Origin: an uncultured Chloroflexia bacterium
GTDB lineage: Bacteria; Chloroflexota; Ktedonobacteria; Ktedonobacterales; JADMIN01
Reading direction: 5' to 3'
Assembly (NCBI GenBank): GCA_963718915.1
Contig: CAVRAI010000003.1
Span: 642,103-706,102, forward strand
Length of the DNA stretch: 64,000 bases
In this document: piece by piece, positions 1-64,000 of the stretch
Position numbering within the stretch: the stretch's first letter is position 1
How the letters are laid out: every line of letters begins with the position of its first letter
Notes under the pieces: generated by a model
What the model was told of the DNA's origin: nothing
The model's input: the letters and a program-made list of their open reading frames with translations, nothing else
Database searches by the model: none
Made by a program: the position numbers and the translations under genes

Positions 1-291
1 GAGATAGTCCAGATGCGAATGGATCACGTCGAAGCGGTCGGCGTCTCCATACACATCCTCGAGCATGCCGATGTGGTAGGCGGCGGCATCCATCTCAGGA
101 TCGAAGTTGATCGCCCTCTCCAGCGTCGAGACGAGCCGGGCGCTGGTGTGTGAATCGCCGGTGGCAAAGAGCGTCACCTCATGGCCAAGATTGACAAGCG
201 CTTCTGTCAACGCATACACAACACGCTCTGTGCCCCCATACCCATGAGGCGGAACCGCGATCTGGAGCGGGGCGATTTGAGCGATGCGCAT
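1..291 (-). CDS. Glycosyltransferase family 4 (GT-B fold), N-terminal part only; gene continues beyond the left edge
   Basis: Not in the ORF track because it is truncated. Manual reverse translation from ATG 291-289 gives MRIAQIAPLQIAVPPHGYGGTERVVYALTEALVNLGHEVTLFATGDSHT..., the typical GT4 N-terminal Gly-rich loop. GGAGG lies 5 nt upstream on the minus strand. Confidence 0.7.
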   Translation of the reverse strand, partial: MRIAQIAPLQIAVPPHGYGGTERVVYALTEALVNLGHEVTLFATGDSHTSARLVSTLERAINFDPEMDAAAYHIGMLEDVYGDADRFDVIHSHLDYL

Positions 292-683
292 AACTACCTC
301 CGGTAGGTTGTGAGTCTGGACGCCGATGGGCCGAGGTTAGCGTACAGGTCAAAAGCATGAGATGACACCGTAAGTTGGTGAAGTTCGCGGGATTAATACC
401 GCCCTACGCCCCTGGGTGAGTATGCTCCTTGCCTGGAGTTGAGTGATGCGCTCTGCCGATGATGCTGTAGTGGGAGAGGGGCATACTCTGCTTTTGGATA
501 GCGTGGAACTGCGCTTATGGACTCACCCGGCGTATGGCGCGGATGAAGCGGACGTTGACTATGCTCAAGATGCGTCCGGAGCGGGCGGCAGGTTGTCGTC
601 TCCATAGACGCAATGCGCGTAGAGGCGACAACGACAGGTTGAAGCGCGTTCAAGCGCGTTCACGAACACGAAGGAGAAGGCAA

Positions 684-1103
684 GTGTCGCAAATGTCTCA
701 TGCATTAGGGCGACGTCCCGGCCTCGTCACGTTCGCGGCAATCATGATGTTTCTGCTCGGCGGTTTCCAGCTCACCTTTGCGCTGGTGGAGTTTTGGCAG
801 GCGACGTGGATTCTGTTCAGCCCGTATGGCTCATTCGGCGGCTACCTGTGGCTGTGGGGCATCCTCGACGGGATCTTCGCGCTGATCGCGTTCTATGCGG
901 GCGCTGATCTCCTGCGCGGCGGATCCTTCGGGCGAATCGTCGGTATCCTGGTTGCCGCGTTTAGCGCAATCCGGTGGTTCTTCTATCTGCCCGTGGCTCC
1001 CTGGATGGCAGCGGTTGTTATCGCGGTGGACATCCTGATTATCTACGGCCTCGTGGCGCATTCTGAGTATTTCGACGAGGCGAATGCCGCGAGCGCTATG
1101 TAA
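684..1103 (+). CDS. HdeD/DUF308-like (possibly DUF7144-type) integral membrane protein
   Basis: ORF 534..1103. Start moved to GTG 684 (AAGGAG at 671-676); ATG 693 is also possible. Four hydrophobic helices are visible (LVTFAAIMMFLLGGF, WLWGILDGIFALIAFYAG, IVGILVAAFSAIRWFFY, MAAVVIAVDILIIYGLV). Confidence 0.6.
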   Translation: MSQMSHALGRRPGLVTFAAIMMFLLGGFQLTFALVEFWQATWILFSPYGSFGGYLWLWGILDGIFALIAFYAGADLLRGGSFGRIVGILVAAFSAIRWFFYLPVAPWMAAVVIAVDILIIYGLVAHSEYFDEANAASAM

Positions 1104-1134
1104 AACCAGCGCGTGTTATGAAGGGACAGCTAAC

Positions 1135-1614
1135 ATGATGCGAAGACGAATGGGTCGCCGGGTGCTCGCGACGGCGGCGGTTGGTGGCGCAGCCTATATG
1201 GTGGGCAGCCATTCCGCCAAGAAGAACGCCGCGGCACAACAGCAGGAAGAGGCTCAGAACCAACAGATTGCCGATCTCCAGGCACAGCAACAGGCGCAAC
1301 CGCAACAGGCGCAGCAGCAACCGCAGCAGGCGGATACGACGCAGCAGCAGTATGTGGCGCCACAGCAGCCACCACCACAACAGTACGCTCCGCCTCCACA
1401 GCAGCAATACGCGCCACCGCCACAACAGTATGCTCCGCCACCGCCGCAGGCGGCGCCTGAGCCGCCACCCGCGATTAGCACTACAGGGGAGCCATCGGCA
1501 GACCCCCAGGTGGTGATGGATGAGCTCAAACAACTGGGCGAGCTGAAGGCGGCTGGGGTGCTGACGGATGAGGAGTTCGCGGTGAAGAAGGCGGAGCTGC
1601 TCAAGCAAATCTGA
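1135..1614 (+). CDS. SHOCT domain-containing protein with Q/P-rich low-complexity linker
   Basis: ORF 1084..1614, start taken at ATG 1135 (MMRRRMG). Has a basic N-terminus, a PPPQQYA-type repeat linker and the C-terminal LKQLGELKAAGVLTDEEFAVKKAELL SHOCT signature. Paralogue at 54707..55120. Confidence 0.75.
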   Translation: MMRRRMGRRVLATAAVGGAAYMVGSHSAKKNAAAQQQEEAQNQQIADLQAQQQAQPQQAQQQPQQADTTQQQYVAPQQPPPQQYAPPPQQQYAPPPQQYAPPPPQAAPEPPPAISTTGEPSADPQVVMDELKQLGELKAAGVLTDEEFAVKKAELLKQI

Positions 1615-1658
1615 TGATGCTGATAGTGCTGGATAGCGGCCATCGCGGGAGGTGCTGT

Positions 1659-2114
1659 ATGACCATGGGACCGCTGGAATATGTTGTGATCGAGTTTGAA
1701 GGAAACCACTTTACCGGCGAGATCCTGCCGGAACTGCGGGCGTTGCGCAATCAGGGCGTCCTGCGCGTCGTCGACCTCGTCTTCATCCAGAAAGATGAGG
1801 CCGGGAATATGATGGCGCGTGAACTCAGCGATCTCAGCGAAGAGGAGGCAAAGCCGTTTGGCCCGATGGCTGGTGACATGCTCCGCCTGCTGACGCCGGA
1901 GGATATCGATGATGTCGCGGAGTCTGTACCCAACAATAGTTCGGCGGCGGTTGCCTTGCTCGAGCATACCTGGGCCATTCACTTGAAGGAGACCATCCAG
2001 AATGCGCGTGGCAGGGTCATTAGTGCGGGCATGGTGCCAGCGGAAGATGTAGAGGCGCTGGCGTCGGAACTGGAGGCGGAGCTGGCGGCGGAACAGACGG
2101 CAATCCCGCAGTAG
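1659..2114 (+). CDS. DUF6325-like soluble protein (family name from memory)
   Basis: ORF 1614..2114, start at ATG 1659 (GGGAGG 6 nt upstream). N-terminus is MTMGPLEYVVIEFEGNHFTGEILPELRALRNQGVLRVVDLVFIQKDEAG. No hydrophobic segment. Paralogues at 54241..54672 and 40457..41005. Confidence 0.65.
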   Translation: MTMGPLEYVVIEFEGNHFTGEILPELRALRNQGVLRVVDLVFIQKDEAGNMMARELSDLSEEEAKPFGPMAGDMLRLLTPEDIDDVAESVPNNSSAAVALLEHTWAIHLKETIQNARGRVISAGMVPAEDVEALASELEAELAAEQTAIPQ

Positions 2115-2188
2115 TCTCGTAAGTAGACGATACGCATCCCGCAGCGGGCGAGAAGCGAGAGAAACAAGAGGAGCGAGAGGAGCAAAGC

Positions 2189-2770
2189 ATGAGCAATCTA
2201 GTTGTCATCGCGTATCCCGATCAGTATCGGGCGGCAGAGGTGCTTGCGTCATTGAGACGGTTAAACAAGGAGTACCTGATCGACTTTGACGATGCGTGTT
2301 ACGTCACCAAGGATGCGTCGGGCAAGATCAAACTCCACCAGAACACCAGCCTTACCGGCGCGGCCGCTGCCTGGGGCGGCATGTGGGGGATGCTCATCGG
2401 ACTGCTGTTCTTTGTGCCATTCATCGGACTGGCCATCGGCGCGGGCCTCGGGGCGCTCTCTGGCAGGCTCGCTGACTACGGCATCGATGACAACTTCGCC
2501 AAGCAACTCACCCAGACCTTGCAGCCGAATAGTTCGGCTATCTTCGTGCTGGTGAGCAAGGCCACCCCGGACAAAGTGCTGCCTGAGGTTGCTAAGTACG
2601 GTGGCACTGTCCTCCAGACGTCCCTGCCAAAGGAGACCGAAGAGAAGCTCCAGGCGGCGCTGAGCCAGGGTGGCGGAGAGCAGGTTGCGCAGGCGCAGGC
2701 AGTCGCCGAGTCCCAGCCAGCCGCAGCCACTCAGGCGCCACCCCAGGCCGGAGCATCAGGCACAGCCTAG
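2189..2770 (+). CDS. DUF1269 domain-containing membrane protein
   Basis: ORF 2189..2770 with GAGGAG upstream. Soluble N-domain (MSNLVVIAYPDQYRAAEVLASLRRL), Gly-zipper hydrophobic hairpin (GAAAAWGGMWGMLIGLLFFVPFIGLAIGAGLGALSG), then YGIDDNF...PNSSAIFVLV. Paralogue at 53532..54107. Confidence 0.8.
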   Translation: MSNLVVIAYPDQYRAAEVLASLRRLNKEYLIDFDDACYVTKDASGKIKLHQNTSLTGAAAAWGGMWGMLIGLLFFVPFIGLAIGAGLGALSGRLADYGIDDNFAKQLTQTLQPNSSAIFVLVSKATPDKVLPEVAKYGGTVLQTSLPKETEEKLQAALSQGGGEQVAQAQAVAESQPAAATQAPPQAGASGTA

Positions 2771-2822
2771 TAGCGCATCCCAGCTGGATTCCGGCGCGGG
2801 ATATCGCGAAGAATCGCAACGG

Positions 2823-2846
2823 CCACAGGGGCTGCTTCTCCTGTGG
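2823..2846 (+). terminator. Candidate weak intrinsic terminator after the DUF1269 gene
   Basis: Hairpin CCACAGG-(10 nt loop)-CCTGTGG followed by ctgttctcattc. The T-tract is poor. Confidence 0.3.
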
Positions 2847-2923
2847 CTGTTCTCATTCGCGTTCGCGCCACGATACGCGCAATCGTAGCGGAGCTGGCTT
2901 CAGCAGGTGAGCCGGAGGCGGCG

Positions 2924-3712
2924 ATGGAAGAGCACTCAACTGGCACGGCGCCTCACAAGGTCGAGCATAGATTCCGCGCGCTTTCACGCCCCGCGGACAG
3001 TTTTGGAATCGTCTTGATTCTCCTCGTCCTCGATTACATCGCCGTCTCGGCGATCACTGACAACGCCTGGGGACGAGTCGTCATCGTTGTATTGCTGGGC
3101 GCTACCCTTCTGTTCGCGTTGCATACCTCACATGCTCGTCGTATCTGGCAGCTTCTGGCGGCGCTCTACCTCCTGGTGAGCACGCTGGTCACGGTCGTCA
3201 GCATCCTGGCGCCTGGCGCGACCGATTTTAGCTCGCAGACCTCCCTGGTGGGTGGATTGCTGTTGCTCATTACACCGGTCGCCATTTCGCGCCGCATCGT
3301 TTCGCACCGGTTTGTGACGACCGAGACGGTGCTCGGGGCGATATGTGTGTACTTGTTGATTGGTTTCTCATTCTCATTCATCTACTCGGCGATTGGTTTC
3401 GTGAGCGGCGCCCCCTTCTTCGGAGGCCAAATGCAGGCGACCGCGAACGACTACCTCTTCTTCAGCTACACCACGCTTACCACAGTAGGCTACGGCAATC
3501 TCATACCCGCGGGCAGTGTGGGGCAGACCTTCGCCATGCTCGAAGCGCTTACTGGCCAGATCTATCTGGTAATCGTCGTCGCACGGTTAGTCTCCCTCTG
3601 GGGCCAAGAGCGCCCCTCATCGGCAGTGAGAGGCATGCGCGGCGCGGAAACCAATAACACGCCGCAGGAGCGCGCCCAGTCTCCACAGACTCCCCAACCG
3701 CCAACCGGTTAG
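2924..3712 (+). CDS. Two-TM-type potassium channel family protein
   Basis: ORF 2843..3712. Start preferred at ATG 2924 (GGAGG 5 nt upstream). Selectivity filter TTLTTVGYGNLIP; several TM helices. Confidence 0.8.
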   Translation: MEEHSTGTAPHKVEHRFRALSRPADSFGIVLILLVLDYIAVSAITDNAWGRVVIVVLLGATLLFALHTSHARRIWQLLAALYLLVSTLVTVVSILAPGATDFSSQTSLVGGLLLLITPVAISRRIVSHRFVTTETVLGAICVYLLIGFSFSFIYSAIGFVSGAPFFGGQMQATANDYLFFSYTTLTTVGYGNLIPAGSVGQTFAMLEALTGQIYLVIVVARLVSLWGQERPSSAVRGMRGAETNNTPQERAQSPQTPQPPTG

Positions 3713-3919
3713 CCTTTCGGTGAGGCGCATTCCCCCCATTTGTATGGGCGGTGACTACCCTGCCAGACATACCTTGCGCATGAGGACAAGCCAGACCGCA
3801 CTCTATATGCTTCCCATATGCTTCCCATGTGCGCGCCAAATGCACGCGCGGCGCCAGGCCATGTGCCTGTCACGTCTGGGGTGGCAGTGTGTATGGGGAA
3901 TATGGGGAGAAACGCATCC

Positions 3920-5200
3920 ATGCGAGATTCGAAGAATACCGCGGCTGGGCAGCAACGGCGGCTTCCCTTGCCGAACCTGCGCCTGATTCTCGGTATCGTC
4001 GCCGCCGCGTTCGCGGTCATGCTGGTGTTGCAGGCGATCACTATTGCCGCGCTCACGATGGTGGACAGGCAGCGCAAACGCCGGAGCGCCCCGGCGGCTT
4101 TTCCGCATAGCGAGCTGCCCGAAGTCACCCTCGACGGTAGCTCTTTCCAGATCTACGTCTACGGGCGCGACCTCTACGATGCGATGCTTACCGCCATCGA
4201 TGAGGCTACCGACACCATCTATATGGAAACATTCATCTGGAAGGATGATGAGGCTGGCCAGGAATTCAAGGAGCATCTCGCGCGCAAGGCCGAGCAGGGG
4301 GTCGCGGTCTATGCGGTCTACGATGTCTTCGGCAATCTCGTGGTGCCGCGCGACTTTAAGCAGTTTCCCGCCAACATCCATCTGCTGCGCTACCGTGCCA
4401 TCCATCGCCTGCGCCACCTGCTCATGCCGCGCCGCTATGCCCTCGACCATCGCAAGCTGTTGATCGTGGATGGCCGGATCGCCTTTATCGGCGGCTACAA
4501 CATCGGCAGTCTCTACGCCACCGAATGGCGCGACACCCACCTGCGTATCACCGGGCCAGACGCCGCATTCATCGCCCAGGCGTTCGTCGACTTCTGGAAC
4601 CGGAACGCCCCGCGCTCCGATCTCATCAACAAACGCTACCAGCGACACTACAACGCCGCAATGGGCGTGCGCAGCAATGACGCGATGCGCCTGACATTCC
4701 CCATTCGCGACATGTATCTCAACGGAATCGACGCCGCCGACCGCGACATCCGCCTCACCAGCGCCTATTTTATTCCTGACCACGTCTTGCTGAACTCGCT
4801 CAAAGCGGCGGCGGCCCGTGGGGTGGATGTGCAGGTGCTCGTGCCGTGGACATCGAACCATATCGTCGCCGACTGGGCCTCCCACGCCTACTTCACTGAA
4901 TGCCTGCAAGCGGGCATCCGCATCTTTGGCTATGAGCACGCGATGATTCATGCCAAGACCTGTACCGTGGATGGCGAGCTTACGACCATCGGCACCGCGA
5001 ATATCGACCGGCTCAGCTCCGTTGGCAACTATGAGATCAACGCGGTGATTGTCAACCCGGACGTAGCCAGTCAGATGGAGCGCATCTTCGAGGCCGACAA
5101 ATCGAACGCGTTCGAGCTGACGCTGGAAAAGTGGCGTTCGCGCCCGTGGTACGTCAAAGCAAGCGAGCGGATCATCAAACCACTGCGGTTCGTCCTGTGA
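3920..5200 (+). CDS. cls: Cardiolipin synthase / phospholipase D family protein
   Basis: ORF 3818..5200. The start is uncertain (ATG 3893, 3902 or 3920). N-terminal TM LILGIVAAAFAVMLVLQAITIAAL. Two HKD motifs: HRKLLIVDGRIAFIGGYNIG and HAKTCTVDGELTTIGTANID. Confidence 0.75.
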   Translation: MRDSKNTAAGQQRRLPLPNLRLILGIVAAAFAVMLVLQAITIAALTMVDRQRKRRSAPAAFPHSELPEVTLDGSSFQIYVYGRDLYDAMLTAIDEATDTIYMETFIWKDDEAGQEFKEHLARKAEQGVAVYAVYDVFGNLVVPRDFKQFPANIHLLRYRAIHRLRHLLMPRRYALDHRKLLIVDGRIAFIGGYNIGSLYATEWRDTHLRITGPDAAFIAQAFVDFWNRNAPRSDLINKRYQRHYNAAMGVRSNDAMRLTFPIRDMYLNGIDAADRDIRLTSAYFIPDHVLLNSLKAAAARGVDVQVLVPWTSNHIVADWASHAYFTECLQAGIRIFGYEHAMIHAKTCTVDGELTTIGTANIDRLSSVGNYEINAVIVNPDVASQMERIFEADKSNAFELTLEKWRSRPWYVKASERIIKPLRFVL

Positions 5201-5219
5201 GACGGCGGGGGAATGTCGC

Positions 5220-5792
5220 GTGACGCGCAGAATCGACTATAGCAGCGATGAATGGGCGCTCCTCACCATCACCCCGGAACTCATCGGACTCAAGATGCTC
5301 GCGGTCTCCCGGAGCGGCCCGATAGGCAAGCTGCGCGAGCTTGTCGCGCTCTCCGCATGCCTGACGCCCGAGTCTGTCCCCGCGCGATTCAGGCGCAACG
5401 AGCTGGTGCTGGCGCTGCTGGAGGATAGCGGGTTCCAATCCTCCACTGCTCTTTCGTGGGGCAGCATGAATGGACTGGCTACAACGATAGCAACCGCGCG
5501 GCTCCGGGCGTTGCCTTCGTGTGAGAAAGTCGCCGCCCTGCTCATGGATAAGACGCCGTGGGCTGAGGCGGATGGCGTGAAGCGATGGCTGTTCTGGCTG
5601 GCTACGTCTGTCGCGCGGGCGAGCAGCGATGGGTGGCTAGGTTTTGGACGGAGGGTGAGCGCGGAGGAAGCGACGTTGCTGCGGCAGATCGCCACATCGC
5701 TTCATCTCTCTCTGGCCGACCCGATTCCATCCATAGGCCACCTCGATACGACACACCCTGCGCTACAGGATGTCGAAGATGTTCCTGGGTAG
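5220..5792 (+). CDS. Hypothetical protein
   Basis: ORF 5220..5792 (GTG start), co-directional with its neighbours. No motif recognised. Confidence 0.4.
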   Translation: MTRRIDYSSDEWALLTITPELIGLKMLAVSRSGPIGKLRELVALSACLTPESVPARFRRNELVLALLEDSGFQSSTALSWGSMNGLATTIATARLRALPSCEKVAALLMDKTPWAEADGVKRWLFWLATSVARASSDGWLGFGRRVSAEEATLLRQIATSLHLSLADPIPSIGHLDTTHPALQDVEDVPG

Positions 5793-5907
5793 CGCCGCTG
5801 GAGATGGCCATTGGCGAACCAACAAGGGCCAGTGATGACCAGAGTGATGACCAGTGATGACCAGCGATAGGTGGCGCGGGCCGGTCAACGCGGGGGGAGC
5901 GCAATAC

Positions 5908-7308
5908 ATGAGCGGGCGCGGTAACTCGCCGCTATCAGTGTTTGCGGAGGGGAACTGGAGGCGGAACCTCTGGATCTGGGCAACGCCGCTGCTCTTTTTT
6001 GTGGGCGCGATTGCCTTTGCGCTTCTCACGCTGCAATGGGATCAGGCGGTTGCCGCGGGACATCTCGCCTTGCCGAGATGGGCGGTGAGCGATGACCCCG
6101 GTGACGCTCAGTCCATCCTCTCGGTCGTCGCGGGCGCGTCCATCAGCGCGCTCACGCTGGTCTTCTCTTCGGCGCTGGTCGTGCTGACGCTGGCGGCGGC
6201 GCAGTTCGGCTCTTTTCTGTTACATGACTTCATCCGCATGCGCATCGTGCGCTTAACCCTCAGTATGTTTGTCGCCACGTTCGTGTATAGCCTGATGATA
6301 CTGGCGCGCGTGGGGGACGGATTGACCCAGGAGTTCGTCCCTCAAATCTCCGCCAAAATCGCGATGGTGCTTGCCTTTGTCAGCTTAATACTGCTGATCG
6401 GATTCATCTATAGCATCTCGATCTCGATCCAGGCCCAGCAGGTGGCCGCGCAGGTGGCTGCCGAACTGCGACGGGCGATTGACGAGCGCCAGCGTGCGAT
6501 TGCCTCCGAGGGAGGGATCGATGTCTCCGACGCGCCCGTGCCAGACAATCTGGCCGAGGCTACTCGTCATCTGGCAGCGGACGCGGCGTCGGTGACTGCG
6601 ACGAAGAGCGGCTACCTCCAGGAGCTTGCGTTTCGGAAGCTGGTGCGCGCAGCCAGCCAGGCGGGGGCCGTCGTACATCTTATGTACCGCCCAGGGCAAT
6701 ACATTCTGGCTGGTTCGGTGCTCGCCGAGGTCTGGCCACCACATGCCATTGATGCGCACTCGCCATTGGCGTCGGCGGTCCAGCGCGCCCATATCGTGGG
6801 ATCGCAGCGCACGATGCGCCAGGATCTCGAGTTTGCCATCGACAAGCTCGAACAGATTGCGTTGATCGCGCTCTCCGCTTCGATCAACAATACCTTCAAC
6901 GCGCTGATCTGCATCGACTGGCTCGCCGATGGGCTGCGCATGCTTGCCGAGAAGCCCAGCGACTGGCTTGTCTACCATGATGTGCAGGGCGCCGTCAGGG
7001 TCATCACCCAACCACTCACGCTGACGAGCCTCATCGACGCCGCATTCTCTAAAGTCCGCTACGCGAGTCGCGGCAATCCGGCGGTGGTCATCCACCTGCT
7101 GCGGGCAATTGGCCGCCTCGCGCCGTTTCTTGCCGCGCCGGAGCAGCGTGACGCGCTGGCAGCCCAGGCGAACGCGGCGGTCGAGGAGGCGCTGCACGTG
7201 CTTTCGCTGGAATCGGACCGTGCGGCGGTTCTCGATTGCTACACGAGTACCTGCGAGGTTCTTGGGCGGCCAGCGCTCCTGTCTCCGGCGCGGGCGCCTG
7301 TGCGCTGA
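5908..7308 (+). CDS. DUF2254 domain-containing membrane protein
   Basis: ORF 5854..7308, start preferred at ATG 5908 (GGGGGAG upstream). N-terminal multi-TM region (LWIWATPLLFFVGAIAFALLTL...) followed by a large soluble domain, the architecture I associate with DUF2254. Confidence 0.7.
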   Translation: MSGRGNSPLSVFAEGNWRRNLWIWATPLLFFVGAIAFALLTLQWDQAVAAGHLALPRWAVSDDPGDAQSILSVVAGASISALTLVFSSALVVLTLAAAQFGSFLLHDFIRMRIVRLTLSMFVATFVYSLMILARVGDGLTQEFVPQISAKIAMVLAFVSLILLIGFIYSISISIQAQQVAAQVAAELRRAIDERQRAIASEGGIDVSDAPVPDNLAEATRHLAADAASVTATKSGYLQELAFRKLVRAASQAGAVVHLMYRPGQYILAGSVLAEVWPPHAIDAHSPLASAVQRAHIVGSQRTMRQDLEFAIDKLEQIALIALSASINNTFNALICIDWLADGLRMLAEKPSDWLVYHDVQGAVRVITQPLTLTSLIDAAFSKVRYASRGNPAVVIHLLRAIGRLAPFLAAPEQRDALAAQANAAVEEALHVLSLESDRAAVLDCYTSTCEVLGRPALLSPARAPVR

Positions 7309-7354
7309 GGGCCAGCTTCCCAGGGTGGCTCATACCGAGCGCGTTAACACTTGG

Positions 7355-7771
7355 TTAACACTTGAAGGTGGACTTCAACGAGTTTACCTTGGTCTGCGCC
7401 TGGGCCACCTTGCTCTTGAAGTCCTGGAGCTTGGGGCCGACCTGACCCATCGTGGCGTTATCGGGCTGGTCTTTGATCGCCGCCGTTAGCTCATCGTTGG
7501 CCTGCTGGAGGTCGCTCATCGTTGAGCCGTCCAGTCCAGGGATCTTGCTGAGCACGCCGATCGCGGTGGTAAGTTTCTGCTGGATCGCCTTGACCTCGCC
7601 CACCGTGGTCTGATCGCCCACATTGGCGAGCTGGTTGAGCGGCTGTTCAACCGCCGCCAGGCCCTGGCATATCTTGTTCGTTACGCCCCCGGTGGAGATG
7701 GATGTGGCGCCGCAGCCCGCCAGCAGCAGGAGCGCGGCCAGCAGGATGATGGCTACACGTGAGTGACGCAT
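7355..7771 (-). CDS. Lipoprotein, function unknown
   Basis: ORF 7355..7771. Signal peptide with lipobox MRHSRVAIILLAALLLLAGC. GGAGG upstream. Confidence 0.7.
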   Translation of the reverse strand: MRHSRVAIILLAALLLLAGCGATSISTGGVTNKICQGLAAVEQPLNQLANVGDQTTVGEVKAIQQKLTTAIGVLSKIPGLDGSTMSDLQQANDELTAAIKDQPDNATMGQVGPKLQDFKSKVAQAQTKVNSLKSTFKC

Positions 7772-7868
7772 GGTGGAACCTCCTGTATTGGGCTGTTGGG
7801 CTGTTGGGCTGTCCTGGCATATCAGGCGACCCGGCTCTGCGCCGCGCGCCTGGCTTCCTCTCCCACCT

Positions 7869-7933
7869 CAGCATAGCCGCCGCCCATGCTCGCTACCCCA
7901 TCCGCAGGGTGAGTACGCCGGGCGGGTTTTCCC
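7869..7933. other. Conserved about 65-nt intergenic element, copy 1 (partner at 10757..10820)
   Basis: CAGCATAGCCGCCGCCCATGCTCGCTACCCCATCCGCAGGGTGAGTACGCCGGGCGGGTTTTCCC aligns by eye with the copy at 10757 at roughly 85 percent of positions. Confidence 0.7.
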
Positions 7934-8175
7934 TTATCTTTGTGGGAAGCCACGCAGTAAGCAGGCGGTAGTGGTGGTATGCTCGTATGGCGAGGGTACG
8001 GTGAGGGCAATAGACGTAACAAGACCAGGAGCGCCTGGCACAACCAGTGATAGACTGGAGGCATGAGCATGAGCGCGTACACTCTGGGCCGGGGACGCGA
8101 CCGTGGTATCGGACGGTCGGTTTCGGCGCAATCGGGGTCCATCCGACGACGAGGCGGGCGAGAGGAGCCTGTGCG

Positions 8176-9315
8176 ATGAGTTACGACTATGTGGTGGTAG
8201 GCGGTGGCATCTATGGCTGTGCCACAGCGTGGGAGCTGGCGCGCCGTGGGGCGCGCGTGGTCGTGCTCGAAGCGCGAGCCGTTGCGTCGGGCGCATCGGG
8301 TGGGCCTGGCAAGCGTGGTGTGCGTGCGTGCGGTCGCGATCCGCGGGAGTTGCCTCTCATGCAACTGGCGTACGACCTGTGGCCTGCGTTAGCCGACGGG
8401 ATCGGCGCGGCAACCGGTTACGAGCGCACGGGCCTACTCCACCTTTTCGAGCGCGAACCGGACGGCCTCGACGGCGGCTGGGCGAGCGCCCCCGGTCGCG
8501 CCTGGGTGCAAAGTCGGCGTGGCATCGCTACAGAGATCCTCGACCGCGACGCCGTGCGCGCGCTGGAGCCTGACGTGTGTGAGGCAGTGAGCGGCGCACT
8601 CTACTGCCCCGACGACGGCATCGCGGATCACACGGCCACTACGCGCGGCCTCGCCGCAGCTGCGGCGCGCCTGGGCGCCGAGATCCGCGAGGGGACAGCA
8701 GTCGTCGGCCTGGAGCGTGCGGGCGACCGAGTGACGGCGGTGGTGACGGCAGAGGGCGAGCGCATCGCGGTGGGTGATGCTGCGCTGCTCCTCACCAATG
8801 GGCACGCGCCTGGCTTCGTGCGCAAGGAGCTTCGTGTGACCTTGCCCGTCTGGTCCATGCTGCCGCAAGTGCTGCTGACCGAGCCGCTAGACTCGCCGCC
8901 GATCCGTCACCTGATCGGTCACGAGCGACGCACACTGGCGATCAAGCCGATCCCCGGCGGGCAGGTGATGATCTCGGGTGGGTGGCACGGACGCTGGAAC
9001 GCCCAGGCGGATCGGGGCGAGGTCATCCCGGCGCAGGTGGAGGGCAACCTCGCCGAGGCCGCCGCTGTCTTCCCCGCGCTCGTCGGCGTTCGTCTGGCTG
9101 AGAGTGACGCCTCCCGCCTAGAGTCGGTCTGCGTGGACGACATTCCGATTATCGACCGCCTCCCCGGCGCCACAAATCTCATCGTCGGCACTGGCTGGTC
9201 AGGGCATGGCTTCGCCATCTCGCTGGCGGTGGCGAAGCTTCTAGCCGACTGGGTCACCGGGTCAGAGCAGCCCGAACTGCTACGTCCATTCGCCTACGAT
9301 CGCTTCCTGGCATGA
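8176..9315 (+). CDS. FAD-dependent oxidoreductase (DAO / glycine-sarcosine oxidase-like)
   Basis: ORF 8047..9315, start at ATG 8176 (GAGGAG upstream). Dinucleotide-binding motif YDYVVVGGGIYGCATAWELARRGARVVVLE. Confidence 0.85.
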   Translation: MSYDYVVVGGGIYGCATAWELARRGARVVVLEARAVASGASGGPGKRGVRACGRDPRELPLMQLAYDLWPALADGIGAATGYERTGLLHLFEREPDGLDGGWASAPGRAWVQSRRGIATEILDRDAVRALEPDVCEAVSGALYCPDDGIADHTATTRGLAAAAARLGAEIREGTAVVGLERAGDRVTAVVTAEGERIAVGDAALLLTNGHAPGFVRKELRVTLPVWSMLPQVLLTEPLDSPPIRHLIGHERRTLAIKPIPGGQVMISGGWHGRWNAQADRGEVIPAQVEGNLAEAAAVFPALVGVRLAESDASRLESVCVDDIPIIDRLPGATNLIVGTGWSGHGFAISLAVAKLLADWVTGSEQPELLRPFAYDRFLA

Positions 9316-9350
9316 CGTGGCGCGCGGCTGGCCATCGTGCCTTCCTCTTA

Positions 9351-10672
9351 TTAGCCGGTCGGCGCCGTGGCTTGCGTCTTTGTGCTTCTGGCTCTGCGCT
9401 GCGCTATCATCCGCTTGATGCTTTCGCCCACGATCAGCGCGACAAGGCTGGAGAGCACCAGGAGCGCGATCTCGTTCGCGTCGGCGGTGCCGATCACCAC
9501 CACCAGCAGGATCGACGTCAACGGCGCGCCCAGCGCCATCGTAAGGGTCGCCGCCTCGATGCACAGCACGAAGATCGAGACTGGCACACCGGGGAAGAGC
9601 AGGCTCAGCGCGAGGCCGAACATCGTGCAGGAGAACAGGATCGGGAACGTGGGGCCGCCCAGATAGCCGCTCTTGAAGGAGAGGGCCAGGAGCAGCAGCT
9701 TGAGGATTCCTAGCCCCAGCAGCGCCAGGACGCCATAGCTCGCGGGGTTGTCGATCATGGGGAAGATTTGTGTCTCGCCAGCGAACATCACCTGCGGGAC
9801 GAAGAAGACGACAATAGCGATGACGACCGCGGCGACAAGAATCCGCAAGATAACCCGGTCGTGGAAGATGCGCTCGGTGAGCGTCTGGAAGAAGCGGAAC
9901 GAAATTGCGACGAAGAGCGCCACCAGCACGCCGACGAAACCCAGCGCGATAGCGAAGAGAACGTAGGGCACGGTCAACTGATTGATTGGCGTGAAAGTGA
10001 TGTATTTGGCGAAGTCTGACAGGTTGAGCAGCGCATAGAAGAGGTATCCGATGACGCCGGCAAGCAGGTTCCAGGCAAGGAACGCCAGCGCATTCGTCCC
10101 GCCAACGCCCAGCTCAGTCGCGAGTACTCCGGTGAAGAGCGGGCTGCCGATAATGCCATTGTAGGCGGAGGCCAGGGCCGCCAGGTCGAATCCCTGTGCG
10201 GTCTCGCGTGAGATTCTGAGCTTGCTGCGAATCCATGCCGTAACGTCGCCGACAAGTATGCCAACGGGAGCTTCAGGGCCGACACTTGCTCCGGAGAGCA
10301 ACGAGGCGAATGCCGTGAGAAGCGCGCCGGGGAAGGTCGTGTAGTCCGACTCTTCGCCTCCCTTGAACGCATTCACCACCCCGCCGTGGATGACGGTTGG
10401 CGCGCGCAGATACTTCTGGGCAAGCCCGACGATGAGGGAGAAGACGAGAACCCCGACCGGGATCGTCCAGCGCCGGGTGGTGAAGAAATCGTTGGGCCAG
10501 ATGGCACGGAGAGAAACCCGTTGATGCCCAGGAAAATCGCCGTGAAGATGATAGCGACCAGCGCAATGCCGATGATCTGCCATAATTTCGGCGCCGCTAC
10601 GGATCCTTCCTGGTCGGTTGGCGTCGTTGCTGGCGTCGCTGCCTCTGTCGGCGTCTCGTGCGTCTCAGTCAT
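9351..10672 (-). pseudogene. ClC family chloride channel, apparently frameshifted near 10505-10520
   Basis: ORF 9351..10583 carries the ClC body (GASVGPEAP, GSPLFTGVLATELG, GYLGGPTFP). The true N-terminus (MTETHE...KLWQIIGIALVAIIFTAIFLGINGFLS) is in another frame (ORF 10373..10762). It starts at ATG 10672 with GGAGGAA upstream. Confidence 0.6.
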
Positions 10673-10756
10673 ATCAGCGTTTCCTCCAGGAGGATCCAGG
10701 AAAGCAAGTGGCAACGCTTCCCATAGACTCGCTTCCCATAGACTCCAGTTAGACTC

Positions 10757-10820
10757 CAGCATGAACGACGCCCACGCTCGCTACCCCGTCCGCTGGGTGA
10801 GTCTGCCGGGTGGGTTTCTC
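10757..10820. other. Conserved about 65-nt intergenic element, copy 2
   Basis: CAGCATGAACGACGCCCACGCTCGCTACCCCGTCCGCTGGGTGAGTCTGCCGGGTGGGTTTCTC. See copy 1 at 7869..7933. Confidence 0.7.
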
Positions 10821-11033
10821 ATTACTCCATGCTTAGAGAATGGGTATGGTACCAGCGGCGGCGCATGCTCTCACTCCCCTTATGGCCAGTCGAATACTAT
10901 GCCACTGATCCACCCCGGCGCATGGGGTAACGATGCGATTTTCTGTCTACCTTGATTGCTGACAGCATGGCATTGGCCGCAATGGATGTAGATGTCGCAT
11001 GCTAACATCCTGTTCCTGGGAGGGAGATAGCCT

Positions 11034-11477
11034 GTGGTCTTCTGGCTGGCGGCGCTCTTTGTCGCCATCTTCTGGCTCCTTCCCGCACTCTGGGCATTCA
11101 CCTCCCATTTCCAACGCCGCCGGAGACGGGTCGCGCCTTCAGCCGAATACGCCCTTGCGGAGGCGCGTTCGCGCGCCCTTTTGCGCGATCTGCTGGATGA
11201 GCGGGAGTTCCAGCAACTGACGCAGCAGGGATATCTGGACGTCGCCAGCCCCAACTATGAGGATCGCGTCTATCGCATACCTGGCTGCGCTGGATGGGTC
11301 TGTGTCTACGAGAAAGGGCAGGCGCGGGTGAACCTGTGCCTACAGCCAGTGGAGCCGCTTCCAGGCAACGATATGATCGCACTGCACAAGCTCATGATCG
11401 AGGGGAACGAACACGGCTACCTGGCTCGCGCCAATGAGATTCCGCTCTTCTTCCCGACCCGGAGCGACGACGAGTAG
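11034..11477 (+). CDS. Uncharacterised single-TM protein, paralogue of 42106..42582
   Basis: ORF 11034..11477 (GTG start, GGGAGGGAG upstream). N-terminal TM, then the conserved block YLDVASPNYEDRVYRIP...LCLQPVEPLP...HKLMIEGNEHGYLARAN shared with the 158-aa paralogue. Confidence 0.6.
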   Translation: MVFWLAALFVAIFWLLPALWAFTSHFQRRRRRVAPSAEYALAEARSRALLRDLLDEREFQQLTQQGYLDVASPNYEDRVYRIPGCAGWVCVYEKGQARVNLCLQPVEPLPGNDMIALHKLMIEGNEHGYLARANEIPLFFPTRSDDE

Positions 11478-11507
11478 AGGGTAATTTTCCTGAAGGGGGA
11501 ACGAACC

Positions 11508-12275
11508 ATGATGCTGGCAAACAAGGTGGCCATCGTGACCGGGGGCGACAGCGGCATTGGGCACGCAATCAGCGTGGGACTCGCCCGCGAGGGCGCCGCA
11601 GTGACGATTAACTACCACCGCGACCAGGCGGCTGCCGAAGCCACGTTGCGACAGATTCAGCAGGAGGGTGGCAAGGGCCAGGTCATCCAGGCCGATGTCG
11701 CCAATCCGGCGGATATTCAGAAGCTCGTCGACCAGACGGTGCAGGCGTTCGGGCGTCTGGATGTGATGGTCAATAACGCCGGGATGGAGACGCGCACCTC
11801 CCTGCTCGATACCACGGAGCGGCAGTTCGATCTGGTGATCGGCGTTGACCTGAAGAGCGCCTTTTTCGGGACGCAGATGGCCGCCCGGCAGATGATCAAA
11901 CAGGGCGGCGGCGGCCACATCATCAATATCTCGTCGGTCCATGAAGACTGGCCGATGCCAGGCAATATCGCCTACTGCTGCGCCAAAGGCGGGGTGCGCA
12001 TGCTGACCCGGACCGCTGGCGTTGAGCTGGGGCCGAATGGCATCACGGTGGTGAACGTTGGCCCTGGCGCGGTGGATACCCCCATCGACGCCAAGACACT
12101 TGCCGATCCAGCAGAGAAGGCCAAGCTCGACGCCGCCATTCCACTTGGCCACGTCGCTGAGCCGAACGAGATCGCCAACCTGGTGGTCTGGCTGGCCTCT
12201 GACCAGGCGCGCTATGGGACCGCGACCACGTACTTCATTGACGGCGGCATCATGCAGAGCAGCGTTGGCCTCTAG
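11508..12275 (+). CDS. SDR family oxidoreductase (glucose 1-dehydrogenase-like)
   Basis: KVAIVTGGDSGIGHAI (TGxxxGxG), NNAG, catalytic YCCAKGG (YxxxK). Confidence 0.9.
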   Translation: MMLANKVAIVTGGDSGIGHAISVGLAREGAAVTINYHRDQAAAEATLRQIQQEGGKGQVIQADVANPADIQKLVDQTVQAFGRLDVMVNNAGMETRTSLLDTTERQFDLVIGVDLKSAFFGTQMAARQMIKQGGGGHIINISSVHEDWPMPGNIAYCCAKGGVRMLTRTAGVELGPNGITVVNVGPGAVDTPIDAKTLADPAEKAKLDAAIPLGHVAEPNEIANLVVWLASDQARYGTATTYFIDGGIMQSSVGL

Positions 12276-12283
12276 CCCACTGC

Positions 12284-13243
12284 TCAGAGAATCGCCAGCG
12301 GGTTGACTGGTGAGCCTGTTCCGCCGGTGATGCGTAGTGGAGCCGCGACGAAGAGAAACTCCCAGCGTCCAGCCTGCTCGCAGGCGGCGCGGAGGTCTTC
12401 TAACTGCAGATAGTCCAGCAGGTGGACACCCAGCGCGTTGATCGCCAGGACGTGGATCGGGAAGCCAACGCCGTCGGTGGGGCTCGGCGCGGTATCGCTG
12501 TTCCCATCGGAACCCAGCGCGGCAACCCGACGCTCGGCGACGAACGACATCGCGGTCGGATGCAGGCCAGCCTTGAGCCGCGCCGTATCCCACGGCCCAA
12601 GCTCGCTGAGTCGCCGGACGTGGCCGGTACGCACCAGGAGGATGTCGCCCTCGCCAACGGCAATGCCCTGTGCGCGCTCCGCCGCCTCGAGATCATCACG
12701 GAAGATGTGCTCGCCTGGCTCGATCCAGGGTACGCCGCGCAGGCGCGGGATGTCGAGCAGGACACCGCGACCGACGAGTCCGTCTTTCAGGACGTCAATC
12801 GCGTCGACCGTCGCTCCATCCGTCGTCACGGTATCGTCCCGCTGCGCATTGTACAGGAGCCTCTGATAGTCAACGTGGCACAGCGCATCAATGTGTGTAT
12901 GGCCATCGTTATGATAGTCCACGCCAATGTAATCCTTGACGAAGTGGAGTGCTTCCGAGCCGCTGTCGTCCTCACCAGCCGCGATAATGCCTGGCATAAT
13001 CATATGGTGCACGGCGGGTCTGGGATTGTCGATCGCTGCCTGCGTGTTCAACGGCAGACTCAGCGAGAGGCTGACACCGTCGCGTACGAGCCGGGCAGAT
13101 GCCGCGACACGCTGAGGGGTGAGATAGTGCAGCGCCCCACGCTGGTCTTGTGCGCCCCAGTGGCCCCACCGCTTCATCTCCTGAAAGAGTGTGTCGAACT
13201 CGTCCGCAGTGAGATGCGCGTCGTCTGTGCGCTGCTGATCCAT
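12284..13243 (-). CDS. Cyclase family protein (kynurenine formamidase-like fold)
   Basis: ORF 12284..13300, start preferred at ATG 13243 (AAGGGAGA upstream). Metal motif DGHTHIDALCH. Confidence 0.75.
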   Translation of the reverse strand: MDQQRTDDAHLTADEFDTLFQEMKRWGHWGAQDQRGALHYLTPQRVAASARLVRDGVSLSLSLPLNTQAAIDNPRPAVHHMIMPGIIAAGEDDSGSEALHFVKDYIGVDYHNDGHTHIDALCHVDYQRLLYNAQRDDTVTTDGATVDAIDVLKDGLVGRGVLLDIPRLRGVPWIEPGEHIFRDDLEAAERAQGIAVGEGDILLVRTGHVRRLSELGPWDTARLKAGLHPTAMSFVAERRVAALGSDGNSDTAPSPTDGVGFPIHVLAINALGVHLLDYLQLEDLRAACEQAGRWEFLFVAAPLRITGGTGSPVNPLAIL

Positions 13244-13598
13244 AGGTCGATCTCCCTTTCGCTCCGTAGCCAGTACTCGAACTATGGCACATATGCACAT
13301 TGATCGGCGCCAGGATACGTTGTATCCATCGGCTCGCCTCCAGGCGGATCAAATCGGGGCAGGAAGCGGGTCACGCAGCCGTGGATGCCCTCGTTGCGCG
13401 TCTGAAACAGGCGCATGACTGGCCTTGCGGGTAGGTGGAAAACTCGCCGCACATACTCCACCATCAACCGGGGCGCGCATGGACCAGCCGACACACTATT
13501 GTACGGTGTCACTATAGGCGCTATAGGCGTTTTCCGAAGATTTGCTCGCCGAGAATCGGTGTAATCTCCGTTTGACCGCTAACCAGGGAGCAGAAGTT

Positions 13599-14936
13599 AT
13601 GAAACGGATCGTGGTGCTCGGCGGCGGGTTCGGTGGTATCGCCGCCGCGCAGCGTTTGGATCGCCAGTTTCGTCACGACGACGACGTCGAGATCGTCCTG
13701 GTGAGCAATACCAACTTTCTCGTCTACACCCCGATGCTGGCCGATGTCGCCGGTGGGACCATCGAGCCACGCCACGCTGTTCCGCCGGTGCGGGCCTTCC
13801 TCAAGAAAGCCCACTTCCGCGAGGCATTCGTCAAGAGCATCGACGTTGCCAACCAAACGGTGCATGGGATGCTGATCAACGGAGACAGCGCCGACGTGCA
13901 GTATGACTACCTCGTCATCGCGCTGGGCGCCGTGACCAACTACAGTCATGCCACGGGGGCAGCTGAGTATGCGCTCGGTTTGAAAGACCTGTTCGACGCC
14001 TTCCGTTTGCGCAACCGCGCGCTGACGATGCTCGAATGGGCCAATACCACGCGCGACCCGGTGCAGCGCCGGGAGATTCTGACTTTTGTGATGGCGGGCG
14101 GTGGCTTCTCTGGCGTCGAAGGGATAGCCGCGCTTGAGGATCTGCTGCGTGGGTCGTTGCGGTACTACCACGACATTAATCCAGACGACCTGCGGCTGAT
14201 TCTCGCGCCCCACGGCGAGCGCCTGCTCACCGAGGTGGACGCGCGGCTGGGGGCGTATGTCGTGGAGAAGTTCGCGCGGCGGACAATCGATGTGCGGCTG
14301 GGCGTGGGGGTGACTGCCGTGACCGAACGCACCGCGACCCTCTCGACCGGCGAGGTCATCCCGACGCGGACAGTAATCTGGACGGGTGGCATCATGGTCA
14401 ATCCCGTTTTGCAGAGCGCCGACCTGCCCAAAAACAAGCACAATGCGATCCAGGTCAACGACCAACTCCAGGCGCTCAATCATCCAGAAGTCTTCGTGCT
14501 GGGTGACTGCGCCGCGGTGCCAACCCCTGACGGCCAGGGTTTCTATTCTCCGACCGCGCAGAACGCGATCCGCGAAGGCCCAGTCGCCGCGGCCAACATC
14601 GCCGCCGCGATTTGCAAGACCGGGAAGACGAGGAATTTCACCTACAAGCCCATCGGCAGTCTGGCGAGCCTGGGCCATCGCCAGGCCGTCGCGCAGATTG
14701 GCAGCATCCAGCTCTCTGGTCTGCCCGCCTGGTTCGCCTGGCGCGGCATCTACCTTGCCAAGCTGCCAACCTTCTCCGACAAGGTGCGGATTGGGTTGGA
14801 CTGGGTCACCGACCTCTTCGCGCCCGTCGATACGATGCAGATTCCTATCGTTCGGGAGAATGCGGCATCCATCGGTGGCCTGGAGACTCTTGTGGCGTCT
14901 CATGGAACCATGCCGTCCGCGCCTGCCATCGGATGA
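13599..14936 (+). CDS. ndh: Type II NADH dehydrogenase (NDH-2) / FAD-dependent pyridine nucleotide-disulfide oxidoreductase
   Basis: ORF 13542..14936, start at ATG 13599 (AGGGAG upstream). MKRIVVLGGGFGGIAAAQRL, a second GG motif FVMAGGGFSGVE, and LGDCAAVP. Confidence 0.8.
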   Translation: MKRIVVLGGGFGGIAAAQRLDRQFRHDDDVEIVLVSNTNFLVYTPMLADVAGGTIEPRHAVPPVRAFLKKAHFREAFVKSIDVANQTVHGMLINGDSADVQYDYLVIALGAVTNYSHATGAAEYALGLKDLFDAFRLRNRALTMLEWANTTRDPVQRREILTFVMAGGGFSGVEGIAALEDLLRGSLRYYHDINPDDLRLILAPHGERLLTEVDARLGAYVVEKFARRTIDVRLGVGVTAVTERTATLSTGEVIPTRTVIWTGGIMVNPVLQSADLPKNKHNAIQVNDQLQALNHPEVFVLGDCAAVPTPDGQGFYSPTAQNAIREGPVAAANIAAAICKTGKTRNFTYKPIGSLASLGHRQAVAQIGSIQLSGLPAWFAWRGIYLAKLPTFSDKVRIGLDWVTDLFAPVDTMQIPIVRENAASIGGLETLVASHGTMPSAPAIG

Positions 14937-14981
14937 TAGGCGCACTCTGGGCAAAACAACGTGAAGCGAAGGAGAAGCGCT

Positions 14982-16586
14982 ATGGCCTCGGGTGACCAGT
15001 TCGACGTGATTATCATTGGGACCGGCGCTGGTGGCGGCACGCTTGCCTACCATCTGGCGCCCTCCGGCAAACGCATCCTGTTGCTGGAACGCGGCGACTT
15101 CCTTCCGCGCGAGCTGGAGAACTGGGACGCCGAGGCCGTGTTCGTCAAGAACCGCTACATTTCTCCGGACACCTGGTATGACGCCAACGGCAAATCATTC
15201 CAGCCCCAGGTCCACTACGTCGTCGGCGGGGCGACCAAAATGTATGGCGCCGCGCTCTACCGACTGCGCAAAGAAGACTTCGGCGAGCTGCGCCACCAGG
15301 ATGGCGTCTCGCCTGCCTGGCCAATCAGCTACGATGAGATGGAGCCGTACTACACGTATGCCGAGCAGTTGTATCAGGTGCATGGTCAGCATGGCGAAGA
15401 CCCAACAGACCCACCCGCAAGCGCGCCTTATCCATGGCCAGCGGTCTCCCATGAGCCGCGCATGCAACAACTCTACGATGATTTGCGGCGGAACGGATAT
15501 CATGCCTTCCACGCGCCCTGCGGCATCCTGCTCAATGAGCAGGATCGCGCCGCCAGCACCTGTATCCGCTGCCAGACCTGCGATGGCTATCCATGTCTCG
15601 TGCATGCTAAGTCGGATGCGGAGGTCATCGCGGTGCGCCCGGCGCTGGAATTCCCCAATGTCACCTTGCTGAGACATGCGCCGGTGGTGCAACTCAACAC
15701 CGGCCCCACCGGCCGCGAGGTGACCGAGGTGGTGGTCGAGCGTGACGGCGCCCGCGAAGTCTATCACGGCGATATTGTCGTCGTCTCGTGCGGCGCGGCG
15801 AACTCGGCGAAGCTGCTGTTGATGTCGGCTAACGACAAGCATCCACATGGGTTGGCTAATGGGTCGGACCAGGTCGGGCGCAACTACATGTTCCACAATA
15901 GCCGGGCGGTGCTAGCCGTCTCGACGGGACTCAACGACACCACCTTTGAGAAGACGCTCGGCTTGAACGACTTCTACTTGAAAGGTGTCGATGGGTTCGA
16001 CTATCCAATGGGCAACATCCAGATGACGGGCAAGTCGGTCGCGCCGATGTATCGCGGCGAGAAGCCGCGGCTAACCATGCTCGCGCCGACCTGGTCACTC
16101 AAGGACGTAGCTCTCCACGCCGTAGACTTCTGGCTTTCCACCGAGGATCTCCCGAGGCCTGACAATCGCGTTACGGTCGATGCGCAGGGGAACATCACGC
16201 TTAGCTACACACCAAATAATCAGGCAGCCGCCGACAGGCTCTACGAGCAACTCAAAGCGATGCTGCCCCATCTCGGCTTCCAACAGGGGCACTTGATTCA
16301 ACGTGATCTCTACCTGCAGACGGAGATTCCGATCGCGGGTGTTGGCCACCAGGCTGGCACGTGTCGCTTTGGCGCTGATCCCGCAACCTCGGTGCTGGAT
16401 ACCAGTTGCCGCGCCCATGAGGTGGACAATCTCTATGTGGTGGACACGAGCTTCTTCCCGAGCATCGGCGCGGTCAATCCTGCGCTCACTGCCATGGCGA
16501 ACGCTGTGCGTGTAGGCGATCACATCTTGGAACGGCTCGGTGTGGCAACGCCCGCATTGACCGTGAGCGGGAGTCGCATCCACTGA
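14982..16586 (+). CDS. GMC family oxidoreductase
   Basis: ORF 14961..16586, start at ATG 14982 (AAGGAGA upstream). FDVIIIGTGAGGGTLAYHLA. C-terminal HQAGTCRFG...LYVVDTSFFPSIGAVNP. Confidence 0.85.
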   Translation: MASGDQFDVIIIGTGAGGGTLAYHLAPSGKRILLLERGDFLPRELENWDAEAVFVKNRYISPDTWYDANGKSFQPQVHYVVGGATKMYGAALYRLRKEDFGELRHQDGVSPAWPISYDEMEPYYTYAEQLYQVHGQHGEDPTDPPASAPYPWPAVSHEPRMQQLYDDLRRNGYHAFHAPCGILLNEQDRAASTCIRCQTCDGYPCLVHAKSDAEVIAVRPALEFPNVTLLRHAPVVQLNTGPTGREVTEVVVERDGAREVYHGDIVVVSCGAANSAKLLLMSANDKHPHGLANGSDQVGRNYMFHNSRAVLAVSTGLNDTTFEKTLGLNDFYLKGVDGFDYPMGNIQMTGKSVAPMYRGEKPRLTMLAPTWSLKDVALHAVDFWLSTEDLPRPDNRVTVDAQGNITLSYTPNNQAAADRLYEQLKAMLPHLGFQQGHLIQRDLYLQTEIPIAGVGHQAGTCRFGADPATSVLDTSCRAHEVDNLYVVDTSFFPSIGAVNPALTAMANAVRVGDHILERLGVATPALTVSGSRIH

Positions 16587-16700
16587 GGCAATAGGTCGCT
16601 TGATTCCGGCGCGCGTATGTGTGGATAGAGTCACATCCCACATGTGTAGCGCAGACCAGAGAGGCCTGAGCAAAGCGATCCGAGAGAATGGAGCGCGCCG

Positions 16701-18044
16701 ATGAGTTCGGACGTTGCTGCTCGCGCGTCATTGGCGGTCTCGTTGGCCTTTCACATTGTCTTCGCCGCAGTGGGCATCGGCCTGCCGCTCATGTTCTGCA
16801 TCGCCGAAGGCATTGGTCTGCGCAAGCGCGACGCCACCTGGTATACCCTGGCGCGGCGCTGGAGCCGGGCGGCTGGCATCCTCTTCGTCGTCGGCGCGGT
16901 CTCCGGCACCGCCCTCTCATTCGAGTTCGGACTGCTCTGGCCGCGCTTCATGGCCTTTGGGTCAGGCATCTTTGGGCTGATGTTCACTTTCGAGGGTTTC
17001 TGCTTCTTCCTGGAGGCGATCTTTCTGGGCCTTTATCTCTTTGGCTGGGATCGCCTCTCACCCCGCACCCATTGGCTCTGCTCGTTTCCCGTGGTGATAA
17101 CAGGAGCGCTCGCCTCGCAGTTTATTCTGTCGGTCAACTCGTGGATGAACACGCCGACTGGCTTCACGCTCGCCAATGGCACGGCGACAAACATCGATCC
17201 GATTGCAGCGATGTTCAACCCCATGGCGCCCTCGCAGGCGATCCATATGCTCGTCGCGGCGTATCAGGTCACTGGCTTTACCATCGCTGCGGTATATGCC
17301 GCTGGCCTGCTCCGTGGTCGCAACGATAGCTATCACCGGCGGGGCGTGCTGCTTGGGATGATCGTCGCGGCGGTGATGATTATCCCGCAAGCGATTGCCG
17401 GAAGCTGGATTGGCGAGGCGCTCGCGCGCAACCAACCGCAGAAGCTGGCAAGCATCGAAGGCCTGTTTCAGACCACCGCGCATGCGCCGCTGGCGCTCTT
17501 TGGATGGGTGGACACGGCGGCGCAGCAGATCTATTTTGCCATCAATATCCCGGACATGCTGAGCTTCCTTGCGTTTAATCACTTCGACGCCAGCGTCACT
17601 GGCATGGACGCCTTTGCGGAGAATACGTGGCCTGGACCTGTGCTCGTGCCAATTGCCCACCTGGCCTTCGATACGATGGCGACCCTGGGCGGGCTCTTCC
17701 TGCTCGTACCCCTCGTCTTCTGGTTCGTCTACTTTCGGCAGCACAAGACCGTGCCGACTGCGCGCTGGCTGCTCTGGGTGCTGTTGATCTGTAGCCCGCT
17801 GACGTTTGTTGCCCTCGAGGCGGGTTGGGTGACAGCCGAGCTAGGGCGGCAGCCCTGGATCATTTACAACATCATGCGGACCAGCGACGGCGTCACAACC
17901 AATGGCGGCGTCGCGTTCTTCTTCTTTGTCTTCTTGGCCATTTATATCGCACTGGCGATAGCCACCATCGGGTTGCTGCGGCGGCTCGCGCGCGAACGCA
18001 AGACGTTTAACCCGGAGAAGAAAGTGATCGGCAGTGCCGAATAG
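16701..18044 (+). CDS. cydA: Cytochrome bd-type quinol oxidase subunit I
   Basis: N-terminus LAVSLAFHIVFAAVGIGLPLMFCIAEG and the overall multi-TM pattern. Immediately followed by cydB. Confidence 0.9.
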   Translation: MSSDVAARASLAVSLAFHIVFAAVGIGLPLMFCIAEGIGLRKRDATWYTLARRWSRAAGILFVVGAVSGTALSFEFGLLWPRFMAFGSGIFGLMFTFEGFCFFLEAIFLGLYLFGWDRLSPRTHWLCSFPVVITGALASQFILSVNSWMNTPTGFTLANGTATNIDPIAAMFNPMAPSQAIHMLVAAYQVTGFTIAAVYAAGLLRGRNDSYHRRGVLLGMIVAAVMIIPQAIAGSWIGEALARNQPQKLASIEGLFQTTAHAPLALFGWVDTAAQQIYFAINIPDMLSFLAFNHFDASVTGMDAFAENTWPGPVLVPIAHLAFDTMATLGGLFLLVPLVFWFVYFRQHKTVPTARWLLWVLLICSPLTFVALEAGWVTAELGRQPWIIYNIMRTSDGVTTNGGVAFFFFVFLAIYIALAIATIGLLRRLARERKTFNPEKKVIGSAE

Positions 18045-18131
18045 CGTGTTGGTGCTCGTCGTCCCAGACAGGCGCGCCTGCCACGACAGATTGCCCCATG
18101 CGCTGACACATTCAAGAGCAGGCGGTGTCCC

Positions 18132-19463
18132 ATGTCACAGAGCACCCTGGCTGCTTTGGCCGCGGCCCTCGCCTGGGTGGCGTTGATCGCCTATGCCGTG
18201 CTCGGGGGCGCGGATTTCGGCGGCGGGATCTGGGATTTGCTGGCCAGAGGACCGACGGCCGAGCGTCAGCGCGCGGTCATAGCCCGTGGCATGGGACCTG
18301 TCTGGGAGTCCAACAACGTCTGGCTCATCTTTGTGCTGGTGGTCACCTGGACGGCTTTCCCCATTGTCTACGCTGGGATCTCGACCGCTCTCTTCATCCC
18401 TATTACACTGGCCGTCATTGGCATTGTGCTGCGCGGGGCGGCGTTCAGCTTTCGCTCGAACTACGGCCGGGAAATCGGGTCAGGCGTGCGCTGGGGCTAT
18501 GCCTTCAGCATCGCGAGCACAATCACACCATTTCTCTTTGGCACGATGGCTGGGGCGCTGGCGAGTGGTAACATTCGTGTCTCAACTGGACCATCTCTGC
18601 AGGTACAAGCCAACCCGTGGACGACCTGGACGACCCCCTTCGCCCTCGCCTGTGGCCTGTTTGCGGTCGCGCTCTGCTCGGTCCTTGCGGCGACTTACCT
18701 CACCATTGATGCACGCAAGGCGGGAGACAACGCAGTCGCCGAGGGCTTCCGGCTGCGTGCGCTCATCGCTGGCGCTGTGACTGCGGCGCTGGGGGCGCTG
18801 TCGGCGGTGCTCGCGATCTCCGAGGCGCCCACCTTCTGGCAAGGGTTGATCGGCAAGGCCCTGCCATTCACCATCGCCGCAGTGGTGATTGGCCTGGCTA
18901 CGGCCGCCGCGTTGCTGCGTCACCTCGATTATCTTGCCCGCGTCCTGGTGGCAGCGGAGACGGCGTGTATCTTCCTGGCCTGGGGTGTTGCCCAATGGCC
19001 GTATTTGATCGTGCCAGATGTGACGGTAGATAATGCCGCTAGTCCAGCCTCTGTGCTCGGACCGCTGTTGATTGTCTCCCTCCTTGGTCTGGTAATTCTC
19101 TTGCCTTCGCTCTGGTATCTTTTTACAGTCGTCAAGCGTACCCCGAGGCCCAGCACACCTTCGGCTGGGGCTAGGGTCACGACGGCTGCCTTCGTCGCAT
19201 CACTCCCGCTCGCCGAGCCTGAGGCGCCGTCACCGCGCACCGAACCGATGTCCGCGCAAGCCTCGGCGGTTGTGTTGCCGGGTGGCCCAACCATGCAACG
19301 GATTGTGCCAGTGCTCACAGCATTGTTCGCGATCGCCGCCGCCCCCCTCATTACCAGTATGCTAGAAGGCATGAGTCGCGGCATGCATCGTGGCATGCAG
19401 CAGGGCCTTGAGCGTGTCCAGCGTCGGCGCAACCAACGGCATCGGAGCGCGCACGCACATTAA
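18132..19463 (+). CDS. cydB: Cytochrome bd-type quinol oxidase subunit II with a C-terminal extension of about 100 aa
   Basis: LAWVALIAYAVLGGADFGGGIWDLLA is typical of CydB. At 443 aa it is longer than usual, and the extra tail contains one more hydrophobic helix (IVPVLTALFAIAAAPLITSML). Confidence 0.85.
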   Translation: MSQSTLAALAAALAWVALIAYAVLGGADFGGGIWDLLARGPTAERQRAVIARGMGPVWESNNVWLIFVLVVTWTAFPIVYAGISTALFIPITLAVIGIVLRGAAFSFRSNYGREIGSGVRWGYAFSIASTITPFLFGTMAGALASGNIRVSTGPSLQVQANPWTTWTTPFALACGLFAVALCSVLAATYLTIDARKAGDNAVAEGFRLRALIAGAVTAALGALSAVLAISEAPTFWQGLIGKALPFTIAAVVIGLATAAALLRHLDYLARVLVAAETACIFLAWGVAQWPYLIVPDVTVDNAASPASVLGPLLIVSLLGLVILLPSLWYLFTVVKRTPRPSTPSAGARVTTAAFVASLPLAEPEAPSPRTEPMSAQASAVVLPGGPTMQRIVPVLTALFAIAAAPLITSMLEGMSRGMHRGMQQGLERVQRRRNQRHRSAHAH

Positions 19464-19529
19464 TACCAACCATGAACAAAAGAGGTCATTCCTTCTGCTG
19501 TAAGAGGCTGCTAGCCAGGGAGCGTGAGA

Positions 19530-20180
19530 ATGTTGGATTTAAGCTCATTTGATATCACCGTAGCGATTGAGATTTTCTTCTTGCTGCTGATTGGTGTTGG
19601 TCCCAAGATTGCACTGGTTCCTTTTCTCGAGTTGACCGCAAAGATGGACAAGCAGACCAAGGATAAGGTTGTTCGCAAGATGCTGAGCACGGCATCCATC
19701 ACCGCTGTTTTGCTCATGATATTCGGCGGGCTGCTGACAAGGCTGCTCCATTTTTCTACGGGCGCATTGGCCATCGCTGGAGGGATCATTTTGCTCGTGA
19801 TCTCGATGGCAATGGTTCTCAGTCGCGGCGAGAGACAGACGCAGCACGATGCGCCAGTCGCCAGCGATCCCATGAAGCTCGCCGTCTTTCCACTCGCGGT
19901 TCCCTACCTGCTCAATCCCGCGGGCATCGTAACGCTCGTCACGGTCTCTGCGGAAGCCGGAGCGTTCGGTGTCTTCGCCATTGTCTTTGGCCTCCTTGCC
20001 GTGGTGATTCTTATCGATGTTGCCGTATTCCGTTGGGCTGAACGAGTGAGCGCGCATCTCGATGAGAGCCGCATGCTGGTGATCGAGAAAGTCTTTGGTT
20101 TCCTGCTGGCCGCGCTGGCGGTTCAACTGGCATTGGATGGCCTGGCCGACCTTGGCGTCATCCACCTCGCCGCTCATTAG
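19530..20180 (+). CDS. MarC family (UPF0056) integral membrane protein
   Basis: ORF 19524..20180; ATG 19530 has AGGGAG 8 nt upstream. AIAGGIILLVISMAMV and AVFPLAVPYLLNPAGIVTLV resemble the MarC conserved blocks. Confidence 0.65.
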   Translation: MLDLSSFDITVAIEIFFLLLIGVGPKIALVPFLELTAKMDKQTKDKVVRKMLSTASITAVLLMIFGGLLTRLLHFSTGALAIAGGIILLVISMAMVLSRGERQTQHDAPVASDPMKLAVFPLAVPYLLNPAGIVTLVTVSAEAGAFGVFAIVFGLLAVVILIDVAVFRWAERVSAHLDESRMLVIEKVFGFLLAALAVQLALDGLADLGVIHLAAH

Positions 20181-20289
20181 ATGTCCGCATATGGAGTATA
20201 TGGAGCATATGAAGCATATGGAGCGAGCGCGACGAGCACTGTCTCCGTCGCGCTCTCATGCATTGCCAGTGGTGTGTGGCGGCAGCGGC

Positions 20290-20988
20290 CTAGGCGGGGC
20301 TTGGCCCGGTGTCGCTGCCAGATGCGGTAGCCTCGGGAGGAGGCGTTTCGCCACTGGCCGGAGTAGCCGTGGAAGTGTTTGGGGTTGATGGGCCAGGCGT
20401 CGCCGCGCTCTGCGTGGATGCGCTCGACGCGGATGTGTCGGTCGCTGTCGCTGCTGCTGAGCCACCGGCTACCGGAACCTCGACAGGCTGCTCCGCATCG
20501 AGCTGCGCGGCGATATCTGCCCGCACCGCCTCGGTGACGACGTCCGCGCCATACTGCTGAAGCTCAGCCTCCACCTCGCGCACCCAGACGTCCTCGATCA
20601 CGGCGATCAACGCCGAGGTGTTGGGCTTCAGTCCCTTGCCGACCTCGCGCAGACGGTCGTCTGGAAAACCGGCGTCGTGCAGCCGGGCAGAGAACCCGCC
20701 GACGGCCGCCCCTACCGCAGCGCTTGCCAGGATCGATGGCGGGAAGATGAGGCCAACCACCCCACCGATGACACCACCAATCACCGCGCCTTTGCCGCCA
20801 CGCATGTCGGCGGTTTCTTTGAAGTGGAGCTTGCCGTCCCCATCCTTCCAGAGGACGGCGGCGTTGCGGATGCCAATCAGCCGATCCTTTTTGGCCTGTT
20901 TGAGTTCGCCCAGCGCCTTCTCAGCGCCATCCTCGTCTTTGAACGCGGCGAGTACGACTTCTACGGGTACATCGCTCTCTTTGCTCAT
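20290..20988 (-). CDS. DUF1269-related membrane protein (orphan member)
   Basis: ORF 20290..21015, start at ATG 20988 (AGGAGG upstream). VEVVLAAFKDEDGAEKALGELKQ, Gly-zipper GKGAVIGGVIGGVVGLIFPPSILASAAVGAAVGGFS, then PNTSALIAVIEDVW. Low-complexity S/T/A tail. Confidence 0.65.
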   Translation of the reverse strand: MSKESDVPVEVVLAAFKDEDGAEKALGELKQAKKDRLIGIRNAAVLWKDGDGKLHFKETADMRGGKGAVIGGVIGGVVGLIFPPSILASAAVGAAVGGFSARLHDAGFPDDRLREVGKGLKPNTSALIAVIEDVWVREVEAELQQYGADVVTEAVRADIAAQLDAEQPVEVPVAGGSAAATATDTSASSASTQSAATPGPSTPNTSTATPASGETPPPEATASGSDTGPSPA

Positions 20989-21167
20989 GCCAGTCCTCCT
21001 GTGCGTCCAGCACATCCACGATTCACGAAATTACTCGCCCAGGCGGCCACGCCGTGAGGGGTACTTGCCAGGCAGTGTAACGCGGGCCTGGCTCTGCCGC
21101 GCCATCCTCAGAGGGAGGCCGAAAGGCTAGAATCTCTCCTCTCTTGAGCGGTGGCTTCTATCGACGC

Positions 21168-21764
21168 CTACGCGGCCACCATGGCGCCCATCCGTTTGAT
21201 CGCGAACGCCTTGATGATGTCGCTTATACCATGGAGGAGCGCCCAGACTCCCGAAAAGATGAGCAGTGTATAGGCCTGTGTGGCAAGAAACTGGCCGCCC
21301 GCCCAGAAGCCCAAAAGAATCATGATGATCCCGGAGATCAACCCGAGCCACCACATCGAATTGGTTGCCATGGTCGCGAATGCTTCAATCATCCAGAAGA
21401 TGCCGACCAGCGCGAACAGGAAGCCGAGCAGATTGGCCACCGCGAGGAAGGTCTGCACCGGGTTAACCAGGGCATAGATGCCTCCAATGAGGAGGATCAC
21501 CCCGAAGACAGCCCAGAGCCATCGCCAGCCGCCCGAGACAAAGGCAACGGTCAGTTCCTCTATTCCGGCCACCAGGAACATGATGCCAATCACGATACCG
21601 ACGAGCGTGAGCGAGCTATTCCTGAACTGCAGAATGACAATCGAGGCGAGAATCCACAGGATTCCACTGACGAGCCACCCCCACCACCACTTGCTCAGCT
21701 CTCGCGCCGCCTGGCGGGTCTCCGCGGTTTGTGGTTGCGCCGCGGCGTTCATCGACGTATCCAT
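21168..21764 (-). CDS. HdeD family (DUF308) membrane protein
   Basis: WWWGWLVSGILWILASIVILQF followed by repeated DUF308-like helices (FLVAGIEEL, LLIGGIYALVNP, MILLGFWAGG). Confidence 0.8.
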   Translation of the reverse strand: MDTSMNAAAQPQTAETRQAARELSKWWWGWLVSGILWILASIVILQFRNSSLTLVGIVIGIMFLVAGIEELTVAFVSGGWRWLWAVFGVILLIGGIYALVNPVQTFLAVANLLGFLFALVGIFWMIEAFATMATNSMWWLGLISGIIMILLGFWAGGQFLATQAYTLLIFSGVWALLHGISDIIKAFAIKRMGAMVAA

Positions 21765-22082
21765 TGCTCCCCCCGTTTCTTTTCACTGAATTCACGTGCA
21801 TACCTGGCATGCGGCCTCTACCCTCATAGACCGGATCGGTGATGATAACTAAAAATGCGCCTGCCTGCATCATTGCCTTCGCGCCACCACCAGCAGCATA
21901 TGTCAGGCGCACGATGTAGACCTCACCCCAAAAGCGGGAGCAAAAGGAGAGTCTTGAACTTGCCCTATGCGAGAGCATGCCCCCTCTCCCAAAGGTGGGG
22001 AGACTCACCAGGAATATGCTGGTGCGCAGATAGGCGTATCGGATTAATGCCGTCCTCAGCCGTCCGCCGATTCGCCTGATCG

Positions 22083-22919
22083 TTAATAGACTTCGGGAAC
22101 CATGTGATAAGCCCGTTCTGGCTCTTTATAGCCGTTGCGATGGTGTGGTTTTCCCAGCTTGATCTCTTCCTGCGGGAGATCCTTGTAGGGGATCAAGCTC
22201 AAAAGGTGCGCGATACAATTCAGACGCGCGCGCCTTTTCACGTTCGCATCAACGACATACCAGGGAGAAACTATTGTATCGGTCGCGTCGAACATAGCAT
22301 CCCTGGCCCGCGAGTAGTCGTACCAGCGACGATGCGCCTCGATATCCATCGGGCTGAGCTTCCAGATCTTTCTGCCGTCGTCAATCCTTGCCTTGAAGCG
22401 GCGGTCTTGCTCTTCCTCGCTGACTTCAAGCCAGTATTTGATCAGGATGATGCCCTGCTCGACGATCAGGCGCTCGATGTCAGGGGTGTTTTTGAGGAAC
22501 TCCTCATACTCTCGGTCGGTGCAGAAGCCCATCACATGCTCGACGCCAGCCCGGTTATACCAGCTGCGGTCGAAGATGACGACCTCACCCGCCGACGGAA
22601 AGTGCGCCATGTAGCGTTGGAAGTAGAGTTCGGTTTTCTCGCGCTCGGTTGGTTTGGGCAGCGCTACATGCCGAAAGACGCGCGGGCTGACCCGTTCTCT
22701 GATGCGCTTGATCGTGCCCCCTTTGCCCGCCGCGTCACGCCCCTCAAACACGATGACTACCCTTAGCCCCTCGTGTATCACCCAGCGCTGCAATTTCACG
22801 AGTTCGATATGGAGCTTCGCCATCTCTTTCTCGTATGCTTTTCGCTTCAACTTCTCTTTGCCGGGTTTTACGTCCTGGGCGACTTGCGGGTGTTCGTGTT
22901 CTTTGACCTTCGACATCAT
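22083..22919 (-). CDS. ppk2: Polyphosphate kinase 2
   Basis: Walker-A-like VIVFEGRDAAGKGGTIKRI plus FDRSWYNRAGVEHVMGF, typical of PPK2. Confidence 0.9.
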   Translation of the reverse strand: MMSKVKEHEHPQVAQDVKPGKEKLKRKAYEKEMAKLHIELVKLQRWVIHEGLRVVIVFEGRDAAGKGGTIKRIRERVSPRVFRHVALPKPTEREKTELYFQRYMAHFPSAGEVVIFDRSWYNRAGVEHVMGFCTDREYEEFLKNTPDIERLIVEQGIILIKYWLEVSEEEQDRRFKARIDDGRKIWKLSPMDIEAHRRWYDYSRARDAMFDATDTIVSPWYVVDANVKRRARLNCIAHLLSLIPYKDLPQEEIKLGKPHHRNGYKEPERAYHMVPEVY

Positions 22920-23001
22920 CTACCACCTTTCAACGCGCTCCTCTATCCATCGATCCATCGCGGCTCAAGCGACCTGCTCTTCTGTGTCTTGCGTTTCAGC
23001 C

Positions 23002-25680
23002 TCAGGTGTGGATGAGGCGTGAGGCTGTGGATGATGCTGCCGCGCGCCGCCGGAAGATCTTGGCTATCTCGATCACCCACAGAATCGCCGAGCCGACGAC
23101 GATGCATATGACCCACTCGCCGATAGTGAGACCGGATGTCTGGAAGAGCCTGTTCATGAAATCCGGCGCAGTCACTAAGAATGTTGCCAGCAACGACCAT
23201 CCGCACGTTTGCAGCAACCGAGTACTCCGAAGCGTCTCGTGGTTGAATACCGAGCGAAGCTCATCGTTGGTCTCCAGCGCATAGAAGATGCTCGCTAGCG
23301 AGAAGACGGTCATGCCCATCGTGTGGGCAACTGTGGTGTTCACGTGAGCGCTGACAATCGCGTACTGCATCACGCCGAGTGTGCATGCCGCAAGGATCAA
23401 CCCAACGAGAACCAGACGCGCGAGGAGCCGAGCAGGGAGAATCTGTGCGTTCGCTTTGCGCGGACGTCGTTGCATGAGACCCGGCGTCGGGTTGCCAAGA
23501 CCCAGGCCAATAGATAGCAGGATGTCAATCGTAAAGTTGATCCAGAGCGCCTGTAAGGGCAGGAAGGGAACACCTGAAAGGATATCGAACAGCGCCGCGC
23601 CCAGGAACGTGATGATGAACGCGAACAGCGAACCCATCTGGAAGCGAATATACTTCATCAGGTTATCGTAGAGGGCGCGCCCACTCTCTACGGCTCGGAT
23701 GATCGTGGCGAAGTTGTCATCGGTAAGGATCATTACCGCAGCCTCTTTGGCCACATCGGTGCCAGTGACACCCATGGCTACCCCGATATCAGCCTTCTTG
23801 AGCGCTGGCGCATCGTTGACGCCGTCGCCGGTCATCGCTACGATCTTGTGCGCCTTCTTCAAAATCTCGACCAGTCTGACCTTGTGCTCTGGTGTGACAC
23901 GCGCGATGACGCCGATCTCATTGACCTGGCGTAGCGCTTCCTCGTCGCTCATGGCGGCAAAGTCTGCCCCACTGATCGCCCGGCCTGGGATACCCAACTG
24001 CTGTGCAATAGCCCCAGCGGTAACCGCGTGGTCGCCGGTAATCATGCGTACCTGGATGCCAGCGGATCGCGCTTTGGCGATTGAGGTCTTCGCCTCTGGA
24101 CGCGGCGGATCCACGATGCCGATGAGCGCCAGCATGGTCAGGCCCTTCACCTCCGCCAGGAGATCGCCAGAGGGATCGAACGACGCTGGATCGAGGTCGC
24201 GATGCGCAACGGCCATAACGCGCAGACCCTGTTTGCCAAGCCGCTCATTGATCGCAACATACTCGGCGCGCACGGCGTCAATTGGTACCTTGTGTTGTTG
24301 CGCATCCAGTGTATATGAAGAGCGAGTCAGCAACTGATCAGGAGCGCCTTTCACGAAGCAGCGGATGACCTCGCGACCATCATCCCCTGTCATCCTATGA
24401 AATGTGGCCATCAACTTATAGGCGGCGTCGAACGGCACCTCGGCCACGCGGGGGTATTCCTGACGGGTCGTGACGGCATCAATGCCTCCCTTGGCAGCCA
24501 GTACTACGAGCGCACCCTCGGTGGGATCGCCAACCAGCTCGCCATCTTTTGCCACTGCGTCAGAGGCTAATGCCATCGGCAGCAGATAGGGTTCGAGTTC
24601 GATGGTAGCCTTGCCGCCGACCCGCGTGATCTGGCCGTTGGTGGAGTAGCCTCCACCTGTGACTGTATAGCGCTGGCCAGGAGTCACCATCTCGACGGCG
24701 GTCATCTGGTTGAGGGTGAGCGTGCCCGTTTTATCGGTATTGATGGCAGAGGTCGCACCGAGTGTCTCGACCGAACGCAGTCGCTTGACGATTGCGCCGA
24801 CTTTCGCCAGGGCTGTCGTGCCGTGAGCCAGCAGGTAGGTAACGACTGCGGGCAGGCCAGTTGGAATCGCCGAGATGGAGAACGCAACGCCGGCGAGTAA
24901 GAGCGCATTCACATCCTGGCCATTACGGAAATAGCCGAGCGCGAGAAAGAGAGCCAGCGCCACCAGGGCAATCACGACGATCTGGTTCGTGAGGGTATTG
25001 AGCTGTTTGGTGAGCGGAGTCTGCTCGATGGTCGTCGTTTGCAGCATCCCGGAGATATGCCCGACTTCGGTCGACATGCCGGTGGCAGTCACCACGATGT
25101 CCCCAGCGCCACGGGTCACTTCCGTATTCATGTAGGCCATATCGACACGGTCAGCCAGCGGAGTGTCGGCTTTGTCGACGGGGGTGACTTCCTTGGGCAC
25201 TGGTGCGCTCTCTCCAGTGAGCGCGGACTCGCCGATCTCCAGAGTCGCTGCTCGAATGATCCGACCGTCAGCCGTCACACGGTCACCAGCCTCAAGCAAG
25301 ATGATATCGCCAGGGACAATCTGCTCTGCCGGAATCTCGATGACTTGCCCGCCGCGACGCACCTTCGATTTGACGATCATCATCTTCTGCAAAGCGGCCA
25401 CACTGGCCTCCGCCTTGCCTTCCTGGCTCAGCCCCATGAACGCATTCAAGAGGGTCAACGCTAACAAGAGGAGCGCTGTGCCCCATTCCTTGATGAAGAG
25501 ACAGGCGACGGTAGCCACCAGCAGGAGAATCTGCATAGGGTCCTGGTACTGACGCAGAAAAGTCCGCCAGCCGGGTTCCTTCTTCTCCGCTGTGAATGCG
25601 TTTGGGCCATATTTCTTGAGGCGCGCCTCAGCCTCTGACGTGCTCAGACCGGTCGTGGCATCGACGCCCTGTTGACGCAA
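23002..25680 (-). CDS. Cation-translocating P-type ATPase (P2-like), substrate unassigned; 5' end probably extends to 25758
   Basis: DKTGTLT (INTDKTGTLTLNQM), TGES (LTGESAPV), TGDGVNDAPALKKADIG. The TM4 motif reads IPTGLPAV rather than PEGL. In-frame WHTLTIEEAL lies upstream of the tracked TTG start. Confidence 0.9.
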   Translation of the reverse strand: MRQQGVDATTGLSTSEAEARLKKYGPNAFTAEKKEPGWRTFLRQYQDPMQILLLVATVACLFIKEWGTALLLLALTLLNAFMGLSQEGKAEASVAALQKMMIVKSKVRRGGQVIEIPAEQIVPGDIILLEAGDRVTADGRIIRAATLEIGESALTGESAPVPKEVTPVDKADTPLADRVDMAYMNTEVTRGAGDIVVTATGMSTEVGHISGMLQTTTIEQTPLTKQLNTLTNQIVVIALVALALFLALGYFRNGQDVNALLLAGVAFSISAIPTGLPAVVTYLLAHGTTALAKVGAIVKRLRSVETLGATSAINTDKTGTLTLNQMTAVEMVTPGQRYTVTGGGYSTNGQITRVGGKATIELEPYLLPMALASDAVAKDGELVGDPTEGALVVLAAKGGIDAVTTRQEYPRVAEVPFDAAYKLMATFHRMTGDDGREVIRCFVKGAPDQLLTRSSYTLDAQQHKVPIDAVRAEYVAINERLGKQGLRVMAVAHRDLDPASFDPSGDLLAEVKGLTMLALIGIVDPPRPEAKTSIAKARSAGIQVRMITGDHAVTAGAIAQQLGIPGRAISGADFAAMSDEEALRQVNEIGVIARVTPEHKVRLVEILKKAHKIVAMTGDGVNDAPALKKADIGVAMGVTGTDVAKEAAVMILTDDNFATIIRAVESGRALYDNLMKYIRFQMGSLFAFIITFLGAALFDILSGVPFLPLQALWINFTIDILLSIGLGLGNPTPGLMQRRPRKANAQILPARLLARLVLVGLILAACTLGVMQYAIVSAHVNTTVAHTMGMTVFSLASIFYALETNDELRSVFNHETLRSTRLLQTCGWSLLATFLVTAPDFMNRLFQTSGLTIGEWVICIVVGSAILWVIEIAKIFRRRAAASSTASRLIHT

Positions 25681-25884
25681 GGCTTCCTCGATAGTGAGCG
25701 TGTGCCAGGCGGGACTCTTCGGCAGGCGTGCTATCGACAGGTGAGGTTGTTGTAGCCATGCTTCCCTCCGTGACGATGTGATGCGTTCGTGCAGAGGACT
25801 CGCGTGATGCTGTGCTTCAGGTTTGCCCGATTTGGTGGGGTAGCGCTGTTGATGTCTGGGCTACATGGAACCGGCTGTACATTT

Positions 25885-26118
25885 CTATGATGAGTAGCGC
25901 CTGGACTCCGATTGGTAGCGGCTGGCTTCACGCAGTTGATACGTCGAGCCAGGCTTGGCTGGCAGAATGGCGCCGATGAGCCAGAGGAACGGCACGAAGA
26001 TGCCGATAATCCCCAGCAACCAATGTCCCTTCTGGAAGGTCATCACACAGACCGTGAATAAGAGGAAGAAGTAGATTACTCCGAACGAAATGGTCAGTAT
26101 CCAATCGAGAGTTGACAT
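25885..26118 (-). CDS. Small two-TM protein (77 aa), paralogue of 28232..28465
   Basis: Inner start ATG 26118 of ORF 25885..26358, with GGAGGAGG upstream. MSTLDWILTISFGVIYFFLLFTVCVMTFQKGHWLLGIIGIFVPFLWLIGAILPAKPGS. Confidence 0.6.
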   Translation of the reverse strand: MSTLDWILTISFGVIYFFLLFTVCVMTFQKGHWLLGIIGIFVPFLWLIGAILPAKPGSTYQLREASRYQSESRRYSS

Positions 26119-26338
26119 ACAGAACCTCCTCCATCGAGACGGGGCACTCCAGCGAACTGGGGTCTCCGTCGGGCGGCCAAACCGCGTAGCTGCGTAGAGA
26201 TGCAACCAGTGTAGCCCCAATCCGCGACATAGAACCCATGCGCAGAGATAGACCTGGCGATGGGTTTTCTTCCTGTCGCAGAGCGTGGAAATGCCTATCC
26301 CTGTGGTGAGGTTGGGTGTATCCCTGTGGCATATCCCG

Positions 26339-27963
26339 TCATCGTGCCTGAGCGCCAACCTCAGCGGGCTGTGGCGCGGCGCGACTGGCGGGCAGAAGAA
26401 TCGCCGCGATCAGGCCGATACAGGCGAAGGCGACCATCACGATGAGCGCCAGACCAAAATCCTTGTTGCCTTCGAGCAGATTCAAGACGAGCACCGAGCC
26501 GACAATGGCAGTTCCAAGTGACGAGCCGAGGTTCGAGACACTGCGCGACAGACCCGAAATCTCGCCCTGATCTTGCTCCGGGAAGGCGGACTGGACGACA
26601 TTGACCGAGGAGGTCAGCATGACCCCAACGCCCGCGCCGATCAGGAACAGGCCGGGCAGGAAGCGAAGGGTGTTGGTGGTGGCGCCTGCCAGTAGGATCA
26701 GCAGAAGCATGCCGAGGATGGTCACGACGAATCCCGCCAATGATAAGTGTTCGTTGGGGGCGCCGCTTCGCGAGCCGACCCGCGACAGCTCGATGAGAGC
26801 AGGATGCCGATGGTCGTAGGGGTGAGGATCAGGCCCGTTTCGATGGCGCTGTAGCCACGAACGGTCTGCAGGAAGACCGAGATGACGAAGAAGCTTCCCT
26901 GCAAGACGAGCCACTGGATGTTTTGTGTCACCAGCCCAAAGTTAGACGTACGATTGCGGAACAGCCTGCTCGCCAGGAGAGGCTCTTTTCCCGCTCGCTC
27001 CCAGGATCGGATGTGGAGGAAGAACCAGAGCAAGATGAGGGCGCCGATTCCCACAAACAGCCAGACCGGCGAGATTCCACCCTTGGGGATGATGACAACC
27101 GAGCCGATGGTAAAGTCCTGGTTCGCCGTGAGCCATCCATACGTGCCGGATTGCAGGATGCCCAGCACGATGAAGAAGAGTCCCGCCGCCGAGAGCACCG
27201 CGCCAAGGATATCGAAGCGCGGCTTGGCGCCCTGAATGCCCGCATCCTGGATCCGCCGATGGCCGCTGATGATAATCAGGGCGACGACCAGCACCTGAAG
27301 AATAAACGAGGCGCGCCAGCTGATCGCGCTGGTGATAAGCCCGCCGATAAGCGGGCCCGCCGCAGCTCCGATCCCGGCGGCGGCGCTGATAATGCCGAAC
27401 GCCCTGGCGCGAGAAGGAAGATCGGTGAAGACAACCGTGGCCAGGATATAAATCGGTGGGATCATCAGCGCGGAGCCGACGCCTTCGAGCAGCGAATAGC
27501 CGAATATCAATACACCCAGCCCCGGCGCGAGCGCCGCGATCAGCGCGCCGATCCCATAGACGATCAGGCCCAGCTCGAAGCAGAACTTGCGACCCCAGAT
27601 GTCCGTCAGTTTGCTGCCGGGGATCATCAGTGCGGCCATGGTGAGCGTGAAGAAGGTGATCGCCGTCTGGACGCCCTGGACGTCTGTATTCAAGTCCTGA
27701 GCGATGCTATTGATCGCCACGTTCATATTGGACGCGGCATAGCTGGCGATGAACTGCGCAAGCGCGAGCGGAAGCAAGTATTGACCAGTCGAATGGCGCC
27801 GCGCGCGATGGCGCTGGGCGAGAGGTGTCAATGTGGGCGTCCATCGCGAATGGTCTCCTTGTGCTCCAGCTCCCGCGAGGGAATCCGTCAGCGCGAACAA
27901 CGACAGGGCGGTTCGTGCCAGTATAGCCCCAACGATTTCGTGAGGAACCCCGCCCTCAGGCAA
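26339..27963 (-). pseudogene. MFS transporter (DHA2/EmrB-like, 14-TM type) with at least one frame break near 26760-26830
   Basis: ORF 26722..27963 (LALAQFIASYAASNMNVAINSIAQDL, many TMs) and ORF 26339..26914 (C-terminal TMs) are two frames of one gene. A third frame reads AVAGRLAKRRPQRTLIIGG between them. The start codon is uncertain. Confidence 0.65.
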
Positions 27964-28231
27964 GTTTTTAGGGGGAGTTGCTTCCTCGCCCCATGGGCAG
28001 CGCCTCGCCCAGGCAAACAGTAGACATGCCGCTCTATGGGGAACTTACCACCTGCGGGTTAGCGGAAATACTGCCCTTCAGGACACTCCTCGCGTGCAGG
28101 GTAAGTGGAATCAACTTGTCATATTCTATGCCCGGCAACTTTGCGCGAGCGTGCCTTAGGGATAGGCCCGGAGGAGCAGTAGAGACATTGGCTGGATCCC
28201 ACCAACAGTTTCGGACAGGAGGCGCTGATCT

Positions 28232-28465
28232 ATGACAACGCTTGATTGGTTTCTCTCCGTGACGTTCATCATGTTGTATTTCTTCATGATTTTCACGGTC
28301 TGTTTCCTGACCTTCCAGAAGGGCCACATCGTGCTGGGGATCGTCGGGATCTTCCTGCCGATCCTCTGGCTCATCGGGGCAATCCTCCCGGCGAAGCGTG
28401 GGTCGCGCTACGAAGCCCAGCAGGCTATGCGCGATCAAGCACAGATTGAAGAAATGACCCGTTGA
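28232..28465 (+). CDS. Small two-TM protein (77 aa), paralogue of 25885..26118
   Basis: ORF 28232..28465 with GGAGG upstream. MTTLDWFLSVTFIMLYFFMIFTVCFLTFQKGHIVLGIVGIFLPILWLIGAILPAKRGS. Confidence 0.65.
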   Translation: MTTLDWFLSVTFIMLYFFMIFTVCFLTFQKGHIVLGIVGIFLPILWLIGAILPAKRGSRYEAQQAMRDQAQIEEMTR

Positions 28466-28540
28466 AGAGGACACCGTTGCTTATCGTGATCGTGAAACGG
28501 AGACAAGCGCTCGATCACAGACACGCCTGAGAGGTGCGGT

Positions 28541-29404
28541 ATGACCAAAGAGCCATCCCTTCGCCATCCATCCGAGATCCCCTGGTATGTCGTCTGCCTA
28601 GTGCTCAACCTGCTCATTCTCGCCGCGCTCATTGAGTTAGTTGTGTTTGTGTGGACCAATCCGTCCCTGTTGAATAATCAGGCGCTCACCGATACCGCCA
28701 TAGCCATCCTGTTCGGGCTGATCCTGTTGCCCCTGGCGTATGTGATCTATCGCAACTTGACGCGCGCGGCGACACGTGGCTCGGCGGTCCTCGTCTCAGA
28801 GCAGCAATTTCCCGAAATTGCCGCCGTGCGTGACACATTCGCGCGGCAGCTTCATCTACGCCGGGTACCGGAAGTCTATGTCATGTCCGGGAATGGCCAG
28901 TTGAATGCTTTTGCCGCCTCGGCATACCGCGTTGATTTTGTGGTTCTGCACAGCGAGTTGTTCGCCAATCTTTATCAGAATAATCGCGAAGGATTGGCGT
29001 TTATTGTCGGCCACGAAATGGGGCACATCCGGCTCAGCCACACCCGCCTGTGGTATCAGCTCTCGCTCGCGTTCATCAACCTGATCCCGGTGATTCCGGG
29101 ATTCCTCTCGCGGGCGCGCGAGTACTCCAGTGATCGACATGGCGCCTTTGTGGAACCACAGGGCGAGGAAGGGCTGGTGCTGCTGACGGCGGGCCGCTAT
29201 GTCTACCGGCAAGTGGATGTCACGAACTTGCTGGACCAGGCGGCGCATGTGCGCGGCTTCTGGCCAGAGGTTGCGCAACTCACCCAGTCCCATCCGCTCA
29301 CCGTCTGGCGCTTGAAGAAGCTCCATGATCTCGGCCTGTTTCCGGGACAGGGACAGCAACAATCCGCCCCTCCGTCAGGCGCACCCATGCCGACTGGGGC
29401 GTAG
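28541..29404 (+). CDS. M48 family metallopeptidase (HtpX-like), membrane-anchored
   Basis: Zinc motif FIVGHEMGHIRLSH, N-terminal TM helices and a later glutamate region (REYSSDRHG). Confidence 0.8.
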   Translation: MTKEPSLRHPSEIPWYVVCLVLNLLILAALIELVVFVWTNPSLLNNQALTDTAIAILFGLILLPLAYVIYRNLTRAATRGSAVLVSEQQFPEIAAVRDTFARQLHLRRVPEVYVMSGNGQLNAFAASAYRVDFVVLHSELFANLYQNNREGLAFIVGHEMGHIRLSHTRLWYQLSLAFINLIPVIPGFLSRAREYSSDRHGAFVEPQGEEGLVLLTAGRYVYRQVDVTNLLDQAAHVRGFWPEVAQLTQSHPLTVWRLKKLHDLGLFPGQGQQQSAPPSGAPMPTGA

Positions 29405-29492
29405 CATAAGCATCCTGTACACCTCTCATTCCACGATGGCGAATCTGTTTCGCCTGATATCATGAAGGACTAGCGACGTCAGTGGTGCACAC

Positions 29493-31211
29493 ATGAAGCT
29501 GCCACAGTGGCTACCAGGCGCGCACGTGCTCGCGAGTTATAAGCGCTCCTGGTTGCGCCGCGACATCGTGGCGGGCATCGTGCTGAGCACCCTGCTGGTG
29601 CCGCAAGGCATGGCCTACGCGGAACTGGCTGGCCTACCGGTCATTACGGGTCTCTATACAACAGTCCTCTGCCTGCTCGCTTATGCGGTCTTCGGGCCGT
29701 CACGCATCCTGGTGCTCGGCCCGGACTCGTCGCTCGGCCCCATGATTGCGGCGACCATCCTGCCCATCGTCGGCGCGAATGGCAATCCCGAACAGGCTGT
29801 CGCCCTGGCCTCGCTGCTCGCCCTCTTCGTTGGCGGCATCATGGTGGTCGCTGGGATCGCGAAACTTGGCTTCGTGGCCGATCTTCTTTCCAAGCCGACG
29901 CGGATCGGCTACATGAATGGCCTCGCATTGACGATCTTCATCGGACAACTGCCCAAATTGTTCGGATTCTCCGTAGACGCCAGTGGCCTGATCCACGAGG
30001 CGGTGGCGTTCGTACAGGGGCTGGTGGCGGGCAAGACAGTTGGCGCTGCCGTCTTCATCGGTCTGGTCAGTCTGGGGCTTGTCCTCGCGCTCGATCGCTG
30101 GCTGCCGCGGGTACCTGGCGTGCTCGTGGCCGTCCTCGTCGCGATTGCCGCGACGGCGCTCCTGAATTTAGGCGACCATGGTGTCGCGCTCGTCGGCACG
30201 CTGCCCCAGGGATTCCCGCCGTTGACGCTGCCGCGCAGCGTGTCTAATCTGCCGCTGCTCATTGGCGGCGCCCTTGGCATAGCGCTGGTCGCGCTCACAG
30301 ACACTATCTCGACCGCATCGGCGTTTGCCGCGCGCTCCGGGCAGGAGGTCAACGGCAATGGAGAGATGGTTGGTATTGGCGCCGCGAATATCGCCGCCGG
30401 ATTCTTTCAAGGCTTCCCGGTCAGCACAAGCGGGTCGCGTACCGCCGTCGCCGAGCACGCGGGGGCTAAGTCGCAGGTCGCTGGAGTCGTCGGCGCGGCA
30501 GTGATCGTGCTGATGCTGGTATTCGTACCGGGCCTGCTGAGAAACCTTCCACAGCCCACGCTTGCCGCTGTGGTGATCGCCGCCTCGATATCGCTGGCAG
30601 ACATCCCAGGTACCGTGAGGCTCTGGCGCCAGCGGCGCACCGAGTTCCTGCTCTCGATTGCGGCGTTTCTTGGTGTGGCTCTCCTCGGCGTCTTGCAGGG
30701 TATCGCGCTGGCAGTAGCGCTTTCAATTCTCAACGTGTTTCGCCGCGCCTGGTGGCCCTATCAAACAACACTGGGCCGCGTTCCTGACGTGCCCGGCGTA
30801 CATGACCGGCAGCAGCACCCCACTGCTGAGGTGTTACCTGGCCTCGTCATCTTCCGCTTTGACGCCCCGCTCTTCTTCGCCAATACTCGCGCCTTCCGCG
30901 ACCATATTCGCTACTTCGCCGCCACCGAGGAGAAGCTGCGCTGGATACTGATCGCCGCCGCGTCGATTACCGATGTCGATACCACCGCCGCCGACATGCT
31001 GGCCACGCTTGACGAGGAGATCAATGCGGACAATATCTCGCTGGTGTTTGCCGAACTCAAGGATCCCGTCCGCGAGAAACTCGAACGGTACGAGTTGATC
31101 GGGCATCTCGACCCTGCCCACTTCTTCCCGACGCTTGATGCCGCGATCAGCGCCTTCCGCGAGCAGACTGGCGCCCAGTGGGAGCCGCCGCGGCAAGTGG
31201 GGTCAAGCTGA
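29493..31211 (+). CDS. SulP family inorganic anion transporter with C-terminal STAS domain
   Basis: N-terminus SYKRSWLRRDIVAGIVLSTLLVPQGMAYAELAGLP, a multi-TM core and a C-terminal STAS-like region (LVIFRFDAPLFFANTRAF...). Confidence 0.9.
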   Translation: MKLPQWLPGAHVLASYKRSWLRRDIVAGIVLSTLLVPQGMAYAELAGLPVITGLYTTVLCLLAYAVFGPSRILVLGPDSSLGPMIAATILPIVGANGNPEQAVALASLLALFVGGIMVVAGIAKLGFVADLLSKPTRIGYMNGLALTIFIGQLPKLFGFSVDASGLIHEAVAFVQGLVAGKTVGAAVFIGLVSLGLVLALDRWLPRVPGVLVAVLVAIAATALLNLGDHGVALVGTLPQGFPPLTLPRSVSNLPLLIGGALGIALVALTDTISTASAFAARSGQEVNGNGEMVGIGAANIAAGFFQGFPVSTSGSRTAVAEHAGAKSQVAGVVGAAVIVLMLVFVPGLLRNLPQPTLAAVVIAASISLADIPGTVRLWRQRRTEFLLSIAAFLGVALLGVLQGIALAVALSILNVFRRAWWPYQTTLGRVPDVPGVHDRQQHPTAEVLPGLVIFRFDAPLFFANTRAFRDHIRYFAATEEKLRWILIAAASITDVDTTAADMLATLDEEINADNISLVFAELKDPVREKLERYELIGHLDPAHFFPTLDAAISAFREQTGAQWEPPRQVGSS

Positions 31212-31278
31212 CCGTGACGGTGTTGCTGTACGAGATCATCGGCACACGCGCGCATTCGGAGTATGAGGCTCTGGTCGG

Positions 31279-32961
31279 TCAGTTGAATCCAAGGCGTTTT
31301 GCTACCCAGCCATGCTCTTCGTGGAAATGTATCCCTTGCTGCTTTGCCTCTTCATCTGTCAAATAGGGGAGGAGATGGCCCACCAGCGGTTGTTGGGCTT
31401 TGAAACGACGTACATTCTCCTGAGCATGCTCAGTCATCAAGCGCAGACCAACCAGCGGGTCTCCCAGTGTCTCATCCAGGGAGTGCAGCAGTGCTTGTGC
31501 CTGCGCTTCGACCGCCGGACTTTGCTGCTGGTGACCCAGATAGCGGGCTACCTTCACGAGATTTTCTTCGCGCAGCAGCCCAAGGTGCTCCGCCCAGAGC
31601 AACAGGCGTAGGCCATGGGCTAGCTCGGGATTGAGCGTCGCGACATTCATTTCGGTATCATCGCGCATGCCGCGATTGTTCAAGTTCGCGGAGCCGACTG
31701 TGGACCAGAGATCGTCGACAATCGCGACTTTGGCGTGCACATAGATTGGGCGGTAGTCTTGTCCTCCCGAGGTCTCTGAGGATGTAGCCAGACAGAAGAC
31801 CTGGATCCGCCCCTGTGCCGTCGCGTCGGGCGCTTCTTCTCGCAAACGGGTCAGCCCCGCGTCGGTGAAGAAGCGGCCCACATTGGGATGATCTGGCAGC
31901 ACTATGGCGACGCTCGCGCCACGCTGCAACGCTGCCGCGAGTTCGCGAACATTGCGCTCCATGTCGGGGCTATCGGCTGCCTTCCAGTGGAGTCGGACAC
32001 CAACCCCGAGGGGTGAGATGTATGCATGGGTCCAGAAATACTGGTTTTCCAGATAGACAAACCGTTGCACATTGCTTAGGGCATTGGCGTAGAGCTGAGC
32101 GATGCCTTGAATGCCATCCTCTGGAGCGAAGTTATACGTGTGCGCCGGGATCGTCCGCGCTACCTGGATCAGGCTGTTGCTTTCCACAGGCGGCGGCAGC
32201 GGATGTTCGGGAACGAGCAACTGCTGATCCCACTCTTTGCGCTGGACGACATCATTCCAGCGCTGGCGAAAATTGCGTTCTACGTCTCCGGCGGCTGGTC
32301 CCTCGATCAGGGCGTGGGCATCGTGCCAGTTATGCGGAGTGGCGTTGTCCGTGTTACTTCGCAATGGCGAATAGTAGTGATGGAAATGGGTATCCCAGCG
32401 ATCATAGTCGCCATTGAGCTCGATCAGCATGTCGATGCCGCCAACGAAGGCATGTGTGCCGTCTATCACCGCGAGTTTTTGATGCAGTGACTCGATGGGA
32501 TGATGTCGAATACCGTGGGCGCTATCATCCAAAATGCAGGAAACGCCGACCGCATCCAGCTGCTCCTGCGCTGCTTTGGGATCGCAGTGAGAAAAGTGTT
32601 CGGAACTCGACCAAATCAGGACTTTCACCTCGACCCCTTTGCGGATCGCATGTCCCAGAACGGCCTGGACGGTCAGGTCATGCGCGCACCAGAAGTCAAT
32701 CTCAGCCTGCTGAAGGCCTTCGTCGCGAAGTTCTGCCAAGAGCGCCTCCTGTTCGGGGCTGCCATCTGATCCTGCGCGCTGATCTGACCCACGCACCAGT
32801 CTCATCAGGGGCGTCATTCCCCAGGCAGCAATGTAGATATATTTCCGCGCCATCAGGAAGTGGCGGCACATGGTGAGCATGGTGGCGTGCGCGTCGACAC
32901 CATAGGTCACCTGTGAATCGGCATGGACGGGCGAATCGCCCTCAGCCCACCAGTTGCTCAT
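31279..32961 (-). CDS. Phospholipase D-like domain protein (two HKD motifs), soluble
   Basis: HQKLAVIDGTHAFVGGIDM and HAKVAIVDDLWSTVGSANLN. Confidence 0.85.
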   Translation of the reverse strand: MSNWWAEGDSPVHADSQVTYGVDAHATMLTMCRHFLMARKYIYIAAWGMTPLMRLVRGSDQRAGSDGSPEQEALLAELRDEGLQQAEIDFWCAHDLTVQAVLGHAIRKGVEVKVLIWSSSEHFSHCDPKAAQEQLDAVGVSCILDDSAHGIRHHPIESLHQKLAVIDGTHAFVGGIDMLIELNGDYDRWDTHFHHYYSPLRSNTDNATPHNWHDAHALIEGPAAGDVERNFRQRWNDVVQRKEWDQQLLVPEHPLPPPVESNSLIQVARTIPAHTYNFAPEDGIQGIAQLYANALSNVQRFVYLENQYFWTHAYISPLGVGVRLHWKAADSPDMERNVRELAAALQRGASVAIVLPDHPNVGRFFTDAGLTRLREEAPDATAQGRIQVFCLATSSETSGGQDYRPIYVHAKVAIVDDLWSTVGSANLNNRGMRDDTEMNVATLNPELAHGLRLLLWAEHLGLLREENLVKVARYLGHQQQSPAVEAQAQALLHSLDETLGDPLVGLRLMTEHAQENVRRFKAQQPLVGHLLPYLTDEEAKQQGIHFHEEHGWVAKRLGFN

Positions 32962-32990
32962 CTATTCGGTTCCTCAATCCTGTGGCGCTA

Positions 32991-33599
32991 TCATGTCGGC
33001 GCTGTTCGCGTGCGCGCTCGTGGCCGCTCCGTCCGCGCTCTTGTCGGCGAATTCGGTTCCACCGCGATTTTCAGCTCACCGATCCGGCGCAGGGTGAAAT
33101 TCTCGCGCATCAGCGCAATCGGGTTGAAGATCAGGGCCTCCAGCGGATCCCAGAGACTCACCCAGGCGAAGAGCGAGATCGTGGCCGCAATGACCACCTG
33201 TACCGCCTGCGGTACTCCGGCAAGCGGGCCGGTGAACAGGAAATAGGTGACGCCAATGATCGCGGCGACGATGACCATCAGGCTGATCAGCCCCAGCGAA
33301 CTCCGAAAACGAATGAGATGAATCTCTACCTTGTTGTCTTCAATCTTCGCGCGGCAATAGCGATGCACAGCGTCCGCCAGCCGCCGGTCAAGCCCAGGCG
33401 TGATCTGGTCAGGTGGCATCCGTATTAGCAGGCGGGCGTTCTTCAGGTCGCGACGGTGGGCCTGCAACTGGCGCGTGATGTACGCCACCCCTGACATCCC
33501 CAGTATCTCAAGCTCGTTCTCCGAGAACGGATTGATCGCGGGGGCGTCGAACAACTGGTCGGGCGAGCTGACCGCAATCTCAAGGTCGCGAGTGGTCAT
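32991..33599 (-). CDS. Hypothetical membrane protein
   Basis: ORF 32991..33599. The start overlaps the GH15 stop by 20 nt, with GGGAG upstream. Soluble N-half, then 2-3 TM helices (LGLISLMVIVAAIIGVTYFLF, VVIAATISLFAWVSLW). Confidence 0.55.
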   Translation of the reverse strand: MTTRDLEIAVSSPDQLFDAPAINPFSENELEILGMSGVAYITRQLQAHRRDLKNARLLIRMPPDQITPGLDRRLADAVHRYCRAKIEDNKVEIHLIRFRSSLGLISLMVIVAAIIGVTYFLFTGPLAGVPQAVQVVIAATISLFAWVSLWDPLEALIFNPIALMRENFTLRRIGELKIAVEPNSPTRARTERPRARTRTAPT

Positions 33600-35514
33600 T
33601 CATCACTCCCTGTATTGCCCCCAGTTCCTCAAGGCTCACTCGTCCGGCGCCGTGGTCGAGCTGGTAGTCGAGGTTCAGGGCCGCGTTGATGAGCGCCAGG
33701 TGCGTGAATGCCTGGGGGAAGTTTCCCTGCTGCCCGCCAGTTAGCCCAATCTGCTCGGAGAACAGACCGAGGTGATTTCCATAGGTGGCCATCTTCTCGA
33801 AGACGAAGCGGGCATCTCCGAGACGACCGGAACGGGCGAGCGCATCCACGTACCAGTAGGTGGCGATAGAAAAGGTGCCTTCATGGCCGCGCAGCCCGTC
33901 AGGTGAGGCGCTCGGATTGTAGCGGTAGACCAGACTGTCGGAGACCAGCTCCTTGTCAATCGCGCGTAGCGTCGAGAGCCACATCGGGTCGTTCGGCGAG
34001 ATGAAGCCCACCAGCGGCATGAGCAGCAGTGAGGCGTCGAGCACATCGGTGTTGTAGTGCTGGACGAAAGCGCCGCGTTTGGCGTTCCATCCCCTCTCCA
34101 TAATCTGTTGATAGATCGCGTCGCGCGTGGCGGTGAGACGTGGCAGGTCCGCGGGCAGACCATGGTTGTTGGCGATGCGAATCGCCCGGTCCATGGCCAG
34201 CCATGACATGAGCCGTCCGTAGGTGAAGGGCTGCTGGCCGCCGCGCGTCTCCCAGATACCCTCCTCCGGCTGATCCCAGTGCTCGCAGAGCCAGTCGAGC
34301 ACTTCATGCAGACGTGTCCAGCCCTGGTGGCCGACGCGAAAACCCCGTGTGTCGGCCAGGTAGAGGCTATCCATCATTTCCCCATAGATGTCGAGCTGAA
34401 GCTGACTCGATGCCCCATTGCCGATGCGGACCGGTCGCGAGTCCAGATACCCCTTGAAGTGCTCCAGGCTTTCCTCGTGCAGGTCCGACGAGCCATCGAC
34501 GCGATACATGATGTTCAACGGGGGCGTTGCGCCACGTGTATCCACGTGATCGCTGATGCGATCACCTACCCATCGCAGGAAGGCCTCCGCTTCTTCCTCG
34601 TAGCCCAGGCCGAGCAGCGCATAGACCGAAAACGAGGCGTCACGTATCCAGGTATAGCGATAGTCCCAGTTGCGCTCGCCGCCAATCTCCTCGGGCAGCC
34701 CGGTCGTCACCGCGGCCACCAGCGCGCCGGTGGGAGCATAGGTCATCAACTTGAGCGTCATCGCCGAGCGGCTGACCGTCTCGCGCCAGCGTCCGTTATA
34801 CTTCGAGCGATTGAGCCAGTCCTTCCAGAACTGTCCTGTCTGTATCAGCATCCTGTCGACGGTCTTCGCGGAGGTCGTCCCTGGTGGGTTCTTACCGCCT
34901 GACTCTAGCACGACCGTCGCGACCTGCCCGGCGTGCAGCGTAAAGGTGGCGTGGACATCGTTTCCCTTGTGCGCCAGGTGGATGGGGTCAGGGGCCTGGG
35001 CAGTGGCGACGTGAATGGATGGGTCCACGGCCAGAGACGTGTCGACATGCAGCGTCAAGATAAGCTCAGAGGTGGAGAAGACGGCGCCTCGTTCGGCCAT
35101 GACCAGCTCGTGCTGATGGCGCCCGTAGTCGAAGCGCGGCGCGCAGTCGAGGGTAAAGCGCATGGAGCCACGAACCACACGCACTCGCCGCACCAACTCG
35201 TGATGCGCCGTGGCCACCTTCGGGCGATCAATCGGCATGAAGTCGATCAGTTCGCCGACGCCATTGGAGTTCATGAAGCGTGTGATGAGAATCGCCGAGT
35301 CGGGAAAGTAGAGTTGCCGGGTGACATAGTCTCGTTCAGCCGCCGCGATGCGGAAATAGCCGCCGCGGTCGTGGTCGAGCAGTTCGGCGAAGATGCTTGG
35401 CGAGTCGAAGCGCGGGCAGCAGTAGAAGTCGATGGAGCCATCTGTGCTGACCAGCGCTGCCGTCTGCAGGTCGCCGATCAATCCATGGTCGGCAATGGGT
35501 GGATAGCGGTTCAT
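33580..35514 (-). CDS. Glycoside hydrolase family 15 protein (glucoamylase/trehalase-like)
   Basis: N-terminus MNRYPPIADHGLIGDLQTAALVSTDGSIDFYCCPRFDSPSIFAELLD is the GH15 signature. 644 aa. Confidence 0.9.
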   Translation of the reverse strand: MNRYPPIADHGLIGDLQTAALVSTDGSIDFYCCPRFDSPSIFAELLDHDRGGYFRIAAAERDYVTRQLYFPDSAILITRFMNSNGVGELIDFMPIDRPKVATAHHELVRRVRVVRGSMRFTLDCAPRFDYGRHQHELVMAERGAVFSTSELILTLHVDTSLAVDPSIHVATAQAPDPIHLAHKGNDVHATFTLHAGQVATVVLESGGKNPPGTTSAKTVDRMLIQTGQFWKDWLNRSKYNGRWRETVSRSAMTLKLMTYAPTGALVAAVTTGLPEEIGGERNWDYRYTWIRDASFSVYALLGLGYEEEAEAFLRWVGDRISDHVDTRGATPPLNIMYRVDGSSDLHEESLEHFKGYLDSRPVRIGNGASSQLQLDIYGEMMDSLYLADTRGFRVGHQGWTRLHEVLDWLCEHWDQPEEGIWETRGGQQPFTYGRLMSWLAMDRAIRIANNHGLPADLPRLTATRDAIYQQIMERGWNAKRGAFVQHYNTDVLDASLLLMPLVGFISPNDPMWLSTLRAIDKELVSDSLVYRYNPSASPDGLRGHEGTFSIATYWYVDALARSGRLGDARFVFEKMATYGNHLGLFSEQIGLTGGQQGNFPQAFTHLALINAALNLDYQLDHGAGRVSLEELGAIQGVMNDHSRP

Positions 35515-35562
35515 CAGAGCGCACCTCCGTGTGAATGCACAATCAGGGTTGTGGCGGCCAGG

Positions 35563-36352
35563 TCAGACGTTGGCTTCCGCCGCCGGTGGCTTTGGTGTCG
35601 GTTGGGTTGGCTGGGTTGGCTGGGTTGGCTGGGGTCGCTGGCCCCAACTAGCGCGCAGAATGTGCAGGCTCACGACGAAGACCCATATCGGCAGGAGAAA
35701 CTCGATCCACGGCGCGAAGTTGATCGTCAGCAACAGGATGAGCGCGCATGTGTATCCGAAGATCGCATACCATCGGGGCAGAAAGGCGGTGCGCACCGCG
35801 AGGGTGGCGGTTGCGATCATGAAGACGCCAGCCATGCGCATCGCATAGATGGTCAGGAAGGAGCCGGTTACCTGAAGCTGGAACTTCCAGACGGCGTTTC
35901 CGGCTGATCCGGGAACGGAGTCTCGCGACGTTCGTCGCCAGGACGCCTCCCACCGCCGCGGACGCGAAGAGCATCGCGATAAACAGCAGTCCACTGCCCA
36001 GGAAGACAGTTGAGAAGAAGCGGTCTTCGCGGTCTCCCAAGTGGTCGCGCACAACTCCGATGAACCAGAGAAACGCGATGCCCGCAAAGGGTATGAGATT
36101 CAGGGCAAGCGCGACGATGTTCCGGTGAAAGGAGTCGGCAAGCCAGGAGCTGAGGTCACGCGAGCTAGCCATGACGGAGAGCCTGATGATGAGCAGGCTA
36201 ATCGAGAGTAGCACCGAGAAGATGATGCCAGCAATCGCGGCCGCGCGTGGCGTCCTGACCGCATGGCGCGCTTCGGGTAGCACCGTACTCACCCCGTCCC
36301 CCTTGTCGTGCATGTCATGCATGTCATGCATGAAGAGATGGTCACCGTACAA
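35563..36352 (-). pseudogene. Multi-TM membrane protein of unknown family, apparent frameshift near 35900-35945
   Basis: ORF 35648..36352 holds the N-terminal TMs up to AAVGGVLA. ORF 35563..36087 holds the C-terminal TMs (SFLTIYAMRMAGVFMIATATLAV...). They are in different frames of one gene. HDM and PTQ tandem repeats sit at the two ends. Confidence 0.5.
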
Positions 36353-36704
36353 CCCCTGTCACCAATAGGGTATGCTTGCGATCTGGCGAATGCGCCGCTC
36401 GCAGGACGGGACCGCTGGGACAGTCTTCTGCCCACCTAGCGGTTAGGTATCGGCCCACCTTCTGGCAGAAAGTCGGCGTGGAGCGGGCGATCCCTGCCGC
36501 TACGCATCGCGTGATTGTGTCTCGCGCCTGGGAGGGACACGCGCCGCACACCTCTCCCTGAGGCGGGTGGAAAATCAACCCTACAGACTATCCCTATGTG
36601 TCGTGTTCGATGACGCCTGTTGGGTTCAACTTTCACGAGGCGCACTATCACCAGATGCTTTCGTACGCGGAACAGCGCGCCGACGCGGAGAGGAGCAATC
36701 CGCC

Positions 36705-37931
36705 ATGGATTCGACCGACCGTCTTGATGGCGCAGGCAGCACAGGTGGTGTAGCGCCCAGAGTTGACCCATCCGCGCGGCGTCGTTTCTCCATCACGATC
36801 ACGACGCGCAGCCTCCTGCTGGCGGCGGCTATCGGCGTCGCCATCCTGGTTGGCGTGATTGTCATCACGCAGGCGCTGGGGACGTTGATCTCCCTTGTGC
36901 TGGCCATCATTCTTGGCGAGGCCATCCGGCCAGTGGTGGCCTGGTTGCGGAAGTATCGGATTCCCGCCCCACTGGCGGTTTTACTCATCTATGTGGTGGG
37001 CGCTGTGGTTTTCGGCGTGCTTATCTGGCTGCTGCTGAACCCAATCATCAGCCAGATCAACAATCTGACCACCCACCTCCCGGAGTATCTCCAGCGCCTT
37101 CAGCAACACGCAGACGATCTGGAGCGGCAACTGCGTGCTCAGAGCGCGCTCTCGGGCCTCATCGACACGATCTCCCAATCGCTGGCGAACCTCGCGCAAC
37201 AGTTTATCCCCAGGCTGATCGCGGTGCCCTTGGGGCTGCTAACTGGCGTCTTCAGCCTCTTCATCAATGCCGTGATCCTGCTGACGATGACCCTCTTCTG
37301 GTTTTTGGCTACGGACGAGCTCAAGCCGTTCGTCGTCGGGCTTTTCCCGGAAGCCTCGCAAGACCATGCGTCGCAGGTATTCACCGAGATAGGGCGGGCG
37401 TTCGGCGGCTACATTCGGGGCACGCTGATCGCTATGCTCTTGATTGGGAGCTTGACTGGCGCCGGCCTTGCGCTGCTCGGGGTGCCCTACGCCTTGCTGC
37501 TGGGGATCCTGGCCGGGTTCACCGAGCTCCTACCGTACCTGGGGCCGTGGATTAGTGGGACCGTCTCGGTTCTGGTTGCGCTAATTACGGTGGACCCGGG
37601 CAAAGCACTCCAGGTGGTCTTGTTGTTTATCTTGATCCAGAATATCGAGGGCAATGTGATAGAGCCGTTGGTGATGAGCCGTGCGGTGAAGATCAATCCG
37701 CTGGTGGTGATCGTTGCGGTGCTGATCGGGCTGGACCTGTTGGGAATCGTTGGCGCGATCCTGGCGGTGCCCGTTGCCGCAGCTATCCAGATCATCATAT
37801 TGCGCGTGCTGGCGCCAGCGATCCGTCGGTCGTCGGCATCCTCCGCGCCACCTCCCGTCGAGGTGATGACGGTCGAGTCGACCGCGCCACCCGATGCCAG
37901 CGTGGCGGGCCAACCTGTGACGGAGACGTGA
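36705..37931 (+). CDS. AI-2E family transporter (PerM/UPF0118)
   Basis: ORF 36567..37931, start at ATG 36705 (GGAGAGGAG upstream). FGGYIRGTLIAMLLIGSLTGAGLALLGVPYALLLGILAGFTELLPYLGPWISG. Confidence 0.85.
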   Translation: MDSTDRLDGAGSTGGVAPRVDPSARRRFSITITTRSLLLAAAIGVAILVGVIVITQALGTLISLVLAIILGEAIRPVVAWLRKYRIPAPLAVLLIYVVGAVVFGVLIWLLLNPIISQINNLTTHLPEYLQRLQQHADDLERQLRAQSALSGLIDTISQSLANLAQQFIPRLIAVPLGLLTGVFSLFINAVILLTMTLFWFLATDELKPFVVGLFPEASQDHASQVFTEIGRAFGGYIRGTLIAMLLIGSLTGAGLALLGVPYALLLGILAGFTELLPYLGPWISGTVSVLVALITVDPGKALQVVLLFILIQNIEGNVIEPLVMSRAVKINPLVVIVAVLIGLDLLGIVGAILAVPVAAAIQIIILRVLAPAIRRSSASSAPPPVEVMTVESTAPPDASVAGQPVTET

Positions 37932-39000
37932 TGCTAGCTATTGCCTCTCTCCTGCTTTTGCGCTGTCCGGTGCGGCTTCGGTGGCTACCGGTGGCTTCGG
38001 TGGCTTCGGTGGCTTCGGTGGCTTCGGTGGCTTCGGTGGCTTCGGTGGCTTCATCCGCATGAAGGCGCGCTGCCTGCAGGATCGCCGGAATATCCCCGCC
38101 CACCAGCCGCCGCCCCGCGATCCATGAGTTCAGCTCCGCGCCGAGGAGCAGGATGAAGCCGAGATAGTAGAAGAAGATGAGGATCACCACGGCGAATCCC
38201 GCGACGGAGCCGTAGTTGTCTGGCCGCAGGAAGCGGCTCACATAGAGGGGAAAGAGGCTGATGTATGGAACCAGCAGCACCGTGGCGAGCAGCGTCCCCG
38301 GAATAACCTGCCGGAGGCGAATGCGCCGGTTGGGCACGATGAGATAGATGGCGCCGAACAGGATAAACGCGGAGAGCACTGCCACGATATTCCCCAGCAC
38401 GCCAGCGAGCGCCGCCTGACCAGAGTCCGCCAGGTATGGATCGACGAGTCTGACGATGGCCGAGGGCAGCGAGAAGGCCAGCGCGATGAGTGGCGTGAGA
38501 ATGAGATACAGCGCGAGCATGCCAAACGCCATCAGTTGTTTCGGGATCAGATCGCGCCCGCGCACGCGGAAGATGATTCCGAAGCAGGTCTCGATGACCA
38601 TGAACAGGTTCGACCCGCCAAGCACCGACCCCACCAGGCCAATGAGGAAGAGCAGCCCGACATTCGTGGTCAGCTGGTTCGCGACCGCATGAAATATCTC
38701 GGCTCCGCCAGGGATAACCTGTGCAAACACCTGCTCGATATGCGCATAGATGCTGGAAGCATGGTCGCCAAGGATGAGTCCCACGGCAGCGAGCAAGAGG
38801 AGCAAGATCGGGAAGAGCGACATCAGGAGGTTATAAGCCAGCATCCCCGAGAGATTGAAGACCCAATCGTCATTGAGTTTGGTCCAGAAGTCGAGCAGGG
38901 GCTGGATCGTCTTGAGAACGCGCCGCACCAGGCTGAATCGCATCCAGGGCTGTTGTTGTTCCATTGGGTCGGCCTCGTGGAAGCGCTCGCGCGCCGTCAC
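37795..39000 (-). CDS. YihY/BrkB family membrane protein with an (EAT)n repeat tail; the annotated 3' end is probably an artefact of a frame change in the repeat
   Basis: FWTKLNDDWVFNLSGMLAYNLLMSLFPILLLLLA is typical of YihY. The GTG start at 39000 overlaps the upstream protease stop (GTGA). The tail overlaps the convergent AI-2E gene by 137 nt. Confidence 0.8.
   Translation of the reverse strand: MTARERFHEADPMEQQQPWMRFSLVRRVLKTIQPLLDFWTKLNDDWVFNLSGMLAYNLLMSLFPILLLLLAAVGLILGDHASSIYAHIEQVFAQVIPGGAEIFHAVANQLTTNVGLLFLIGLVGSVLGGSNLFMVIETCFGIIFRVRGRDLIPKQLMAFGMLALYLILTPLIALAFSLPSAIVRLVDPYLADSGQAALAGVLGNIVAVLSAFILFGAIYLIVPNRRIRLRQVIPGTLLATVLLVPYISLFPLYVSRFLRPDNYGSVAGFAVVILIFFYYLGFILLLGAELNSWIAGRRLVGGDIPAILQAARLHADEATEATEATEATEATEATEATGSHRSRTGQRKSRREAIASITSPSQVGPPRWHRVARSTRPSSPRREVARRMPTTDGSLAPARAI
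37974..38052. repeat. 9-nt tandem repeat (ggcttcggt), about 8 units, one 10-nt variant unit at 37983-37992
   Basis: Read directly from the sequence. Encodes the EAT repeats of the YihY tail on the minus strand. Confidence 0.9.
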
Positions 39001-40184
39001 CCGGTTGCGCTGGTAGGTCGTTCTCCCAGCGTCACCGTCATGGTCTGCTGGGAGGAGCCGCGCTGGACGGTCACCTGAACCCGCGTGCCGGGCGAGAGGG
39101 AGAGCAGGATGCCTGCCAGGTCAGCATTGCCGGTGACCCTGGCGCCATTCACGGCGACAATGATATCGCCCTGTTGCATGCCAGCCTGCTGCGCGGGGCT
39201 TTGTCCGGCGGCGTCAGAGACGAAGCCGGTTACCAGCACACCGGAATTGACGGGCAGGTTGTTTGCCGATGCCAGGTCTGGGGTCACGTCGGCGCCAGTG
39301 ATACCAAGGAAGCCCTGGCCGCTGTTTACCACACGGCCATTCTTCACGAGCTGGTCGGCGACGAATTTGACCCGGTTCACCGGGATCGCGAAGCCGATGC
39401 CCTCCGCCGCCGCGCCAGAGGAAGGGATGGTCGCCGATAAGGTGGGGATGCCAATCAGTTCCTCCTGCAAGTTCACCAGCGCCCCGCCCGAATTGCCTGG
39501 ATTGATGGGCGCGCTGGTCTGGATGAGGCCGGTCAGCACGCCTGCGGGGCCGTTGGGCGCTTCGCTGGCCGTCCGGTTGAGCGCGCTCACAATGCCAAAC
39601 GTGGCCGACTGTTGCAGGCCAAGCGGCGCACCAATCGCGAGGACGAATTCGCCGACCTGCACCGCGCTTGAATTTCCAAACTTGATCGGCCGTAACCCGG
39701 TGGCGCTGACCTTCAGCACGGCCAGGTCATCGGCAGGCGCCTCGCCGACGAGCGTCGCGGGTAGCGTCTTTCCATTGGAGAGCAAGACGTGAAATGAGGT
39801 GAACCCCTGAACCACGTGGTCGTTGGTGACAATGTTGCCGTCGCTGGAGATGATTTCGCCCGACCCAATCGCGCCTGATCCATCGGCGCTGGCGCTCTGC
39901 ACCTCGACGACGGAGGGCTGAACGGCGGGGATAACGTTCACGGGCGCCTGGGGAAGTGCGGATGCTCCACCAGATGACGATGATGACGAGGAGTTTGCCG
40001 TGGGGGTCGTTAATCCCTGTCCTGGATTCGTGCCGGGGAGCGCACAGCCGCCGATGAGCAGAGCGATGGCAAGCGCGATGGCGCCCAACCCGCCCGGCCA
40101 CCACGCTGACAACCTGGCATATCGCGCCGTGCGCCGCGCCCCTGTCGTGACGCCGCCACATGAATCATCTGCATTCACGGCCAT
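38997..40184 (-). CDS. S1C (HtrA/DegP-like) serine protease with C-terminal PDZ domain, membrane-anchored
   Basis: ORF 38997..40316, start preferred at ATG 40184. TM WWPGGLGAIALAIALLIGG. Triad context TNDHVV, DLAVLKV, GNSGGALVNL. PDZ-like tail (GVLVTGFVSDAAGQSPAQQAGMQQGDIIVAVNG). Confidence 0.85.
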   Translation of the reverse strand: MAVNADDSCGGVTTGARRTARYARLSAWWPGGLGAIALAIALLIGGCALPGTNPGQGLTTPTANSSSSSSSGGASALPQAPVNVIPAVQPSVVEVQSASADGSGAIGSGEIISSDGNIVTNDHVVQGFTSFHVLLSNGKTLPATLVGEAPADDLAVLKVSATGLRPIKFGNSSAVQVGEFVLAIGAPLGLQQSATFGIVSALNRTASEAPNGPAGVLTGLIQTSAPINPGNSGGALVNLQEELIGIPTLSATIPSSGAAAEGIGFAIPVNRVKFVADQLVKNGRVVNSGQGFLGITGADVTPDLASANNLPVNSGVLVTGFVSDAAGQSPAQQAGMQQGDIIVAVNGARVTGNADLAGILLSLSPGTRVQVTVQRGSSQQTMTVTLGERPTSATG

Positions 40185-40286
40185 TTCCCTTTGCGGTTGG
40201 TTGCCAGCCAGCGGTCTTCCGTGGGGATGATTCCTTACCAGCGGCGCGCAATGTGCTGTCGCTGGCGCGTTGCGCCGTAATCTGCG

Positions 40287-40321
40287 CATAAGCAATAAGC
40301 AATAAGCAATAAGCAATAAGC
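40287..40321. repeat. 7-nt tandem repeat (aataagc) x5
   Basis: cataagc aataagc aataagc aataagc aataagc, read directly. Lies upstream of the preferred protease start. Confidence 0.9.
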
Positions 40322-40456
40322 GACCAGGGTGAGCTGGACATTCCTCACCACCACCTCAACCTCTTCCGTGTCCATCCACCCTGGCCAGGCACTGCGCGCA
40401 TCTCCTGACCTATCGCGGCATTGAAAAGCATGATAGGCGCGGGAGCAACGCGCCGG

Positions 40457-41005
40457 TTAGTGCATCTGCTGTGACTGCGAGGTATCGGTCTGGGTAGCCG
40501 CCATATCAGCCGCGGCGAGCCTGGACCCCATAGCGATCAAGGTCTCGGGGTGCACCATGCCCTGCGCCAGTACCACGCCGCCGGTCGACTGCAGCGCTTC
40601 TTTTAGCGGGATAGCCCAGCGATGCTCGACCAGCACCAGCACGCCCGTCGTCCCTTCCGGGATATCTTTGGCGATGTTCTTGATGTCATCGGCAGAGAGG
40701 CCGAAGTCGTGGTCGGAGAATGCCACAGCGCCCATTTCCGCGCCGGTTTCCACGCCTTCATCACCGGCGGCGCCATAGCCCAGCAGCCCCCCGATGACGG
40801 CGCCCATTTCCGCGCGCTGGTCGGTGGTGAGGTCGCTCGCGCCGAGCGATACCACTGTGCCATCCTTTTCTTTCTGTATGGCGAGCGCATCGAGCACGCG
40901 GATGGTACCCGACTGACTTGCCTTCTCCAACTCCTGAGCAATTCGCCCTTTCAGATTCTCATTTGGCAATCCCAATACGAAGAGTTGAACCGGACCCAGA
41001 GTCAT
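40457..41005 (-). CDS. DUF6325/DUF1269-related protein, intermediate form with a short Gly-rich insert
   Basis: ORF 40457..41113, start at ATG 41005 (AAGGAGA upstream). MTLGPVQLFVLGLPNENLKGRIAQELEKASQSGTIRVLDALAIQKEKDG, insert GAVIGGLLGYGAAGDEGVETGAEMGAV, then GTTGVLVLVEHRWAIPLKEAL. Confidence 0.6.
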   Translation of the reverse strand: MTLGPVQLFVLGLPNENLKGRIAQELEKASQSGTIRVLDALAIQKEKDGTVVSLGASDLTTDQRAEMGAVIGGLLGYGAAGDEGVETGAEMGAVAFSDHDFGLSADDIKNIAKDIPEGTTGVLVLVEHRWAIPLKEALQSTGGVVLAQGMVHPETLIAMGSRLAAADMAATQTDTSQSQQMH

Positions 41006-41219
41006 CTTTCTCTCCTTCCGCATGCGACTCGCCCGCGCCGACAATTGGCGCATGTCGGGGTCGCCATGGACGTACGCCTCCAGTGTAGTTCGAATCGTTA
41101 CTCGCGCCCTCATGCAGCGGGCGCGTTTCGCGGGTCAGCTTCAGGCACTGTGTTGGGTCAGCGCCAACCTCGCCCAGGGGTGAGCAGGCGCATAACGTCC
41201 ATCCCCGCACCCCGAAGGG

Positions 41220-41519
41220 CTAATACGACTGGGCGGGATTTCCCTGAATCTGATTGCGATTGCGCCATGCGCCGCCCGCGTAGGTCGTGATATCGAGGAG
41301 CAATCCGATCCCGATCCAGAACCAGCCCCAGCCGACGGCTGGCCAGACGAAGACATACATGATCGTCGTGAACGGCAGGAATGCGAGGCCAAGCAACGGC
41401 CCGACAAACGTGTTGAAGGCGCGGTCAACCAGGGGGGTGAATAACCACATGAAGAGCAGCGCCACACGCGGGAAGCTCGCGGCGAGAATGGCAAATAGGC
41501 ATCCACATCCTAATAACAT
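41220..41519 (-). CDS. Small membrane protein (99 aa), unknown family
   Basis: ORF 41220..41519. Three hydrophobic segments (LFAILAASFPRVALLFMWLF, LLGLAFLPFTTIMYVFVW, WFWIGIGLLLDI). Confidence 0.5.
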   Translation of the reverse strand: MLLGCGCLFAILAASFPRVALLFMWLFTPLVDRAFNTFVGPLLGLAFLPFTTIMYVFVWPAVGWGWFWIGIGLLLDITTYAGGAWRNRNQIQGNPAQSY

Positions 41520-41619
41520 CGGGAACCCCCTCCTGCGCGCCGCACGGATCGGCCACTGCTCGCAATACTCTCGAAGGTACGATGGTCTCTAGCGCCTGCC
41601 CATCGTCACGATGGCTGGC

Positions 41620-41958
41620 TTACGACGGCGAAGGCGAAGGACTGGGCGCGGCTCCCGGAGCTTGCCCCGCTGGCGCCTGTGGAGGCGCGGCCTGCGGCGC
41701 GGCTGATTGCGGTATCCCCGGCATTCCTGACATTCCTGGCATTCCCTGCACCGCCACTGGCGCCATGGGATTTGCGGGCCGTGTGACGAGGTAGGCCAGC
41801 GCGCCGAGCCAGGGGAAGAAGATGATCAGCGCCACCCACAGCCCCTTCTGCCATCCAACAAGGTCTGGCCGTTTGACCGCATCCGCCAGCACCAGAAACC
41901 AGATGATGGTGAGAGGTATGAAGATGAATAGCAGCCAGAACCAATCCCAGGCAGTCAT
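41620..41958 (-). CDS. PLDc_N (PLD nuclease N-terminal) domain small membrane protein with Pro/Gly-rich tail
   Basis: MTAWDWFWLLFIFIPLTIIWFLVLADAVKRPDLVGWQKGLWVALIIFFPWLGALAYLV matches my recollection of the PLDc_N pattern (K..W...I...P.LG...YL). Confidence 0.65.
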   Translation of the reverse strand: MTAWDWFWLLFIFIPLTIIWFLVLADAVKRPDLVGWQKGLWVALIIFFPWLGALAYLVTRPANPMAPVAVQGMPGMSGMPGIPQSAAPQAAPPQAPAGQAPGAAPSPSPSPS

Positions 41959-42105
41959 GGCAGACCTCCACTGTTGCTCGTTTGTTGCTCGTTGTCCGCG
42001 CCGTCGCAGCCATGTCGAAGCATAACCAGGAACCGCCCGGCGCGCATCGCATATGGGGAGTGTTTGCGAAGTCAGGTTCGCGCGCTCCGTCGGGAGAGCG
42101 CCCCA

Positions 42106-42582
42106 CTAGCCGTTCGTTGCCCTCGGGGCGGCGATTGGACCCGGCCCGGAGGCCGCGGGGGGGAATGCATTCGCCTGCGCCAGGTACTCGCGCTCATTCC
42201 CCTCAATCATGAGTTTGTGCATCGCGATCACGTCATGCCGTGGCAGGGCGCTGATGGGCTGCACGCAGAGCCGGAGCACTGGGTTGCCGCCTTCATAGAC
42301 GCTCACCATACCCTCTTCCAGCGGAATGCGGTAGATGCGCAGGGCATAACTGGGGCTGGCGACATCCAGATACCGCGACTCCTTGAGCTGGCGCAGCTCA
42401 TTCTCGTCGAGTAGATCGCACAGCAACTCTTTCGCGCGGTTGTTGGCGGCTCGCATATCTGTTTCGGCGTCCAGGGAGCGCGAGAACGTCCTGATGGCCA
42501 GCCAGATGTTAAGCCCCAGCAGCAGAATGCATACGGCGAGCAGCAGGAACAAGATGAAGTTACTGGTTGGATCCAGAGTCAT
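42106..42582 (-). CDS. Uncharacterised single-TM protein, paralogue of 11034..11477
   Basis: ORF 42106..42582. TM FILFLLLAVCILLLGLNIWLAI, then YLDVASPSYALRIYRIP...LCVQPISALP...HKLMIEGNEREYLAQAN. Confidence 0.6.
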   Translation of the reverse strand: MTLDPTSNFILFLLLAVCILLLGLNIWLAIRTFSRSLDAETDMRAANNRAKELLCDLLDENELRQLKESRYLDVASPSYALRIYRIPLEEGMVSVYEGGNPVLRLCVQPISALPRHDVIAMHKLMIEGNEREYLAQANAFPPAASGPGPIAAPRATNG

Positions 42583-42808
42583 AGGGCAACCGCCATCCCG
42601 TGAGCGATACGACGAACATCAAGCGGCGCTACATCACCGACCGTGCGGCAATGTTTGCGCCAAATCGAGTTGTGGTGTTTTGGGATTAGGGAGTCTACGA
42701 CAAGCATAGAGTCTTCGATGGCACATGCCATCCGCACACGGAAGGGCTTTGGCGGCTAGTCCTCTCCTCGCCCGCGGGTCAGGGCGCGACCTCACCAGAA
42801 GGCTAGGC

Positions 42809-42919
42809 CTACGCTAGCGCCACCAGAGTCCCGCCAGCGATGGTAGCGCCCCGGAGCCATGTGCGGGAGTAAGCTGGGAGCCAGACGACGATAGGAACAT
42901 ACTGGCCAAGCCAACGCAT
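42809..42919 (-). pseudogene. Possible remnant of a SulP transporter N-terminus (36 codons)
   Basis: Manual translation MRWLGQYVPIVVWLPAYSRTWLRGATIAGGTLVALA* resembles the SulP N-terminal block (compare SYKRSWLRRDIVAGIVLSTLL at 29493). Nothing SulP-like follows. Confidence 0.3.
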
Positions 42920-43023
42920 GATGCCCGTGCCTCTGCCTCATCCAGTGGAGTGTGGCGCATTCTTCTGTGGCGAGGCGGTCGCGCTCATGGCTATCCCTCT
43001 TGGCGCACTATGCCGCAACGCCG

Positions 43024-43947
43024 CTACCCGGCATCGGGAGACGCCTCACGTCCGACGCTCTGTGTCGAGGATTTCGCGGGTTCCGTCGCGCTGGCCGTCT
43101 TCGCGGCGTGGCTGTGCCTGCCGAGTTCCGCCGCCAGCGGCATCACGATAATCATGCCGACCAGGCCCGCCGCCGCCAGAAACACCAGCACATTCGGCTT
43201 GTCGGCGAAGTTGCCCGTCGCGATCACGAATGCCGCCGCCATGTTGCGCTGGCCCGTTCCCAGCGCCAGCACCTGTCGCGTATCGCTGCCCGGGCCGCCC
43301 AGCAGATAGCCAGACCCCAGCGCCACCACGACGAGCAACACCATAGCGATGATCGCGCCGCTCCCCAACAGCCCAAGCACGTTGCTGATATTCAGGCCCA
43401 GCATCAGCACGATCAAGAGCGCCAGGCTGATGTTGGAGATTTGGGTCATCGGATGCAACAGCGAGGCGGCGGCGTCCTCATAGCGTGCCTTGACGAAGAG
43501 GCCGATGCCCAGCGGCAGCAGCATCTCCAGGATGAGCGAGAGGGCGATCTGACCGGCGTTGACGTTCACGCCCGGCAGCAGCAGCGGCAGCACAATCGGC
43601 AGGTAAATCACCGTCGCCACCACCAGCAGCGACATCAGCCCGACGGCGAAGGCGACGTTCGCTTTGGCGATCTGGGCCAGCTTCGGCAGGAACGGCGCGC
43701 CCGCCGCCGAGCCGAACAAAATCAGCCCAATCTGGAGGTCCTGACTCAGCGGAATGACCCGCGAGAGCAGGAACGCCACCGCTGGCACGATGACGAAGTT
43801 GGCGACCAGCGCCAACACGACCAGCCGTGTGTTGCGGAGCGGCGCGGCGATCTGCGGAATCGTGAGCGCGAGGCCCATGCTGAGCATGCTCGTGACCACG
43901 AACAGCAGCGTGAACAGATTGGAGAGCGTATTCAAAAACTCTGCCAT
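43024..43947 (-). CDS. Bile acid:sodium symporter (BASS/SBF-like) family transporter
   Basis: Inner start ATG 43947 of ORF 43024..44469. MAEFLNTLSNLFTLLFVVTSMLSMGLALT..., GLILFGSAAGAPF, RNMAAAFVIA. Confidence 0.75.
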   Translation of the reverse strand: MAEFLNTLSNLFTLLFVVTSMLSMGLALTIPQIAAPLRNTRLVVLALVANFVIVPAVAFLLSRVIPLSQDLQIGLILFGSAAGAPFLPKLAQIAKANVAFAVGLMSLLVVATVIYLPIVLPLLLPGVNVNAGQIALSLILEMLLPLGIGLFVKARYEDAAASLLHPMTQISNISLALLIVLMLGLNISNVLGLLGSGAIIAMVLLVVVALGSGYLLGGPGSDTRQVLALGTGQRNMAAAFVIATGNFADKPNVLVFLAAAGLVGMIIVMPLAAELGRHSHAAKTASATEPAKSSTQSVGREASPDAG

Positions 43948-43981
43948 CGCCGTACCGCCTTTTCCGACATGGGACACATGT

Positions 43982-44914
43982 TTAGAACACGGTTGCCCAA
44001 TCGTCCTTGACGTTGACCACCGTCCAGTCGTGCGTCTTCGCCCGGTCGAGCGCGCGCTCGGCGCCCCCGATGTAATCGAACTCGCGGGTGGCGTCGTTGT
44101 GCAGCAGCAGCAGACGCAGCGCGGGCTTCTTCGGCCCTCCGGCGAACTGGAGCATCTCGATATCGCCGTTGGCATTGCCCCCCGCCAGGATCGGTCGCCT
44201 TCCGACGCGGCTCCAGATGCGCACCGGTTTCTCTGGCCCGTCGTCGAAGAAGTCCATCCCTCCCTTGTAGAGCACATTGCCGCCGCGCTCATCTTCCTGG
44301 TATGACAACGCGAAGCTGCTGCCGATGACGCGCTCACGGGGGATGCCGTATAGTTCGTTCGCCATTGGACGCATGAAGTCGCGGTCGCCGCCGGAGGCGA
44401 TGTAGGTCGTGAACCCGTTCGCTTCGAGGTGGCGCAGTAGCTCGACCATTGGCCGGAATGCGCAGCCAAGATAGGGGCGGCCGAGAGTGGGATGCTGAGC
44501 GCTCTTCAGAAAGCCACTCACCTCCGCCTCGTACTCCTCGACGCTCATGCCCTCAAACGCCTTCGTGACGCCACCCATGAGCACCTTCAGTTCGTCGTTA
44601 TCCCCCTGGTAGTGCTTGACCAGTGCATCCTTCAGCCAGCCATAATCCTTGCCGTAGGCTGCCTTCCATGGCTGGCGCGCGCGCAACTCTGGATTCCGCT
44701 CGGCCATCGCGGCGAGGCGGCGCAGGATGAAGTCGGCCTGAACTGGCAGCGGCCGCTCGCACCAGAGCGTGCCGTCGTTGTCGAAGGTGGCAACCCGCTC
44801 CCGCGGCGGGACGTAGTCTGGCCCGCCTTCCCGCGTCACCCGCGCGACAAAGCGCACGATGGCGTCCCGCGTCGCAGTCTCGTTCCAGGAAGGCAATACA
44901 TTCGCGTCGTTCAC
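43982..44914 (-). CDS. HAD family hydrolase (HAD-IB-like phosphatase)
   Basis: Motif I FDNDGTLW, IASGGDRDFMRP, and GNANGDIEML (motif IV-like). Confidence 0.8.
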   Translation of the reverse strand: MNDANVLPSWNETATRDAIVRFVARVTREGGPDYVPPRERVATFDNDGTLWCERPLPVQADFILRRLAAMAERNPELRARQPWKAAYGKDYGWLKDALVKHYQGDNDELKVLMGGVTKAFEGMSVEEYEAEVSGFLKSAQHPTLGRPYLGCAFRPMVELLRHLEANGFTTYIASGGDRDFMRPMANELYGIPRERVIGSSFALSYQEDERGGNVLYKGGMDFFDDGPEKPVRIWSRVGRRPILAGGNANGDIEMLQFAGGPKKPALRLLLLHNDATREFDYIGGAERALDRAKTHDWTVVNVKDDWATVF

Positions 44915-45190
44915 AGCAGTCCTCCGAATTCGTGCGGCATGTTACAAGCAGCTAATTCTATCGATGCGCCTGCCAACAACTTTGCCATTCAGGCCGTAGG
45001 CGAGGTGGATACCACCCAGGCACAGTCTATGGGCTGAAACCCTGTTTTTATCTCGCTTTGAGCCGCGACCACAGGGCCAGTTTTGCCCTCGACCCTGGGT
45101 GAGAGGAGAGGTTAACCTTTGAGCTAGGCGCGCCGAGCAGGCAAATTCCTGTCACCTGGCGGCGCAGCCGCGACACCCGCTCGCGTCTGC

Positions 45191-46198
45191 TTATGAGGCT
45201 GACGTGCTGTCTTGTTGGCTCCCTGTTTGCGGGCGCACGATGCAGCGGAAGCCGATGTGGCAGGTTGAGGTATCGACCATCTCGGGCGAGCGCGCGGCGG
45301 GACGATAGCGCAGGCAGTAGTTGGGCGCGCAGAGATACGAGCCGCCTTTGAGCACCCTGCGTGGAATGCGCACGTCCGGCTGCAATGGGTCGTAGCTCTG
45401 CTCGATGGAGCCGCCGCGTGGGTTATGCGGCGTGCAGCAGGCTTTGACTGGATCGCCAGCGTGGCGCGGCTGATACCAGTCGCTGGTCCACTCCCAGACG
45501 TTGCCCGCCATGTCGTACAGCCCGTAGCCATTCGGCGCGAACGAGCCAACCGGCATTGCCTTGGGATGGTGTCCCATGCGGATATTCTGCCAGGGGAAAT
45601 CACCCCGCCAGGTATTGGCCATCAGCTTGCCGCCGGGCATGAACTCGTCGCCCCAGGAATAGACCTTTCCTTCCAGCCCACCGCGCGCGGCAAACTCCCA
45701 TTCCGCCTCACTGGGCAGTTGCTTGCCAGCCCAGGTGGCATAGGCCATGGCGTCTTCATAGGCGACGTGAACCACCGGGTGTTTCTCACGCCCTTTGATC
45801 GCGCTGCCCGGCCCGTATGGATGCCGCCAGTCGGCGCCTGGCACATAGGCCCACCATTGTGAGGGATTGTTCAGGTTCACTGGCCGGTCAGGCTGATGGA
45901 ATACCAGCGATCCCGGCACCAGCAGCTCAGGGGCTGCCCCTGGATAGTCCGCGGGGTTCAGCGGGCGCTCGGCCACGGTGACGTATCTGGTCTCGTGTAC
46001 GAAGTGTGTGAACTGCTCGTTCGTCACGGCGTAAGTGTCCATCCAGAAGCCGTCAACGGTGGCGTGATGGATAGGCGCCTCGTCGGGGTAAAAGTCGCTT
46101 GACCCCATCTGGAATGCGCCGCCAGCGATCCAGACCATGCCCGCGTCTGGCGCGGCGGGTGGGATTGTGCCTGTTGTCATCTCCTGCTGTGGTGTCAT
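45191..46198 (-). CDS. Formylglycine-generating enzyme family protein (SUMF1/EgtB/PvdO-type)
   Basis: ORF 45191..46303, start preferred at ATG 46198. FQMGSSDFYPDEAP, RLPSEAEWEFAARGG, GNVWEWTSDWY. Confidence 0.85.
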   Translation of the reverse strand: MTPQQEMTTGTIPPAAPDAGMVWIAGGAFQMGSSDFYPDEAPIHHATVDGFWMDTYAVTNEQFTHFVHETRYVTVAERPLNPADYPGAAPELLVPGSLVFHQPDRPVNLNNPSQWWAYVPGADWRHPYGPGSAIKGREKHPVVHVAYEDAMAYATWAGKQLPSEAEWEFAARGGLEGKVYSWGDEFMPGGKLMANTWRGDFPWQNIRMGHHPKAMPVGSFAPNGYGLYDMAGNVWEWTSDWYQPRHAGDPVKACCTPHNPRGGSIEQSYDPLQPDVRIPRRVLKGGSYLCAPNYCLRYRPAARSPEMVDTSTCHIGFRCIVRPQTGSQQDSTSAS

Positions 46199-46290
46199 CA
46201 AAATCCGGCCAGGATACCCCTGCCTTGAGGCATGAGGAGGAATGGCCGTCTCCTTTCCGTTTCTAGCTGCCTGCGATAGAATAGAACTCA

Positions 46291-47289
46291 ATGAACAAAA
46301 CACTCACCCGCACAATCTGTTGCAAACTGGATGTTGACGGCCATGAAGTTGTCTTGGCCGCGACGCAACGCGCCTTCAACGCGGCAGCGACCTGGATTGC
46401 GCAGATATGCTGGGATGAGGGCATCACGAACACCAACACTGCCCACCATCGGGTCTATGGCGAGACGCGCCTGAACTTCGGCCTGGGCGCGCAATTGGCT
46501 GTCTGCGCCAGAGCCAAGGCGATTGAAGCCATCAAGGCGGTCAAGGCCAAGCGTCGCGAACAGACCGACACCTGCCCGCGCTTCGGGCCACGTGGCAGCA
46601 TTCGCTACGACGCCCGCACCTATCGCCTGATGAGTCTTGACCGTGTCTCGCTTAACACCCTGGATGGTCGTATCGTCTGCCGTCTGCTGTTGGGCGCGCG
46701 TCAGCATGAGATGCTGGTAGACCCGGCATGGACGATTGGCGGTGCTGATCTGGTCTGGCGGCGTGGGGTCTACTACCTGCATGTCACGCAAAGCCGCGAA
46801 GCGCCGGATGTCTTGGAGCCAAATAGTGGCACACATAGTGGCACACTGGGTGTTGACCTGGGCATTGTGAATCTGGCCACCGATAGTGAGGGTGAGTCGT
46901 TTAGCGGCACGACGGTGAAGAAAGCCGTCGTCTCGTGCAAGGCAATCGCTCTCGAAGACCTCAGCGGAATCCGAGAGCGGGTCACGGTTCGTCACGAACA
47001 TCGCTACGAACGGCATTCCTGGGCCTTCTACCAATTGCGCTCCTTTCTCACCTACAAAGCCGCATGGGCCGACGTGTCGCTGCATCTGGTAGACCCTCGG
47101 AATACCAGCCGCACGTGCTCGGCTTGTGGCCATTGTGAGAAGGCGAATCGGAAGAGCCAAGAGTCGTTCCTCTGCCAGCGATGTGGCTTCGCACTCAATG
47201 CGGACTACAATGCCGCCATCAACATCTCGCGAAAAGAATCCTATCGGGCCGCAGTCAATCGGCCTATGGCGTCACCCCTCGCGGGGTAG
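46291..47289 (+). CDS. tnpB: TnpB (IS200/IS605-family OrfB, RNA-guided nuclease type) with an internal deletion of about 50-55 aa
   Basis: RuvC-I GVDLGIVNLA (D189), RuvC-II AIALEDL (E222), zinc ribbon TCSACGH...CQRCG, RuvC-III NADYNAAINI (D305). D-to-E spacing is 33 aa versus about 85 in full-length TnpB. No tnpA is adjacent. Confidence 0.8.
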   Translation: MNKTLTRTICCKLDVDGHEVVLAATQRAFNAAATWIAQICWDEGITNTNTAHHRVYGETRLNFGLGAQLAVCARAKAIEAIKAVKAKRREQTDTCPRFGPRGSIRYDARTYRLMSLDRVSLNTLDGRIVCRLLLGARQHEMLVDPAWTIGGADLVWRRGVYYLHVTQSREAPDVLEPNSGTHSGTLGVDLGIVNLATDSEGESFSGTTVKKAVVSCKAIALEDLSGIRERVTVRHEHRYERHSWAFYQLRSFLTYKAAWADVSLHLVDPRNTSRTCSACGHCEKANRKSQESFLCQRCGFALNADYNAAINISRKESYRAAVNRPMASPLAG

Positions 47290-47400
47290 ATGCAAGCCCC
47301 CGGCTTTAGTCGTGGGGTAGTTGACGGTGCGTTCCTTCTGGCAATGCTGACAATGGATCGTGAGTGTGCTGAGAGTCGGGCGCTCGTTTCAGCGCGGTAT
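47150..47400 (+). ncRNA. Possible omega-RNA / right-end region of the TnpB element (boundaries not determined)
   Basis: By analogy with IS605-family elements, whose guide RNA overlaps the tnpB 3' end. An imperfect hairpin gcccccggctttagtcgtggggt lies just after the stop. No boundary is proven. Confidence 0.25.
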
Positions 47401-47406
47401 TCGCGA

Positions 47407-48003
47407 TCAGGACGGCGAGTAGAAGTGATCGAGACGTAGCGTGCCCAGCGCCAGGCCACACCGTATGCGCAGATAGCCCAGCGCCGCGGCGAAGAGTCCA
47501 ATGACCGGAACAGCCATACCAGCGCTGGTCATTGGCAACGCAAGCAGCGCGCCAGCAAAGACGATGGCAATCGCCCCGGCAAACAGGCATGCGCGCGCTG
47601 GTGGTAACGCATAGCGATGCGTAGTGGGTTGGCTCGCGGCCAGTTCCCGGCCAAACCGGATGCCGATGTAGACCTCGGCGATGCCCATCACGCCAGCCCA
47701 GGCAATTATTGGGATCTCGGCGATGTGGATATTGTGCGGCGCTGTGCGTATGTCGGAGAGGCTGACCGCCGCGACAGTCACGCCGACGAGGCCCTCCGCC
47801 AGCAGTAACATGCCACACATCCCCAACCCCACCGCGATCCCGCCAGCGAGCGCGACGATACTATCGACGAGGATGTACGCGCCGAGGGCCGCCGTCACCA
47901 TGGTCATCGAGACATGTGATTGCAGGAGCACTATCAGGGCGATGGTTAGTGCGGCAACCCCGCGTACCACCGCTACCCACCACGCGTGTGTTAAGGCGAT
48001 CAT
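47407..48003 (-). CDS. HdeD/DUF308-like membrane protein
   Basis: MIALTHAWWVAVVRGVAALTIALIVLL... with six hydrophobic helices in a repeating pattern. Confidence 0.55.
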   Translation of the reverse strand: MIALTHAWWVAVVRGVAALTIALIVLLQSHVSMTMVTAALGAYILVDSIVALAGGIAVGLGMCGMLLLAEGLVGVTVAAVSLSDIRTAPHNIHIAEIPIIAWAGVMGIAEVYIGIRFGRELAASQPTTHRYALPPARACLFAGAIAIVFAGALLALPMTSAGMAVPVIGLFAAALGYLRIRCGLALGTLRLDHFYSPS

Positions 48004-48404
48004 GGCTCATCCCTCTCCATGGGCTTTGATGAGCGCCGATCAAATTGGGAGCAGTTATCCGTACCAGGCGACCACTCTAGCGACCGCCTGGCTGGCATGC
48101 GGCGAGTGTGATCAAGTGCGTCATGCGTGTGGATGCAAGTGTAGGAGGAGTGGAGTATACGTGCATGGGCCAAAGGTTGCAACTCCTTGCGCGACAACAA
48201 TACCCCTTTTGGCGCGCATGATCGCGTTATGGCTGAAGGTTCCTGACTGGCCGTCGCGCTTATGAAAATCAACGCTGTAATACGGATGCATCCTTTAGCG
48301 GATTTCAGGACACGATGGCATGATGCATGCTAAGGGGGGATGCGGGATAAGGGAGTACAAGAACGCGAGGAGTGTGCATTGTGATGTAAGGAAGGGCGAG
48401 CGCT

Positions 48405-49637
48405 ATGGTCACCAATGCTATGGTCGCCGACGATGCTGTAACAATCGTGCAGCAAGATCCCATTCAACTCGTTCAAGCAAAAGTGCCGCTCGACTCGGCC
48501 GCGGATACGTTCGCCACCCGAGATGCCTGGGGCCGCATACCGATTGCCATCGTACCAACCAGACTGAGCCATATCCGCAATGACCATATGATTGCGGCGA
48601 TTGCCATCGCGATCCTGGCGGTGCTGGCACAGACGGCGCTCTCGACCTGGTGGATTGTGCCGCTGATTATCCCACTCGCCCTCGCGCTCATCATCTACGC
48701 GCTCTGGAGCGCCTTCTTCGTATCCATCCCTGAAGGCGCAAGCGGACTCCTTAGCTGGGGTGGCAGATACCTGCGCACCATCAATAGTGGCATGCACATG
48801 GTGCCACCGTGGGTGGTTGTCTCGCACCTGGTGACACTGCGCGAGATCCCCTTCGACATCCCGGTGGTCGAGGCCCAGACCAAAGACAATGTGCGTGTGA
48901 CCGTCACCTCACTCTGCACCTTCGCGATAAACGATCCCTATCGTTTCGTCTTCGCGATCCCCGCCGACGATTTCAGCCAGGTGTTGCACGCCTCCTGCCA
49001 GGAGGAGTTGCGCGGTGTGATCCGCCAGGTTCGCGCTGAAGAGGTCGTTGACCTCGTGCGGGCAGAGCGGGAAAACCTTGCCGATGCCATCAGTGCGGAT
49101 GTGGCGCAGTATGGCATTGAGATCATGAAGATGAAAGTGACCTATGTCCGGCTCCCGGAAGAGTTCCTCCGGCTGCAGGAGCAGCGGCAACTGGCATTGT
49201 GGCAGCGCGAGGAGCAAGCCGATTCGCATGCGCTCGCGCGGAAGCAACAGGAGCATACGCACCTGCTTGCGCACCAGGAACTGAACGCGCGCCTCGACCG
49301 CGACCGCGATGCGCTCCAGTTGAAGATCCAGCAGGCCGAGGCCCTCAAGCAGGTCTCGAAGCTGGAGGCGGAAGCTGAGGAACTGCGGATGGCCAAGCTC
49401 GATGATCGTCTGCGCTCCTTCCCGCGCGCCGCGAAGTATGACCAGGAGATCGAGCGTCGCCGCGCGTCCACTGTTCCGCCAGCGCCCGTGAGCAACAGCC
49501 ATCCAAGGGTTCAGGGCGCCAACGTCGGCTCCGACACCGATCCTGGCTCTGACGACATCGCTCATCCGTTCGTGGCGCAGAATTCGCTCCAGCATTCCGC
49601 GCTGCGTTCCTTGGGGGCTAGGAATATACCGGGGTAG
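48405..49637 (+). CDS. SPFH/band 7 domain protein with long coiled-coil tail
   Basis: N-terminal TMs, then LRTINSGMHMVPPWVVVSHLVTLREIPFDIPVVEAQTKDNVRVTVTSLCTFAINDPYRFVF (SPFH core), then an E/Q/R-rich coiled coil. Confidence 0.85.
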   Translation: MVTNAMVADDAVTIVQQDPIQLVQAKVPLDSAADTFATRDAWGRIPIAIVPTRLSHIRNDHMIAAIAIAILAVLAQTALSTWWIVPLIIPLALALIIYALWSAFFVSIPEGASGLLSWGGRYLRTINSGMHMVPPWVVVSHLVTLREIPFDIPVVEAQTKDNVRVTVTSLCTFAINDPYRFVFAIPADDFSQVLHASCQEELRGVIRQVRAEEVVDLVRAERENLADAISADVAQYGIEIMKMKVTYVRLPEEFLRLQEQRQLALWQREEQADSHALARKQQEHTHLLAHQELNARLDRDRDALQLKIQQAEALKQVSKLEAEAEELRMAKLDDRLRSFPRAAKYDQEIERRRASTVPPAPVSNSHPRVQGANVGSDTDPGSDDIAHPFVAQNSLQHSALRSLGARNIPG

Positions 49638-49683
49638 CGGCCAGGGACGGACAAGCTCTAGCTGGCGGGTCAGCCAGAAAGGG

Positions 49684-50088
49684 ATGCTGGATATGGAGAG
49701 ACAGCGCCGCTACCTGGCGTGGTTATTCGCGCTCGTCGCCGCCATCTCGCTGCTGTTTGCCGGGATACGGGGCGCGCAGGTCGCGCTGGACGCCTTGAGG
49801 CAGCTCATGCTCTTCAAGGTGACGCCATTCGCGACGGAGATGCGTGATACGCTGGTGCTGGCAGGGATCGCCCTTCTGGCTGGAACATGCGCCATTCTCA
49901 TCGCCCCGCGGCGCGTCACTATTGTCTACCGGATCATCTCCGATAAGCACGAGAAGGGGATTGCGGTCCGTGATGTGCAGCCGAGCCTATCCAATGTACG
50001 TTTCATGCGGATTGACGCTCGCACGCACGCGCATGGGGAGAAGGCCGTGTTCCACGACCACGGCGCCAGCGGGAAGCGCCCGGCATAA
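49684..50088 (+). CDS. Hypothetical two-TM protein downstream of the SPFH gene
   Basis: ORF 49684..50088. TMs YLAWLFALVAAISLLFAGI and LVLAGIALLAGTCAILIA. No clear NfeD motif. Confidence 0.45.
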   Translation: MLDMERQRRYLAWLFALVAAISLLFAGIRGAQVALDALRQLMLFKVTPFATEMRDTLVLAGIALLAGTCAILIAPRRVTIVYRIISDKHEKGIAVRDVQPSLSNVRFMRIDARTHAHGEKAVFHDHGASGKRPA

Positions 50089-50106
50089 GGACATCGCGAG
50101 CAGCGC

Positions 50107-51210
50107 TCAGGCGGCGTCAGTCTTTGGCAGAAGCCGCATAAGCCACTCCGGCCTGCTCGCCAGATAGGCTCCCAGCGCCACGACCAGGCCGATAAACAAG
50201 CCAACGACGAGCGTTCCTTGCAGGTTTGCCTGCACCAGCCCCGCCAGCGCCGCCGTGATCTCGTGCGCTGGGCTTGCCGTCACTGCGGCGGGGATGTTGC
50301 CCAATACGATCTGCGCCACCAGCATCGCCACGAGGAAGAGCGCCGCCGTCACGCCTCCCAGCAGCAGCAGCGTTCGCCATCGGTTCGCCGCGAGCCAGAG
50401 CGCCAGTATCGCCAGTACGAGTGTCACGAGAGGCAGGATGACTTGCAGCGCGTCCAGAATGGAGACGATGCGCTGCGCCGTTCTGAGAGTATCGCTCTGA
50501 AACAGGGTGATGAGGCCAAAATCAGGGGCAAGTTGGACGCCCAGCGCTTGCGCAAGCTCCTGCCGCGCCTGTGCTGGGGTCTGAGCGGCAGAGAGGTCGG
50601 GAATCGTTACGCCGAATGGGATGATGCCGGGCGCCGCCTGCTGCAGACGGCTCAGCATCGCGGCGAGTATTGGCAGCAGGTCTAACGTCACCGTGCCATT
50701 CGCCGTGCCGATTGTGGAGGTCTGGCCCCGCAGCAACGCGACCAGCCCGGCGTGACCCCGGCGCACCTGGGCCTGCCAGAGCGCCTGCCCCTGGTCGCTG
50801 TTGAGGAAATCCGCCGTGCGTGTCTGGACGAAGTCGTGGACGATGCGCTCCAGTGGGCCAGTGAGAAACCGACCGTCAATCGGCAGCGCGTTGGCCGTCC
50901 GGTTCTGGATGTCGAGCGCGGTGACGACCTGATCGGCGACATACTGGCTGACGCTGTTGATGACCTGCGGATCGCTCCCGAGTGGCGCGACCAATGCCAC
51001 GAAGTGATCCGTGTTCAGCATGGTCGATTCGACCCAGATCACCAGCGTGCTCGCCAGCACGCCGCTGCATGTCAGGATAACCAGTATGACCAATAGCCAC
51101 GTGGGCAATGTGCGACGACTGGCGCGGGGCGTGGGTGTAGGCGCCGCCTGACGTTCCGGCTGATGCTCGCTCGCACTGGCCATGCCCCACCTCCGGCGAC
51201 GAGCCAGCAA
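50107..51210 (-). CDS. Hypothetical integral membrane protein
   Basis: ORF 50107..51210 (ATG 51183 is also possible). N-terminal TM, a large middle domain and C-terminal TMs. Confidence 0.55.
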   Translation of the reverse strand: MLARRRRWGMASASEHQPERQAAPTPTPRASRRTLPTWLLVILVILTCSGVLASTLVIWVESTMLNTDHFVALVAPLGSDPQVINSVSQYVADQVVTALDIQNRTANALPIDGRFLTGPLERIVHDFVQTRTADFLNSDQGQALWQAQVRRGHAGLVALLRGQTSTIGTANGTVTLDLLPILAAMLSRLQQAAPGIIPFGVTIPDLSAAQTPAQARQELAQALGVQLAPDFGLITLFQSDTLRTAQRIVSILDALQVILPLVTLVLAILALWLAANRWRTLLLLGGVTAALFLVAMLVAQIVLGNIPAAVTASPAHEITAALAGLVQANLQGTLVVGLFIGLVVALGAYLASRPEWLMRLLPKTDAA

Positions 51211-51246
51211 AACGTCAGGCGCTCGCGGTGATTGCAGTTCTCGCGA

Positions 51247-51951
51247 TTACCGCTGTACGGCCGGATCCGTCCCGGCTGTGGGTGTCGACGGGAGCGCTAC
51301 GTTGGGCGCATAGGCGCTTGTGCGCTCGGGCCAGTTCGGCTCCAGATTGTATCGCTCGGGGAGGAGTATCTGAACCGCAGCGCCCGCTGCGGCAATCAAC
51401 AGGAAAACCAGTCCCCAGAACCACGAATCGCGGAGAAACGCGCCGACGACACCCCATTGTAGCGCTGCCAGCGGGATGCGGCCAATCGTCAGCAAAATCC
51501 CCGTCAGGATCATGCTTGCTCCGAGCAGCGCGGTGAGCGCGATAACGAATAACTGTGGCACATTCAGCAGAACGACCAGAATGCAAAGCCCCAGCGCCAC
51601 GACAAGTCCGACGATGAAGAGTACGAAGCCCGACGTGACGCCCAACCCCGACAGGAATCCGGTGACGAGTTCGTAGGCAAAGGCCCCGGCCAGCACGACG
51701 ACTGCCCCATAGTAGAAGAAGTAGGCGATCACCGCGCAGAAGATGCCGACGACGAAGCCGAACACCCAGCCGCTGATGGTTGCCAGGAAGCCCCCGCCGA
51801 ACAGCTCCTGAATTGCCTGGGCGGTTACCACAAATCCGCCGAAGAAGCCGATGATTGGTAGCACCAGGACGAAGACCCGGAAGCCAGCGAAGCAGAGCGC
51901 CAGCCCAATGAGGATCTGTAGCAGAGACGCAAAGATGATCTGGAAGAACAT
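51247..51951 (-). CDS. DUF4203-like polytopic membrane protein
   Basis: Inner start ATG 51951 of ORF 51247..51978. MFFQIIFASLLQILIGLALCFAGFRVFVLVLPIIGFFGGFVV... with 7 hydrophobic helices. Confidence 0.55.
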   Translation of the reverse strand: MFFQIIFASLLQILIGLALCFAGFRVFVLVLPIIGFFGGFVVTAQAIQELFGGGFLATISGWVFGFVVGIFCAVIAYFFYYGAVVVLAGAFAYELVTGFLSGLGVTSGFVLFIVGLVVALGLCILVVLLNVPQLFVIALTALLGASMILTGILLTIGRIPLAALQWGVVGAFLRDSWFWGLVFLLIAAAGAAVQILLPERYNLEPNWPERTSAYAPNVALPSTPTAGTDPAVQR

Positions 51952-52041
51952 ACCTCTCACCCTCCATCTATGGCACATGCCGTCCGCGCATCTGGTAATC
52001 AGCGGGCGGACGGCTCTCTTGTGGCTCCGCTAGAAGCCGCG

Positions 52042-52974
52042 CTAGAAGAGCGCGCCGCCAGTGAGCTGATTGACGATCGTTTTCATGCGATTCGAGGAGA
52101 TAGCGAAACCGATGCCATTGGCGGCAACCCCGGTCGAAGGCTCTACCGCTGCGAGGGTCGGGATGCCGACAAGCTGCCCTTGCAGGTTGACCAGCGCCCC
52201 ACCACTATTGCCAGGGTTGATCGGCGCGCTCGTCTGGATCATGCCAGTGATCGTGAATCGCTGGTTATCCACCACCTCGGTCGCGGAACGATTGAGCGCG
52301 CTGATGATGCCGGATGTGGCCGATTGCTCGAGTCCCAGTGGGCTGCCCACGGCAAGGGCAAACTCGCCGACCACCACCTTGCTGGAATCGCCAACTGCTA
52401 TCGGCTTGAGGTCGGTCGCATTGACTTTCAGCACCGCCAGGTCTTCGGAGGGCGCCTCGCCGATCAGCGTGGCGGGAATCTGCTGGCCATTTGCCAGCAG
52501 CACTGTATAGGTAGAGAGGCCGTGAACGACGTGGCTATTCGTCACGATGTAGCCATCCGAGGTCAGAATCTCGCCTGACCCGATGCTTCCGCCCGTGAGG
52601 CCGCCGCGCCCCTGTATCTGCACGACCGATGGATCGACGTTATGGATGACGTTGATGGTGGTCGCCTCGATGTCCGTACCGGAGGGCGCCGATGAGGTAG
52701 ACGACGTGCCATTAGTCCTCCCAGCTAACGTCCCCGCCCCAAAGATGAGACCGAAAAGCACAGCCGCGCCGAGGGCAATCCAGAGCGGTCGCCAGGAATG
52801 GCCTTGTCTCGTCTGTTGCGCGGTCGGTGGTGGCGCGGATGGCGCAATCGATGGCGTGGCTTGTGGTGCGACAGGTGGCGTGGCTGGAGAGGTTGCGCCA
52901 TTCACTGGCATACTGGTAGAAACCGGCGAATTAGGTACGTTGAAGGCGCGTGGATCCCTGGAATTGTCTTGCAT
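52042..52974 (-). CDS. S1C (HtrA-like) serine protease without PDZ domain
   Basis: ORF 52042..53016, start preferred at ATG 52974 (AGGAG 7 nt upstream). TM RPLWIALGAAVLFGLIFGAG. TNSHVV, DLAVLKV, GNSGGALVNL. The protein ends right after the protease domain. Confidence 0.8.
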   Translation of the reverse strand: MQDNSRDPRAFNVPNSPVSTSMPVNGATSPATPPVAPQATPSIAPSAPPPTAQQTRQGHSWRPLWIALGAAVLFGLIFGAGTLAGRTNGTSSTSSAPSGTDIEATTINVIHNVDPSVVQIQGRGGLTGGSIGSGEILTSDGYIVTNSHVVHGLSTYTVLLANGQQIPATLIGEAPSEDLAVLKVNATDLKPIAVGDSSKVVVGEFALAVGSPLGLEQSATSGIISALNRSATEVVDNQRFTITGMIQTSAPINPGNSGGALVNLQGQLVGIPTLAAVEPSTGVAANGIGFAISSNRMKTIVNQLTGGALF

Positions 52975-53531
52975 ATAGTGGCTCCTGGTTGGGACGTTCT
53001 GCAGCCCCTTCAGCATTGCCTTACAGCGCGGACTCCAGAAAGCCCTGTTTTAATGGAAGTCTGCCGCTCCACATGAAGTACCCGGACGCCTCACACATGA
53101 TGGAGTATCAGGTATGAGGCGTCGGGCAGATACGCAGACATCGCTGGTCACAAGTGTACGAGTTGGCAGCGCCTGTTTCACCACCTGTCGGGTGAGTCCA
53201 AACGACGTGTTTTGTAGCTGTCCAAAGCTACGACACGCGCCTATCCCGAAGGGGAGCATCGGCTTGCCATGTTGCGTCGCCGATGTGCCATGTCGGGCGC
53301 TCTGGGCCATCCATCGGTGCGCCAACTCACCCTGGAGGGAGATAGCCGCTCACCTTGATGTCTCACCCAGGGTGTGAAGCTCATAGGCAAGGCGCATGCC
53401 TATACTTGGTTTATGCTGGCTGGATTCTGGGGGATTTTCGGCGTCGAGTCAGCGGCTTTCAATGCTGGATTATTGATCCATGGTGTTGACAGAACCATTC
53501 TGTATGCTTTGCCCGAAGGAGAAGAAACGAC

Positions 53532-54107
53532 ATGAGCGATCTGGTTGCCATCACATACCCAGATATCAATCAGGCACAGAAAACACTCGATACGCTGAAG
53601 CGCATGGTGGTTGAGCATCTGCTTGAGCTAGACGATGCCGTCTATGTCACCAAGGATAGTAACGGCGCGGTGGATATGCATCAGATGATTAACCTGCCCG
53701 CGGCGGGCGCGGCGACTGGCGGCGCGACCGGCGCCCTCTGGGGAACGCTGATCGGCCTGCTCTTCCTCTCGCCACTCGCGGGGGCTGCCATTGGGGCAGC
53801 GGTTGGCGCGGGCACGGGCGCCATCGCGGGAAAGATGAGCGACTATGGTATTGACGATAACTTTGTCCAAGACCTGAGCGCCCATATGCCGCCGAATAGC
53901 TCGGCCATCTTCGTCCTGGTGCGCAATGTGACGGTGGATAAGGTGATCCCAGAGATCAGCAAATATGGCGGCACGGTCATGCGTACCTCGCTCTCGGACG
54001 ATGCGGAACAACGCCTTCAGGCAGCGCTCGCGCAACGATCAACCGCTGGGGCGTCGGCCGCCGCAACTCCACCGACAACCACTGACACGCCATCGCAGCC
54101 AGCGTAG
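53532..54107 (+). CDS. DUF1269 domain-containing membrane protein (cassette B)
   Basis: AAGGAGAAG upstream. MSDLVAITYPDINQAQKTLDTLKRM..., Gly-zipper GAATGGATGALWGTLIGLLFLSPLAGAAIGAAVGAGTGAIAG, YGIDDNF...PNSSAIFVLV. Confidence 0.8.
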   Translation: MSDLVAITYPDINQAQKTLDTLKRMVVEHLLELDDAVYVTKDSNGAVDMHQMINLPAAGAATGGATGALWGTLIGLLFLSPLAGAAIGAAVGAGTGAIAGKMSDYGIDDNFVQDLSAHMPPNSSAIFVLVRNVTVDKVIPEISKYGGTVMRTSLSDDAEQRLQAALAQRSTAGASAAATPPTTTDTPSQPA

Positions 54108-54240
54108 GCTGGTTAGAAGACAAACAGTCTGAGAAAAGTCTGAGAAAAGCCGGAGGCATCGTGCCATAGATGCCTCTTGCGGAACATAAGCAGGCGCGCG
54201 AGAGCTACGCGCGCCTCGCCAGATGATTGCGAGGCCTGAG

Positions 54241-54672
54241 ATGGGACTTGGCCCGGTCGAATATGTCATGATTGAGTTTCCAGGCGCTACCGAGATTGGC
54301 GACATCGAGCCAGCGCTTCAGGAACTGGTGTCCTCAGGGACTGTCCGCATTATCGACCTGATGTTTATCAAGAAAGATGCGGAGGGGCACATCCAGGCGC
54401 TGGAGGTTGACCAACTCGACAGCGTGAGCGCTCACCGGTATGAGGAGCTGGACGCCGAGGTCGACGACCTGGTGAATATGGAAGATATCGAAATCGCTGC
54501 GGCGGAACTATTGCCTGATAGCATCGCGGTGGTGCTGGTCTGGGAGGATGCCTGGGCCAAACGGTTCGGGGAGACCATGCGGGCCGCGGGCGGGCGTGTG
54601 GTGGAAATCGAGCGGATTCCTAGCGAGGTGGTCGAAGCGGCTATGAGGGCAAGCGTGGGAGCGGATGCGTAG
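54241..54672 (+). CDS. DUF6325-like soluble protein (cassette B)
   Basis: ORF 54223..54672, start preferred at ATG 54241. MGLGPVEYVMIEFPGATEIGDIEPALQELVSSGTVRIIDLMFIKKDAEG. Confidence 0.7.
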   Translation: MGLGPVEYVMIEFPGATEIGDIEPALQELVSSGTVRIIDLMFIKKDAEGHIQALEVDQLDSVSAHRYEELDAEVDDLVNMEDIEIAAAELLPDSIAVVLVWEDAWAKRFGETMRAAGGRVVEIERIPSEVVEAAMRASVGADA

Positions 54673-54706
54673 AGCCTGAACTGCGGTAGAGAGGACGAAC
54701 CCGATT

Positions 54707-55120
54707 ATGATGCGACGAGGTGGAGCACTGGGACGGCGCGGCCCTGGCCTGCTTGGAACGATGGCGCGAACCGCGGTGATCGCGGGGACGGCCACGGCGG
54801 TCTCCAAAGGGGTGAGTGGTTCAATGAATCAACGCGCCGCACAACAACAGACGGCGCAGCAACAGCAACAGCAGGCGGCATTTGACGCGGGCTACCAGCA
54901 GGCGCAGACGCAAGAACAGGCGCAACAACAGCAACAGCAACAGCAGCAGATGCAGGCGGCTCAGGCTCAGGCTGGGGCGCCACAGGCCGCTAGCCCGGCC
55001 TCGACTACCGATGCCATGATCGCGCAATTGCAACAACTGGCCGAGCTACAGAAGCTGGGGATTCTGACGCCAGACGAATTCGCCCAGCAGAAGGCGAGGG
55101 TTTTAGGCGGCGCGAACTAA
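54707..55120 (+). CDS. SHOCT domain-containing protein with poly-Q linker (cassette B)
   Basis: MMRRGGALGRRG..., Q-rich linker, C-terminal IAQLQQLAELQKLGILTPDEFAQQKARVLG. Confidence 0.75.
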   Translation: MMRRGGALGRRGPGLLGTMARTAVIAGTATAVSKGVSGSMNQRAAQQQTAQQQQQQAAFDAGYQQAQTQEQAQQQQQQQQQMQAAQAQAGAPQAASPASTTDAMIAQLQQLAELQKLGILTPDEFAQQKARVLGGAN

Positions 55121-55216
55121 AAGTATCCAGATGATACTGATTTGGGATAAGGTGTTGTGCTATTACAACGCCGTAGCATGACGCAGGTTTACAAAATAGG
55201 AGGGGCACGCCAGGAG

Positions 55217-55590
55217 GCAGGCGACTGAAGTCGCGCCTGAAGGGCCTGCCTGCTGCGCCTGCTGCGCACGCTCCGCCACAAAACCCGCCTGCGCGGGTTG
55301 CAGAGACGCACTCCCAACGCGTGTCGCGCGCGTGTCGCGCCGGGCAGCGTCTGGCTCTGGGGAGTCCGCGACGGCGGACTTGGTGGCCGCAGGCCCTTCA
55401 GGCGCGGTTTGAACCGCCCGCGCCCCTCCGCGCATGGCCCTCGTACTTTCTAAAACCACATCAGGCTGCGGCGAATGGGGCGGAGCGGCGGGAAATTCGC
55501 CGTAGCGTTCACGCTACGGCCTGCCTCGCCCGCCACGACGTGTGGGGTTCGGACGAAAAAGTGAACGTTCATTACGCTACGGCCAGCATC
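55217..55590 (+). repeat. REP-like multi-hairpin array, copy A
   Basis: Chain of GC-rich stem-loops: GCGAC-tgaa-GTCGC, CCCGC-ctgc-GCGGG, GTCCGC-gacg-GCGGAC, GCGG-tttgaa-CCGC, GGCGAAT...ATTCGCC, CCGTAGCG-ttca-CGCTACGG. Its reverse complement recurs at 61691..61953. Confidence 0.75.
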
Positions 55591-55686
55591 CTCAAACACC
55601 AACCCCAGATGTGGATACTGCGAAAAGCGGGGGCGTGATAGTCTGTCATAATGGCTATCATACCCCCGCTCGGTGATTCGGGCTTT

Positions 55687-57027
55687 CTAGTTCGCGGCAA
55701 GCGGGACGGTGAACCAGAAGGTCGAGCCTTCGCCGGGCACGCTCTCGACGCCAACTTTTCCTCCCATCTGTTCGACCAGCTGGCGACAGATGAACAGGCC
55801 GAGGCCAAGTCCCTCGGCGCTAAATTTGCTGGACCCGCTGGCGCGGTAAAAGCGCTCCCACACACGGGGCTGATGCTCCAGGGCGATACCGACACCATGA
55901 TCGCAGACAGCCACCCGCGCCTCGCCGTCGCCGCGCTCCAGCCGCACCTCGACCGGCTGGACATTTGGTGAATACCTCAGCGCATTGGAGAGATAGTTGC
56001 CGACCACCTGCGCGATGCGATCCGCATCGGCCACGACGGGAATGGCCTCCGTGGGTGATTCCAGATGGATGATTCGTCTGCGCCACACCAGCCGCTGGCC
56101 AGCGACCGTATCATGCAGGATCTCGCTGAGGTCGCAGCGCGACGTATGTGTCTCGGCGATGCCGACGCGAATGCGCGTGATATCGGCAAGATCGGAGAGC
56201 AGGCGCTCTGCCATGTTGGTATTGCGGTCGACGAGCGCGAGAGCCGCCGTGGCGCGCGCCACATGCATCGAGGTAGAGTCGGAGGCCATGCGGCTATCCT
56301 CCACCCGCTTCAGCTGGCGCTGCGCGATCTGTGTGCCCAGTTTCATGGTTGTGAGTGGCCCGCGAAGCTCATGGACGATCTGCATGAGCGCCGCTTCGGT
56401 GTTTTCGCTATCCTGGCGCAGTTGTCCCACCGTGTTCGCCCATGCCTCGCGCTCATACATCAGTCGCCCATGATCGAGCGCCAGCGCGACCAGTTGCGCC
56501 AGCGCGCGTGTCCGCAAGAGAACATCCGGCATGACACGCTTACCAAATCGAAACTCGACGATCAACGCGCCCAGCCGTCGCTCGCTGACCAAGAGCGGCA
56601 GCACGAGCCGGACGATTCTGCGTGTGGTGGAGTCGGGAGAGGCAGGATCATGGGTATCACCTTCCTCCCGAACCGCGTGCAGTCCCGTCGAACGAGAGAT
56701 GGATTCGTTGCCTGCCTCGATTTCGGGGATGTCGGCGCATATCTGATCCCACCAGGCGGATGCGCGGCCCGGCGCAACGCCAGCCGTAGCGATCAAGCGT
56801 GGCCGCCTGGCGCGCGCTGACCTCAAAACGATCCCCACCGTCTCGCTATAGAGGGTATAGCGAACCAGATTGGCAAGCCATGTTGCGAGGCCAGTCTCGT
56901 CACGCCAATCGTCGGCGCCAACCAGTGTTGTCTGGCGAGCATCGGTGGGCACGGCAAAACTTACCGTTCCATGTGCCCATCGTCCCTGGTCTCTTCTCGC
57001 ATGCATACCACACCTCCCGGGGTTCAT
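55687..57027 (-). CDS. Cytoplasmic sensor histidine kinase (GAF-like N-domain, HisKA, HATPase_c)
   Basis: H-box [12 protein letters not shown]-box [11 protein letters not shown]-boxes DHGVGI and [18 protein letters not shown]. No TM segment seen. Confidence 0.85.
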
Positions 57028-57338
57028 TAGTTGAGGGTTCGTTCAGCGCGCACTGTCTGCGGTAAACGCGCGCGGGAGACGCATCACGGCGCTCAATGAG
57101 GATGCGCCCGACGGTTTCTCCTGCTGTGCAGCCAGGGCCTGTCGCTCCAGCGTGTGTAACGTCAACTGAAGGGAGGCTCCTGCCGCACTGCTCACTCTAA
57201 AACGAGAATCCCTGCGCCGCATGCAACAAAGGTTGCAAAAATGAAGTGGCAAGTTTTGTGAGAATACCCCTTATGGTGATGCGGTTTTGTATGATAAAGT
57301 ACAGATTGCAGCCTATTCGTCGTAGGAAAACAGCCTGT

Positions 57339-57367
57339 TTGTATGTGTTAACAGGATCAACATACAA
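57339..57367. promoter_or_regulatory. Candidate operator: inverted repeat TTGTATGT-N13-ACATACAA in an AT-rich divergent intergenic region
   Basis: Read directly. Lies between the kinase (minus strand) and the response regulator (plus strand), in the most AT-rich stretch of this part of the window. Confidence 0.3.
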
Positions 57368-57580
57368 CCATCTTAACAACTTGCTTCCTGTATCTGTGCA
57401 TCGCGCTCTCAGGCCAGAAGATAGCAAATGGTATACATGGGGAAATGCTCGACAGGCGGGTGTGATCGCACAAGGCGTTGTAGGGGTGTAGGTGTGTAGG
57501 TGTATGCAGGAGGAAGACTGTGTATCAAGCGCCGCGAAGGTGTAGCTGATAGTTGCGGCCTGCGTGCGTTTGACGTTCCC

Positions 57581-57647
57581 CGATAACAGCGCGATAACAG
57601 CGTGGCATATCTGGCGTATCTGGCATCTTTGGCATCTTTGGCATCTT
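57581..57647. repeat. Two adjacent tandem repeats: 11-nt (cgataacagcg) x2 and 9-nt (tggcatctt-like) x5
   Basis: Read directly. About 200 nt upstream of the response-regulator start. Confidence 0.85.
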
Positions 57648-57849
57648 TAGCAAGAGTCAGGGGCGGTGCGGGCGGACGTGCGTCTGGGTATTGGCGATCC
57701 CGCGAGGCCGAGCGGAGGGATCATTTGGTGTGCGAGAGCGGCTTCATCGAACGCTTGCGGTTGGAAGAGGCTCACACACGCGCTCAAATGAGTTCGGTAC
57801 GCGGAACAGGGATCATCGCGACAGTGCCCCACCACGAAAGAGGCGAACG

Positions 57850-58503
57850 ATGGTGAGAATCCTGGTGGCGGAAGACCATGAAGTCATGCGGCGCGGTCTG
57901 CGTGATCTGCTCCTGGAGCACCAGGGATGGGAGGTGTGCGGGGAGGCGCGCAATGGGCGTGATGCGCTCGATCTCGCCGTCCAGTTACGCCCCGACGTCG
58001 CCGTCGTGGATATCTCCATGCCAATACTCAGCGGCCTGGAGGCTACACGCCACATTCGCCAGCAATCTCCTGATACGGAGGTGCTCATTTTTACCCAGTA
58101 CGAGAGCGGCCAGTACGTTCAAGAGGCGTTGCGTGTCGGCGCACAGGGATATATCCTCAAGTCCGACGCGGCGCTACACCTGACCGAAGCGGTAGAGGCG
58201 CTGGCCAGACACGAGCCGTTCTTCTCGCCGGGCATCTCGAAAACGATCCTGAATACGTTCCTGAACTCGGAAGAGCAGAAGCGTGATGAGGTTGCGTTAT
58301 CCACGCTCACGACGCGCGAGCGTGAGGTGATGCTGATGCTCGCCTCGGGTAAAAGGAATCGTGATGTGGCCGATGAGCTGTACATTGCCCCAGGTACTGT
58401 CATCACGTATCGTGCTAAAATCATGAAAAAGCTGGGGGTGTCTTCCATTGCCGGGGTGATCCTCTTTGCCGCGCGGAACAACCTCATCGTATTCCAACGA
58501 TAG
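57850..58503 (+). CDS. NarL/FixJ-family response regulator (REC + LuxR-type HTH)
   Basis: Inner start ATG 57850 of ORF 57691..58503. MVRILVAEDHEVMRRGL...DVAVVDISMP. HTH LTTREREVMLMLASGKRNRDVADELYIAPGTVITYRAKIMKKLG. Confidence 0.9.
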   Translation: MVRILVAEDHEVMRRGLRDLLLEHQGWEVCGEARNGRDALDLAVQLRPDVAVVDISMPILSGLEATRHIRQQSPDTEVLIFTQYESGQYVQEALRVGAQGYILKSDAALHLTEAVEALARHEPFFSPGISKTILNTFLNSEEQKRDEVALSTLTTREREVMLMLASGKRNRDVADELYIAPGTVITYRAKIMKKLGVSSIAGVILFAARNNLIVFQR

Positions 58504-59192
58504 GCAATGTACGCGATATGGCGTAGAAACCATGTGAAACGGGCATCTTTGCATACAGTGATTATCGACATAAAATACTACAAAAGCTGTATACAAAGTC
58601 CCATCGACTGGTGCTATAGTACTGGTGTGCTCAAAACGCACCGATACCTTTGTGCAAGGGCATCGTCGCTCCTCCGTCGAATGGCTAATGTACCTGATAC
58701 TACAGTGTGTCATACGACAATGCGTCCAATGCCTTAGTCCTACCAGTTAACCCCCTCTCAGGGCGCAGTTCTGTGCGTTCACGTACCATCTTCAGGTACC
58801 CCTGGGAGAGATGCACAGGTCCTTGCAAAGTGTCCTGGATCTGCCACACCGCGTGGCAAACGTAGCACAAGAGCCTGGAGAGTTCTTCCCGATCTTCCTT
58901 GTGACAGGACGGATCCCAACAATTACCAGGAACTGGGATGGAAGACGGGATAGGATATAAGCGGTGATTGCCTCGCTGCCCGTACGGCAAAGAGATGCTG
59001 AGGGATGTGGTAATGCATCCCTGAACATTGGCGAGGCGCTCATTGTGGCGGCATGGCGCACGTCGTTGCACCCCGGCAAGCCGACGTGGCGGAGCCGACA
59101 CTGCCGCGATGCTAGTGCGGCGCTTCACGAGCGCCCTAGCTGCTGACTCTCCTCTCAGGAATCTCCGCATTACCCAAGGGAGGAGACGATCC

Positions 59193-61538
59193 ATGGGTAT
59201 CCCTCTCGTCACAGTTCGGCATGGGCTTGTGAGCGTGTCGATGGACATTGGCTCCGCTGAATGGTTCACCTTGCTCGATAGGATCGACATTTTTGCCGTT
59301 GAGGCACACGATATCTCGTTCCTCGTGCGACGCATGCATGATGGAGCGTTCGCGCTCTGGCTGGCCTTTTGCTCGATTGACAATGACCCACGCTGTGTTG
59401 TGGTGGGTTCGGCGTCGGAACTCACGCGAGAGCGGCTGCTGACGGCAGCGCACCAGCTCGCGAATTGGGATACGGTCACTCCCGAATTTCAGGTAGAGCT
59501 GGAGCGAGAAAGCGCGCCTATGCCGCAGCTGTCTGTCACCAGCCCGGATCTCCTCGTGACCAAGTTAGAGATGCCTACCGTCACCAGCAGGACGCTGGTT
59601 CGCACACAAGCCATTGACCGCATGGCGCGCGCGCTGGATTATCCTCTCACCGTCGTCAACTCGCCTTCTGGCTATGGCAAGACGACCCTCGTGGCAGCAT
59701 GGGCGAGCGAGACCCCTGCGCGGGTGGCTTGGTTGCTGCTGGATGAGAACGACAACGACCCGGTGCGCTTCTCCACCCATCTGCTCGCCGCTCTCGACCG
59801 GGTTGTCCCTGGTCTGCTTACCGCGGTACTACCCTATGTGCAGAACGCGCAGACGCATCTCTCTGATGGATCGCTCATCTCCCGGCTCATTAATTCACTG
59901 ACCTCGACTGATGGTCACATTGCCCTCGTGCTCGATGGGTACCATACGATCAGTCAAGACAATGCGGTGATCCAGAACGCGATGAACTACTTCATCGAAA
60001 ACCTGCCACCCCACGTCCATGTCATCGTCCTGACTCGTACCAGCGTCCCCTTGCGCCTCCCATGGTTGCGCGTTGCCGGGCGGCTGTTTGAATTGCGCAT
60101 TGATGACCTGCGCTTCACGGAAGACGAAGCGCGCGTATTTCTGGAGCGACGGACAGGCTCGGACGTAGCGCCTGAGGTCAGCGCGCGCATTCACCGACGC
60201 ACTGAGGGCTGGGTGGCTGGGCTGCAGCTTGCCGCGTTCGCGCTCGAAGATTCGCGCACTCCCGCGGAAAATGTGGCAGACCTCCTGAGTGAGAATCGCA
60301 ATGTCGTCGATTTCATCGCGGAGGAGGTGCTCACGCGACTGCCGCATGCGGTCAGCGAGAATGTCTTGTGGATGGCCGCACTGGACCGGTTCAACGTGGC
60401 GCTCTGCGACGCGCTGCCAGGGATCGTGGACAGCCAGACGACGCTGGAGACCCTCGAGCGCGAAAACGCATTCCTCGTCCCGGTCGATGACCCCTCCGGC
60501 TGGTACAGGTTCCATAGACTCTTCCGGGAGGTGCTCTGGAAGCGGCTTCAACGGACGCACAAAGAAGAGTTGGCCGAGATGCATCGCCAGGTGAGCGCCT
60601 GGTATGAAGCCCATGGCATGACGCGCGATGCGGTTCACTATGCGTTGCATGCGAGCGATGAGCACGCGGTTCTGCGCATCGTTCGTGAACTTGCCAATCG
60701 TGTCTTCGAGAGCGGATCCTCCCCGTCCGACCTCCGGGCACTGGCGCAATGCCTTGATCTTCTGCCCGCGGACATGATACAGAAGCATCCGCAGCTCTGT
60801 CTGATTGAAGCGCAGATGTTCGTACAATCAGGCGATCTCGACGAGGCCGAACTGTGGCTGGAAGCCGCCGATACGCATATCTCTCAGGATATGACAGTGG
60901 ATGGCGAGACAGCTGCATCAGGCGACCATATGCGTATGCGGGACGAGATCATGCAGGTTCGGGGCATCATCGCGCGACTGCGCAAGGGAAGCCCTCCCGC
61001 CGATGGCTGGCAGTCAGCCCTGATGCACGCGCCGCACGCATCGCATTCATCGCATGCGTGGGAGCCTCAAGCCGCCATGTTGTCCACACTGTCCATATCG
61101 TCCGTATCGTCCGTGCCACCGCGCGCGCAACGCATGCCCCAGCGTACCGATGCGCACCATTCCTCCACCGTTCCTGGACCTCTGGTCATTTACGAGCGAG
61201 TCACCGCGCGCGAAAAGGAGGTTCTGGTGCTGCTCGCCAAAGGCGAACCCAATCAGGTGATCGCTGACGATCTCACCATCGCCGTCGCGACGGTCAAGCG
61301 CCATCTGAGCAACCTCTACCGCAAGTTACAGGTGGATAACCGGACTCAGGCGGTGTGGCGAGCCTGGACCCTTGGCCTGCTCGACGACCTTCCTGCCGAT
61401 GGCGCGGATACATTGGCGCCTCATAGCGACCGGACTAAGCCGGACGAGCGCGGTGCGGGTATGAGTATGCCTCGGTGGAATAACTTCCCCAACAGCAATG
61501 GCAACGGCAATCTTCCCCCTGGCATCACGCCGGGATAG
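59193..61538 (+). CDS. Large LuxR-family regulator (MalT/LAL-like: unknown N-domain, P-loop NTPase, helical repeats, LuxR HTH)
   Basis: ORF 59028..61538, start preferred at ATG 59193 (GGGAGGAG upstream). Walker A NSPSGYGKTTL. C-terminal LTAREKEVLVLLAKGEPNQVIADDLTIAVATVKRHLSNLYRKL. Confidence 0.85.
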   Translation: MGIPLVTVRHGLVSVSMDIGSAEWFTLLDRIDIFAVEAHDISFLVRRMHDGAFALWLAFCSIDNDPRCVVVGSASELTRERLLTAAHQLANWDTVTPEFQVELERESAPMPQLSVTSPDLLVTKLEMPTVTSRTLVRTQAIDRMARALDYPLTVVNSPSGYGKTTLVAAWASETPARVAWLLLDENDNDPVRFSTHLLAALDRVVPGLLTAVLPYVQNAQTHLSDGSLISRLINSLTSTDGHIALVLDGYHTISQDNAVIQNAMNYFIENLPPHVHVIVLTRTSVPLRLPWLRVAGRLFELRIDDLRFTEDEARVFLERRTGSDVAPEVSARIHRRTEGWVAGLQLAAFALEDSRTPAENVADLLSENRNVVDFIAEEVLTRLPHAVSENVLWMAALDRFNVALCDALPGIVDSQTTLETLERENAFLVPVDDPSGWYRFHRLFREVLWKRLQRTHKEELAEMHRQVSAWYEAHGMTRDAVHYALHASDEHAVLRIVRELANRVFESGSSPSDLRALAQCLDLLPADMIQKHPQLCLIEAQMFVQSGDLDEAELWLEAADTHISQDMTVDGETAASGDHMRMRDEIMQVRGIIARLRKGSPPADGWQSALMHAPHASHSSHAWEPQAAMLSTLSISSVSSVPPRAQRMPQRTDAHHSSTVPGPLVIYERVTAREKEVLVLLAKGEPNQVIADDLTIAVATVKRHLSNLYRKLQVDNRTQAVWRAWTLGLLDDLPADGADTLAPHSDRTKPDERGAGMSMPRWNNFPNSNGNGNLPPGITPG

Positions 61539-61690
61539 CCTGGGCGCCGCCCGCTGGCTATCCCGGTTGGCGCGGAATCTCTCGCAGCGTTTCTCGCATC
61601 GCCAGGCTGAGCCAATGGCAGGCTCCGTACGTCAGGTCACGAGCATGAGTCATACCAATTCCGGCTGGGTTGTTGTATGTGGGGAGCGTG

Positions 61691-61953
61691 CCGGAAGCCC
61701 AATGTAGTTTTAGAAAGCACCAGGGACACGGGCTGGGCAGCGCGGGCGGTTCAAACCGCGCCTGTGGGGCCTGCGGCCACCAAGTCCGCCGTCGCGGACT
61801 CCCAGACCGTGTCCCAACGCGCTCCCCGTTGGCGAGCGGTTCTGGGCAACCCGCGCAGGCGGGTGTCGTGGCGGAGCAGGTGCAGCAGGCGGAGCAGGCG
61901 CAGCAGGCGAGGCGCAGCAGGCGAGGCCCTTCAGGCGCGACTTCAGTCGCCAG
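61691..61953 (-). repeat. REP-like multi-hairpin array, copy B (inverted relative to copy A)
   Basis: The reverse complement aligns with 55217-55465, sharing blocks such as ggcgactgaagtcgcgcctgaagggcc and gagtccgcgacggcggacttggtggccgcaggcc...caggcgcggtttgaaccgcccgcg. Confidence 0.75.
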
Positions 61954-61975
61954 CCGCCGTGGCGGTCCGTCGTAA

Positions 61976-63108
61976 TTAACGTGAGTTCGGGATAACTACA
62001 GGGTAACATGAACGGGCATCTCCTGCTCTTGGACGAGGGAGGGTTTCTTGGGTTGGCGGCAGTAGGCGACCAATCCGGCGAAGAGATGCACGAGGAAGTT
62101 GAGCGGGCTGCGGTGGCGGGTATGCTCAATCTGGCAGATGTTCTTGAGTTGGTCGTTGATGCTCTCAATGATCGCCCGTTTGCGGAGCAGGAGTTTGTCG
62201 GCCAGGGGCATGAGCACATGGCGCATATTTTTGCGCAGTTTGGTAATGAGGCGCAGGCGCTGAGTGAGCAAGAGCTGCTCAGCGAGCGCTGCTCAGCGAG
62301 CGCTGCTCAGCGAGCGCCGCCGAGATGTAGCCTTTGGTAGCCTTTGTCGGCGAAGAGGCGGCCGAAGAGGCGACCGAAGAGGCGGACCGAAGAGGCGGCC
62401 GAAGAGGCGATGCGTGCCACGCACCAAGCGTGGCACAGGCTGACGGTCATCGACGTTGCCGGGGGAAGACAAAACGCCAGCAGTTCGCCGCGGTCGTTGA
62501 CCACCAGATGCAGTTTGAAGCCGAAGAACCAGCCCACCGAGGTCTTGCCCCGCCGGGCATCCACGCGAAAGACCCGATGCTGGTGGATGCGCGCCGGGTG
62601 ACAGACCGCGAGGGCCGTCGAGTCAATGAAGCTGACACGAAGCTGACACCGGTGCAGGTTCCACATTGCGTGCGCAGGTAGACGGCGAGCGGAAGGAGGA
62701 CTCGCGGCAGCAATTCGATGCAGCAATTCGATGCAGCGATTCGATGCAGCGATTGTAGCTCACGAGGTGCGGAAACTCCCGGCGCAGATGCACCTGCACA
62801 TACTCAGTATAGAACGCTTTGTATAGAACGCTTTGAAGGTGCGGTAGCCCGACTGCTGCAAGAGGATCGCGATGGTCATAATTTCACTGGGATGCAGCCG
62901 GGTCGCGCGTCGACGACGGCGCGTCCCCGAGACGAGCAACTCGCGCTCCCACCACGGCTCAAAGACCTGCCAGAACGCATCCACGGAGCAGTACAAGGCG
63001 TCCAGGTCGAGTATACTCATGACATGCCTCCATTCAGGGACTGACGGGGTGTCGTAAACCGCATCATATCTCTGTTGAAGGCATTTCGCTTATCCCGAAC
63101 TCACGTTA
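61976..63108 (-). mobile_element. IS982-family insertion sequence, decayed (transposase in at least 3 frames, riddled with tandem duplications)
   Basis: Terminal inverted repeats taacgtgagttcgggataa (61976-61994) and ttatcccgaactcacgtta (63090-63108). Transposase fragments are ORFs 62760..63020 (MSILDLDALYCSVDAFWQVF...SEIMTIAILLQQSGYRTFKAFY), 62307..62726 (FIDSTALAVCHPARI...GWFFGFKLHLVVNDRGELL...LFADKGY) and 61996..62271 ([26 protein letters not shown]). Confidence 0.8.
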
Positions 63109-63185
63109 TTTAGTAAAACGACATAAGGCCCCGGCGAATGGGGATGGAAATTCGCCGTAGCGTTCACGCTACGGCCTGCCTTCCG
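63109..63185 (+). repeat. REP-like array, partial copy C (matches 55445-55525 of copy A, same orientation)
   Basis: tttagtaaaacgacataaggccccggcgaatggggatggaaattcgccgtagcgttcacgctacggcctgcc compared with tttctaaaaccacatcaggctgcggcgaatgggg...ggaaattcgccgtagcgttcacgctacggcctgcc. Confidence 0.6.
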
Positions 63186-63546
63186 TATGACAACAGTCCA
63201 ACCGGATGGAGTATCAGGAGGATAGCGCGACGATTTGCTCAGGCGCGGATGCTCATGTGGCTTTCTACAACTTTTGGCCCATGCGTCTGACGCGGTTGTA
63301 TAGTCTCGTTAGGTTCTAGATGGTGTAGCGCGTAGCGTTGGATGGAGGTGAGCGCGAGAGTAGCGCATATCGCGATGGCGCAGTAGTAGGAGGTGAACCG
63401 TTTTGCGACTCCTGAATCGCATCACGTTCCATGAATCGTATCAGCACTATAGGAAGTCCGTTGCCCTTGCTATACGTCAAAAGATTCAGGGGATATCCCT
63501 GAGTCAGTTGCGTCGTTCCGCGAAAGACGTGGCGGCGAGCCATTCC

Positions 63547-64000
63547 ATGCATGTTGCGGTGTTGGTCGCGGCCGCCTATTTGCTGGGCGCGCAGTTCGGC
63601 TTTTCGCTGCGTTTTCCCGCGTCCCCTCTCTCGGTGATCTGGCCGCCGAATGCTATTTTGCTCGCCGCGTTTCTGCTCACGCCCACCCAGTTGTGGTGGC
63701 CAATACTGCTGGCGGTCTTACCAGCGCATGTGATTGTGGAGTTCCCAAATGGCGTAGACTTCTCGACAATCATGGGGCTTTATGTGACCAATTGCGGGCA
63801 GGCATTGCTTGGCGCGGTTGGCATACGGTACGTGTTTAGCGAATCTGCTCGCCTGGACAGTCTGCGGCGCATTGCGGTGTTTGGCCTGTGCGCCGTTTTC
63901 GCCGCTCCATTTATCGTTTCTTTCCTGGATACCGCCGTCTCTATGCTCACCCATTGGGAAATGCGCAATCAGTTCGCATTGCACTGGGAAGAGCGATTTG
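63547..64000 (+). CDS. MASE1 domain-containing sensor protein, N-terminal part; gene runs off the right edge
   Basis: Not in the ORF track because it is truncated. Manual translation from ATG 63547: MHVAVLVAAAYLLGAQFGFSLRFPASPLSVIWPPNAILLAAFLLTPTQLWWPILLAVLPAHVIVEF..., the MASE1 N-terminal pattern. GTG 63529 or TTG 63508 are alternative starts. Confidence 0.6.
   Translation, partial: MHVAVLVAAAYLLGAQFGFSLRFPASPLSVIWPPNAILLAAFLLTPTQLWWPILLAVLPAHVIVEFPNGVDFSTIMGLYVTNCGQALLGAVGIRYVFSESARLDSLRRIAVFGLCAVFAAPFIVSFLDTAVSMLTHWEMRNQFALHWEERF

Follow-up and report, generated by a model that had tools for sequence, protein, structure and literature searches.

Short tandem duplications in a Ktedonobacterales genome as probable scars of a mutational process elevated across the lineage

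What generates the exact side-by-side copies of 8-15 bases that recur along this stretch of DNA, and do they represent functional elements or the traces of a way of mutating? The window (the whole stretch analysed, 64,000 nt) comes from a soil bacterium of the order Ktedonobacterales. Our data suggest that these copies point to an unusual lineage-specific mutation mode rather than to a functional element.

An earlier note on this DNA had listed 17 tandem arrays and claimed an excess of tandem duplications extending from 641 to 57647. TRF recovered 17 of these 17 arrays, with coordinates within 1-5 nt of those listed, and approximately 15 further arrays in the window (Table 1). The excess was borne out: exact tandem duplications with units of 9-15 nt occupy 25 loci in 64 kb, versus about 0.5 in Markov simulations of order 1, 3 and 5 in which the same duplications were counted (100 simulations each; means 0.41-0.57, maximum 3). 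The arrays within the proposed range were confirmed but the range ended too early: arrays had been missed at 2150, 10739, 18618, 19368, 22945, 41972, 46823, 55248, 55318, 61091 and, beside the IS982 copy, 61870-61937, and the phenomenon therefore runs to 62835. Observed and expected counts are 8 versus 0.42 for 9 nt units, 7 versus 0.02 for 11 nt units and 3 versus 0 for units of 13 nt and of 14 nt. Units of 7 nt show no excess (4 versus 5.3) and units of at least 16 nt are absent from the window, i.e. the excess is limited to 8-15 nt.

Table 1. Tandem arrays, all detected by TRF, and the decayed insertion sequence, by position in the window (x, number of copies)
Positions	Feature	Strand	Location and remarks	Evidence
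638-662	10 nt x2.5		22 nt upstream of SD-preceded GTG start 684, DUF7144 gene	TRF, Pfam
2150-2183	9 nt x3.8, 80% matches		overlaps SD of DUF1269 gene, start 2189	TRF
3805-3832	11 nt x2.5		spacer 5' of PLD-like gene, start 3920	TRF
5829-5868	nested 12 nt and 10 nt, about 3.8 copies		5' of DUF2254 gene, start 5908	TRF
7343-7364	11 nt x2, exact		spans stop codon of minus-strand gene 7355-7771; protein unchanged	TRF, L086
7788-7812	8 nt x3.1, exact		17 nt upstream of start 7771, just 5' of SD	TRF, L086
10715-10759	15 nt x2.1 (10715-10745) overlapping 11 nt x1.9 (10739)		divergent spacer	TRF
13512-13529	9 nt x2, exact		70 nt upstream of NDH-2 gene start 13599	TRF
18618-18635	9 nt x2, in frame	+	inside cytochrome bd subunit II	
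19368-19399	12 nt x2.7, in frame	+	C-terminal tail of cytochrome bd subunit II, past Pfam domain (residues 3-325)	
20187-20224	9 nt x4.2		convergent (3'/3') spacer	TRF
22945-22960	8 nt x2, exact		26 nt upstream of PPK2 gene start 22919	TRF
35600-35641	9 nt x4.3, encoding (PTQ)n	-	C-terminal tail of membrane-protein gene 35563-36292	
36304-36332	9 nt x3.2		12-20 nt upstream of probable SD-preceded GTG start	TRF
37974-38052	9 nt x8.7, encoding (EAT)7	-	C-terminal tail of BrkB/YihY-family protein (domain residues 44-295)	
40288-40321	7 nt x4.9, exact		5' of HtrA-like protease gene	TRF
41722-41745	9 nt x2.7, in frame (GMPGMSGMPG)	-	tail of PLDc_N protein	
41972-41993	11 nt x2		13 nt upstream of start 41958	TRF
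46823-46846	12 nt x2, in frame	+	inside TnpB-like ORF (Cas12f1-like TNB domain)	
54126-54149	11 nt x2.2		19 nt past one stop codon, 92 nt ahead of next start	TRF
55248-55340	9 nt x2.2 (55248-55267) and 11 nt x2.1 (55318-55340)		within palindromic, roughly 340-nt inserted element	
57479-57652	8 nt x3.1 (57479-57503), 11 nt x2 (57581-57602), 9 nt x5.6 (57603-57652)		one divergent spacer	TRF
61091-61114	9 nt x2.7, in frame	+	linker of MalT/LuxR-type regulator	
61870-61937	compound 9/14/18 nt arrays		40 nt from IS982 end	TRF
about 61980-63110	decayed IS982-family copy	-	terminal inverted repeats ACGTGAGTTCGGGATAA	
62274-62317	14 nt x3.1, exact		inside IS982 transposase gene	
62327-62346	10 nt x2, exact		inside IS982	
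62351-62409	12/13 nt x4.8		inside IS982; two LFG-type units here in intact homologues	
62628-62649	11 nt x2, exact		inside IS982	
62707-62754	13 nt x3.7		inside IS982; copy pattern A A G G, at least 3 events needed	
62807-62835	14 nt x2, exact		inside IS982; source of the transposase's first frameshift	

The array units are mutually unrelated in sequence and each locus has its own unit. No boundary motif was found at the arrays, and none of them has an Rfam or tRNA match. Most arrays in the window consist of two copies and are newborn. We read the arrays as marks left by a mutational process, and as neither copies of an element nor members of one repeat family.

Array density in the window is 4.2 per 10 kb compared with 2.25 in close and 0.96 in distant Ktedonobacterales relatives, 0.98 in Actinomycetota, 0.19 in Acidobacteriota-type loci and 0.38 in Binatia-type loci; relative to 1.3 Mb from other phyla, arrays in the window are 4-20 times as dense. 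In noncoding DNA the window reaches 14.8 to about 19 per 10 kb; with one gene caller throughout, the window has 14.8, the Ktedonobacterales relatives 4.5 and 3.5, and the three other groups 0.66-1.36. Similarly, the 64 kb analysed here contain 16 units that are not a multiple of three nucleotides (non-3n), as against 4 in close relatives (102 kb) and 11 in the other phyla (1.3 Mb). The signal, previously called genome-specific, is about 3-fold higher here but is raised across Ktedonobacterales and not restricted to this genome; for the relatives, most contigs come from short-read metagenomes and may break at polymorphic arrays, which would inflate the difference between window and relatives. 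With 64 kb from this genome and about 230 kb from relatives in the comparison, the genome-wide rate is an extrapolation.

Outside the IS982 copy, 19 of 23 arrays are noncoding and 4 are coding with noncoding DNA making up 16% of the window (binomial p = 4.6e-12), in agreement with the claim of the earlier note that the arrays lie mostly outside coding regions. Array 35603, counted among the 19, is better interpreted as part of a C-terminal tail, and array 36304, to which a coding label had been given, is probably noncoding given that it lies upstream of an SD-preceded GTG and is absent in four relatives. All of the coding arrays (4-5) have 3n units and lie in tails or linkers, at the margins of Pfam domains or beyond them, whereas 3n units are found in 7 of 19 noncoding arrays, about one third, and in 0 of 6 IS982 arrays. 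This split between coding and noncoding and between 3n and non-3n is the expected outcome of selection on a uniform process. Several arrays do lie close to start codons, as had been remarked, but with spacer densities of 2.0, 1.6 and 4.1 per kb, 5' spacers are not above convergent 3'/3' spacers; nearness to starts therefore reflects only where spacer DNA lies. Convergent spacers also match divergent ones in density, and the arrays thus show no association with promoters. Putative effects on 5' leaders and protein tails are plausible.

The decayed IS982 copy, the site of which is empty in relatives L088-L090, contains six arrays instead of the five initially counted. With units of 10, 11, 12/13, 13, 14 and 14 nt, these arrays represent at least nine events, and in comparison with intact homologues, which have a single copy, every one of them is an insertion. 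When the arrays are collapsed, a 1-nt deletion is all that still disrupts the reading frame, and the resulting protein shares 91% identity with the intact transposase P0001. The dead IS982 copy is a neutral-DNA record of the duplication process. Arrays are about 2.9 times as dense in it as in the spacers (Poisson p = 0.02), which could reflect something beyond a uniform process or merely that spacers are partly constrained.

At orthologous sites in relatives with 85-88% nt identity, single copies are present at 36304 (4 of 4 relatives), 54126 (L090 and L092), 57581 and 40288; the 40288 array is not in L011 and L001, and L003 carries a 7 nt duplication of its own there. Copy number differs between species at three loci: the 41972 unit is present in two copies here, four in L011 and two degenerate copies in L001; the 41722 array has three copies in L001 and one in L011; and copy number at 57603 differs, relatives having 1-3 degenerate copies or none of the arrays in this spacer. 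Moreover, L088 carries a different array (12 nt x2.5) at the 61091 site, L001 and L002 have different short repeats of their own at the 35600 site, and the 37974 site is non-repetitive in relatives. At orthologous sites the arrays are thus young and lineage-specific, the products of derived, recurrent events. A polarised 5.9-kb alignment of four species, an underpowered sample, contains 6 insertions and 7 deletions and no net insertion bias. In total, the unrelated units, the young lineage-specific arrays, the fastest build-up in the dead IS982 copy and the frame split bear out the idea of a mutational signature put forward in the earlier note.

Across 22 two-copy arrays, the match extends past the two units by 0.77 nt on average, compared with 0.76 nt for in-silico blunt duplications (P = 0.47), and in 10 of the 22 there is no extra match. 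Junction microhomology at the level of chance argues against microhomology-mediated duplication, suggested previously, as the birth step; slippage, suggested alongside it, can explain later changes in copy number but not a homology-free birth. We consider it reasonably probable that a lineage-wide elevated process, strongest in this genome, generates blunt short duplications that are subsequently changed by slippage and filtered by selection. In this model, (i) a segment of 8-15 bp at any place in the sequence would be copied head to tail without a need for junction homology, most likely through a staggered double-strand break, made by one nick in each strand at a distance of 8-15 nt, followed by fill-in of the overhangs and end-joining; (ii) once two copies exist, slipped-strand mispairing gains or loses copies and shifts the register, giving the arrays of three to nine copies, the nested arrays and the species differences in copy number, as the comparison with relatives shows; and (iii) selection purges out-of-frame events in genes, leaving survivors in all spacer types, in protein tails and linkers as 3n units only, and at highest density in the dead IS982 copy, as their distribution shows. 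The upper limit near 15 nt may correspond to the longest inter-nick duplex still able to fall apart. The case for fill-in and end-joining consists of the blunt junctions and the size range; in eukaryotes, fill-in of staggered breaks followed by end-joining yields small tandem duplications (PMC8355091). As a bacterial counterpart, we suggest Ku together with the primase-polymerase of LigD. No gene for Ku, LigD or other end-joining proteins was seen in the DNA examined, a result that is uninformative on this point.

Could the arrays instead be stutter, i.e. assembly or consensus artefacts in a long-read metagenome-assembled genome? The 910-kb source contig is probably from a long-read MAG, and consensus errors may account for two 1-nt frameshifts found in comparison with relatives. 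Nevertheless, the separately assembled Logan contig L086 (run ERR11563127; 1763 nt, one mismatch, 99.94% identity) has no gap across arrays 7343 and 7788, the only two covered by independent same-species confirmation; independent assemblies of other species contain arrays at the sites of 41972 and 41722; relatives assembled with other pipelines have arrays of this type as well; and coding arrays are all 3n, whereas artefacts would ignore the reading frame. We regard an artefact as extremely improbable. Alternatively, birth as well as expansion could result from replication slippage or microhomology, the polymerase re-annealing at a short direct repeat and recopying the interval. Arrays of more than two copies, register-shifted nests (5831/5843 and 62707/62726) and copy-number differences between species are typical once a repeat exists, but the junction match at the level of chance speaks against such a birth, and neither the sharp 8-15 nt window nor the lineage-specific rate is given a reason; we consider this explanation rather unlikely. 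In fission yeast, microhomology-mediated tandem duplications, rarer in E. coli, are likewise frequent, reversible and short with subclonal variation, but have 5-8 bp of identity per end and segments of tens of bp (PMC8639346) in contrast to the 8-15 nt units and chance-level junction homology here.

A transposon origin would also account for blunt junctions: the arrays would be pairs of target-site duplications left by cut-and-paste IS excision and blunt rejoining, or staggered target cuts repaired without integration. Lengths of 8-13 nt fit the target duplications of several IS families, and those of IS4-type elements are in this range. The lineage is rich in mobile elements, with IS982 and a TnpB-like ORF in the window and many ISC/IS605 copies in Ktedonobacter racemifer (PMC4810608). 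However, the unit lengths form one broad 8-15 nt distribution rather than discrete family sizes, the six arrays in a single 1.1-kb IS would require at least six insertions and clean excisions there, and there are no IS ends or remnants beside any array. We also know of no established route by which bacterial IS excision leaves both target copies, and consider this origin unlikely. As for function, selected regulatory or phase-variable tracts (contingency loci) tuning promoters, leaders or protein tails would be in line with arrays 638, 2150, 7788, 22945, 36304 and 41972, which sit 11-40 nt 5' of starts next to the SD, and with the 41972 unit, which is kept in three species with variable copy number. 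Against this, the units are unrelated and therefore imply no single binding factor, convergent 3'/3' spacers are as dense as 5' spacers, density is highest in a dead IS, and the coding arrays, being in frame in tails and linkers, cannot switch genes on and off; selected function seems very unlikely.

The proposed sequence of blunt duplication, slippage and selection has partial parallels in known systems. Where staggered breaks are filled in and end-joined, as in patch-mediated breaks in rice or with Pol alpha-primase/CST in mammalian cells, short duplications likewise arise that are arranged head to tail, have little if any microhomology at the junction and are scattered over unrelated sequences as a genome-wide mutational signature (PMC8355091, PMC8639346). 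The size window here is narrower, 8-15 nt, and no enzyme is linked to the arrays. To our knowledge, 53BP1-Shieldin, CST and Pol alpha are absent from bacteria. Bacterial VNTR or minisatellite loci used in MLVA typing share head-to-tail units of about 6-15 nt, a mostly intergenic or in-frame position and a copy number that varies between related genomes, as at 41972, 41722, 40288 and 57603; however, such loci are sparse in typical genomes (0.2-1 per 10 kb overall in the comparators), whereas the window is dense in noncoding DNA, with mostly newborn two-copy arrays and six arrays in a pseudogene. In heterocystous cyanobacteria, STRR heptamer repeats consist of a few defined units recurring at many loci; short intergenic tandem units in a filamentous bacterium with a large genome are common to both cases but here the unit differs from locus to locus. 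A duplication mutator phenotype is also known for flap-endonuclease defects (yeast rad27; E. coli Pol I 5'-nuclease mutants), where the duplications have short direct repeats at their flanks and a wider size range. A genome-wide rise in short duplications from one altered DNA-processing step is the point of similarity, but the arrays here have no flanking direct repeats.

The palindromic element that harbors arrays 55248 and 55318 has a paralogous copy that is without the 11-nt duplication and carries expansions of its own.

The data support a mutational signature in this DNA that consists of blunt 8-15 bp tandem duplications, is elevated across the lineage and is filtered by selection, in line with the interpretation offered in the earlier note. 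TRF recovered every array listed there, at coordinates within a few bases, together with about 15 further arrays; by TRF and by exact runs, the copies are arranged head to tail, at least two per locus, with high identity between them, as in tandem repeats of the VNTR type. Counting only exact duplications with at least two full copies and primitive units, we found 25 loci with 9-15 nt units in the window, whereas simulations that keep first-, third- or fifth-order composition averaged 0.41-0.57 loci and peaked at 3. The excess lies in 9 nt units (8 versus 0.42 expected), 11 nt units (7 versus 0.02) and 13 and 14 nt units (3 each versus 0); 7 nt units show none (4 versus 5.3 expected), and the window contains no exact duplication with units of 16-60 nt.

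Real DNA contains more repeats than random models predict, so the same class was also counted in 1.6 Mb of real loci that were originally collected for other purposes, with a single crude codon-usage gene caller defining the noncoding part in every group.

Density of exact tandem arrays in the window and in comparison loci (arrays per 10 kb)
Group	All DNA	Noncoding DNA
Window	4.2	14.8
Close relatives	2.25	4.5
Distant Ktedonobacterales	0.96	3.5
Actinomycetota	0.98	1.35
Acidobacteriota-type loci	0.19	0.66
Binatia-type loci	0.38	1.36

The densities in the window and its relatives, set against those of the other groups, show that the excess is real. It had been described as genome-specific; that holds in degree, the excess being about three-fold stronger in this genome (one 64-kb window, compared with relatives that are mostly short-read contigs in which polymorphic arrays may be under-represented), but not in kind, as the order shares it. 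Tandem indels in pairwise BLAST alignments numbered 10/150 in Ktedonobacterales versus 0/41, 0/350 and 4/139 in controls, which is weak support given that this classification has poor sensitivity at 13% divergence and split the event at 36304. Our search of the open literature found no report joining Ktedonobacteria with tandem duplications.

Comparison with related species reveals recent, derived arrays that have arisen repeatedly. The closest relatives of the GH15-type trehalase gene (90% aa) are in Ktedonobacterales MAGs of the phylum Chloroflexota; four of these MAG loci (L001, L002, L003 and L011) are collinear with 23.6-44.3 kb of the window at 85-88% nt identity, and six metagenome contigs (L087-L092) with 42-64 kb at 78-90%. 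The metagenome scan found only other species (85-88% aa identity), and exact-protein look-ups with the aim of finding same-species alleles, 10 of 12 of them without a hit, yielded one useful contig, the Logan contig L086. The relatives are single-copy at 36304 (three copies in the window), 54126, 57581 and 40288. Elsewhere copy number differs at the same site among related genomes, as in VNTRs: the array at 41972 has two copies in the window, four in L011 and two degenerate copies in L001, that at 41722 has three copies in the window and in L001 and one in L011, and that at 57603 has 5.6 copies in the window versus 1-3 degenerate copies in relatives. At 37974 the relatives have non-repetitive sequence of similar length. 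Conversely, L003 has a private 7-nt duplication at the 40288 site, L088 a private 12 nt x2.5 array at the 61091 site, and at 35600 both L001 and L002 carry short repeats not shared with the window; these private duplications of unrelated sequence indicate that the process is ongoing in several lineages. In a four-species MAFFT block, polarised singleton indels comprised 6 insertions versus 7 deletions, a mostly coding sample that is too small to bear on insertion bias.

On a coding map with start codons refined by Shine-Dalgarno context and with Pfam domains added, the window is 82% coding, 16% spacer and 1.8% decayed IS982 copy, and these compartments hold 4, 19 and 6 arrays (0.76, 18.6 and 53 per 10 kb). 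The observation that arrays lie mostly outside coding regions is thus confirmed (spacer versus coding, binomial p = 4.6e-12), although the array at 35603, counted as spacer, more plausibly belongs to the C-terminal tail of a gene that is frameshifted (+1) in this genome. Coding arrays all have units of 9 or 12 nt and sit in tails or linkers beyond Pfam domains, for example (EAT)7 after the BrkB domain, GMPGMSGMPG after the PLDc_N domain, the CydB tail and a MalT/LuxR linker. Units divisible by three make up one third of the spacer arrays and none of those in the IS. Divergent, tandem and convergent spacers carry 2.0, 1.6 and 4.1 arrays per kb; arrays do occur near start codons, as had been noted, but with no preference for promoters or leaders, the spacer types being alike, and they lie there because spacer DNA does. 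About 5 neighbour pairs are less than 100 nt apart versus about 3 expected, a non-significant difference by an estimate from random spacer placement. Every unit is different, as opposed to a dispersed short-repeat family of the STRR/REP-like kind, and a window-wide repeat search revealed no family connecting the arrays. Known RNAs were considered and rejected, with zero Rfam matches at the gathering threshold and zero tRNAs.

The IS982-family element serves as a neutral recorder of these duplications. It is absent at the orthologous site in L088-L090, and its terminal inverted repeats, present at both ends, are conserved in L081, L082 and L084. The transposase frame is broken by six out-of-frame arrays (14x2, 13x3.7, 11x2, 12/13x4.8, 10x2 and 14x3.1) and a 1-nt deletion, leaving fragments of at most 86, 139 and 91 aa. 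Removing the extra copies in silico restores, save for the 1-nt deletion, a single frame, the 299-aa product of which is 91% identical to an intact 294-aa homologue, P0001 (PF01609 and PF13612); length and the DDE_Tnp_1 and DDE_Tnp_1_3 domains are those of an IS982 DDE transposase (about 290-300 aa), and some close homologues are labelled 'IS982 family transposase' in their source records. In a DNA-level alignment, three intact homologues have a single copy wherever the element has an array, so that each array is an insertion; 1.07 kb has thus taken at least nine duplications and one point deletion. These events are not datable against substitutions, since even the closest intact homologue differs by about 10% in DNA. 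Arrays are 2.9-fold denser in the element than in spacers (p = 0.02), but constraint on spacers may account for this, and we do not argue for specific targeting of the element.

How the duplications are born can be read from their junctions, because birth between short direct repeats makes an array exceed two units by the repeat length. Among the 22 two-copy arrays, ten show no excess, six exceed two units by 1 nt, four by 2 nt and one by 4 nt, the only one of the 22 to reach at least 4 nt; the mean of 0.77 nt matches the 0.76 ± 0.27 nt of blunt duplications placed in silico at random window positions (P = 0.47). Microhomology-mediated duplications described in PMC8639346 carry 5-8 bp of microhomology on either side, and the two-copy arrays are not bounded by microhomology of that length. 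The chance-level match together with these published values indicates that the birth step is blunt, which speaks against both slippage and microhomology, the two routes proposed in the earlier note, at that step. Slippage nevertheless offers a natural explanation for later changes, as seen in arrays of up to 8.7 copies, in nested register-shifted arrays (5831/5843, 10715/10739 and 62707/62726) and in the A-A-G-G copy order at 62707.

We suggest that the most likely birth route is a staggered double-strand break, the overhangs of which would be filled in and the ends joined to give an 8-15 bp duplication without homology; the upper size limit could be set by how long a duplex between opposed nicks can be and still melt. 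The minimal junction microhomology expected of this route is what the arrays display. Two sources describe this route, the best documented for duplication without homology, in eukaryotes: overhang fill-in followed by end-joining explains small tandem duplications in mammalian cells (PMC8355091) and is invoked for rice tandem duplications with little or no microhomology (PMC8639346). The small-tandem-duplication signature of eukaryotic end-joining is the best-fitting comparison. On the bacterial side, our literature search found nothing on LigD-type duplications, and a tblastn search of the 1.6 Mb of loci, which include 64 kb of this genome, with a Ku query was uninformative (no match). No motif is visible at the array boundaries (n about 20), which speaks against cutting by a nuclease that recognises a simple specific site.

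Blunt duplications would also result from transposon excision footprints or from abortive staggered target cuts. An excision footprint would have exactly two copies at birth and a length fixed per IS family; 22 arrays have two copies. We rank this explanation lower than fill-in and end-joining, since unit lengths spread broadly over 8-15 nt in a single distribution, one IS alone holds six arrays, and IS remnants are found next to none of the arrays. Function or phase variation is improbable as an overall account: unit sequences are unrelated, the 5' enrichment expected of contingency loci is missing, coding arrays have units divisible by three and are confined to tails or linkers, and dead DNA has the highest density. 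The array at 41972, which is conserved and situated just upstream of a Shine-Dalgarno sequence, could be an individual exception. Assembly stutter, raised beforehand as an alternative, is likewise unlikely, given that the separately assembled Logan contig matches 1763 nt without a gap across two arrays, the same loci are repetitive in assemblies of other species, and coding arrays keep the reading frame.

The 10.2 kb of spacer contain 19 exact arrays (1.9e-3 per nt). If an array stays exact for about 1/(2 x unit) substitutions per site (about 1/22 for a 2 x 11 nt array), we infer about 0.04 duplication births per neutral substitution, or one per 25, an order-of-magnitude estimate that ignores contraction and constraint. 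Indel spectra in bacteria are usually dominated by homopolymer slips and biased towards deletion. Blunt 8-15 bp duplications as a major mutation class would provide a natural system in which to study staggered-break repair in bacteria, the origin of spacer DNA and low-complexity protein tails, and the decay of dead mobile elements. A bolder and rather improbable reading is that the lineage has a eukaryote-like, insertion-generating repair signature undescribed in bacteria, in which staggered breaks are filled in and end-joined. The breaks could stem from clustered nicks or, alternatively, from staggered cuts by transposon-encoded RNA-guided nucleases (TnpB/IscB), which are abundant in the group. 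At the rate given above, such a process would continually make new spacer sequence and low-complexity tails, inactivate idle mobile elements, counter the usual bacterial deletion bias, and might contribute to the low coding density of these loci (about 78%); with the crude caller, the coding fraction is about 0.77-0.79 in the window and the Ktedonobacterales loci (L001-L011 and L087-L092) versus 0.82-0.91 in the other phyla sampled. In practical terms, the arrays are ready hypervariable markers for strain typing in this uncultured soil group, and they shift start codons, C-termini and pseudogene calls in annotations of these genomes.

Coordinates of features in the window
Feature	Position	Strand	Details
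GH15-type trehalase gene	33580-35514		
IS982-family element	~61980-63110	minus	inverted ends ACGTGAGTTCGGGATAA
GC-rich element	55121-55600, core 55190-55535		~340-470 nt; between two convergent genes
Partial copy of GC-rich element	61696-61977		inverted; flanks IS982
Partial copy of GC-rich element	63107-63181		direct; flanks IS982
Membrane-protein gene	35563-36292	minus	1-nt insertion near 35870, GCGAGACTCC vs GCG-GACTCC
332-aa ORF	46291-47289	plus	contains a 12 nt x2 duplication
68-nt direct repeat	7869-7936 and 10757-10824		81% identical; in two different divergent spacers
Paralogous cassettes (three to four)	1084-2770; 20290-20988; 40457-41005; 53532-55120		
188-nt inverted repeat	25945-26132 and 28218-28405		74% complementary; flanks genes at 26339-27963
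BrkB-family gene overlap	37795-37931	minus	136 nt into end of convergent AI-2E transporter gene

Several further features were observed in the window, the GC content of which is uniform (0.56-0.66). The GC-rich element, predicted to form a long imperfect hairpin of several short stem-loops (-187 kcal/mol, z = -3.9), has only about 16 nt at its place in L089, L090 and L092; tandem duplications private to each paralogous copy set the copies apart, and the whole resembles a small palindromic or non-autonomous mobile element. The 332-aa ORF has a low coding score and matches only the C-terminal Cas12f1-like TNB domain of TnpB (3e-24); most likely it is an RNA-guided nuclease gene of the IS200/IS605 or IS607 type that has been truncated or is decaying. 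The membrane-protein gene is a single intact frame of 246-263 aa in four relatives, and its insertion is either a real frameshift (pseudogene) or a long-read consensus error. The BrkB-family protein continues after (EAT)7 into a basic, low-complexity read-through tail and may have been lengthened by repeat expansion or by a lost stop codon. The cassettes encode small membrane or stress-type DUF6325, DUF1269 (glycine-zipper) and SHOCT-domain proteins, in whose Q/A/P-rich repetitive linkers TRF places the longer, imperfect repeats of 15, 21 and 24 nt. Neither strand of the 68-nt repeat folds better than shuffles, and it may represent a promoter or operator region common to both spacers, or what is left of a small element. 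The two arms of the 188-nt repeat coincide with small paralogous ORFs, one on each strand.

Follow-up and report, generated by a model that had tools for sequence, protein, structure and literature searches.

In Firmicutes, the soluble stress protein Asp23 is paired with AmaP, a small anchor protein that keeps it at the membrane. The function of the SHOCT domain is still undefined, and the experiments of its founding paper did not support oligomerisation (Eberhardt et al. 2013, PMC3581485). For the SHOCT-like domains in PSP systems it has been predicted that they anchor globular domains at the inner membrane leaflet (PMC11237479). In Microcystis proteins encoded near ccyA, DUF1269 has been described as having a ferredoxin fold into which a GlyZip segment is inserted (bioRxiv 10.1101/2024.07.07.602159). 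Our literature searches gave nothing on DUF6325 or DUF7144, and on DUF1269 passing mentions or one structural note only. An earlier reading of the letters (the sequence-only reading) had presumed that none of the four families has an experimentally defined role, and none turned up for any of them in the literature searched.

Here we analysed 64,000 nucleotides of DNA, a stretch that we refer to as the window, and found that four genes of these families, g1 to g4, make up cassette A, and that this operon, from a member of the Chloroflexi living in soil, is genuine and conserved.

Layout and conservation of cassette A

The four open reading frames lie head-to-tail on the + strand, with intergenic gaps of 31 (g1-g2), 44 (g2-g3) and 74 nt (g3-g4), so that the tight co-directional layout claimed by the sequence-only reading stands in coordinates, strand and spacing. 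Families were called with Pfam by comparing bit scores with the curated (gathering) cut-offs. The assignments of g2, g3 and g4 to SHOCT, DUF6325 and DUF1269 were each confirmed above the cut-off. The label "HdeD-like" for g1 had to be given up, as it found no HMM support and the Pfam match was to DUF7144 only. The features of the cassette and its flanks are as follows.

484-607, + strand: conserved non-coding block 5' of g1, a candidate promoter or leader (from conservation)
684-1103, + strand: g1, DUF7144 integral membrane protein (PF23636, 65.9 bits, cut-off 27, E 4e-18)
1135-1614, + strand: g2, SHOCT tether protein (PF09851, 36.9 bits, cut-off 27, E 3e-9)
1659-2114, + strand: g3, DUF6325, soluble α/β domain (PF19850, 33.1 bits, cut-off 23.4, E 7e-8)
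2189-2770, + strand: g4, DUF1269, hairpin-split domain with a low-complexity tail (PF06897, 133.2 bits, cut-off 26.9, E 4.6e-39)
2818-2851, + strand: stable hairpin 3' of g4 with a 14-bp stem, followed by UUCUCAUUC
2843-3712, + strand: K+ channel neighbour (Pfam Ion_trans_2, TVGYGN filter)
3818-5200, + strand: cardiolipin-synthase-like neighbour with two PLD domains (Pfam)

Each cassette gene has a ribosome binding site of its own: AAGGAGAAGG before GTG 684 (g1), GAAGGGA before ATG 1135 (g2), GGGAGGTG before ATG 1659 (g3) and GAGAGGAG before ATG 2189 (g4). For g3 the start at 1659 was preferred to an upstream ATG at 1614, because the homologues begin at the same MTMGPLEY. The g1 protein has four hydrophobic spans, seen as four Kyte-Doolittle peaks. 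An HdeD/DUF308 identity was rejected for it, as a PF03729 signal was absent at E<=5 and hhalign of DUF7144 orthologues against the DUF308-type proteins of the window gave E 0.13.

The order g1-g4 is kept in about nine Ktedonobacterales loci (L001/L006, L002, L004, L005, L007, L010, L011 and one JGI contig) at protein identities of 62-96%. As the order recurs in about nine other loci of this lineage, including L002, where it is intact and the flanking genes are entirely different, the arrangement goes beyond chance. The block at 484-607 is about 95% conserved in L004, L005, L010 and L011, in contrast to the diverging sequence on either side; L008 retains it weakly, and L001/L006 retain a core of 28 nt. 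A search for a sigma-70 promoter upstream gave nothing convincing. A riboswitch or other known RNA upstream of the cassette was rejected, since Rfam at gathering score gave no match in the whole window and RNAalifold found no covariation support for the block.

The hairpin after g4 had been placed at 2823-2846 and called weak by the sequence-only reading. It is in fact stable, with the 14-bp stem at 2818-2851 and -50.8 kcal/mol (z = -4.4) for the 100-nt region, and in four related genomes the stem is kept and the loop varies. It is likely a terminator or attenuator between the cassette and the K+ channel gene, the true start of which is probably ATG 2925. The window is dense in genes for ion transporters, cytochrome bd, PPK2, HtrA, M48 and Band7 proteins. 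A defence-system identity was ruled out, as the PADLOC models gave zero matches for g1-g4 and for the related module B described below.

The α/β domain of g3 and g4 and its SHOCT partner

DUF6325 and DUF1269 are homologues: g3 and g4 are ancient copies of a single domain, g3 being the paralogue without the hairpin. The alignment of the two families with hhalign, made from 74 DUF6325 and 43 DUF1269 sequences, reached 97.5% and E 5e-12 over 139 columns, with the hairpin aligned as an insertion, and a search with the DUF1269 profile retrieved nearly all DUF6325 ORFs. The matches cover almost the full profiles, from position 2 to 139 of 141 in PF19850 for g3 and from 1 to 99 of 100 in PF06897 for g4. 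DUF1269 is thus the same α/β domain with an inserted glycine-zipper hairpin, for which membrane insertion is predicted. In g4 this hydrophobic helical hairpin is central (residues ~57-93, AAAAWGGMWGMLIGLLFFVPFIGLAIGAGLGALSG) and gives Kyte-Doolittle peaks of 1.75-2.39. The g3 protein, whose close homologues bear the NCBI name DUF6325, is strongly acidic (28 D/E versus 10 K/R), and neither a signal peptide nor a transmembrane span was found in it. With g3 as the reference row of a 99-sequence alignment, the conserved residues D39 and W105 and the near-invariant P5, G49, E55, D82, E102 and G118 of the family are all present in g3.

The AlphaFold2 models of g3 (β-α-β-β-α-α-β-α-β-α; pLDDT 77.5, pTM 0.70) and g4 (β-α-β-β-[hairpin]-α-β-α-β) show the same secondary-structure order, g4 having two extra helices at the hairpin residues; the g4 model is of low confidence (mean pLDDT 53.7, hairpin region <50). 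Foldseek with g3 against the PDB gave nothing significant (best E 9e-3, TM <=0.37), and the fold therefore yields no functional clue. A sequence search for solved relatives returned plant LRR kinases and prion glycine-zipper segments only. The plant matches were dismissed, because they share an FxGNxFTGEIPxEL-like motif by chance and no stretch passes by itself. Both families are large, with 5,216 representative clusters (50% identity) for the DUF6325 profile and nearly 4,000 DUF1269 matches in one search.

In g2 the SHOCT domain is C-terminal (residues 129-156 of 159). The N terminus is Arg-rich and continues into a 15-residue motif of small residues, VLATAAVGGAAYMVG, and the linker of about 95 residues is rich in Q, P and A (34%, 23% and 18%). 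A hydrophobicity scan found no 19-residue transmembrane window. The same architecture is common to 31 partner proteins from four phyla. A GvpG (PF05120) score of 21.5 bits for g2 lies below the cut-off of 30.6 and is confined to the SHOCT helices; as no other gvp genes occur in the window, a gas-vesicle link was rejected.

What is conserved at the core of the cassette is DUF6325 with its small SHOCT protein, and the pairing of g2 with g3 is near-obligate. The two are next to each other in 31 of 34 loci from Chloroflexota, Actinomycetota, Saccharimonadales and Rhodobacterales, a sample that was drawn with one peptide pattern and may therefore be biased. They lie on the same strand, with a spacing from an overlap of up to ~16 nt to a gap of ~50 nt, and non-adjacent SHOCT matches amounted to one in 478 kb of flanks. 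All-against-all clustering of the ORFs flanking DUF6325 gave no universal neighbour except SHOCT. Additionally, DUF6325, linker and SHOCT are fused into one chain in four representative clusters, one of which is present in at least three samples; these fusions do not have the N-terminal motif of the stand-alone partner. The co-occurrence of the four families, whose lack the sequence-only reading had named as a refutation, was strongly enriched for this pair, but DUF1269 adjoins it in 10 of the 34 loci and DUF7144 in Ktedonobacterales only. For this reason a four-protein complex is not general. The same reading had also listed four separate unknowns, which now reduce to two paralogues and two nested pairings, g2 with g3 and g1 with g4.

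Three additional related modules were found in the window.

53532-55120, + strand: module B, DUF1269 (53532-54107), DUF6325 (54223-54672) and SHOCT tether (54707-55120)
40457-41008, - strand: module C, an intermediate member whose insertion is rich in Gly and not hydrophobic (PF19850 and PF06897 both above cut-off)
20290-21764, - strand: module D, DUF308 membrane protein (21168-21764), then DUF1269 (20290-20988)

Module B has the gene order of most non-Ktedonobacterales loci, and module C has no SHOCT neighbour. Among six insertion- or hairpin-type loci a SHOCT neighbour was found in none, and DUF7144 or DUF308 adjoins instead, so that the glycine-zipper-bearing members of these six loci pair with DUF7144 or DUF308 and never with SHOCT. 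DUF7144 genes adjoin such members of the superfamily in four different arrangements. The long Ala/Glu-rich C-terminal extensions of the insertion-type proteins P0313, P0359, P0364, P0381 and P0389 resemble SHOCT by eye; the SHOCT profile gave no match to them and this reading was rejected.

A putative membrane assembly and its alternatives

The anatomy of the cassette is demonstrated by these results, whereas its physiology is something that we can only infer and the function of the set is still unproven. We lean towards the explanation that cassette A is one transcription unit for an assembly of one α/β domain at the cytoplasmic membrane face, serving in membrane or ion stress. In such an assembly g4 would insert into the membrane through its internal glycine-zipper hairpin, and g3, as the soluble, acidic copy, would be brought to the membrane by g2, giving one domain two possible delivery routes, hairpin or SHOCT tether. 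The N-terminal motif of g2 may dock onto g3 or sit in the membrane interface, and its long, presumably disordered Q/P-rich linker would lead to the two-helix SHOCT domain, attaching to the membrane or a partner. Since the fusions join SHOCT and the cytoplasmic domain in one chain, we assign both to the same membrane side. With its four spans, the integral membrane protein g1 could accompany the copy with the hairpin. Association of g3 with g4 seems plausible, and the assembly might act by, for example, stabilising or reorganising an anionic-lipid membrane or by modulating ion flux, with its activity possibly set by two-component signalling.

A more far-reaching version is that these proteins, together with DUF7144 or DUF308 companions, represent a widespread, previously unrecognised system for membrane stress or ion homeostasis. 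The domain superfamily numbers more than 5,000 representative clusters in the profile search. Hairpin and SHOCT tether would be interchangeable means of displaying the domain at the inner face of the membrane; the hairpin form would build rings or pores, regulated by the soluble paralogue under two-component control. We regard this version as doubtful; if true, SHOCT would have a defined partner and function for the first time.

A first alternative, which we hold to be unlikely, takes DUF1269 itself as a glycine-zipper former of pores or rings, comparable to glycine-zipper channels or SlyB-type rings, with g3 delivered by g2 as a cytoplasmic plug or regulator. Glycine zippers drive homo-oligomeric packing, and the hairpin contains long zippers of the GxxxG type. 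The module B paralogue matches the Gly-zipper_Omp and Gly-zipper_YMGG models. Similarly, since g3 is homologous to the cytoplasmic domain of g4, it could compete or co-assemble with g4. However, the hairpin is modelled at pLDDT <50, the Gly-rich insertion in module C and its relatives is not hydrophobic and is unable to span a membrane, and most g2-g3 pairs are without an adjacent DUF1269.

The genes downstream of the cassette bear on a second alternative, namely that the cassette proteins serve the adjacent K+ channel as accessory or regulatory subunits, the channel being gated or localised by a ligand-binding α/β domain in the manner of ACT, PII or CutA; the cassette would then be a device for K+ homeostasis. 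The Ion_trans_2 gene comes immediately after DUF1269 in the window, and likewise in syntenic position in L001/L006, L004, L005, L010, L011 and the JGI contig, and the window channel has no cytoplasmic regulatory domain detected by Pfam. In L040 a different, unrelated channel of the Kv-like type follows DUF1269 and the fused DUF6325::SHOCT gene. We nevertheless consider this alternative quite unlikely, as about 27 of the 34 DUF6325-SHOCT loci have no K+ channel within 6 kb, the cassette is kept without the channel in L002, L007 and L008, the strong hairpin stands between g4 and the channel gene, and modules B, C and D have no channel neighbour. The cardiolipin-synthase-like gene is syntenic in six relatives, and in L046 a PLDc_2 gene has a DUF1269 gene on either side; most of the 34 loci lack K+ channel and PLD neighbours. 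The envelope or ion-stress role favoured above is suggested through guilt by association, and is somewhat strengthened by the fact that K+ channel and PLD-type neighbours recur independently.

Fusions of a receiver domain to DUF6325 tie this family to two-component signalling. They occur in two of 149 representatives, and one of them lies inside an operon of histidine kinase and REC-GerE genes, with the canonical SHOCT partner still downstream. In relatives, histidine kinases flank or interrupt the cassette, and a kinase and a regulator gene are found near module B. On these grounds the module could be read as a signalling output, with DUF6325 as an effector that is switched by phosphorylation or ligand, the SHOCT protein as its target and the membrane neighbours as incidental. 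Such a role is improbable in our judgement, because the vast majority of the representatives are stand-alone proteins of ~145 residues, and because the hairpin-bearing paralogues and the DUF7144/DUF308 partners would be left unexplained.

Finally, an assembly of unrelated small ORFs by chance, for which it may be said that each family is also found without the others and that DUF7144 and DUF1269 adjacency is lineage-restricted, is effectively refuted by the order kept down to 62% protein identity despite changed flanks, by the adjacency and fusion of SHOCT and DUF6325 and by the homology of g3 and g4.

Comparison with described systems

DUF7144, SHOCT, DUF6325 and DUF1269 are catalogued, common and functionally blank families, and they are now connected in one testable picture. 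A defined putative binding partner is given to SHOCT, whose role has been open since 2013, and a candidate reason is offered for the absence of the hairpin in DUF6325 and its presence in DUF1269. The DUF6325-SHOCT pair of Streptomyces (L027) provides an entry through genetically tractable organisms. If the proposed membrane or ion-stress role is true, the assembly would be a new envelope-stress component outside Proteobacteria and Firmicutes; if not, any other explanation is still constrained by the pairing and the fusions.

The HdeD/DUF308 acid-resistance proteins are, like g1, small multi-span membrane proteins, and a true DUF308 gene lies upstream of DUF1269 in module D and in L043, in parallel to DUF7144 in cassette A. 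However, g1 carries no DUF308 signal, and the parallel is one of position, with homology not established. YflT/Gsp17M of Bacillus subtilis (PF11181) is of similar size to the DUF1269 and DUF6325 proteins, and a β-α-β ... 'GF/GI-D-x-x-A' segment looks alike by eye. The PF11181 profile gave no match in g3 or g4 and E 0.18 (12.7 bits, cut-off 26.2) with the module B paralogue. The B. subtilis sequence compared was confirmed as a YflT domain. Homology was dropped, because the hhalign comparisons with the profiles of DUF1269 and DUF6325 did not reach significance (E 0.05 at a probability of 1%, and E 0.35).

The Microcystis DUF1269 proteins near ccyA (PF06897/IPR009200) share with g4 the design of a glycine-zipper helical hairpin inside a soluble domain, which is ferredoxin-like in the published description and may be so in g4. 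In that preprint no tie is drawn to DUF6325, SHOCT or DUF7144 (bioRxiv 10.1101/2024.07.07.602159), and its fold link to CutA1/NikR was not recovered when g3 was compared with the PDB (best E 9e-3, TM 0.37).

With Asp23-AmaP there is no sequence kinship, as g1-g4 have no Asp23, DUF2273 or AmaP match; in two relatives, Asp23-family genes are found at a distance of a few kb from the cassette. By analogy only, a soluble protein would in both cases be recruited to the cytoplasmic membrane face by a small partner whose gene lies alongside. Compared to the PSP systems, no PspA, Toastrack or PspC genes adjoin the cassette, but the published prediction of anchoring at the inner leaflet fits the topology proposed for g2 and g3 (PMC11237479). 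As in many SHOCT proteins, the canonical C-terminal SHOCT of g2 is joined to a globular domain by a linker, here in trans, with g3 and g2 as separate chains, or in cis, as in the fusions. The globular domain of SHOCT proteins is normally part of the same chain, whereas here the split into two genes is the dominant form, and g2 has a conserved Arg-rich, small-residue N-terminal motif of its own.

Genes and flanking signals of cassette A

All four open reading frames of cassette A were found on the + strand at exactly the positions assigned by the sequence-only reading, with the gaps of 31, 44 and 74 nt that it had given. Each product has a Pfam match above the curated cut-off:

684-1103, +, g1, DUF7144 (65.9 bits); GTG start at 684, AAGGAGAAGG just 5'
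1135-1614, +, g2, SHOCT (36.9 bits); ATG start at 1135, GAAGGGA just 5'
1659-2114, +, g3, DUF6325 (33.1 bits); ATG start at 1659, GGGAGGTG just 5'
2189-2770, +, g4, DUF1269 (133.2 bits); ATG start at 2189, GAGAGGAG just 5'

The finding is real, and the genes are ordinary members of known Pfam families. Homologues are assigned to Ktedonobacterales, which places the window in this order of Chloroflexota. The earlier calls of SHOCT, DUF6325 and DUF1269 were essentially right, whereas g1, described as HdeD-like, belongs to DUF7144 and carries no DUF308/HdeD signal. For g3 the start at 1659 was preferred to the upstream ATG at 1614, because its homologues also begin with MTMGPLEY. Long antisense ORFs over g2 and g3 (1254-1982, - strand) and antisense clusters among the flanking ORFs were rejected as high-G+C artefacts; they look conserved across loci because the sense genes are mirrored.

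The hairpin following g4, previously considered weak, is strong: it has a 14-bp stem at 2818-2851, the 100-nt region around it has a folding energy of -50.8 kcal/mol (z -4.4), and in four related genomes the stem is kept while the loop varies. Counted from its first start codon, the K+ channel ORF (2843-3712, +) overlaps the hairpin; comparison with its orthologue in L006, one of the loci fetched from other genomes (L-numbers), makes ATG 2925 the more likely start, and about 150 nt of intergenic DNA would then remain. On the 5' side of g1, a non-coding stretch of about 125 nt (484-607) shows about 95% conservation across four related genomes, whereas the sequence on either side diverges; it is kept in part in L008 and L001/L006. 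Neither an Rfam match nor covariation nor a clear sigma-70 promoter was seen in it, and it could be a promoter or leader specific to the lineage.

The DUF6325-SHOCT pair and its DUF1269 paralogue

A scan with one genome per species gave 34 DUF6325 loci from Chloroflexota, Actinomycetota (including Streptomyces boninensis), Saccharimonadales and Rhodobacterales MAGs. The expected co-occurrence across genomes was borne out for SHOCT and DUF6325, as a small SHOCT gene immediately adjoins DUF6325 on the same strand, on either side, in 31 of the 34 loci, with the two genes overlapping by a few nt (at most about 16) or as much as about 50 nt apart; two of the three remaining loci are cut by contig ends. 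Only one SHOCT match in the 478 kb examined lay away from any DUF6325 gene, and clustering of all flanking ORFs revealed no other universal DUF6325 neighbour. The conserved core of the cassette is this near-obligate pair.

The SHOCT partner has one architecture at all loci, with an Arg-rich N-terminus, then a small-residue motif of 15-20 residues (TAAVGGAAYMVGS or ARTAVVAGTATAVS), a low-complexity Q/A/P-rich linker (34% Q and 23% P in g2) and a C-terminal SHOCT domain, and it contains no 19-residue hydrophobic window. One partner gene (L019, 6472-6777) lacks the SHOCT helices through an apparent frameshift, and a DUF1269 gene (L045, 3627-3998) is truncated immediately before the adjoining DUF7144 gene; both could reflect gene decay or faulty assembly.

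The partnership is confirmed by single-chain fusions. A DUF6325 profile search gave 5,216 representative clusters, and four among the best 149, which were inspected for fusions, carry DUF6325, a linker and SHOCT in one chain, matching the SHOCT profile built here at E 3e-18 to 4e-9. One such fusion, present in at least three samples, lies directly 3' of a DUF1269 gene. The fusions are devoid of the partner's N-terminal motif, which hints that in g2 the motif joins the two proteins or sits at the membrane interface rather than spanning the membrane. As DUF6325 (g3) has no signal peptide and shares a chain with SHOCT in the fusions, we infer that SHOCT must lie in the cytoplasm and that the motif cannot be a transmembrane segment of N-in/C-out topology. 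Two further representative clusters have a response-regulator receiver domain fused to DUF6325; one of these fusions (two samples) stands 3' of a sensor kinase and a REC-GerE regulator, with the canonical SHOCT partner next.

The 64-kb window contains six genes of the superfamily formed by DUF6325 and DUF1269, including those of three further modules:

53532-55120, module B: DUF1269, DUF6325, SHOCT
40457-41008, -, module C: intermediate form with a Gly-rich insertion
20290-21764, -, module D: DUF308, DUF1269

By profile-profile comparison of DUF6325 (74 sequences) with DUF1269 (43), g3 and g4 are paralogues (97.5% probability, E 5e-12, 139 columns); the alignment runs end to end, with the DUF1269 glycine-zipper hairpin as an insertion. 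A DUF1269 profile recovers almost all DUF6325 ORFs of the fetched loci, and g3 itself has a weak Pfam match to DUF1269. The module C protein is above both Pfam cut-offs and carries its non-hydrophobic insertion at the position of the hairpin. The AlphaFold2 model of g3 (pLDDT 77.5, pTM 0.70) has the order β-α-β-β-α-α-β-α-β-α, and that of g4, of low confidence (pLDDT 53.7), repeats this order with two extra helices. A preprint independently assigns DUF1269 a ferredoxin fold into which a GlyZip is embedded (bioRxiv 10.1101/2024.07.07.602159). A Foldseek search of the PDB with the g3 model, which also served to test a CutA/PII-type fold, gave no significant match to a solved structure (best E 9e-3, TM <=0.37), and a PDB sequence search gave chance motif matches only. 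Residues 11-28 of g3 (1659-1760; FEGNHFTGEILPEL) resemble the plant LRR consensus; kinship with plant LRR kinases was rejected, the FLS2, ERL and BRI1-like matches (E down to 6e-7) being spurious, with no single stretch passing alone.

Proposed anchoring forms and gene neighbourhood

The two proposed modes of anchoring are mutually exclusive: none of the six hairpin- or insertion-type loci (modules C and D, second copies in L002 and L007, L046/L047, and L044) has a SHOCT neighbour. Glycine-zipper or insertion members adjoin DUF7144 in cassette A, L002, L045 and L046, and DUF308 in module D and L043. Given these different companions of the hairpin and SHOCT-paired forms, cassette A can be read as one pairing nested within another: DUF7144 goes with DUF1269, and SHOCT with DUF6325. 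Five insertion-type representatives (P0313, P0359, P0364, P0381, P0389) have C-terminal extensions of 100-200 residues with repeated Ala/Glu-rich helices and an (A/V)(D/E)(L/I)IEE motif, matching neither a Pfam family nor our SHOCT profile. Just 5' of module C lie a 99-residue membrane ORF without Pfam match (41220-41519, -) and a small PLDc_N membrane protein, another phospholipase-D-related neighbour (41620-41958, -). HtrA-like trypsin-fold proteases, one with PDZ, adjoin module C (38997-40316, -) and module B (52042-53016, -).

We propose that a single α/β domain would be displayed on the cytoplasmic membrane face by two interchangeable devices, an internal glycine-zipper hairpin (DUF1269, with DUF7144 or DUF308 as companion) and a split SHOCT tether (DUF6325 with g2). 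Paralogous domains of such kind often pair, so the two versions, presumably co-expressed from cassette A, probably co-assemble. The output would probably be membrane or ion-flux adaptation under stress, set by two-component signalling. That DUF1269 instead builds a pore or ring through its hairpin, regulated by the soluble paralogue, appears unlikely.

In the window, as in five or six relatives, a K+ channel gene and a cardiolipin-synthase-like gene (3818-5200, +) come next after the cassette, a different, Kv-like channel lies 3' of the fused module in L040, and in L046 a PLDc_2 gene is flanked by two DUF1269 genes. The remainder of the window abounds in genes for membrane functions and ion handling, which encode a CLC channel, cytochrome bd, MarC, PPK2, a P-type cation ATPase, an M48 peptidase, SulP, a second PLD, an AI-2E transporter, BrkB, the two HtrA-like proteases, SBF and Band 7. 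These membrane and ion-handling associations are suggestive and not general, because most DUF6325-SHOCT loci are without such genes; that the cassette products are K+-channel accessory subunits seems quite improbable. An ORF of 190 residues between the cardiolipin-synthase-like and DUF2254 genes (5220-5792) is kept in L002, L004, L008 and L011 and has no Pfam or NCBIfam match. The ORF at 46291-47289 matches a Cas12f1-like/TnpB TNB domain, suggesting an IS200/IS605-type element inside the region. The C-terminal tail of the BrkB/YihY-like protein (37795-39000, -) contains a perfect tripeptide repeat, (EAT)x6.

Histidine kinases occur beside or inside the cassette in relatives, and a kinase and a REC-GerE regulator adjoin module B; a module serving purely as signalling output is a distinctly improbable reading. 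The order DUF7144-SHOCT-DUF6325-DUF1269 was found again in L002, L004, L005, L007, L010, L011 and a 182-kb JGI contig, and in L001/L006 with a histidine kinase inserted after DUF7144. In L002 the four genes stay together at only about 62-75% protein identity to the window and with completely different flanking genes, which effectively rules out chance juxtaposition.

Comparison with known systems

In the literature searched, the four Pfam families are catalogued but uncharacterised, in line with the earlier remark that none has an experimentally defined role. The search found no papers on DUF6325 or DUF7144, and DUF1269 turned up in five papers, of which four name it in gene lists or in passing and one gives a structural note. 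For SHOCT, described in PMC3581485, inner-leaflet anchoring has been predicted (PMC11237479). Added here are the paralogy of g3 and g4, the near-obligate pairing of SHOCT with DUF6325 together with the fused forms of that pair, the two proposed ways of anchoring and the fusion of DUF6325 to receiver domains. Links to HdeD, YflT/Gsp17M, GvpG and defence systems were each tested and rejected. We rate cassette A as putatively encoding SHOCT-tethered or membrane-anchored small stress-type proteins. The closest working analogy is the Asp23-AmaP pair of Firmicutes, to which the cassette compares by analogy only, with no sequence relationship.

Follow-up and report, generated by a model that had tools for sequence, protein, structure and literature searches.

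A putative promoter-operator module present in two copies upstream of a ClC channel gene and a lipoprotein gene in a Ktedonobacterales bacterium

What is the role of an element of about 65 nt that occurs twice in one stretch of DNA, each time between divergently transcribed genes? The question was raised by an earlier note on the 64-kb stretch analysed here, which is referred to as the window, and three options were offered there, namely a regulator-binding platform, a structured leader RNA or a tiny dispersed repeat. Copy A (7869-7933) and copy B (10757-10820) were aligned without gaps. Identity was observed at 52 of 65 positions (80%), or at 51 of 61 (84%) when the first 61 positions are taken, which bears out the value of about 85% given previously. 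The similarity has sharp ends, on the left at CAGCAT and on the right at GGGTTT(T/C), and the flanks of copies A and B showed no relation to each other. The 27-nt core GCTCGCTACCCCRTCCGCWGGGTGAGT occurs at only two sites in the 64-kb window, which are the two copies, and a match was obtained in none of 100 shuffles. The genes on either side of the copies are given below.

ATG at 7771, minus strand: lipoprotein gene (lipobox LLAGC), 98 nt from copy A
ATG at 8176, plus strand: DAO-family FAD oxidoreductase gene (Pfam DAO), 243 nt from copy A
ATG at 10672, minus strand: ClC channel gene, 85 nt from copy B
Start at 11034, plus strand: gene of a 147-aa membrane protein (TM147), 214 nt from copy B

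The alignment and the gene positions confirmed that both copies stand on the plus strand in the same orientation, each within a divergent intergenic region with unrelated flanks, as had been described. The distances of 240-275 nt to the plus-strand genes and 100-150 nt to the minus-strand genes were near the mark, the measured values (243 and 214 nt, and 98 and 85 nt, respectively) being slightly below these estimates.

Conservation in related genomes had been set beforehand as a test, and the orthologous loci do carry the element; both copies are kept in about ten Ktedonobacterales MAG/metagenome contigs. The scans were performed with a near-exact 22-nt core against two public collections, the source genome being covered as the 64-kb window. 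The one-genome-per-species scan gave three matches extending past the 22-nt pattern, all of which were orthologs of copy B from Ktedonobacterales or 'Chloroflexia' MAGs. Locus L005 also has copy A, with two mismatches. The matches in other phyla (L001, L002 and L004) were limited to the 22-nt pattern. The scan of the metagenome collection added six more loci, all of them orthologous to A or B. Copy B was also present in two more distant contigs, L020 and L007, in which TM147 is 79% and 67% identical; in L007 it lies 69 nt from the minus-strand start codon. Where TM147 homologs stand apart from ClC (L008 and L016-L019) the element is absent. The exact-core scans of the two public collections found it in no other gene context, and the search of the plasmid collection returned chance-level matches only. 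The element is real and under selection. The proposal of a tiny dispersed repeat was not supported, as all matches outside the window that extend past the 22-nt pattern are orthologs of A or B.

The layout of the two copies was analysed on the minus strand. In this direction each copy reads ACTCACCC-N7-GGGGTAGCG-N15-(T/C)ATGCT, and the parts are placed as follows.

7870-7875, minus strand: -10-like hexamer TATGCT of copy A, 31 nt downstream of ACTCACCC and invariant in 6 of 6 distinct A copies
7876-7890, minus strand: 15-nt spacer of copy A, joining the conserved block to the -10 hexamer
7891-7914, minus strand: 24-nt block of copy A, ACTCACCC-TGCGGAT-GGGGTAGCG, a putative operator formed by a C-tract/G-tract pseudo-palindrome over the -35 position
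7915-7932, minus strand: upstream block of copy A, GGAAAACCCGCCCGGCGT, at about -69 to -52, partly conserved with AAACC invariant
10758-10763, minus strand: -10-like hexamer CATGCT of copy B, 31 nt downstream of ACTCACCC
10764-10778, minus strand: 15-nt spacer of copy B, with 10 of 15 columns variable among 8 B copies
10779-10802, minus strand: 24-nt block of copy B, ACTCACCC-AGCGGAC-GGGGTAGCG, a putative operator over the -35 position
10803-10820, minus strand: upstream block of copy B, GAGAAACCCACCCGGCAG, from the conservation alignment

The conservation footprint was obtained by counting the variable columns over 14 distinct copies (6 A and 8 B), read on the minus strand. It revealed that ACTCACCC has no variable column (0/8) and GGGGTAGCG only one (1/9), with three of seven variable in the N7 stretch between them. 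The 15-nt spacer varies in 12 of its 15 columns at a fixed length, and it is followed by the -10-like hexamer with 2/6 columns variable. The upstream block varies in 11 of 18 columns, and past the hexamer all of the next 25 nt are variable (25/25). The invariant core found in every scan is contained in the 24-nt block of copy A. Among the 8 B copies the same block is variable in 2 of 24 columns, both within N7, and the hexamer is CATGCT in seven of them and CATCCT in L007. Two conserved islands with a free spacer of fixed length are, as judged from these column counts, the footprint of a promoter with an operator over the -35 region. A palindromic stretch was also seen just beyond the upstream block.

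The promoter signals were then compared with the usual consensus. The hexamer of copy A (TATGCT) agrees with TAnnnT, and that of copy B (CATGCT) retains the A in second and the T in sixth place. From the hexamers it is 79-92 nt to the start codons, and orthologs keep them. The mRNA start is predicted near 7863 for the lipoprotein gene and near 10751 for ClC. A TTGACA-like -35 box at 16-18 bp upstream of the -10 is absent, GGGTAG being present there instead, and the scan of 7300-11500 with a generic promoter consensus gave no site. The dyad symmetry of the block is imperfect in A and B, since CTCACCC-N7-GGGGTAG agrees at 5 of 7 positions (CTCACCC vs CTACCCC). A perfect arrangement, GTAGGGTGAG-N7-CTCACCCTAC, was found in L019, and the partner half differs at other ACTCACCC promoters. 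In promoters of the class II layout a dimeric regulator site covers the -35 region, the sites of CRP/FNR, for example, being centred near -41.5. The present layout resembles such promoters in its pseudo-palindrome of 21-24 bp, whose centre lies some 40 bp before the predicted start, in the lack of a canonical -35 and in the fixed 31-bp spacing to a TAnnnT -10; the half-sites are different, being G/C tracts and not TGTGA or TTGAT.

The explanation to which we give somewhat better than an even chance is that the element is a duplicated promoter-operator module of about 65 bp, serving the minus-strand ClC gene (copy B) and the lipoprotein gene (copy A). The upstream block with AAACC would occupy about -69 to -52, and the 24-bp G/C-tract pseudo-palindrome ACTCACCC-N7-GGGGTAGCG would lie at about -51 to -28, over the place of the -35. 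A free spacer of 15 bp would lead to the -10 hexamer TATGCT or CATGCT, and transcription would start about 7 nt past the hexamer, exactly where the similarity of A and B stops. A putative regulator would bind the 24-bp block, either activating or repressing, and would co-control ClC, the lipoprotein gene and, via a diverged third copy, TM147. Among the three options offered at the outset the regulator-binding platform fits best; it is partly supported, in the form of a whole promoter with a putative operator, for which the minus strand is likeliest.

The spacing was also found elsewhere in the window. The arrangement ACTCACCC-N31/32-TAnnnT is present at five promoters, which are copies A and B and three unrelated ones. 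These three and the diverged third copy are listed below.

521-565, plus strand: unrelated promoter ACTCACCC-N31-TATGCT, upstream of the DUF7144/SHOCT/DUF6325/DUF1269 operon (start at 684)
53153-53197, minus strand (box at 53190): unrelated promoter ACTCACCC-N31-TACACT, upstream of an S1C protease gene
53361-53406, plus strand: unrelated promoter TCTCACCC-N32-TATACT, upstream of a DUF1269/glycine-zipper gene (start at 53532)
10908-10953, plus strand: third, diverged copy ATCCACCC-N8-GGGGTAAC-N16-TACCTT, facing TM147, detected by pattern scans and a weak nhmmer match

As TAnnnT has a frequency of 0.0045 per position in the window, four independent matches at one or two fixed offsets among seven intergenic boxes are far beyond chance. 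The behaviour of the unrelated promoters in orthologs was also analysed. At the DUF7144 promoter, L022 and L023 keep the -10 (TATGCT/TATCCT) without ACTCACCC, which indicates that the box is dispensable for the existence of that promoter. At the S1C promoter L026 and L027 show no variation in TACACT or in the 30 or so nt that follow it; the box is exact in L027 and carries 1 mismatch in L026. At the DUF1269/glycine-zipper promoter TATACT and the sequence after it are invariant in the same two loci, and the box is not conserved. Both predicted -10 boxes of the 53-kb region are thus invariant, each with a conserved stretch of about 30 bases after it, as real promoters would show. The block of the third copy is kept in L003, L005, L006 and L020 and, with changes, in L007. 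The pattern GGGKTWRC-N15-17-YAnnnT gave 3 sites in 64 kb, these being copy A, copy B and 10924-10953 on the plus strand, which stand before the lipoprotein gene, ClC and TM147. With the third copy facing TM147, region B would consist of two back-to-back promoters of one design.

The element could instead work for the plus-strand genes, with the octamer GGGTGAGT at its heart acting as a -10 of the sigma-B/sigma-F type or as an activator site for DAO and TM147. We regard this as improbable. The DAO gene has its own promoter, as given here.

8048-8056, plus strand: separate promoter of the DAO gene with the extended -10 TGATAGACT, outside the element

Boxes of the group-3 sigma -10 kind (compare GGGTAT) are resembled by GGGTGAGT, and the distance from the octamer to the DAO -10 (TAGACT, on its right) is fixed at 45-46 nt in five A loci (L005, L011, L013, L014 and L015); the -10 is preceded by TGn in four of the five and by CGT in L013. 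The neighbouring genes, which count for this reading too, are of a stress-island-like kind (DUF1269, glycine zipper, SHOCT, cytochrome bd and PPK2). In the window, however, a 90-nt indel puts 136 nt between the octamer and the DAO promoter, and the comparison of sites by eye showed no common -35-like box at a fixed distance upstream of GGGTGAGT. The plus-strand reading also implies 5' leaders of 210-340 nt, and a promoter copy belonging to TM147 itself stands another 146 nt along. The sigma-B/F-like -10 had been suggested by seemingly constant distances. It was dropped because two apparently supporting sites (36287 and 46302) are coding sequence, DAO and TM147 have their own promoters and the opposite orientation gives the exact N31. 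The element most likely serves the minus strand, and probably not the plus-strand genes.

The possibility of a structured RNA was analysed for both strands. No gathering-score match to Rfam was obtained for the whole window, and nothing at E up to 10 over the element; ARAGORN reported no tRNA or tmRNA in 7000-12000. The terminator scan omits the element, which is followed by 3-4 Ts only, with no upstream gene on that strand. The z-scores of single-sequence folding were 0.0 and 0.17 for the plus strand and -0.61 and 0.11 for the minus strand. The RNAalifold structure of the plus strand has three helices with 95% of cells paired, 22% of the paired cells being G-U, and a consensus energy of -14 kcal/mol over 118 columns. 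For the minus strand the consensus energy was -13 kcal/mol, to which covariation contributes -0.21. The structured leader RNA of the earlier note was not supported, given z-scores of about zero on both strands, a weak G-U-rich consensus fold and the Rfam result.

A structured RNA on the plus strand would act either as a small RNA or as the leader or attenuator of DAO/TM147, with the hairpin ACCC-N8-GGGU and the end GGGUUU, and its chances appear low. The high share of paired cells counts in its favour, and it is accompanied by a swap of GA/UC to AG/CU between the B and A types, by one-sided changes in helix 2 that are all G-U compatible, by the T run after the hairpin and by an adjoining palindromic stretch that changes on both sides. 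The swapped pair is broken, however, by copy A of the window itself, and the outer stem gains A-G mismatches in three B orthologs when the alignment is read by hand. The pairs changing on both sides number 4, a count reached by 152 of 500 shuffles, the aligned sequences being very close to one another. The folding values, the share of G-U pairs and the negative Rfam (E up to 10) and terminator scans count against it as well, as does the distance from the element to the DAO promoter, which differs by 90 nt between genomes. In the proposed stems, moreover, the upstream block would be the pairing partner of the variable spacer, and the observed conservation does not follow the helices.

On the minus strand the element might lie inside the 5' leaders of the ClC and lipoprotein mRNAs, with a start further upstream, as a riboswitch-like or protein-binding RNA; this is thought unlikely. 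The copies have a similar orientation and a similar distance to the start codons (98 and 85 nt, and 69 nt in L007), and ClC genes are riboswitch targets in other phyla, where the fluoride riboswitch is concerned. The crcB motif of that riboswitch is likewise conserved, non-coding and placed before a ClC-family gene; the present element differs in also preceding a lipoprotein gene and in having no Rfam match, to the fluoride riboswitch or to any other family, at E up to 10. The minus-strand fold described above is weak, and a leader gives no reason for the similarity to end after a -10-like hexamer with a recurrent spacing. The most novel of the RNA ideas, in which the core GCUACCCC-N-UCCGC-N-GGGUGAGU with its flanks is a new, very small structured RNA of an undescribed riboswitch-like or protein-binding leader class, specific to one Ktedonobacterales clade and controlling ClC, the lipoprotein gene and TM147, is given a low probability. 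Because the aligned sequences differ so little, the RNA readings are kept as minor rivals of the promoter-operator module. Small open reading frames were also considered and rejected, no frame being workable in both copies. A start codon is missing from the minus frame of copy B, and the hand translation of the orthologs gives radical replacements (R/W/G and LP/PQ/PW) in the plus frame. Two variable core positions coincide with third-codon positions in two frames.

The octamer GGGTGAGT was counted over the whole window. It is the most over-represented 8-mer, with 13 occurrences against about 1.3-1.6 expected (about 10-fold). The six intergenic copies all fall within 4 of the 11 divergent regions, and none was found in the 12 tandem or convergent regions. 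Stop-to-stop ORFs hold 8 copies, of which 7 are truly coding, against 1.0 under codon shuffling, and when read by hand the coding copies fall in several reading frames. At two coding sites that were checked the relatives differ in bases, synonymously at site 54810. The excess was not seen in about 100 kb of related genomes, and a literature search for the octamer returned 16S rRNA primers only. Because of the excess within genes, the octamer may have a genome-wide meaning unrelated to promoters. It could be a genome-wide signal here, the intragenic excess hinting at selection at the DNA level beyond promoters. As the second half of a bipartite motif GGTTTCTC was rejected, its other copies being coding sequence (Gly-Phe-Leu codons).

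The same over-representation counts in favour of a small selfish or mobile repeat, such as a REP, a MITE or the remnant of an IS end, that landed twice. Inverted pairs of GGGTGAGT are present at 414/521 and 53190/53325 (folds with z of -3 to -4), a TnpB element lies within the window, and the element shares with REP/REPIN and MITE sequences a short, GC-rich and hairpin-capable form together with an over-represented octamer in inverted pairs. This origin is nevertheless considered highly improbable. In all genomes sampled the full element stands at two orthologous places only, as two fixed copies per genome confined to divergent promoter regions, with none in tandem or convergent intergenic regions; its borders have no mobile-element ends, that is, neither terminal inverted repeats nor target-site duplications. 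The selection is clearly position-specific, and the hairpin within the 53-kb pair is lost in orthologs. The inverted-repeat folds at 398-545 and 53186-53335 were also tried as structured RNAs and rejected, as the orthologs break the inner hairpin and mutate one arm of the closing helix. The end of an IS605/TnpB element was rejected as well; the IS in L007 is without the motif, and site 46302 falls within the codons for the N-terminus of TnpB.

The gene order in relatives was compared in order to follow the history of the promoter-operator module. In L008 ClC is followed, after 68 nt and on the same strand, by a lipoprotein homolog. On the contig from JGI sample 3300047160 that carries P0023, DUF2254 is followed in turn by the lipoprotein gene, ClC and TM147; the gap between the lipoprotein gene and ClC is 477 nt, and DAO is lacking. 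In L007 DUF2254 and ClC come first, then copy B, an 87-aa gene and TM147, and the lipoprotein gene and DAO are absent. In the clade of the window, DAO and copy A sit between the lipoprotein gene and ClC. These orders indicate that ClC and the lipoprotein gene are an old co-oriented pair and that DAO is a newcomer. The two genes were once adjacent and co-oriented, probably as a single operon. DAO would have come to stand between them; the lipoprotein gene, now separated from the promoter of ClC, would carry a copy of that promoter. Copy A would accordingly be the product of a duplication of the module upstream of ClC. The description of the two sites as unrelated promoter regions is right for the flanks; as the pair is ancestral, the two regions are historically linked.

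Candidate regulators are encoded in the window, namely a NarL-type response regulator, a histidine kinase and a large LuxR-type protein, and the NarL-type regulator, encoded at 57598-58503, and the kinase adjoin genes with ACTCACCC promoters. The other neighbours encode a K+ channel, PLD, DUF2254, NDH-2, cytochrome bd, PPK2 and a P-type ATPase, and further HtpX-like and HtrA-like proteases, DUF1269 and Band 7. The whole neighbourhood has the look of a stress or dormancy island. The box of DosR/DevR is GGGACT..AGTCCC. Such NarL/LuxR-type boxes are similar to the present block in having GGG/CCC-ended half-sites near the -35 position; the sequence and the arrangement of the half-sites are different here, with the C-tract first and a 7-nt gap. 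Operators of the CsoR/RcnR family are also G/C-tract pseudo-palindromes, for example ATATACCCCTNAGGGGTATAT in Streptomyces (PMC3902906). The likeness to these operators, which is a resemblance only, lies in TACCCC ... GGGGT(A/G), in TAC/GTA-like ends and in the overlap with the promoter. They differ in the gap between the tracts, which is 7-8 nt here and not 3-5, and in one end, which is GTG here and not GTA. In L008 a GGGTGAGT site lies between ClC and the gene of an HMA-domain P-type ATPase. No CsoR-family gene was found among the window genes scanned.

To our knowledge, the promoters and regulators of uncultured Ktedonobacterales are essentially unstudied. If the promoter-operator module is confirmed, the locus would illustrate the repair of a split operon, in which the gene that was cut off receives a copy of the upstream promoter-operator and the pair stays co-regulated. 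It would also provide a first candidate motif, ACTCACCC-N7-GGGGTARC placed 31 bp from the -10, with a small candidate regulon of membrane and envelope genes. The finding would be ordinary gene-control DNA with no surprising new mechanism, useful for annotation and for the design of experiments.

The most over-represented 8-mer of the window was GGGTGAGT, with 13 copies against about 1.3 expected.

414, 521, 2506, 7907, 10795, 29278, 33156, 36287, 46302, 46890, 53190, 53325 and 54810: GGGTGAGT sites in the window

Eight copies were located within stop-to-stop open reading frames, seven of them truly coding, compared to 1.0 under codon shuffling, and the coding copies were spread over several reading frames. 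The octamer bases were found to differ in the orthologs at both coding sites checked (n=2), the differences at 54810 being synonymous. In two divergent intergenic regions the octamer forms an inverted pair.

398-545: inverted pair GGGTGAGT / ACTCACCC, arms 99 nt apart
53186-53335: inverted pair GGGTGAGT / ACTCACCC, arms 127 nt apart

The folds closed by these pairs are multi-branched, with z-scores of -3 to -4. As one arm and an inner hairpin of these folds are mutated in the orthologs, comparison of the sequences indicates that the two pairs probably represent promoter boxes that face each other rather than an RNA.

Further features lie in the DNA flanking the two copies (A and B) of the roughly 65-nt element and in the predicted 5' leaders of the adjoining minus-strand genes.

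7929-7948 (A), 10816-10840 (B) and about 153-172 of the related locus L020: short palindromic stretch just past the element
About 7958-8047: 90-nt stretch with CAGT at both ends
10716-10745: tandem duplication, two units of GCTTCCCATAGACTC, predicted 5' leader of the ClC gene
7789-7812: tandem duplication, three units of TTGGGCTG, predicted 5' leader of the lipoprotein gene

The palindrome arms vary by locus: A has TTCCC..GGGAA, B has TTCTC(G)..(C)GAGAA and L020 has CTGGC.CAC.GCCAG, and changes are seen in both arms. Under the promoter model, which places the minus-strand starts just past the -10 hexamer of each copy, this palindrome would be untranscribed DNA between the two divergent start sites of its region. 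The 90-nt stretch contains an extended -10-like box, TGGTATGCT, and shifts the promoter of the FAD oxidoreductase gene 90 nt farther from the element; the window shares it, apparently, with L012, whereas it is missing from five other orthologous loci carrying copy A. Both leader duplications are specific to the window, the orthologs having neither. Compared with L003 and L005, in which the channel domain and the N-terminal segment share one frame, the ClC gene (minus strand) has a 1-nt deletion near 10508 that disrupts its frame; the break stems from an assembly error, or else the gene is a pseudogene.

L019, a more distant Ktedonobacterales MAG, has the perfectly palindromic sequence GTAGGGTGAG-TACCTAC-CTCACCCTAC (fold z-score -4.7) at 1746-1772, 130 nt upstream of an operon of DUF7144, an 81-aa gene and TM147, the 147-aa membrane-protein gene. 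The half-sites of this palindrome are identical to those of the element, but their order is reversed. In more distant relatives (L007 5738-6001, L008 5753-5998, L016, L018 and L019) a conserved 81-87-aa gene, for which Pfam gave no match, precedes TM147, often together with DUF7144; the clade of the window lacks this small gene.

Among the remaining genes, the minus-strand frame at 11340-12593 (417 aa) was rejected as spurious antisense; the GC3 pattern, a match in Pfam and gene order shared with L008 and L020 identify the short-chain dehydrogenase on the plus strand, at 11508-12275, as the true gene. Insertion elements and regulatory genes were located as follows.

46291-47289, and L007 1952-3115: TnpB (Cas12f1-like TNB domain) insertion elements, the latter splitting the DUF2254 gene of L007
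55687-61538: histidine kinase, NarL-type response regulator and large LuxR-type protein, adjoining the DUF1269/DUF6325/SHOCT operon

The neighbourhood of these three regulatory genes is also present in L026, L027 and L022, and their products are candidate regulators of the adjoining stress-gene island.
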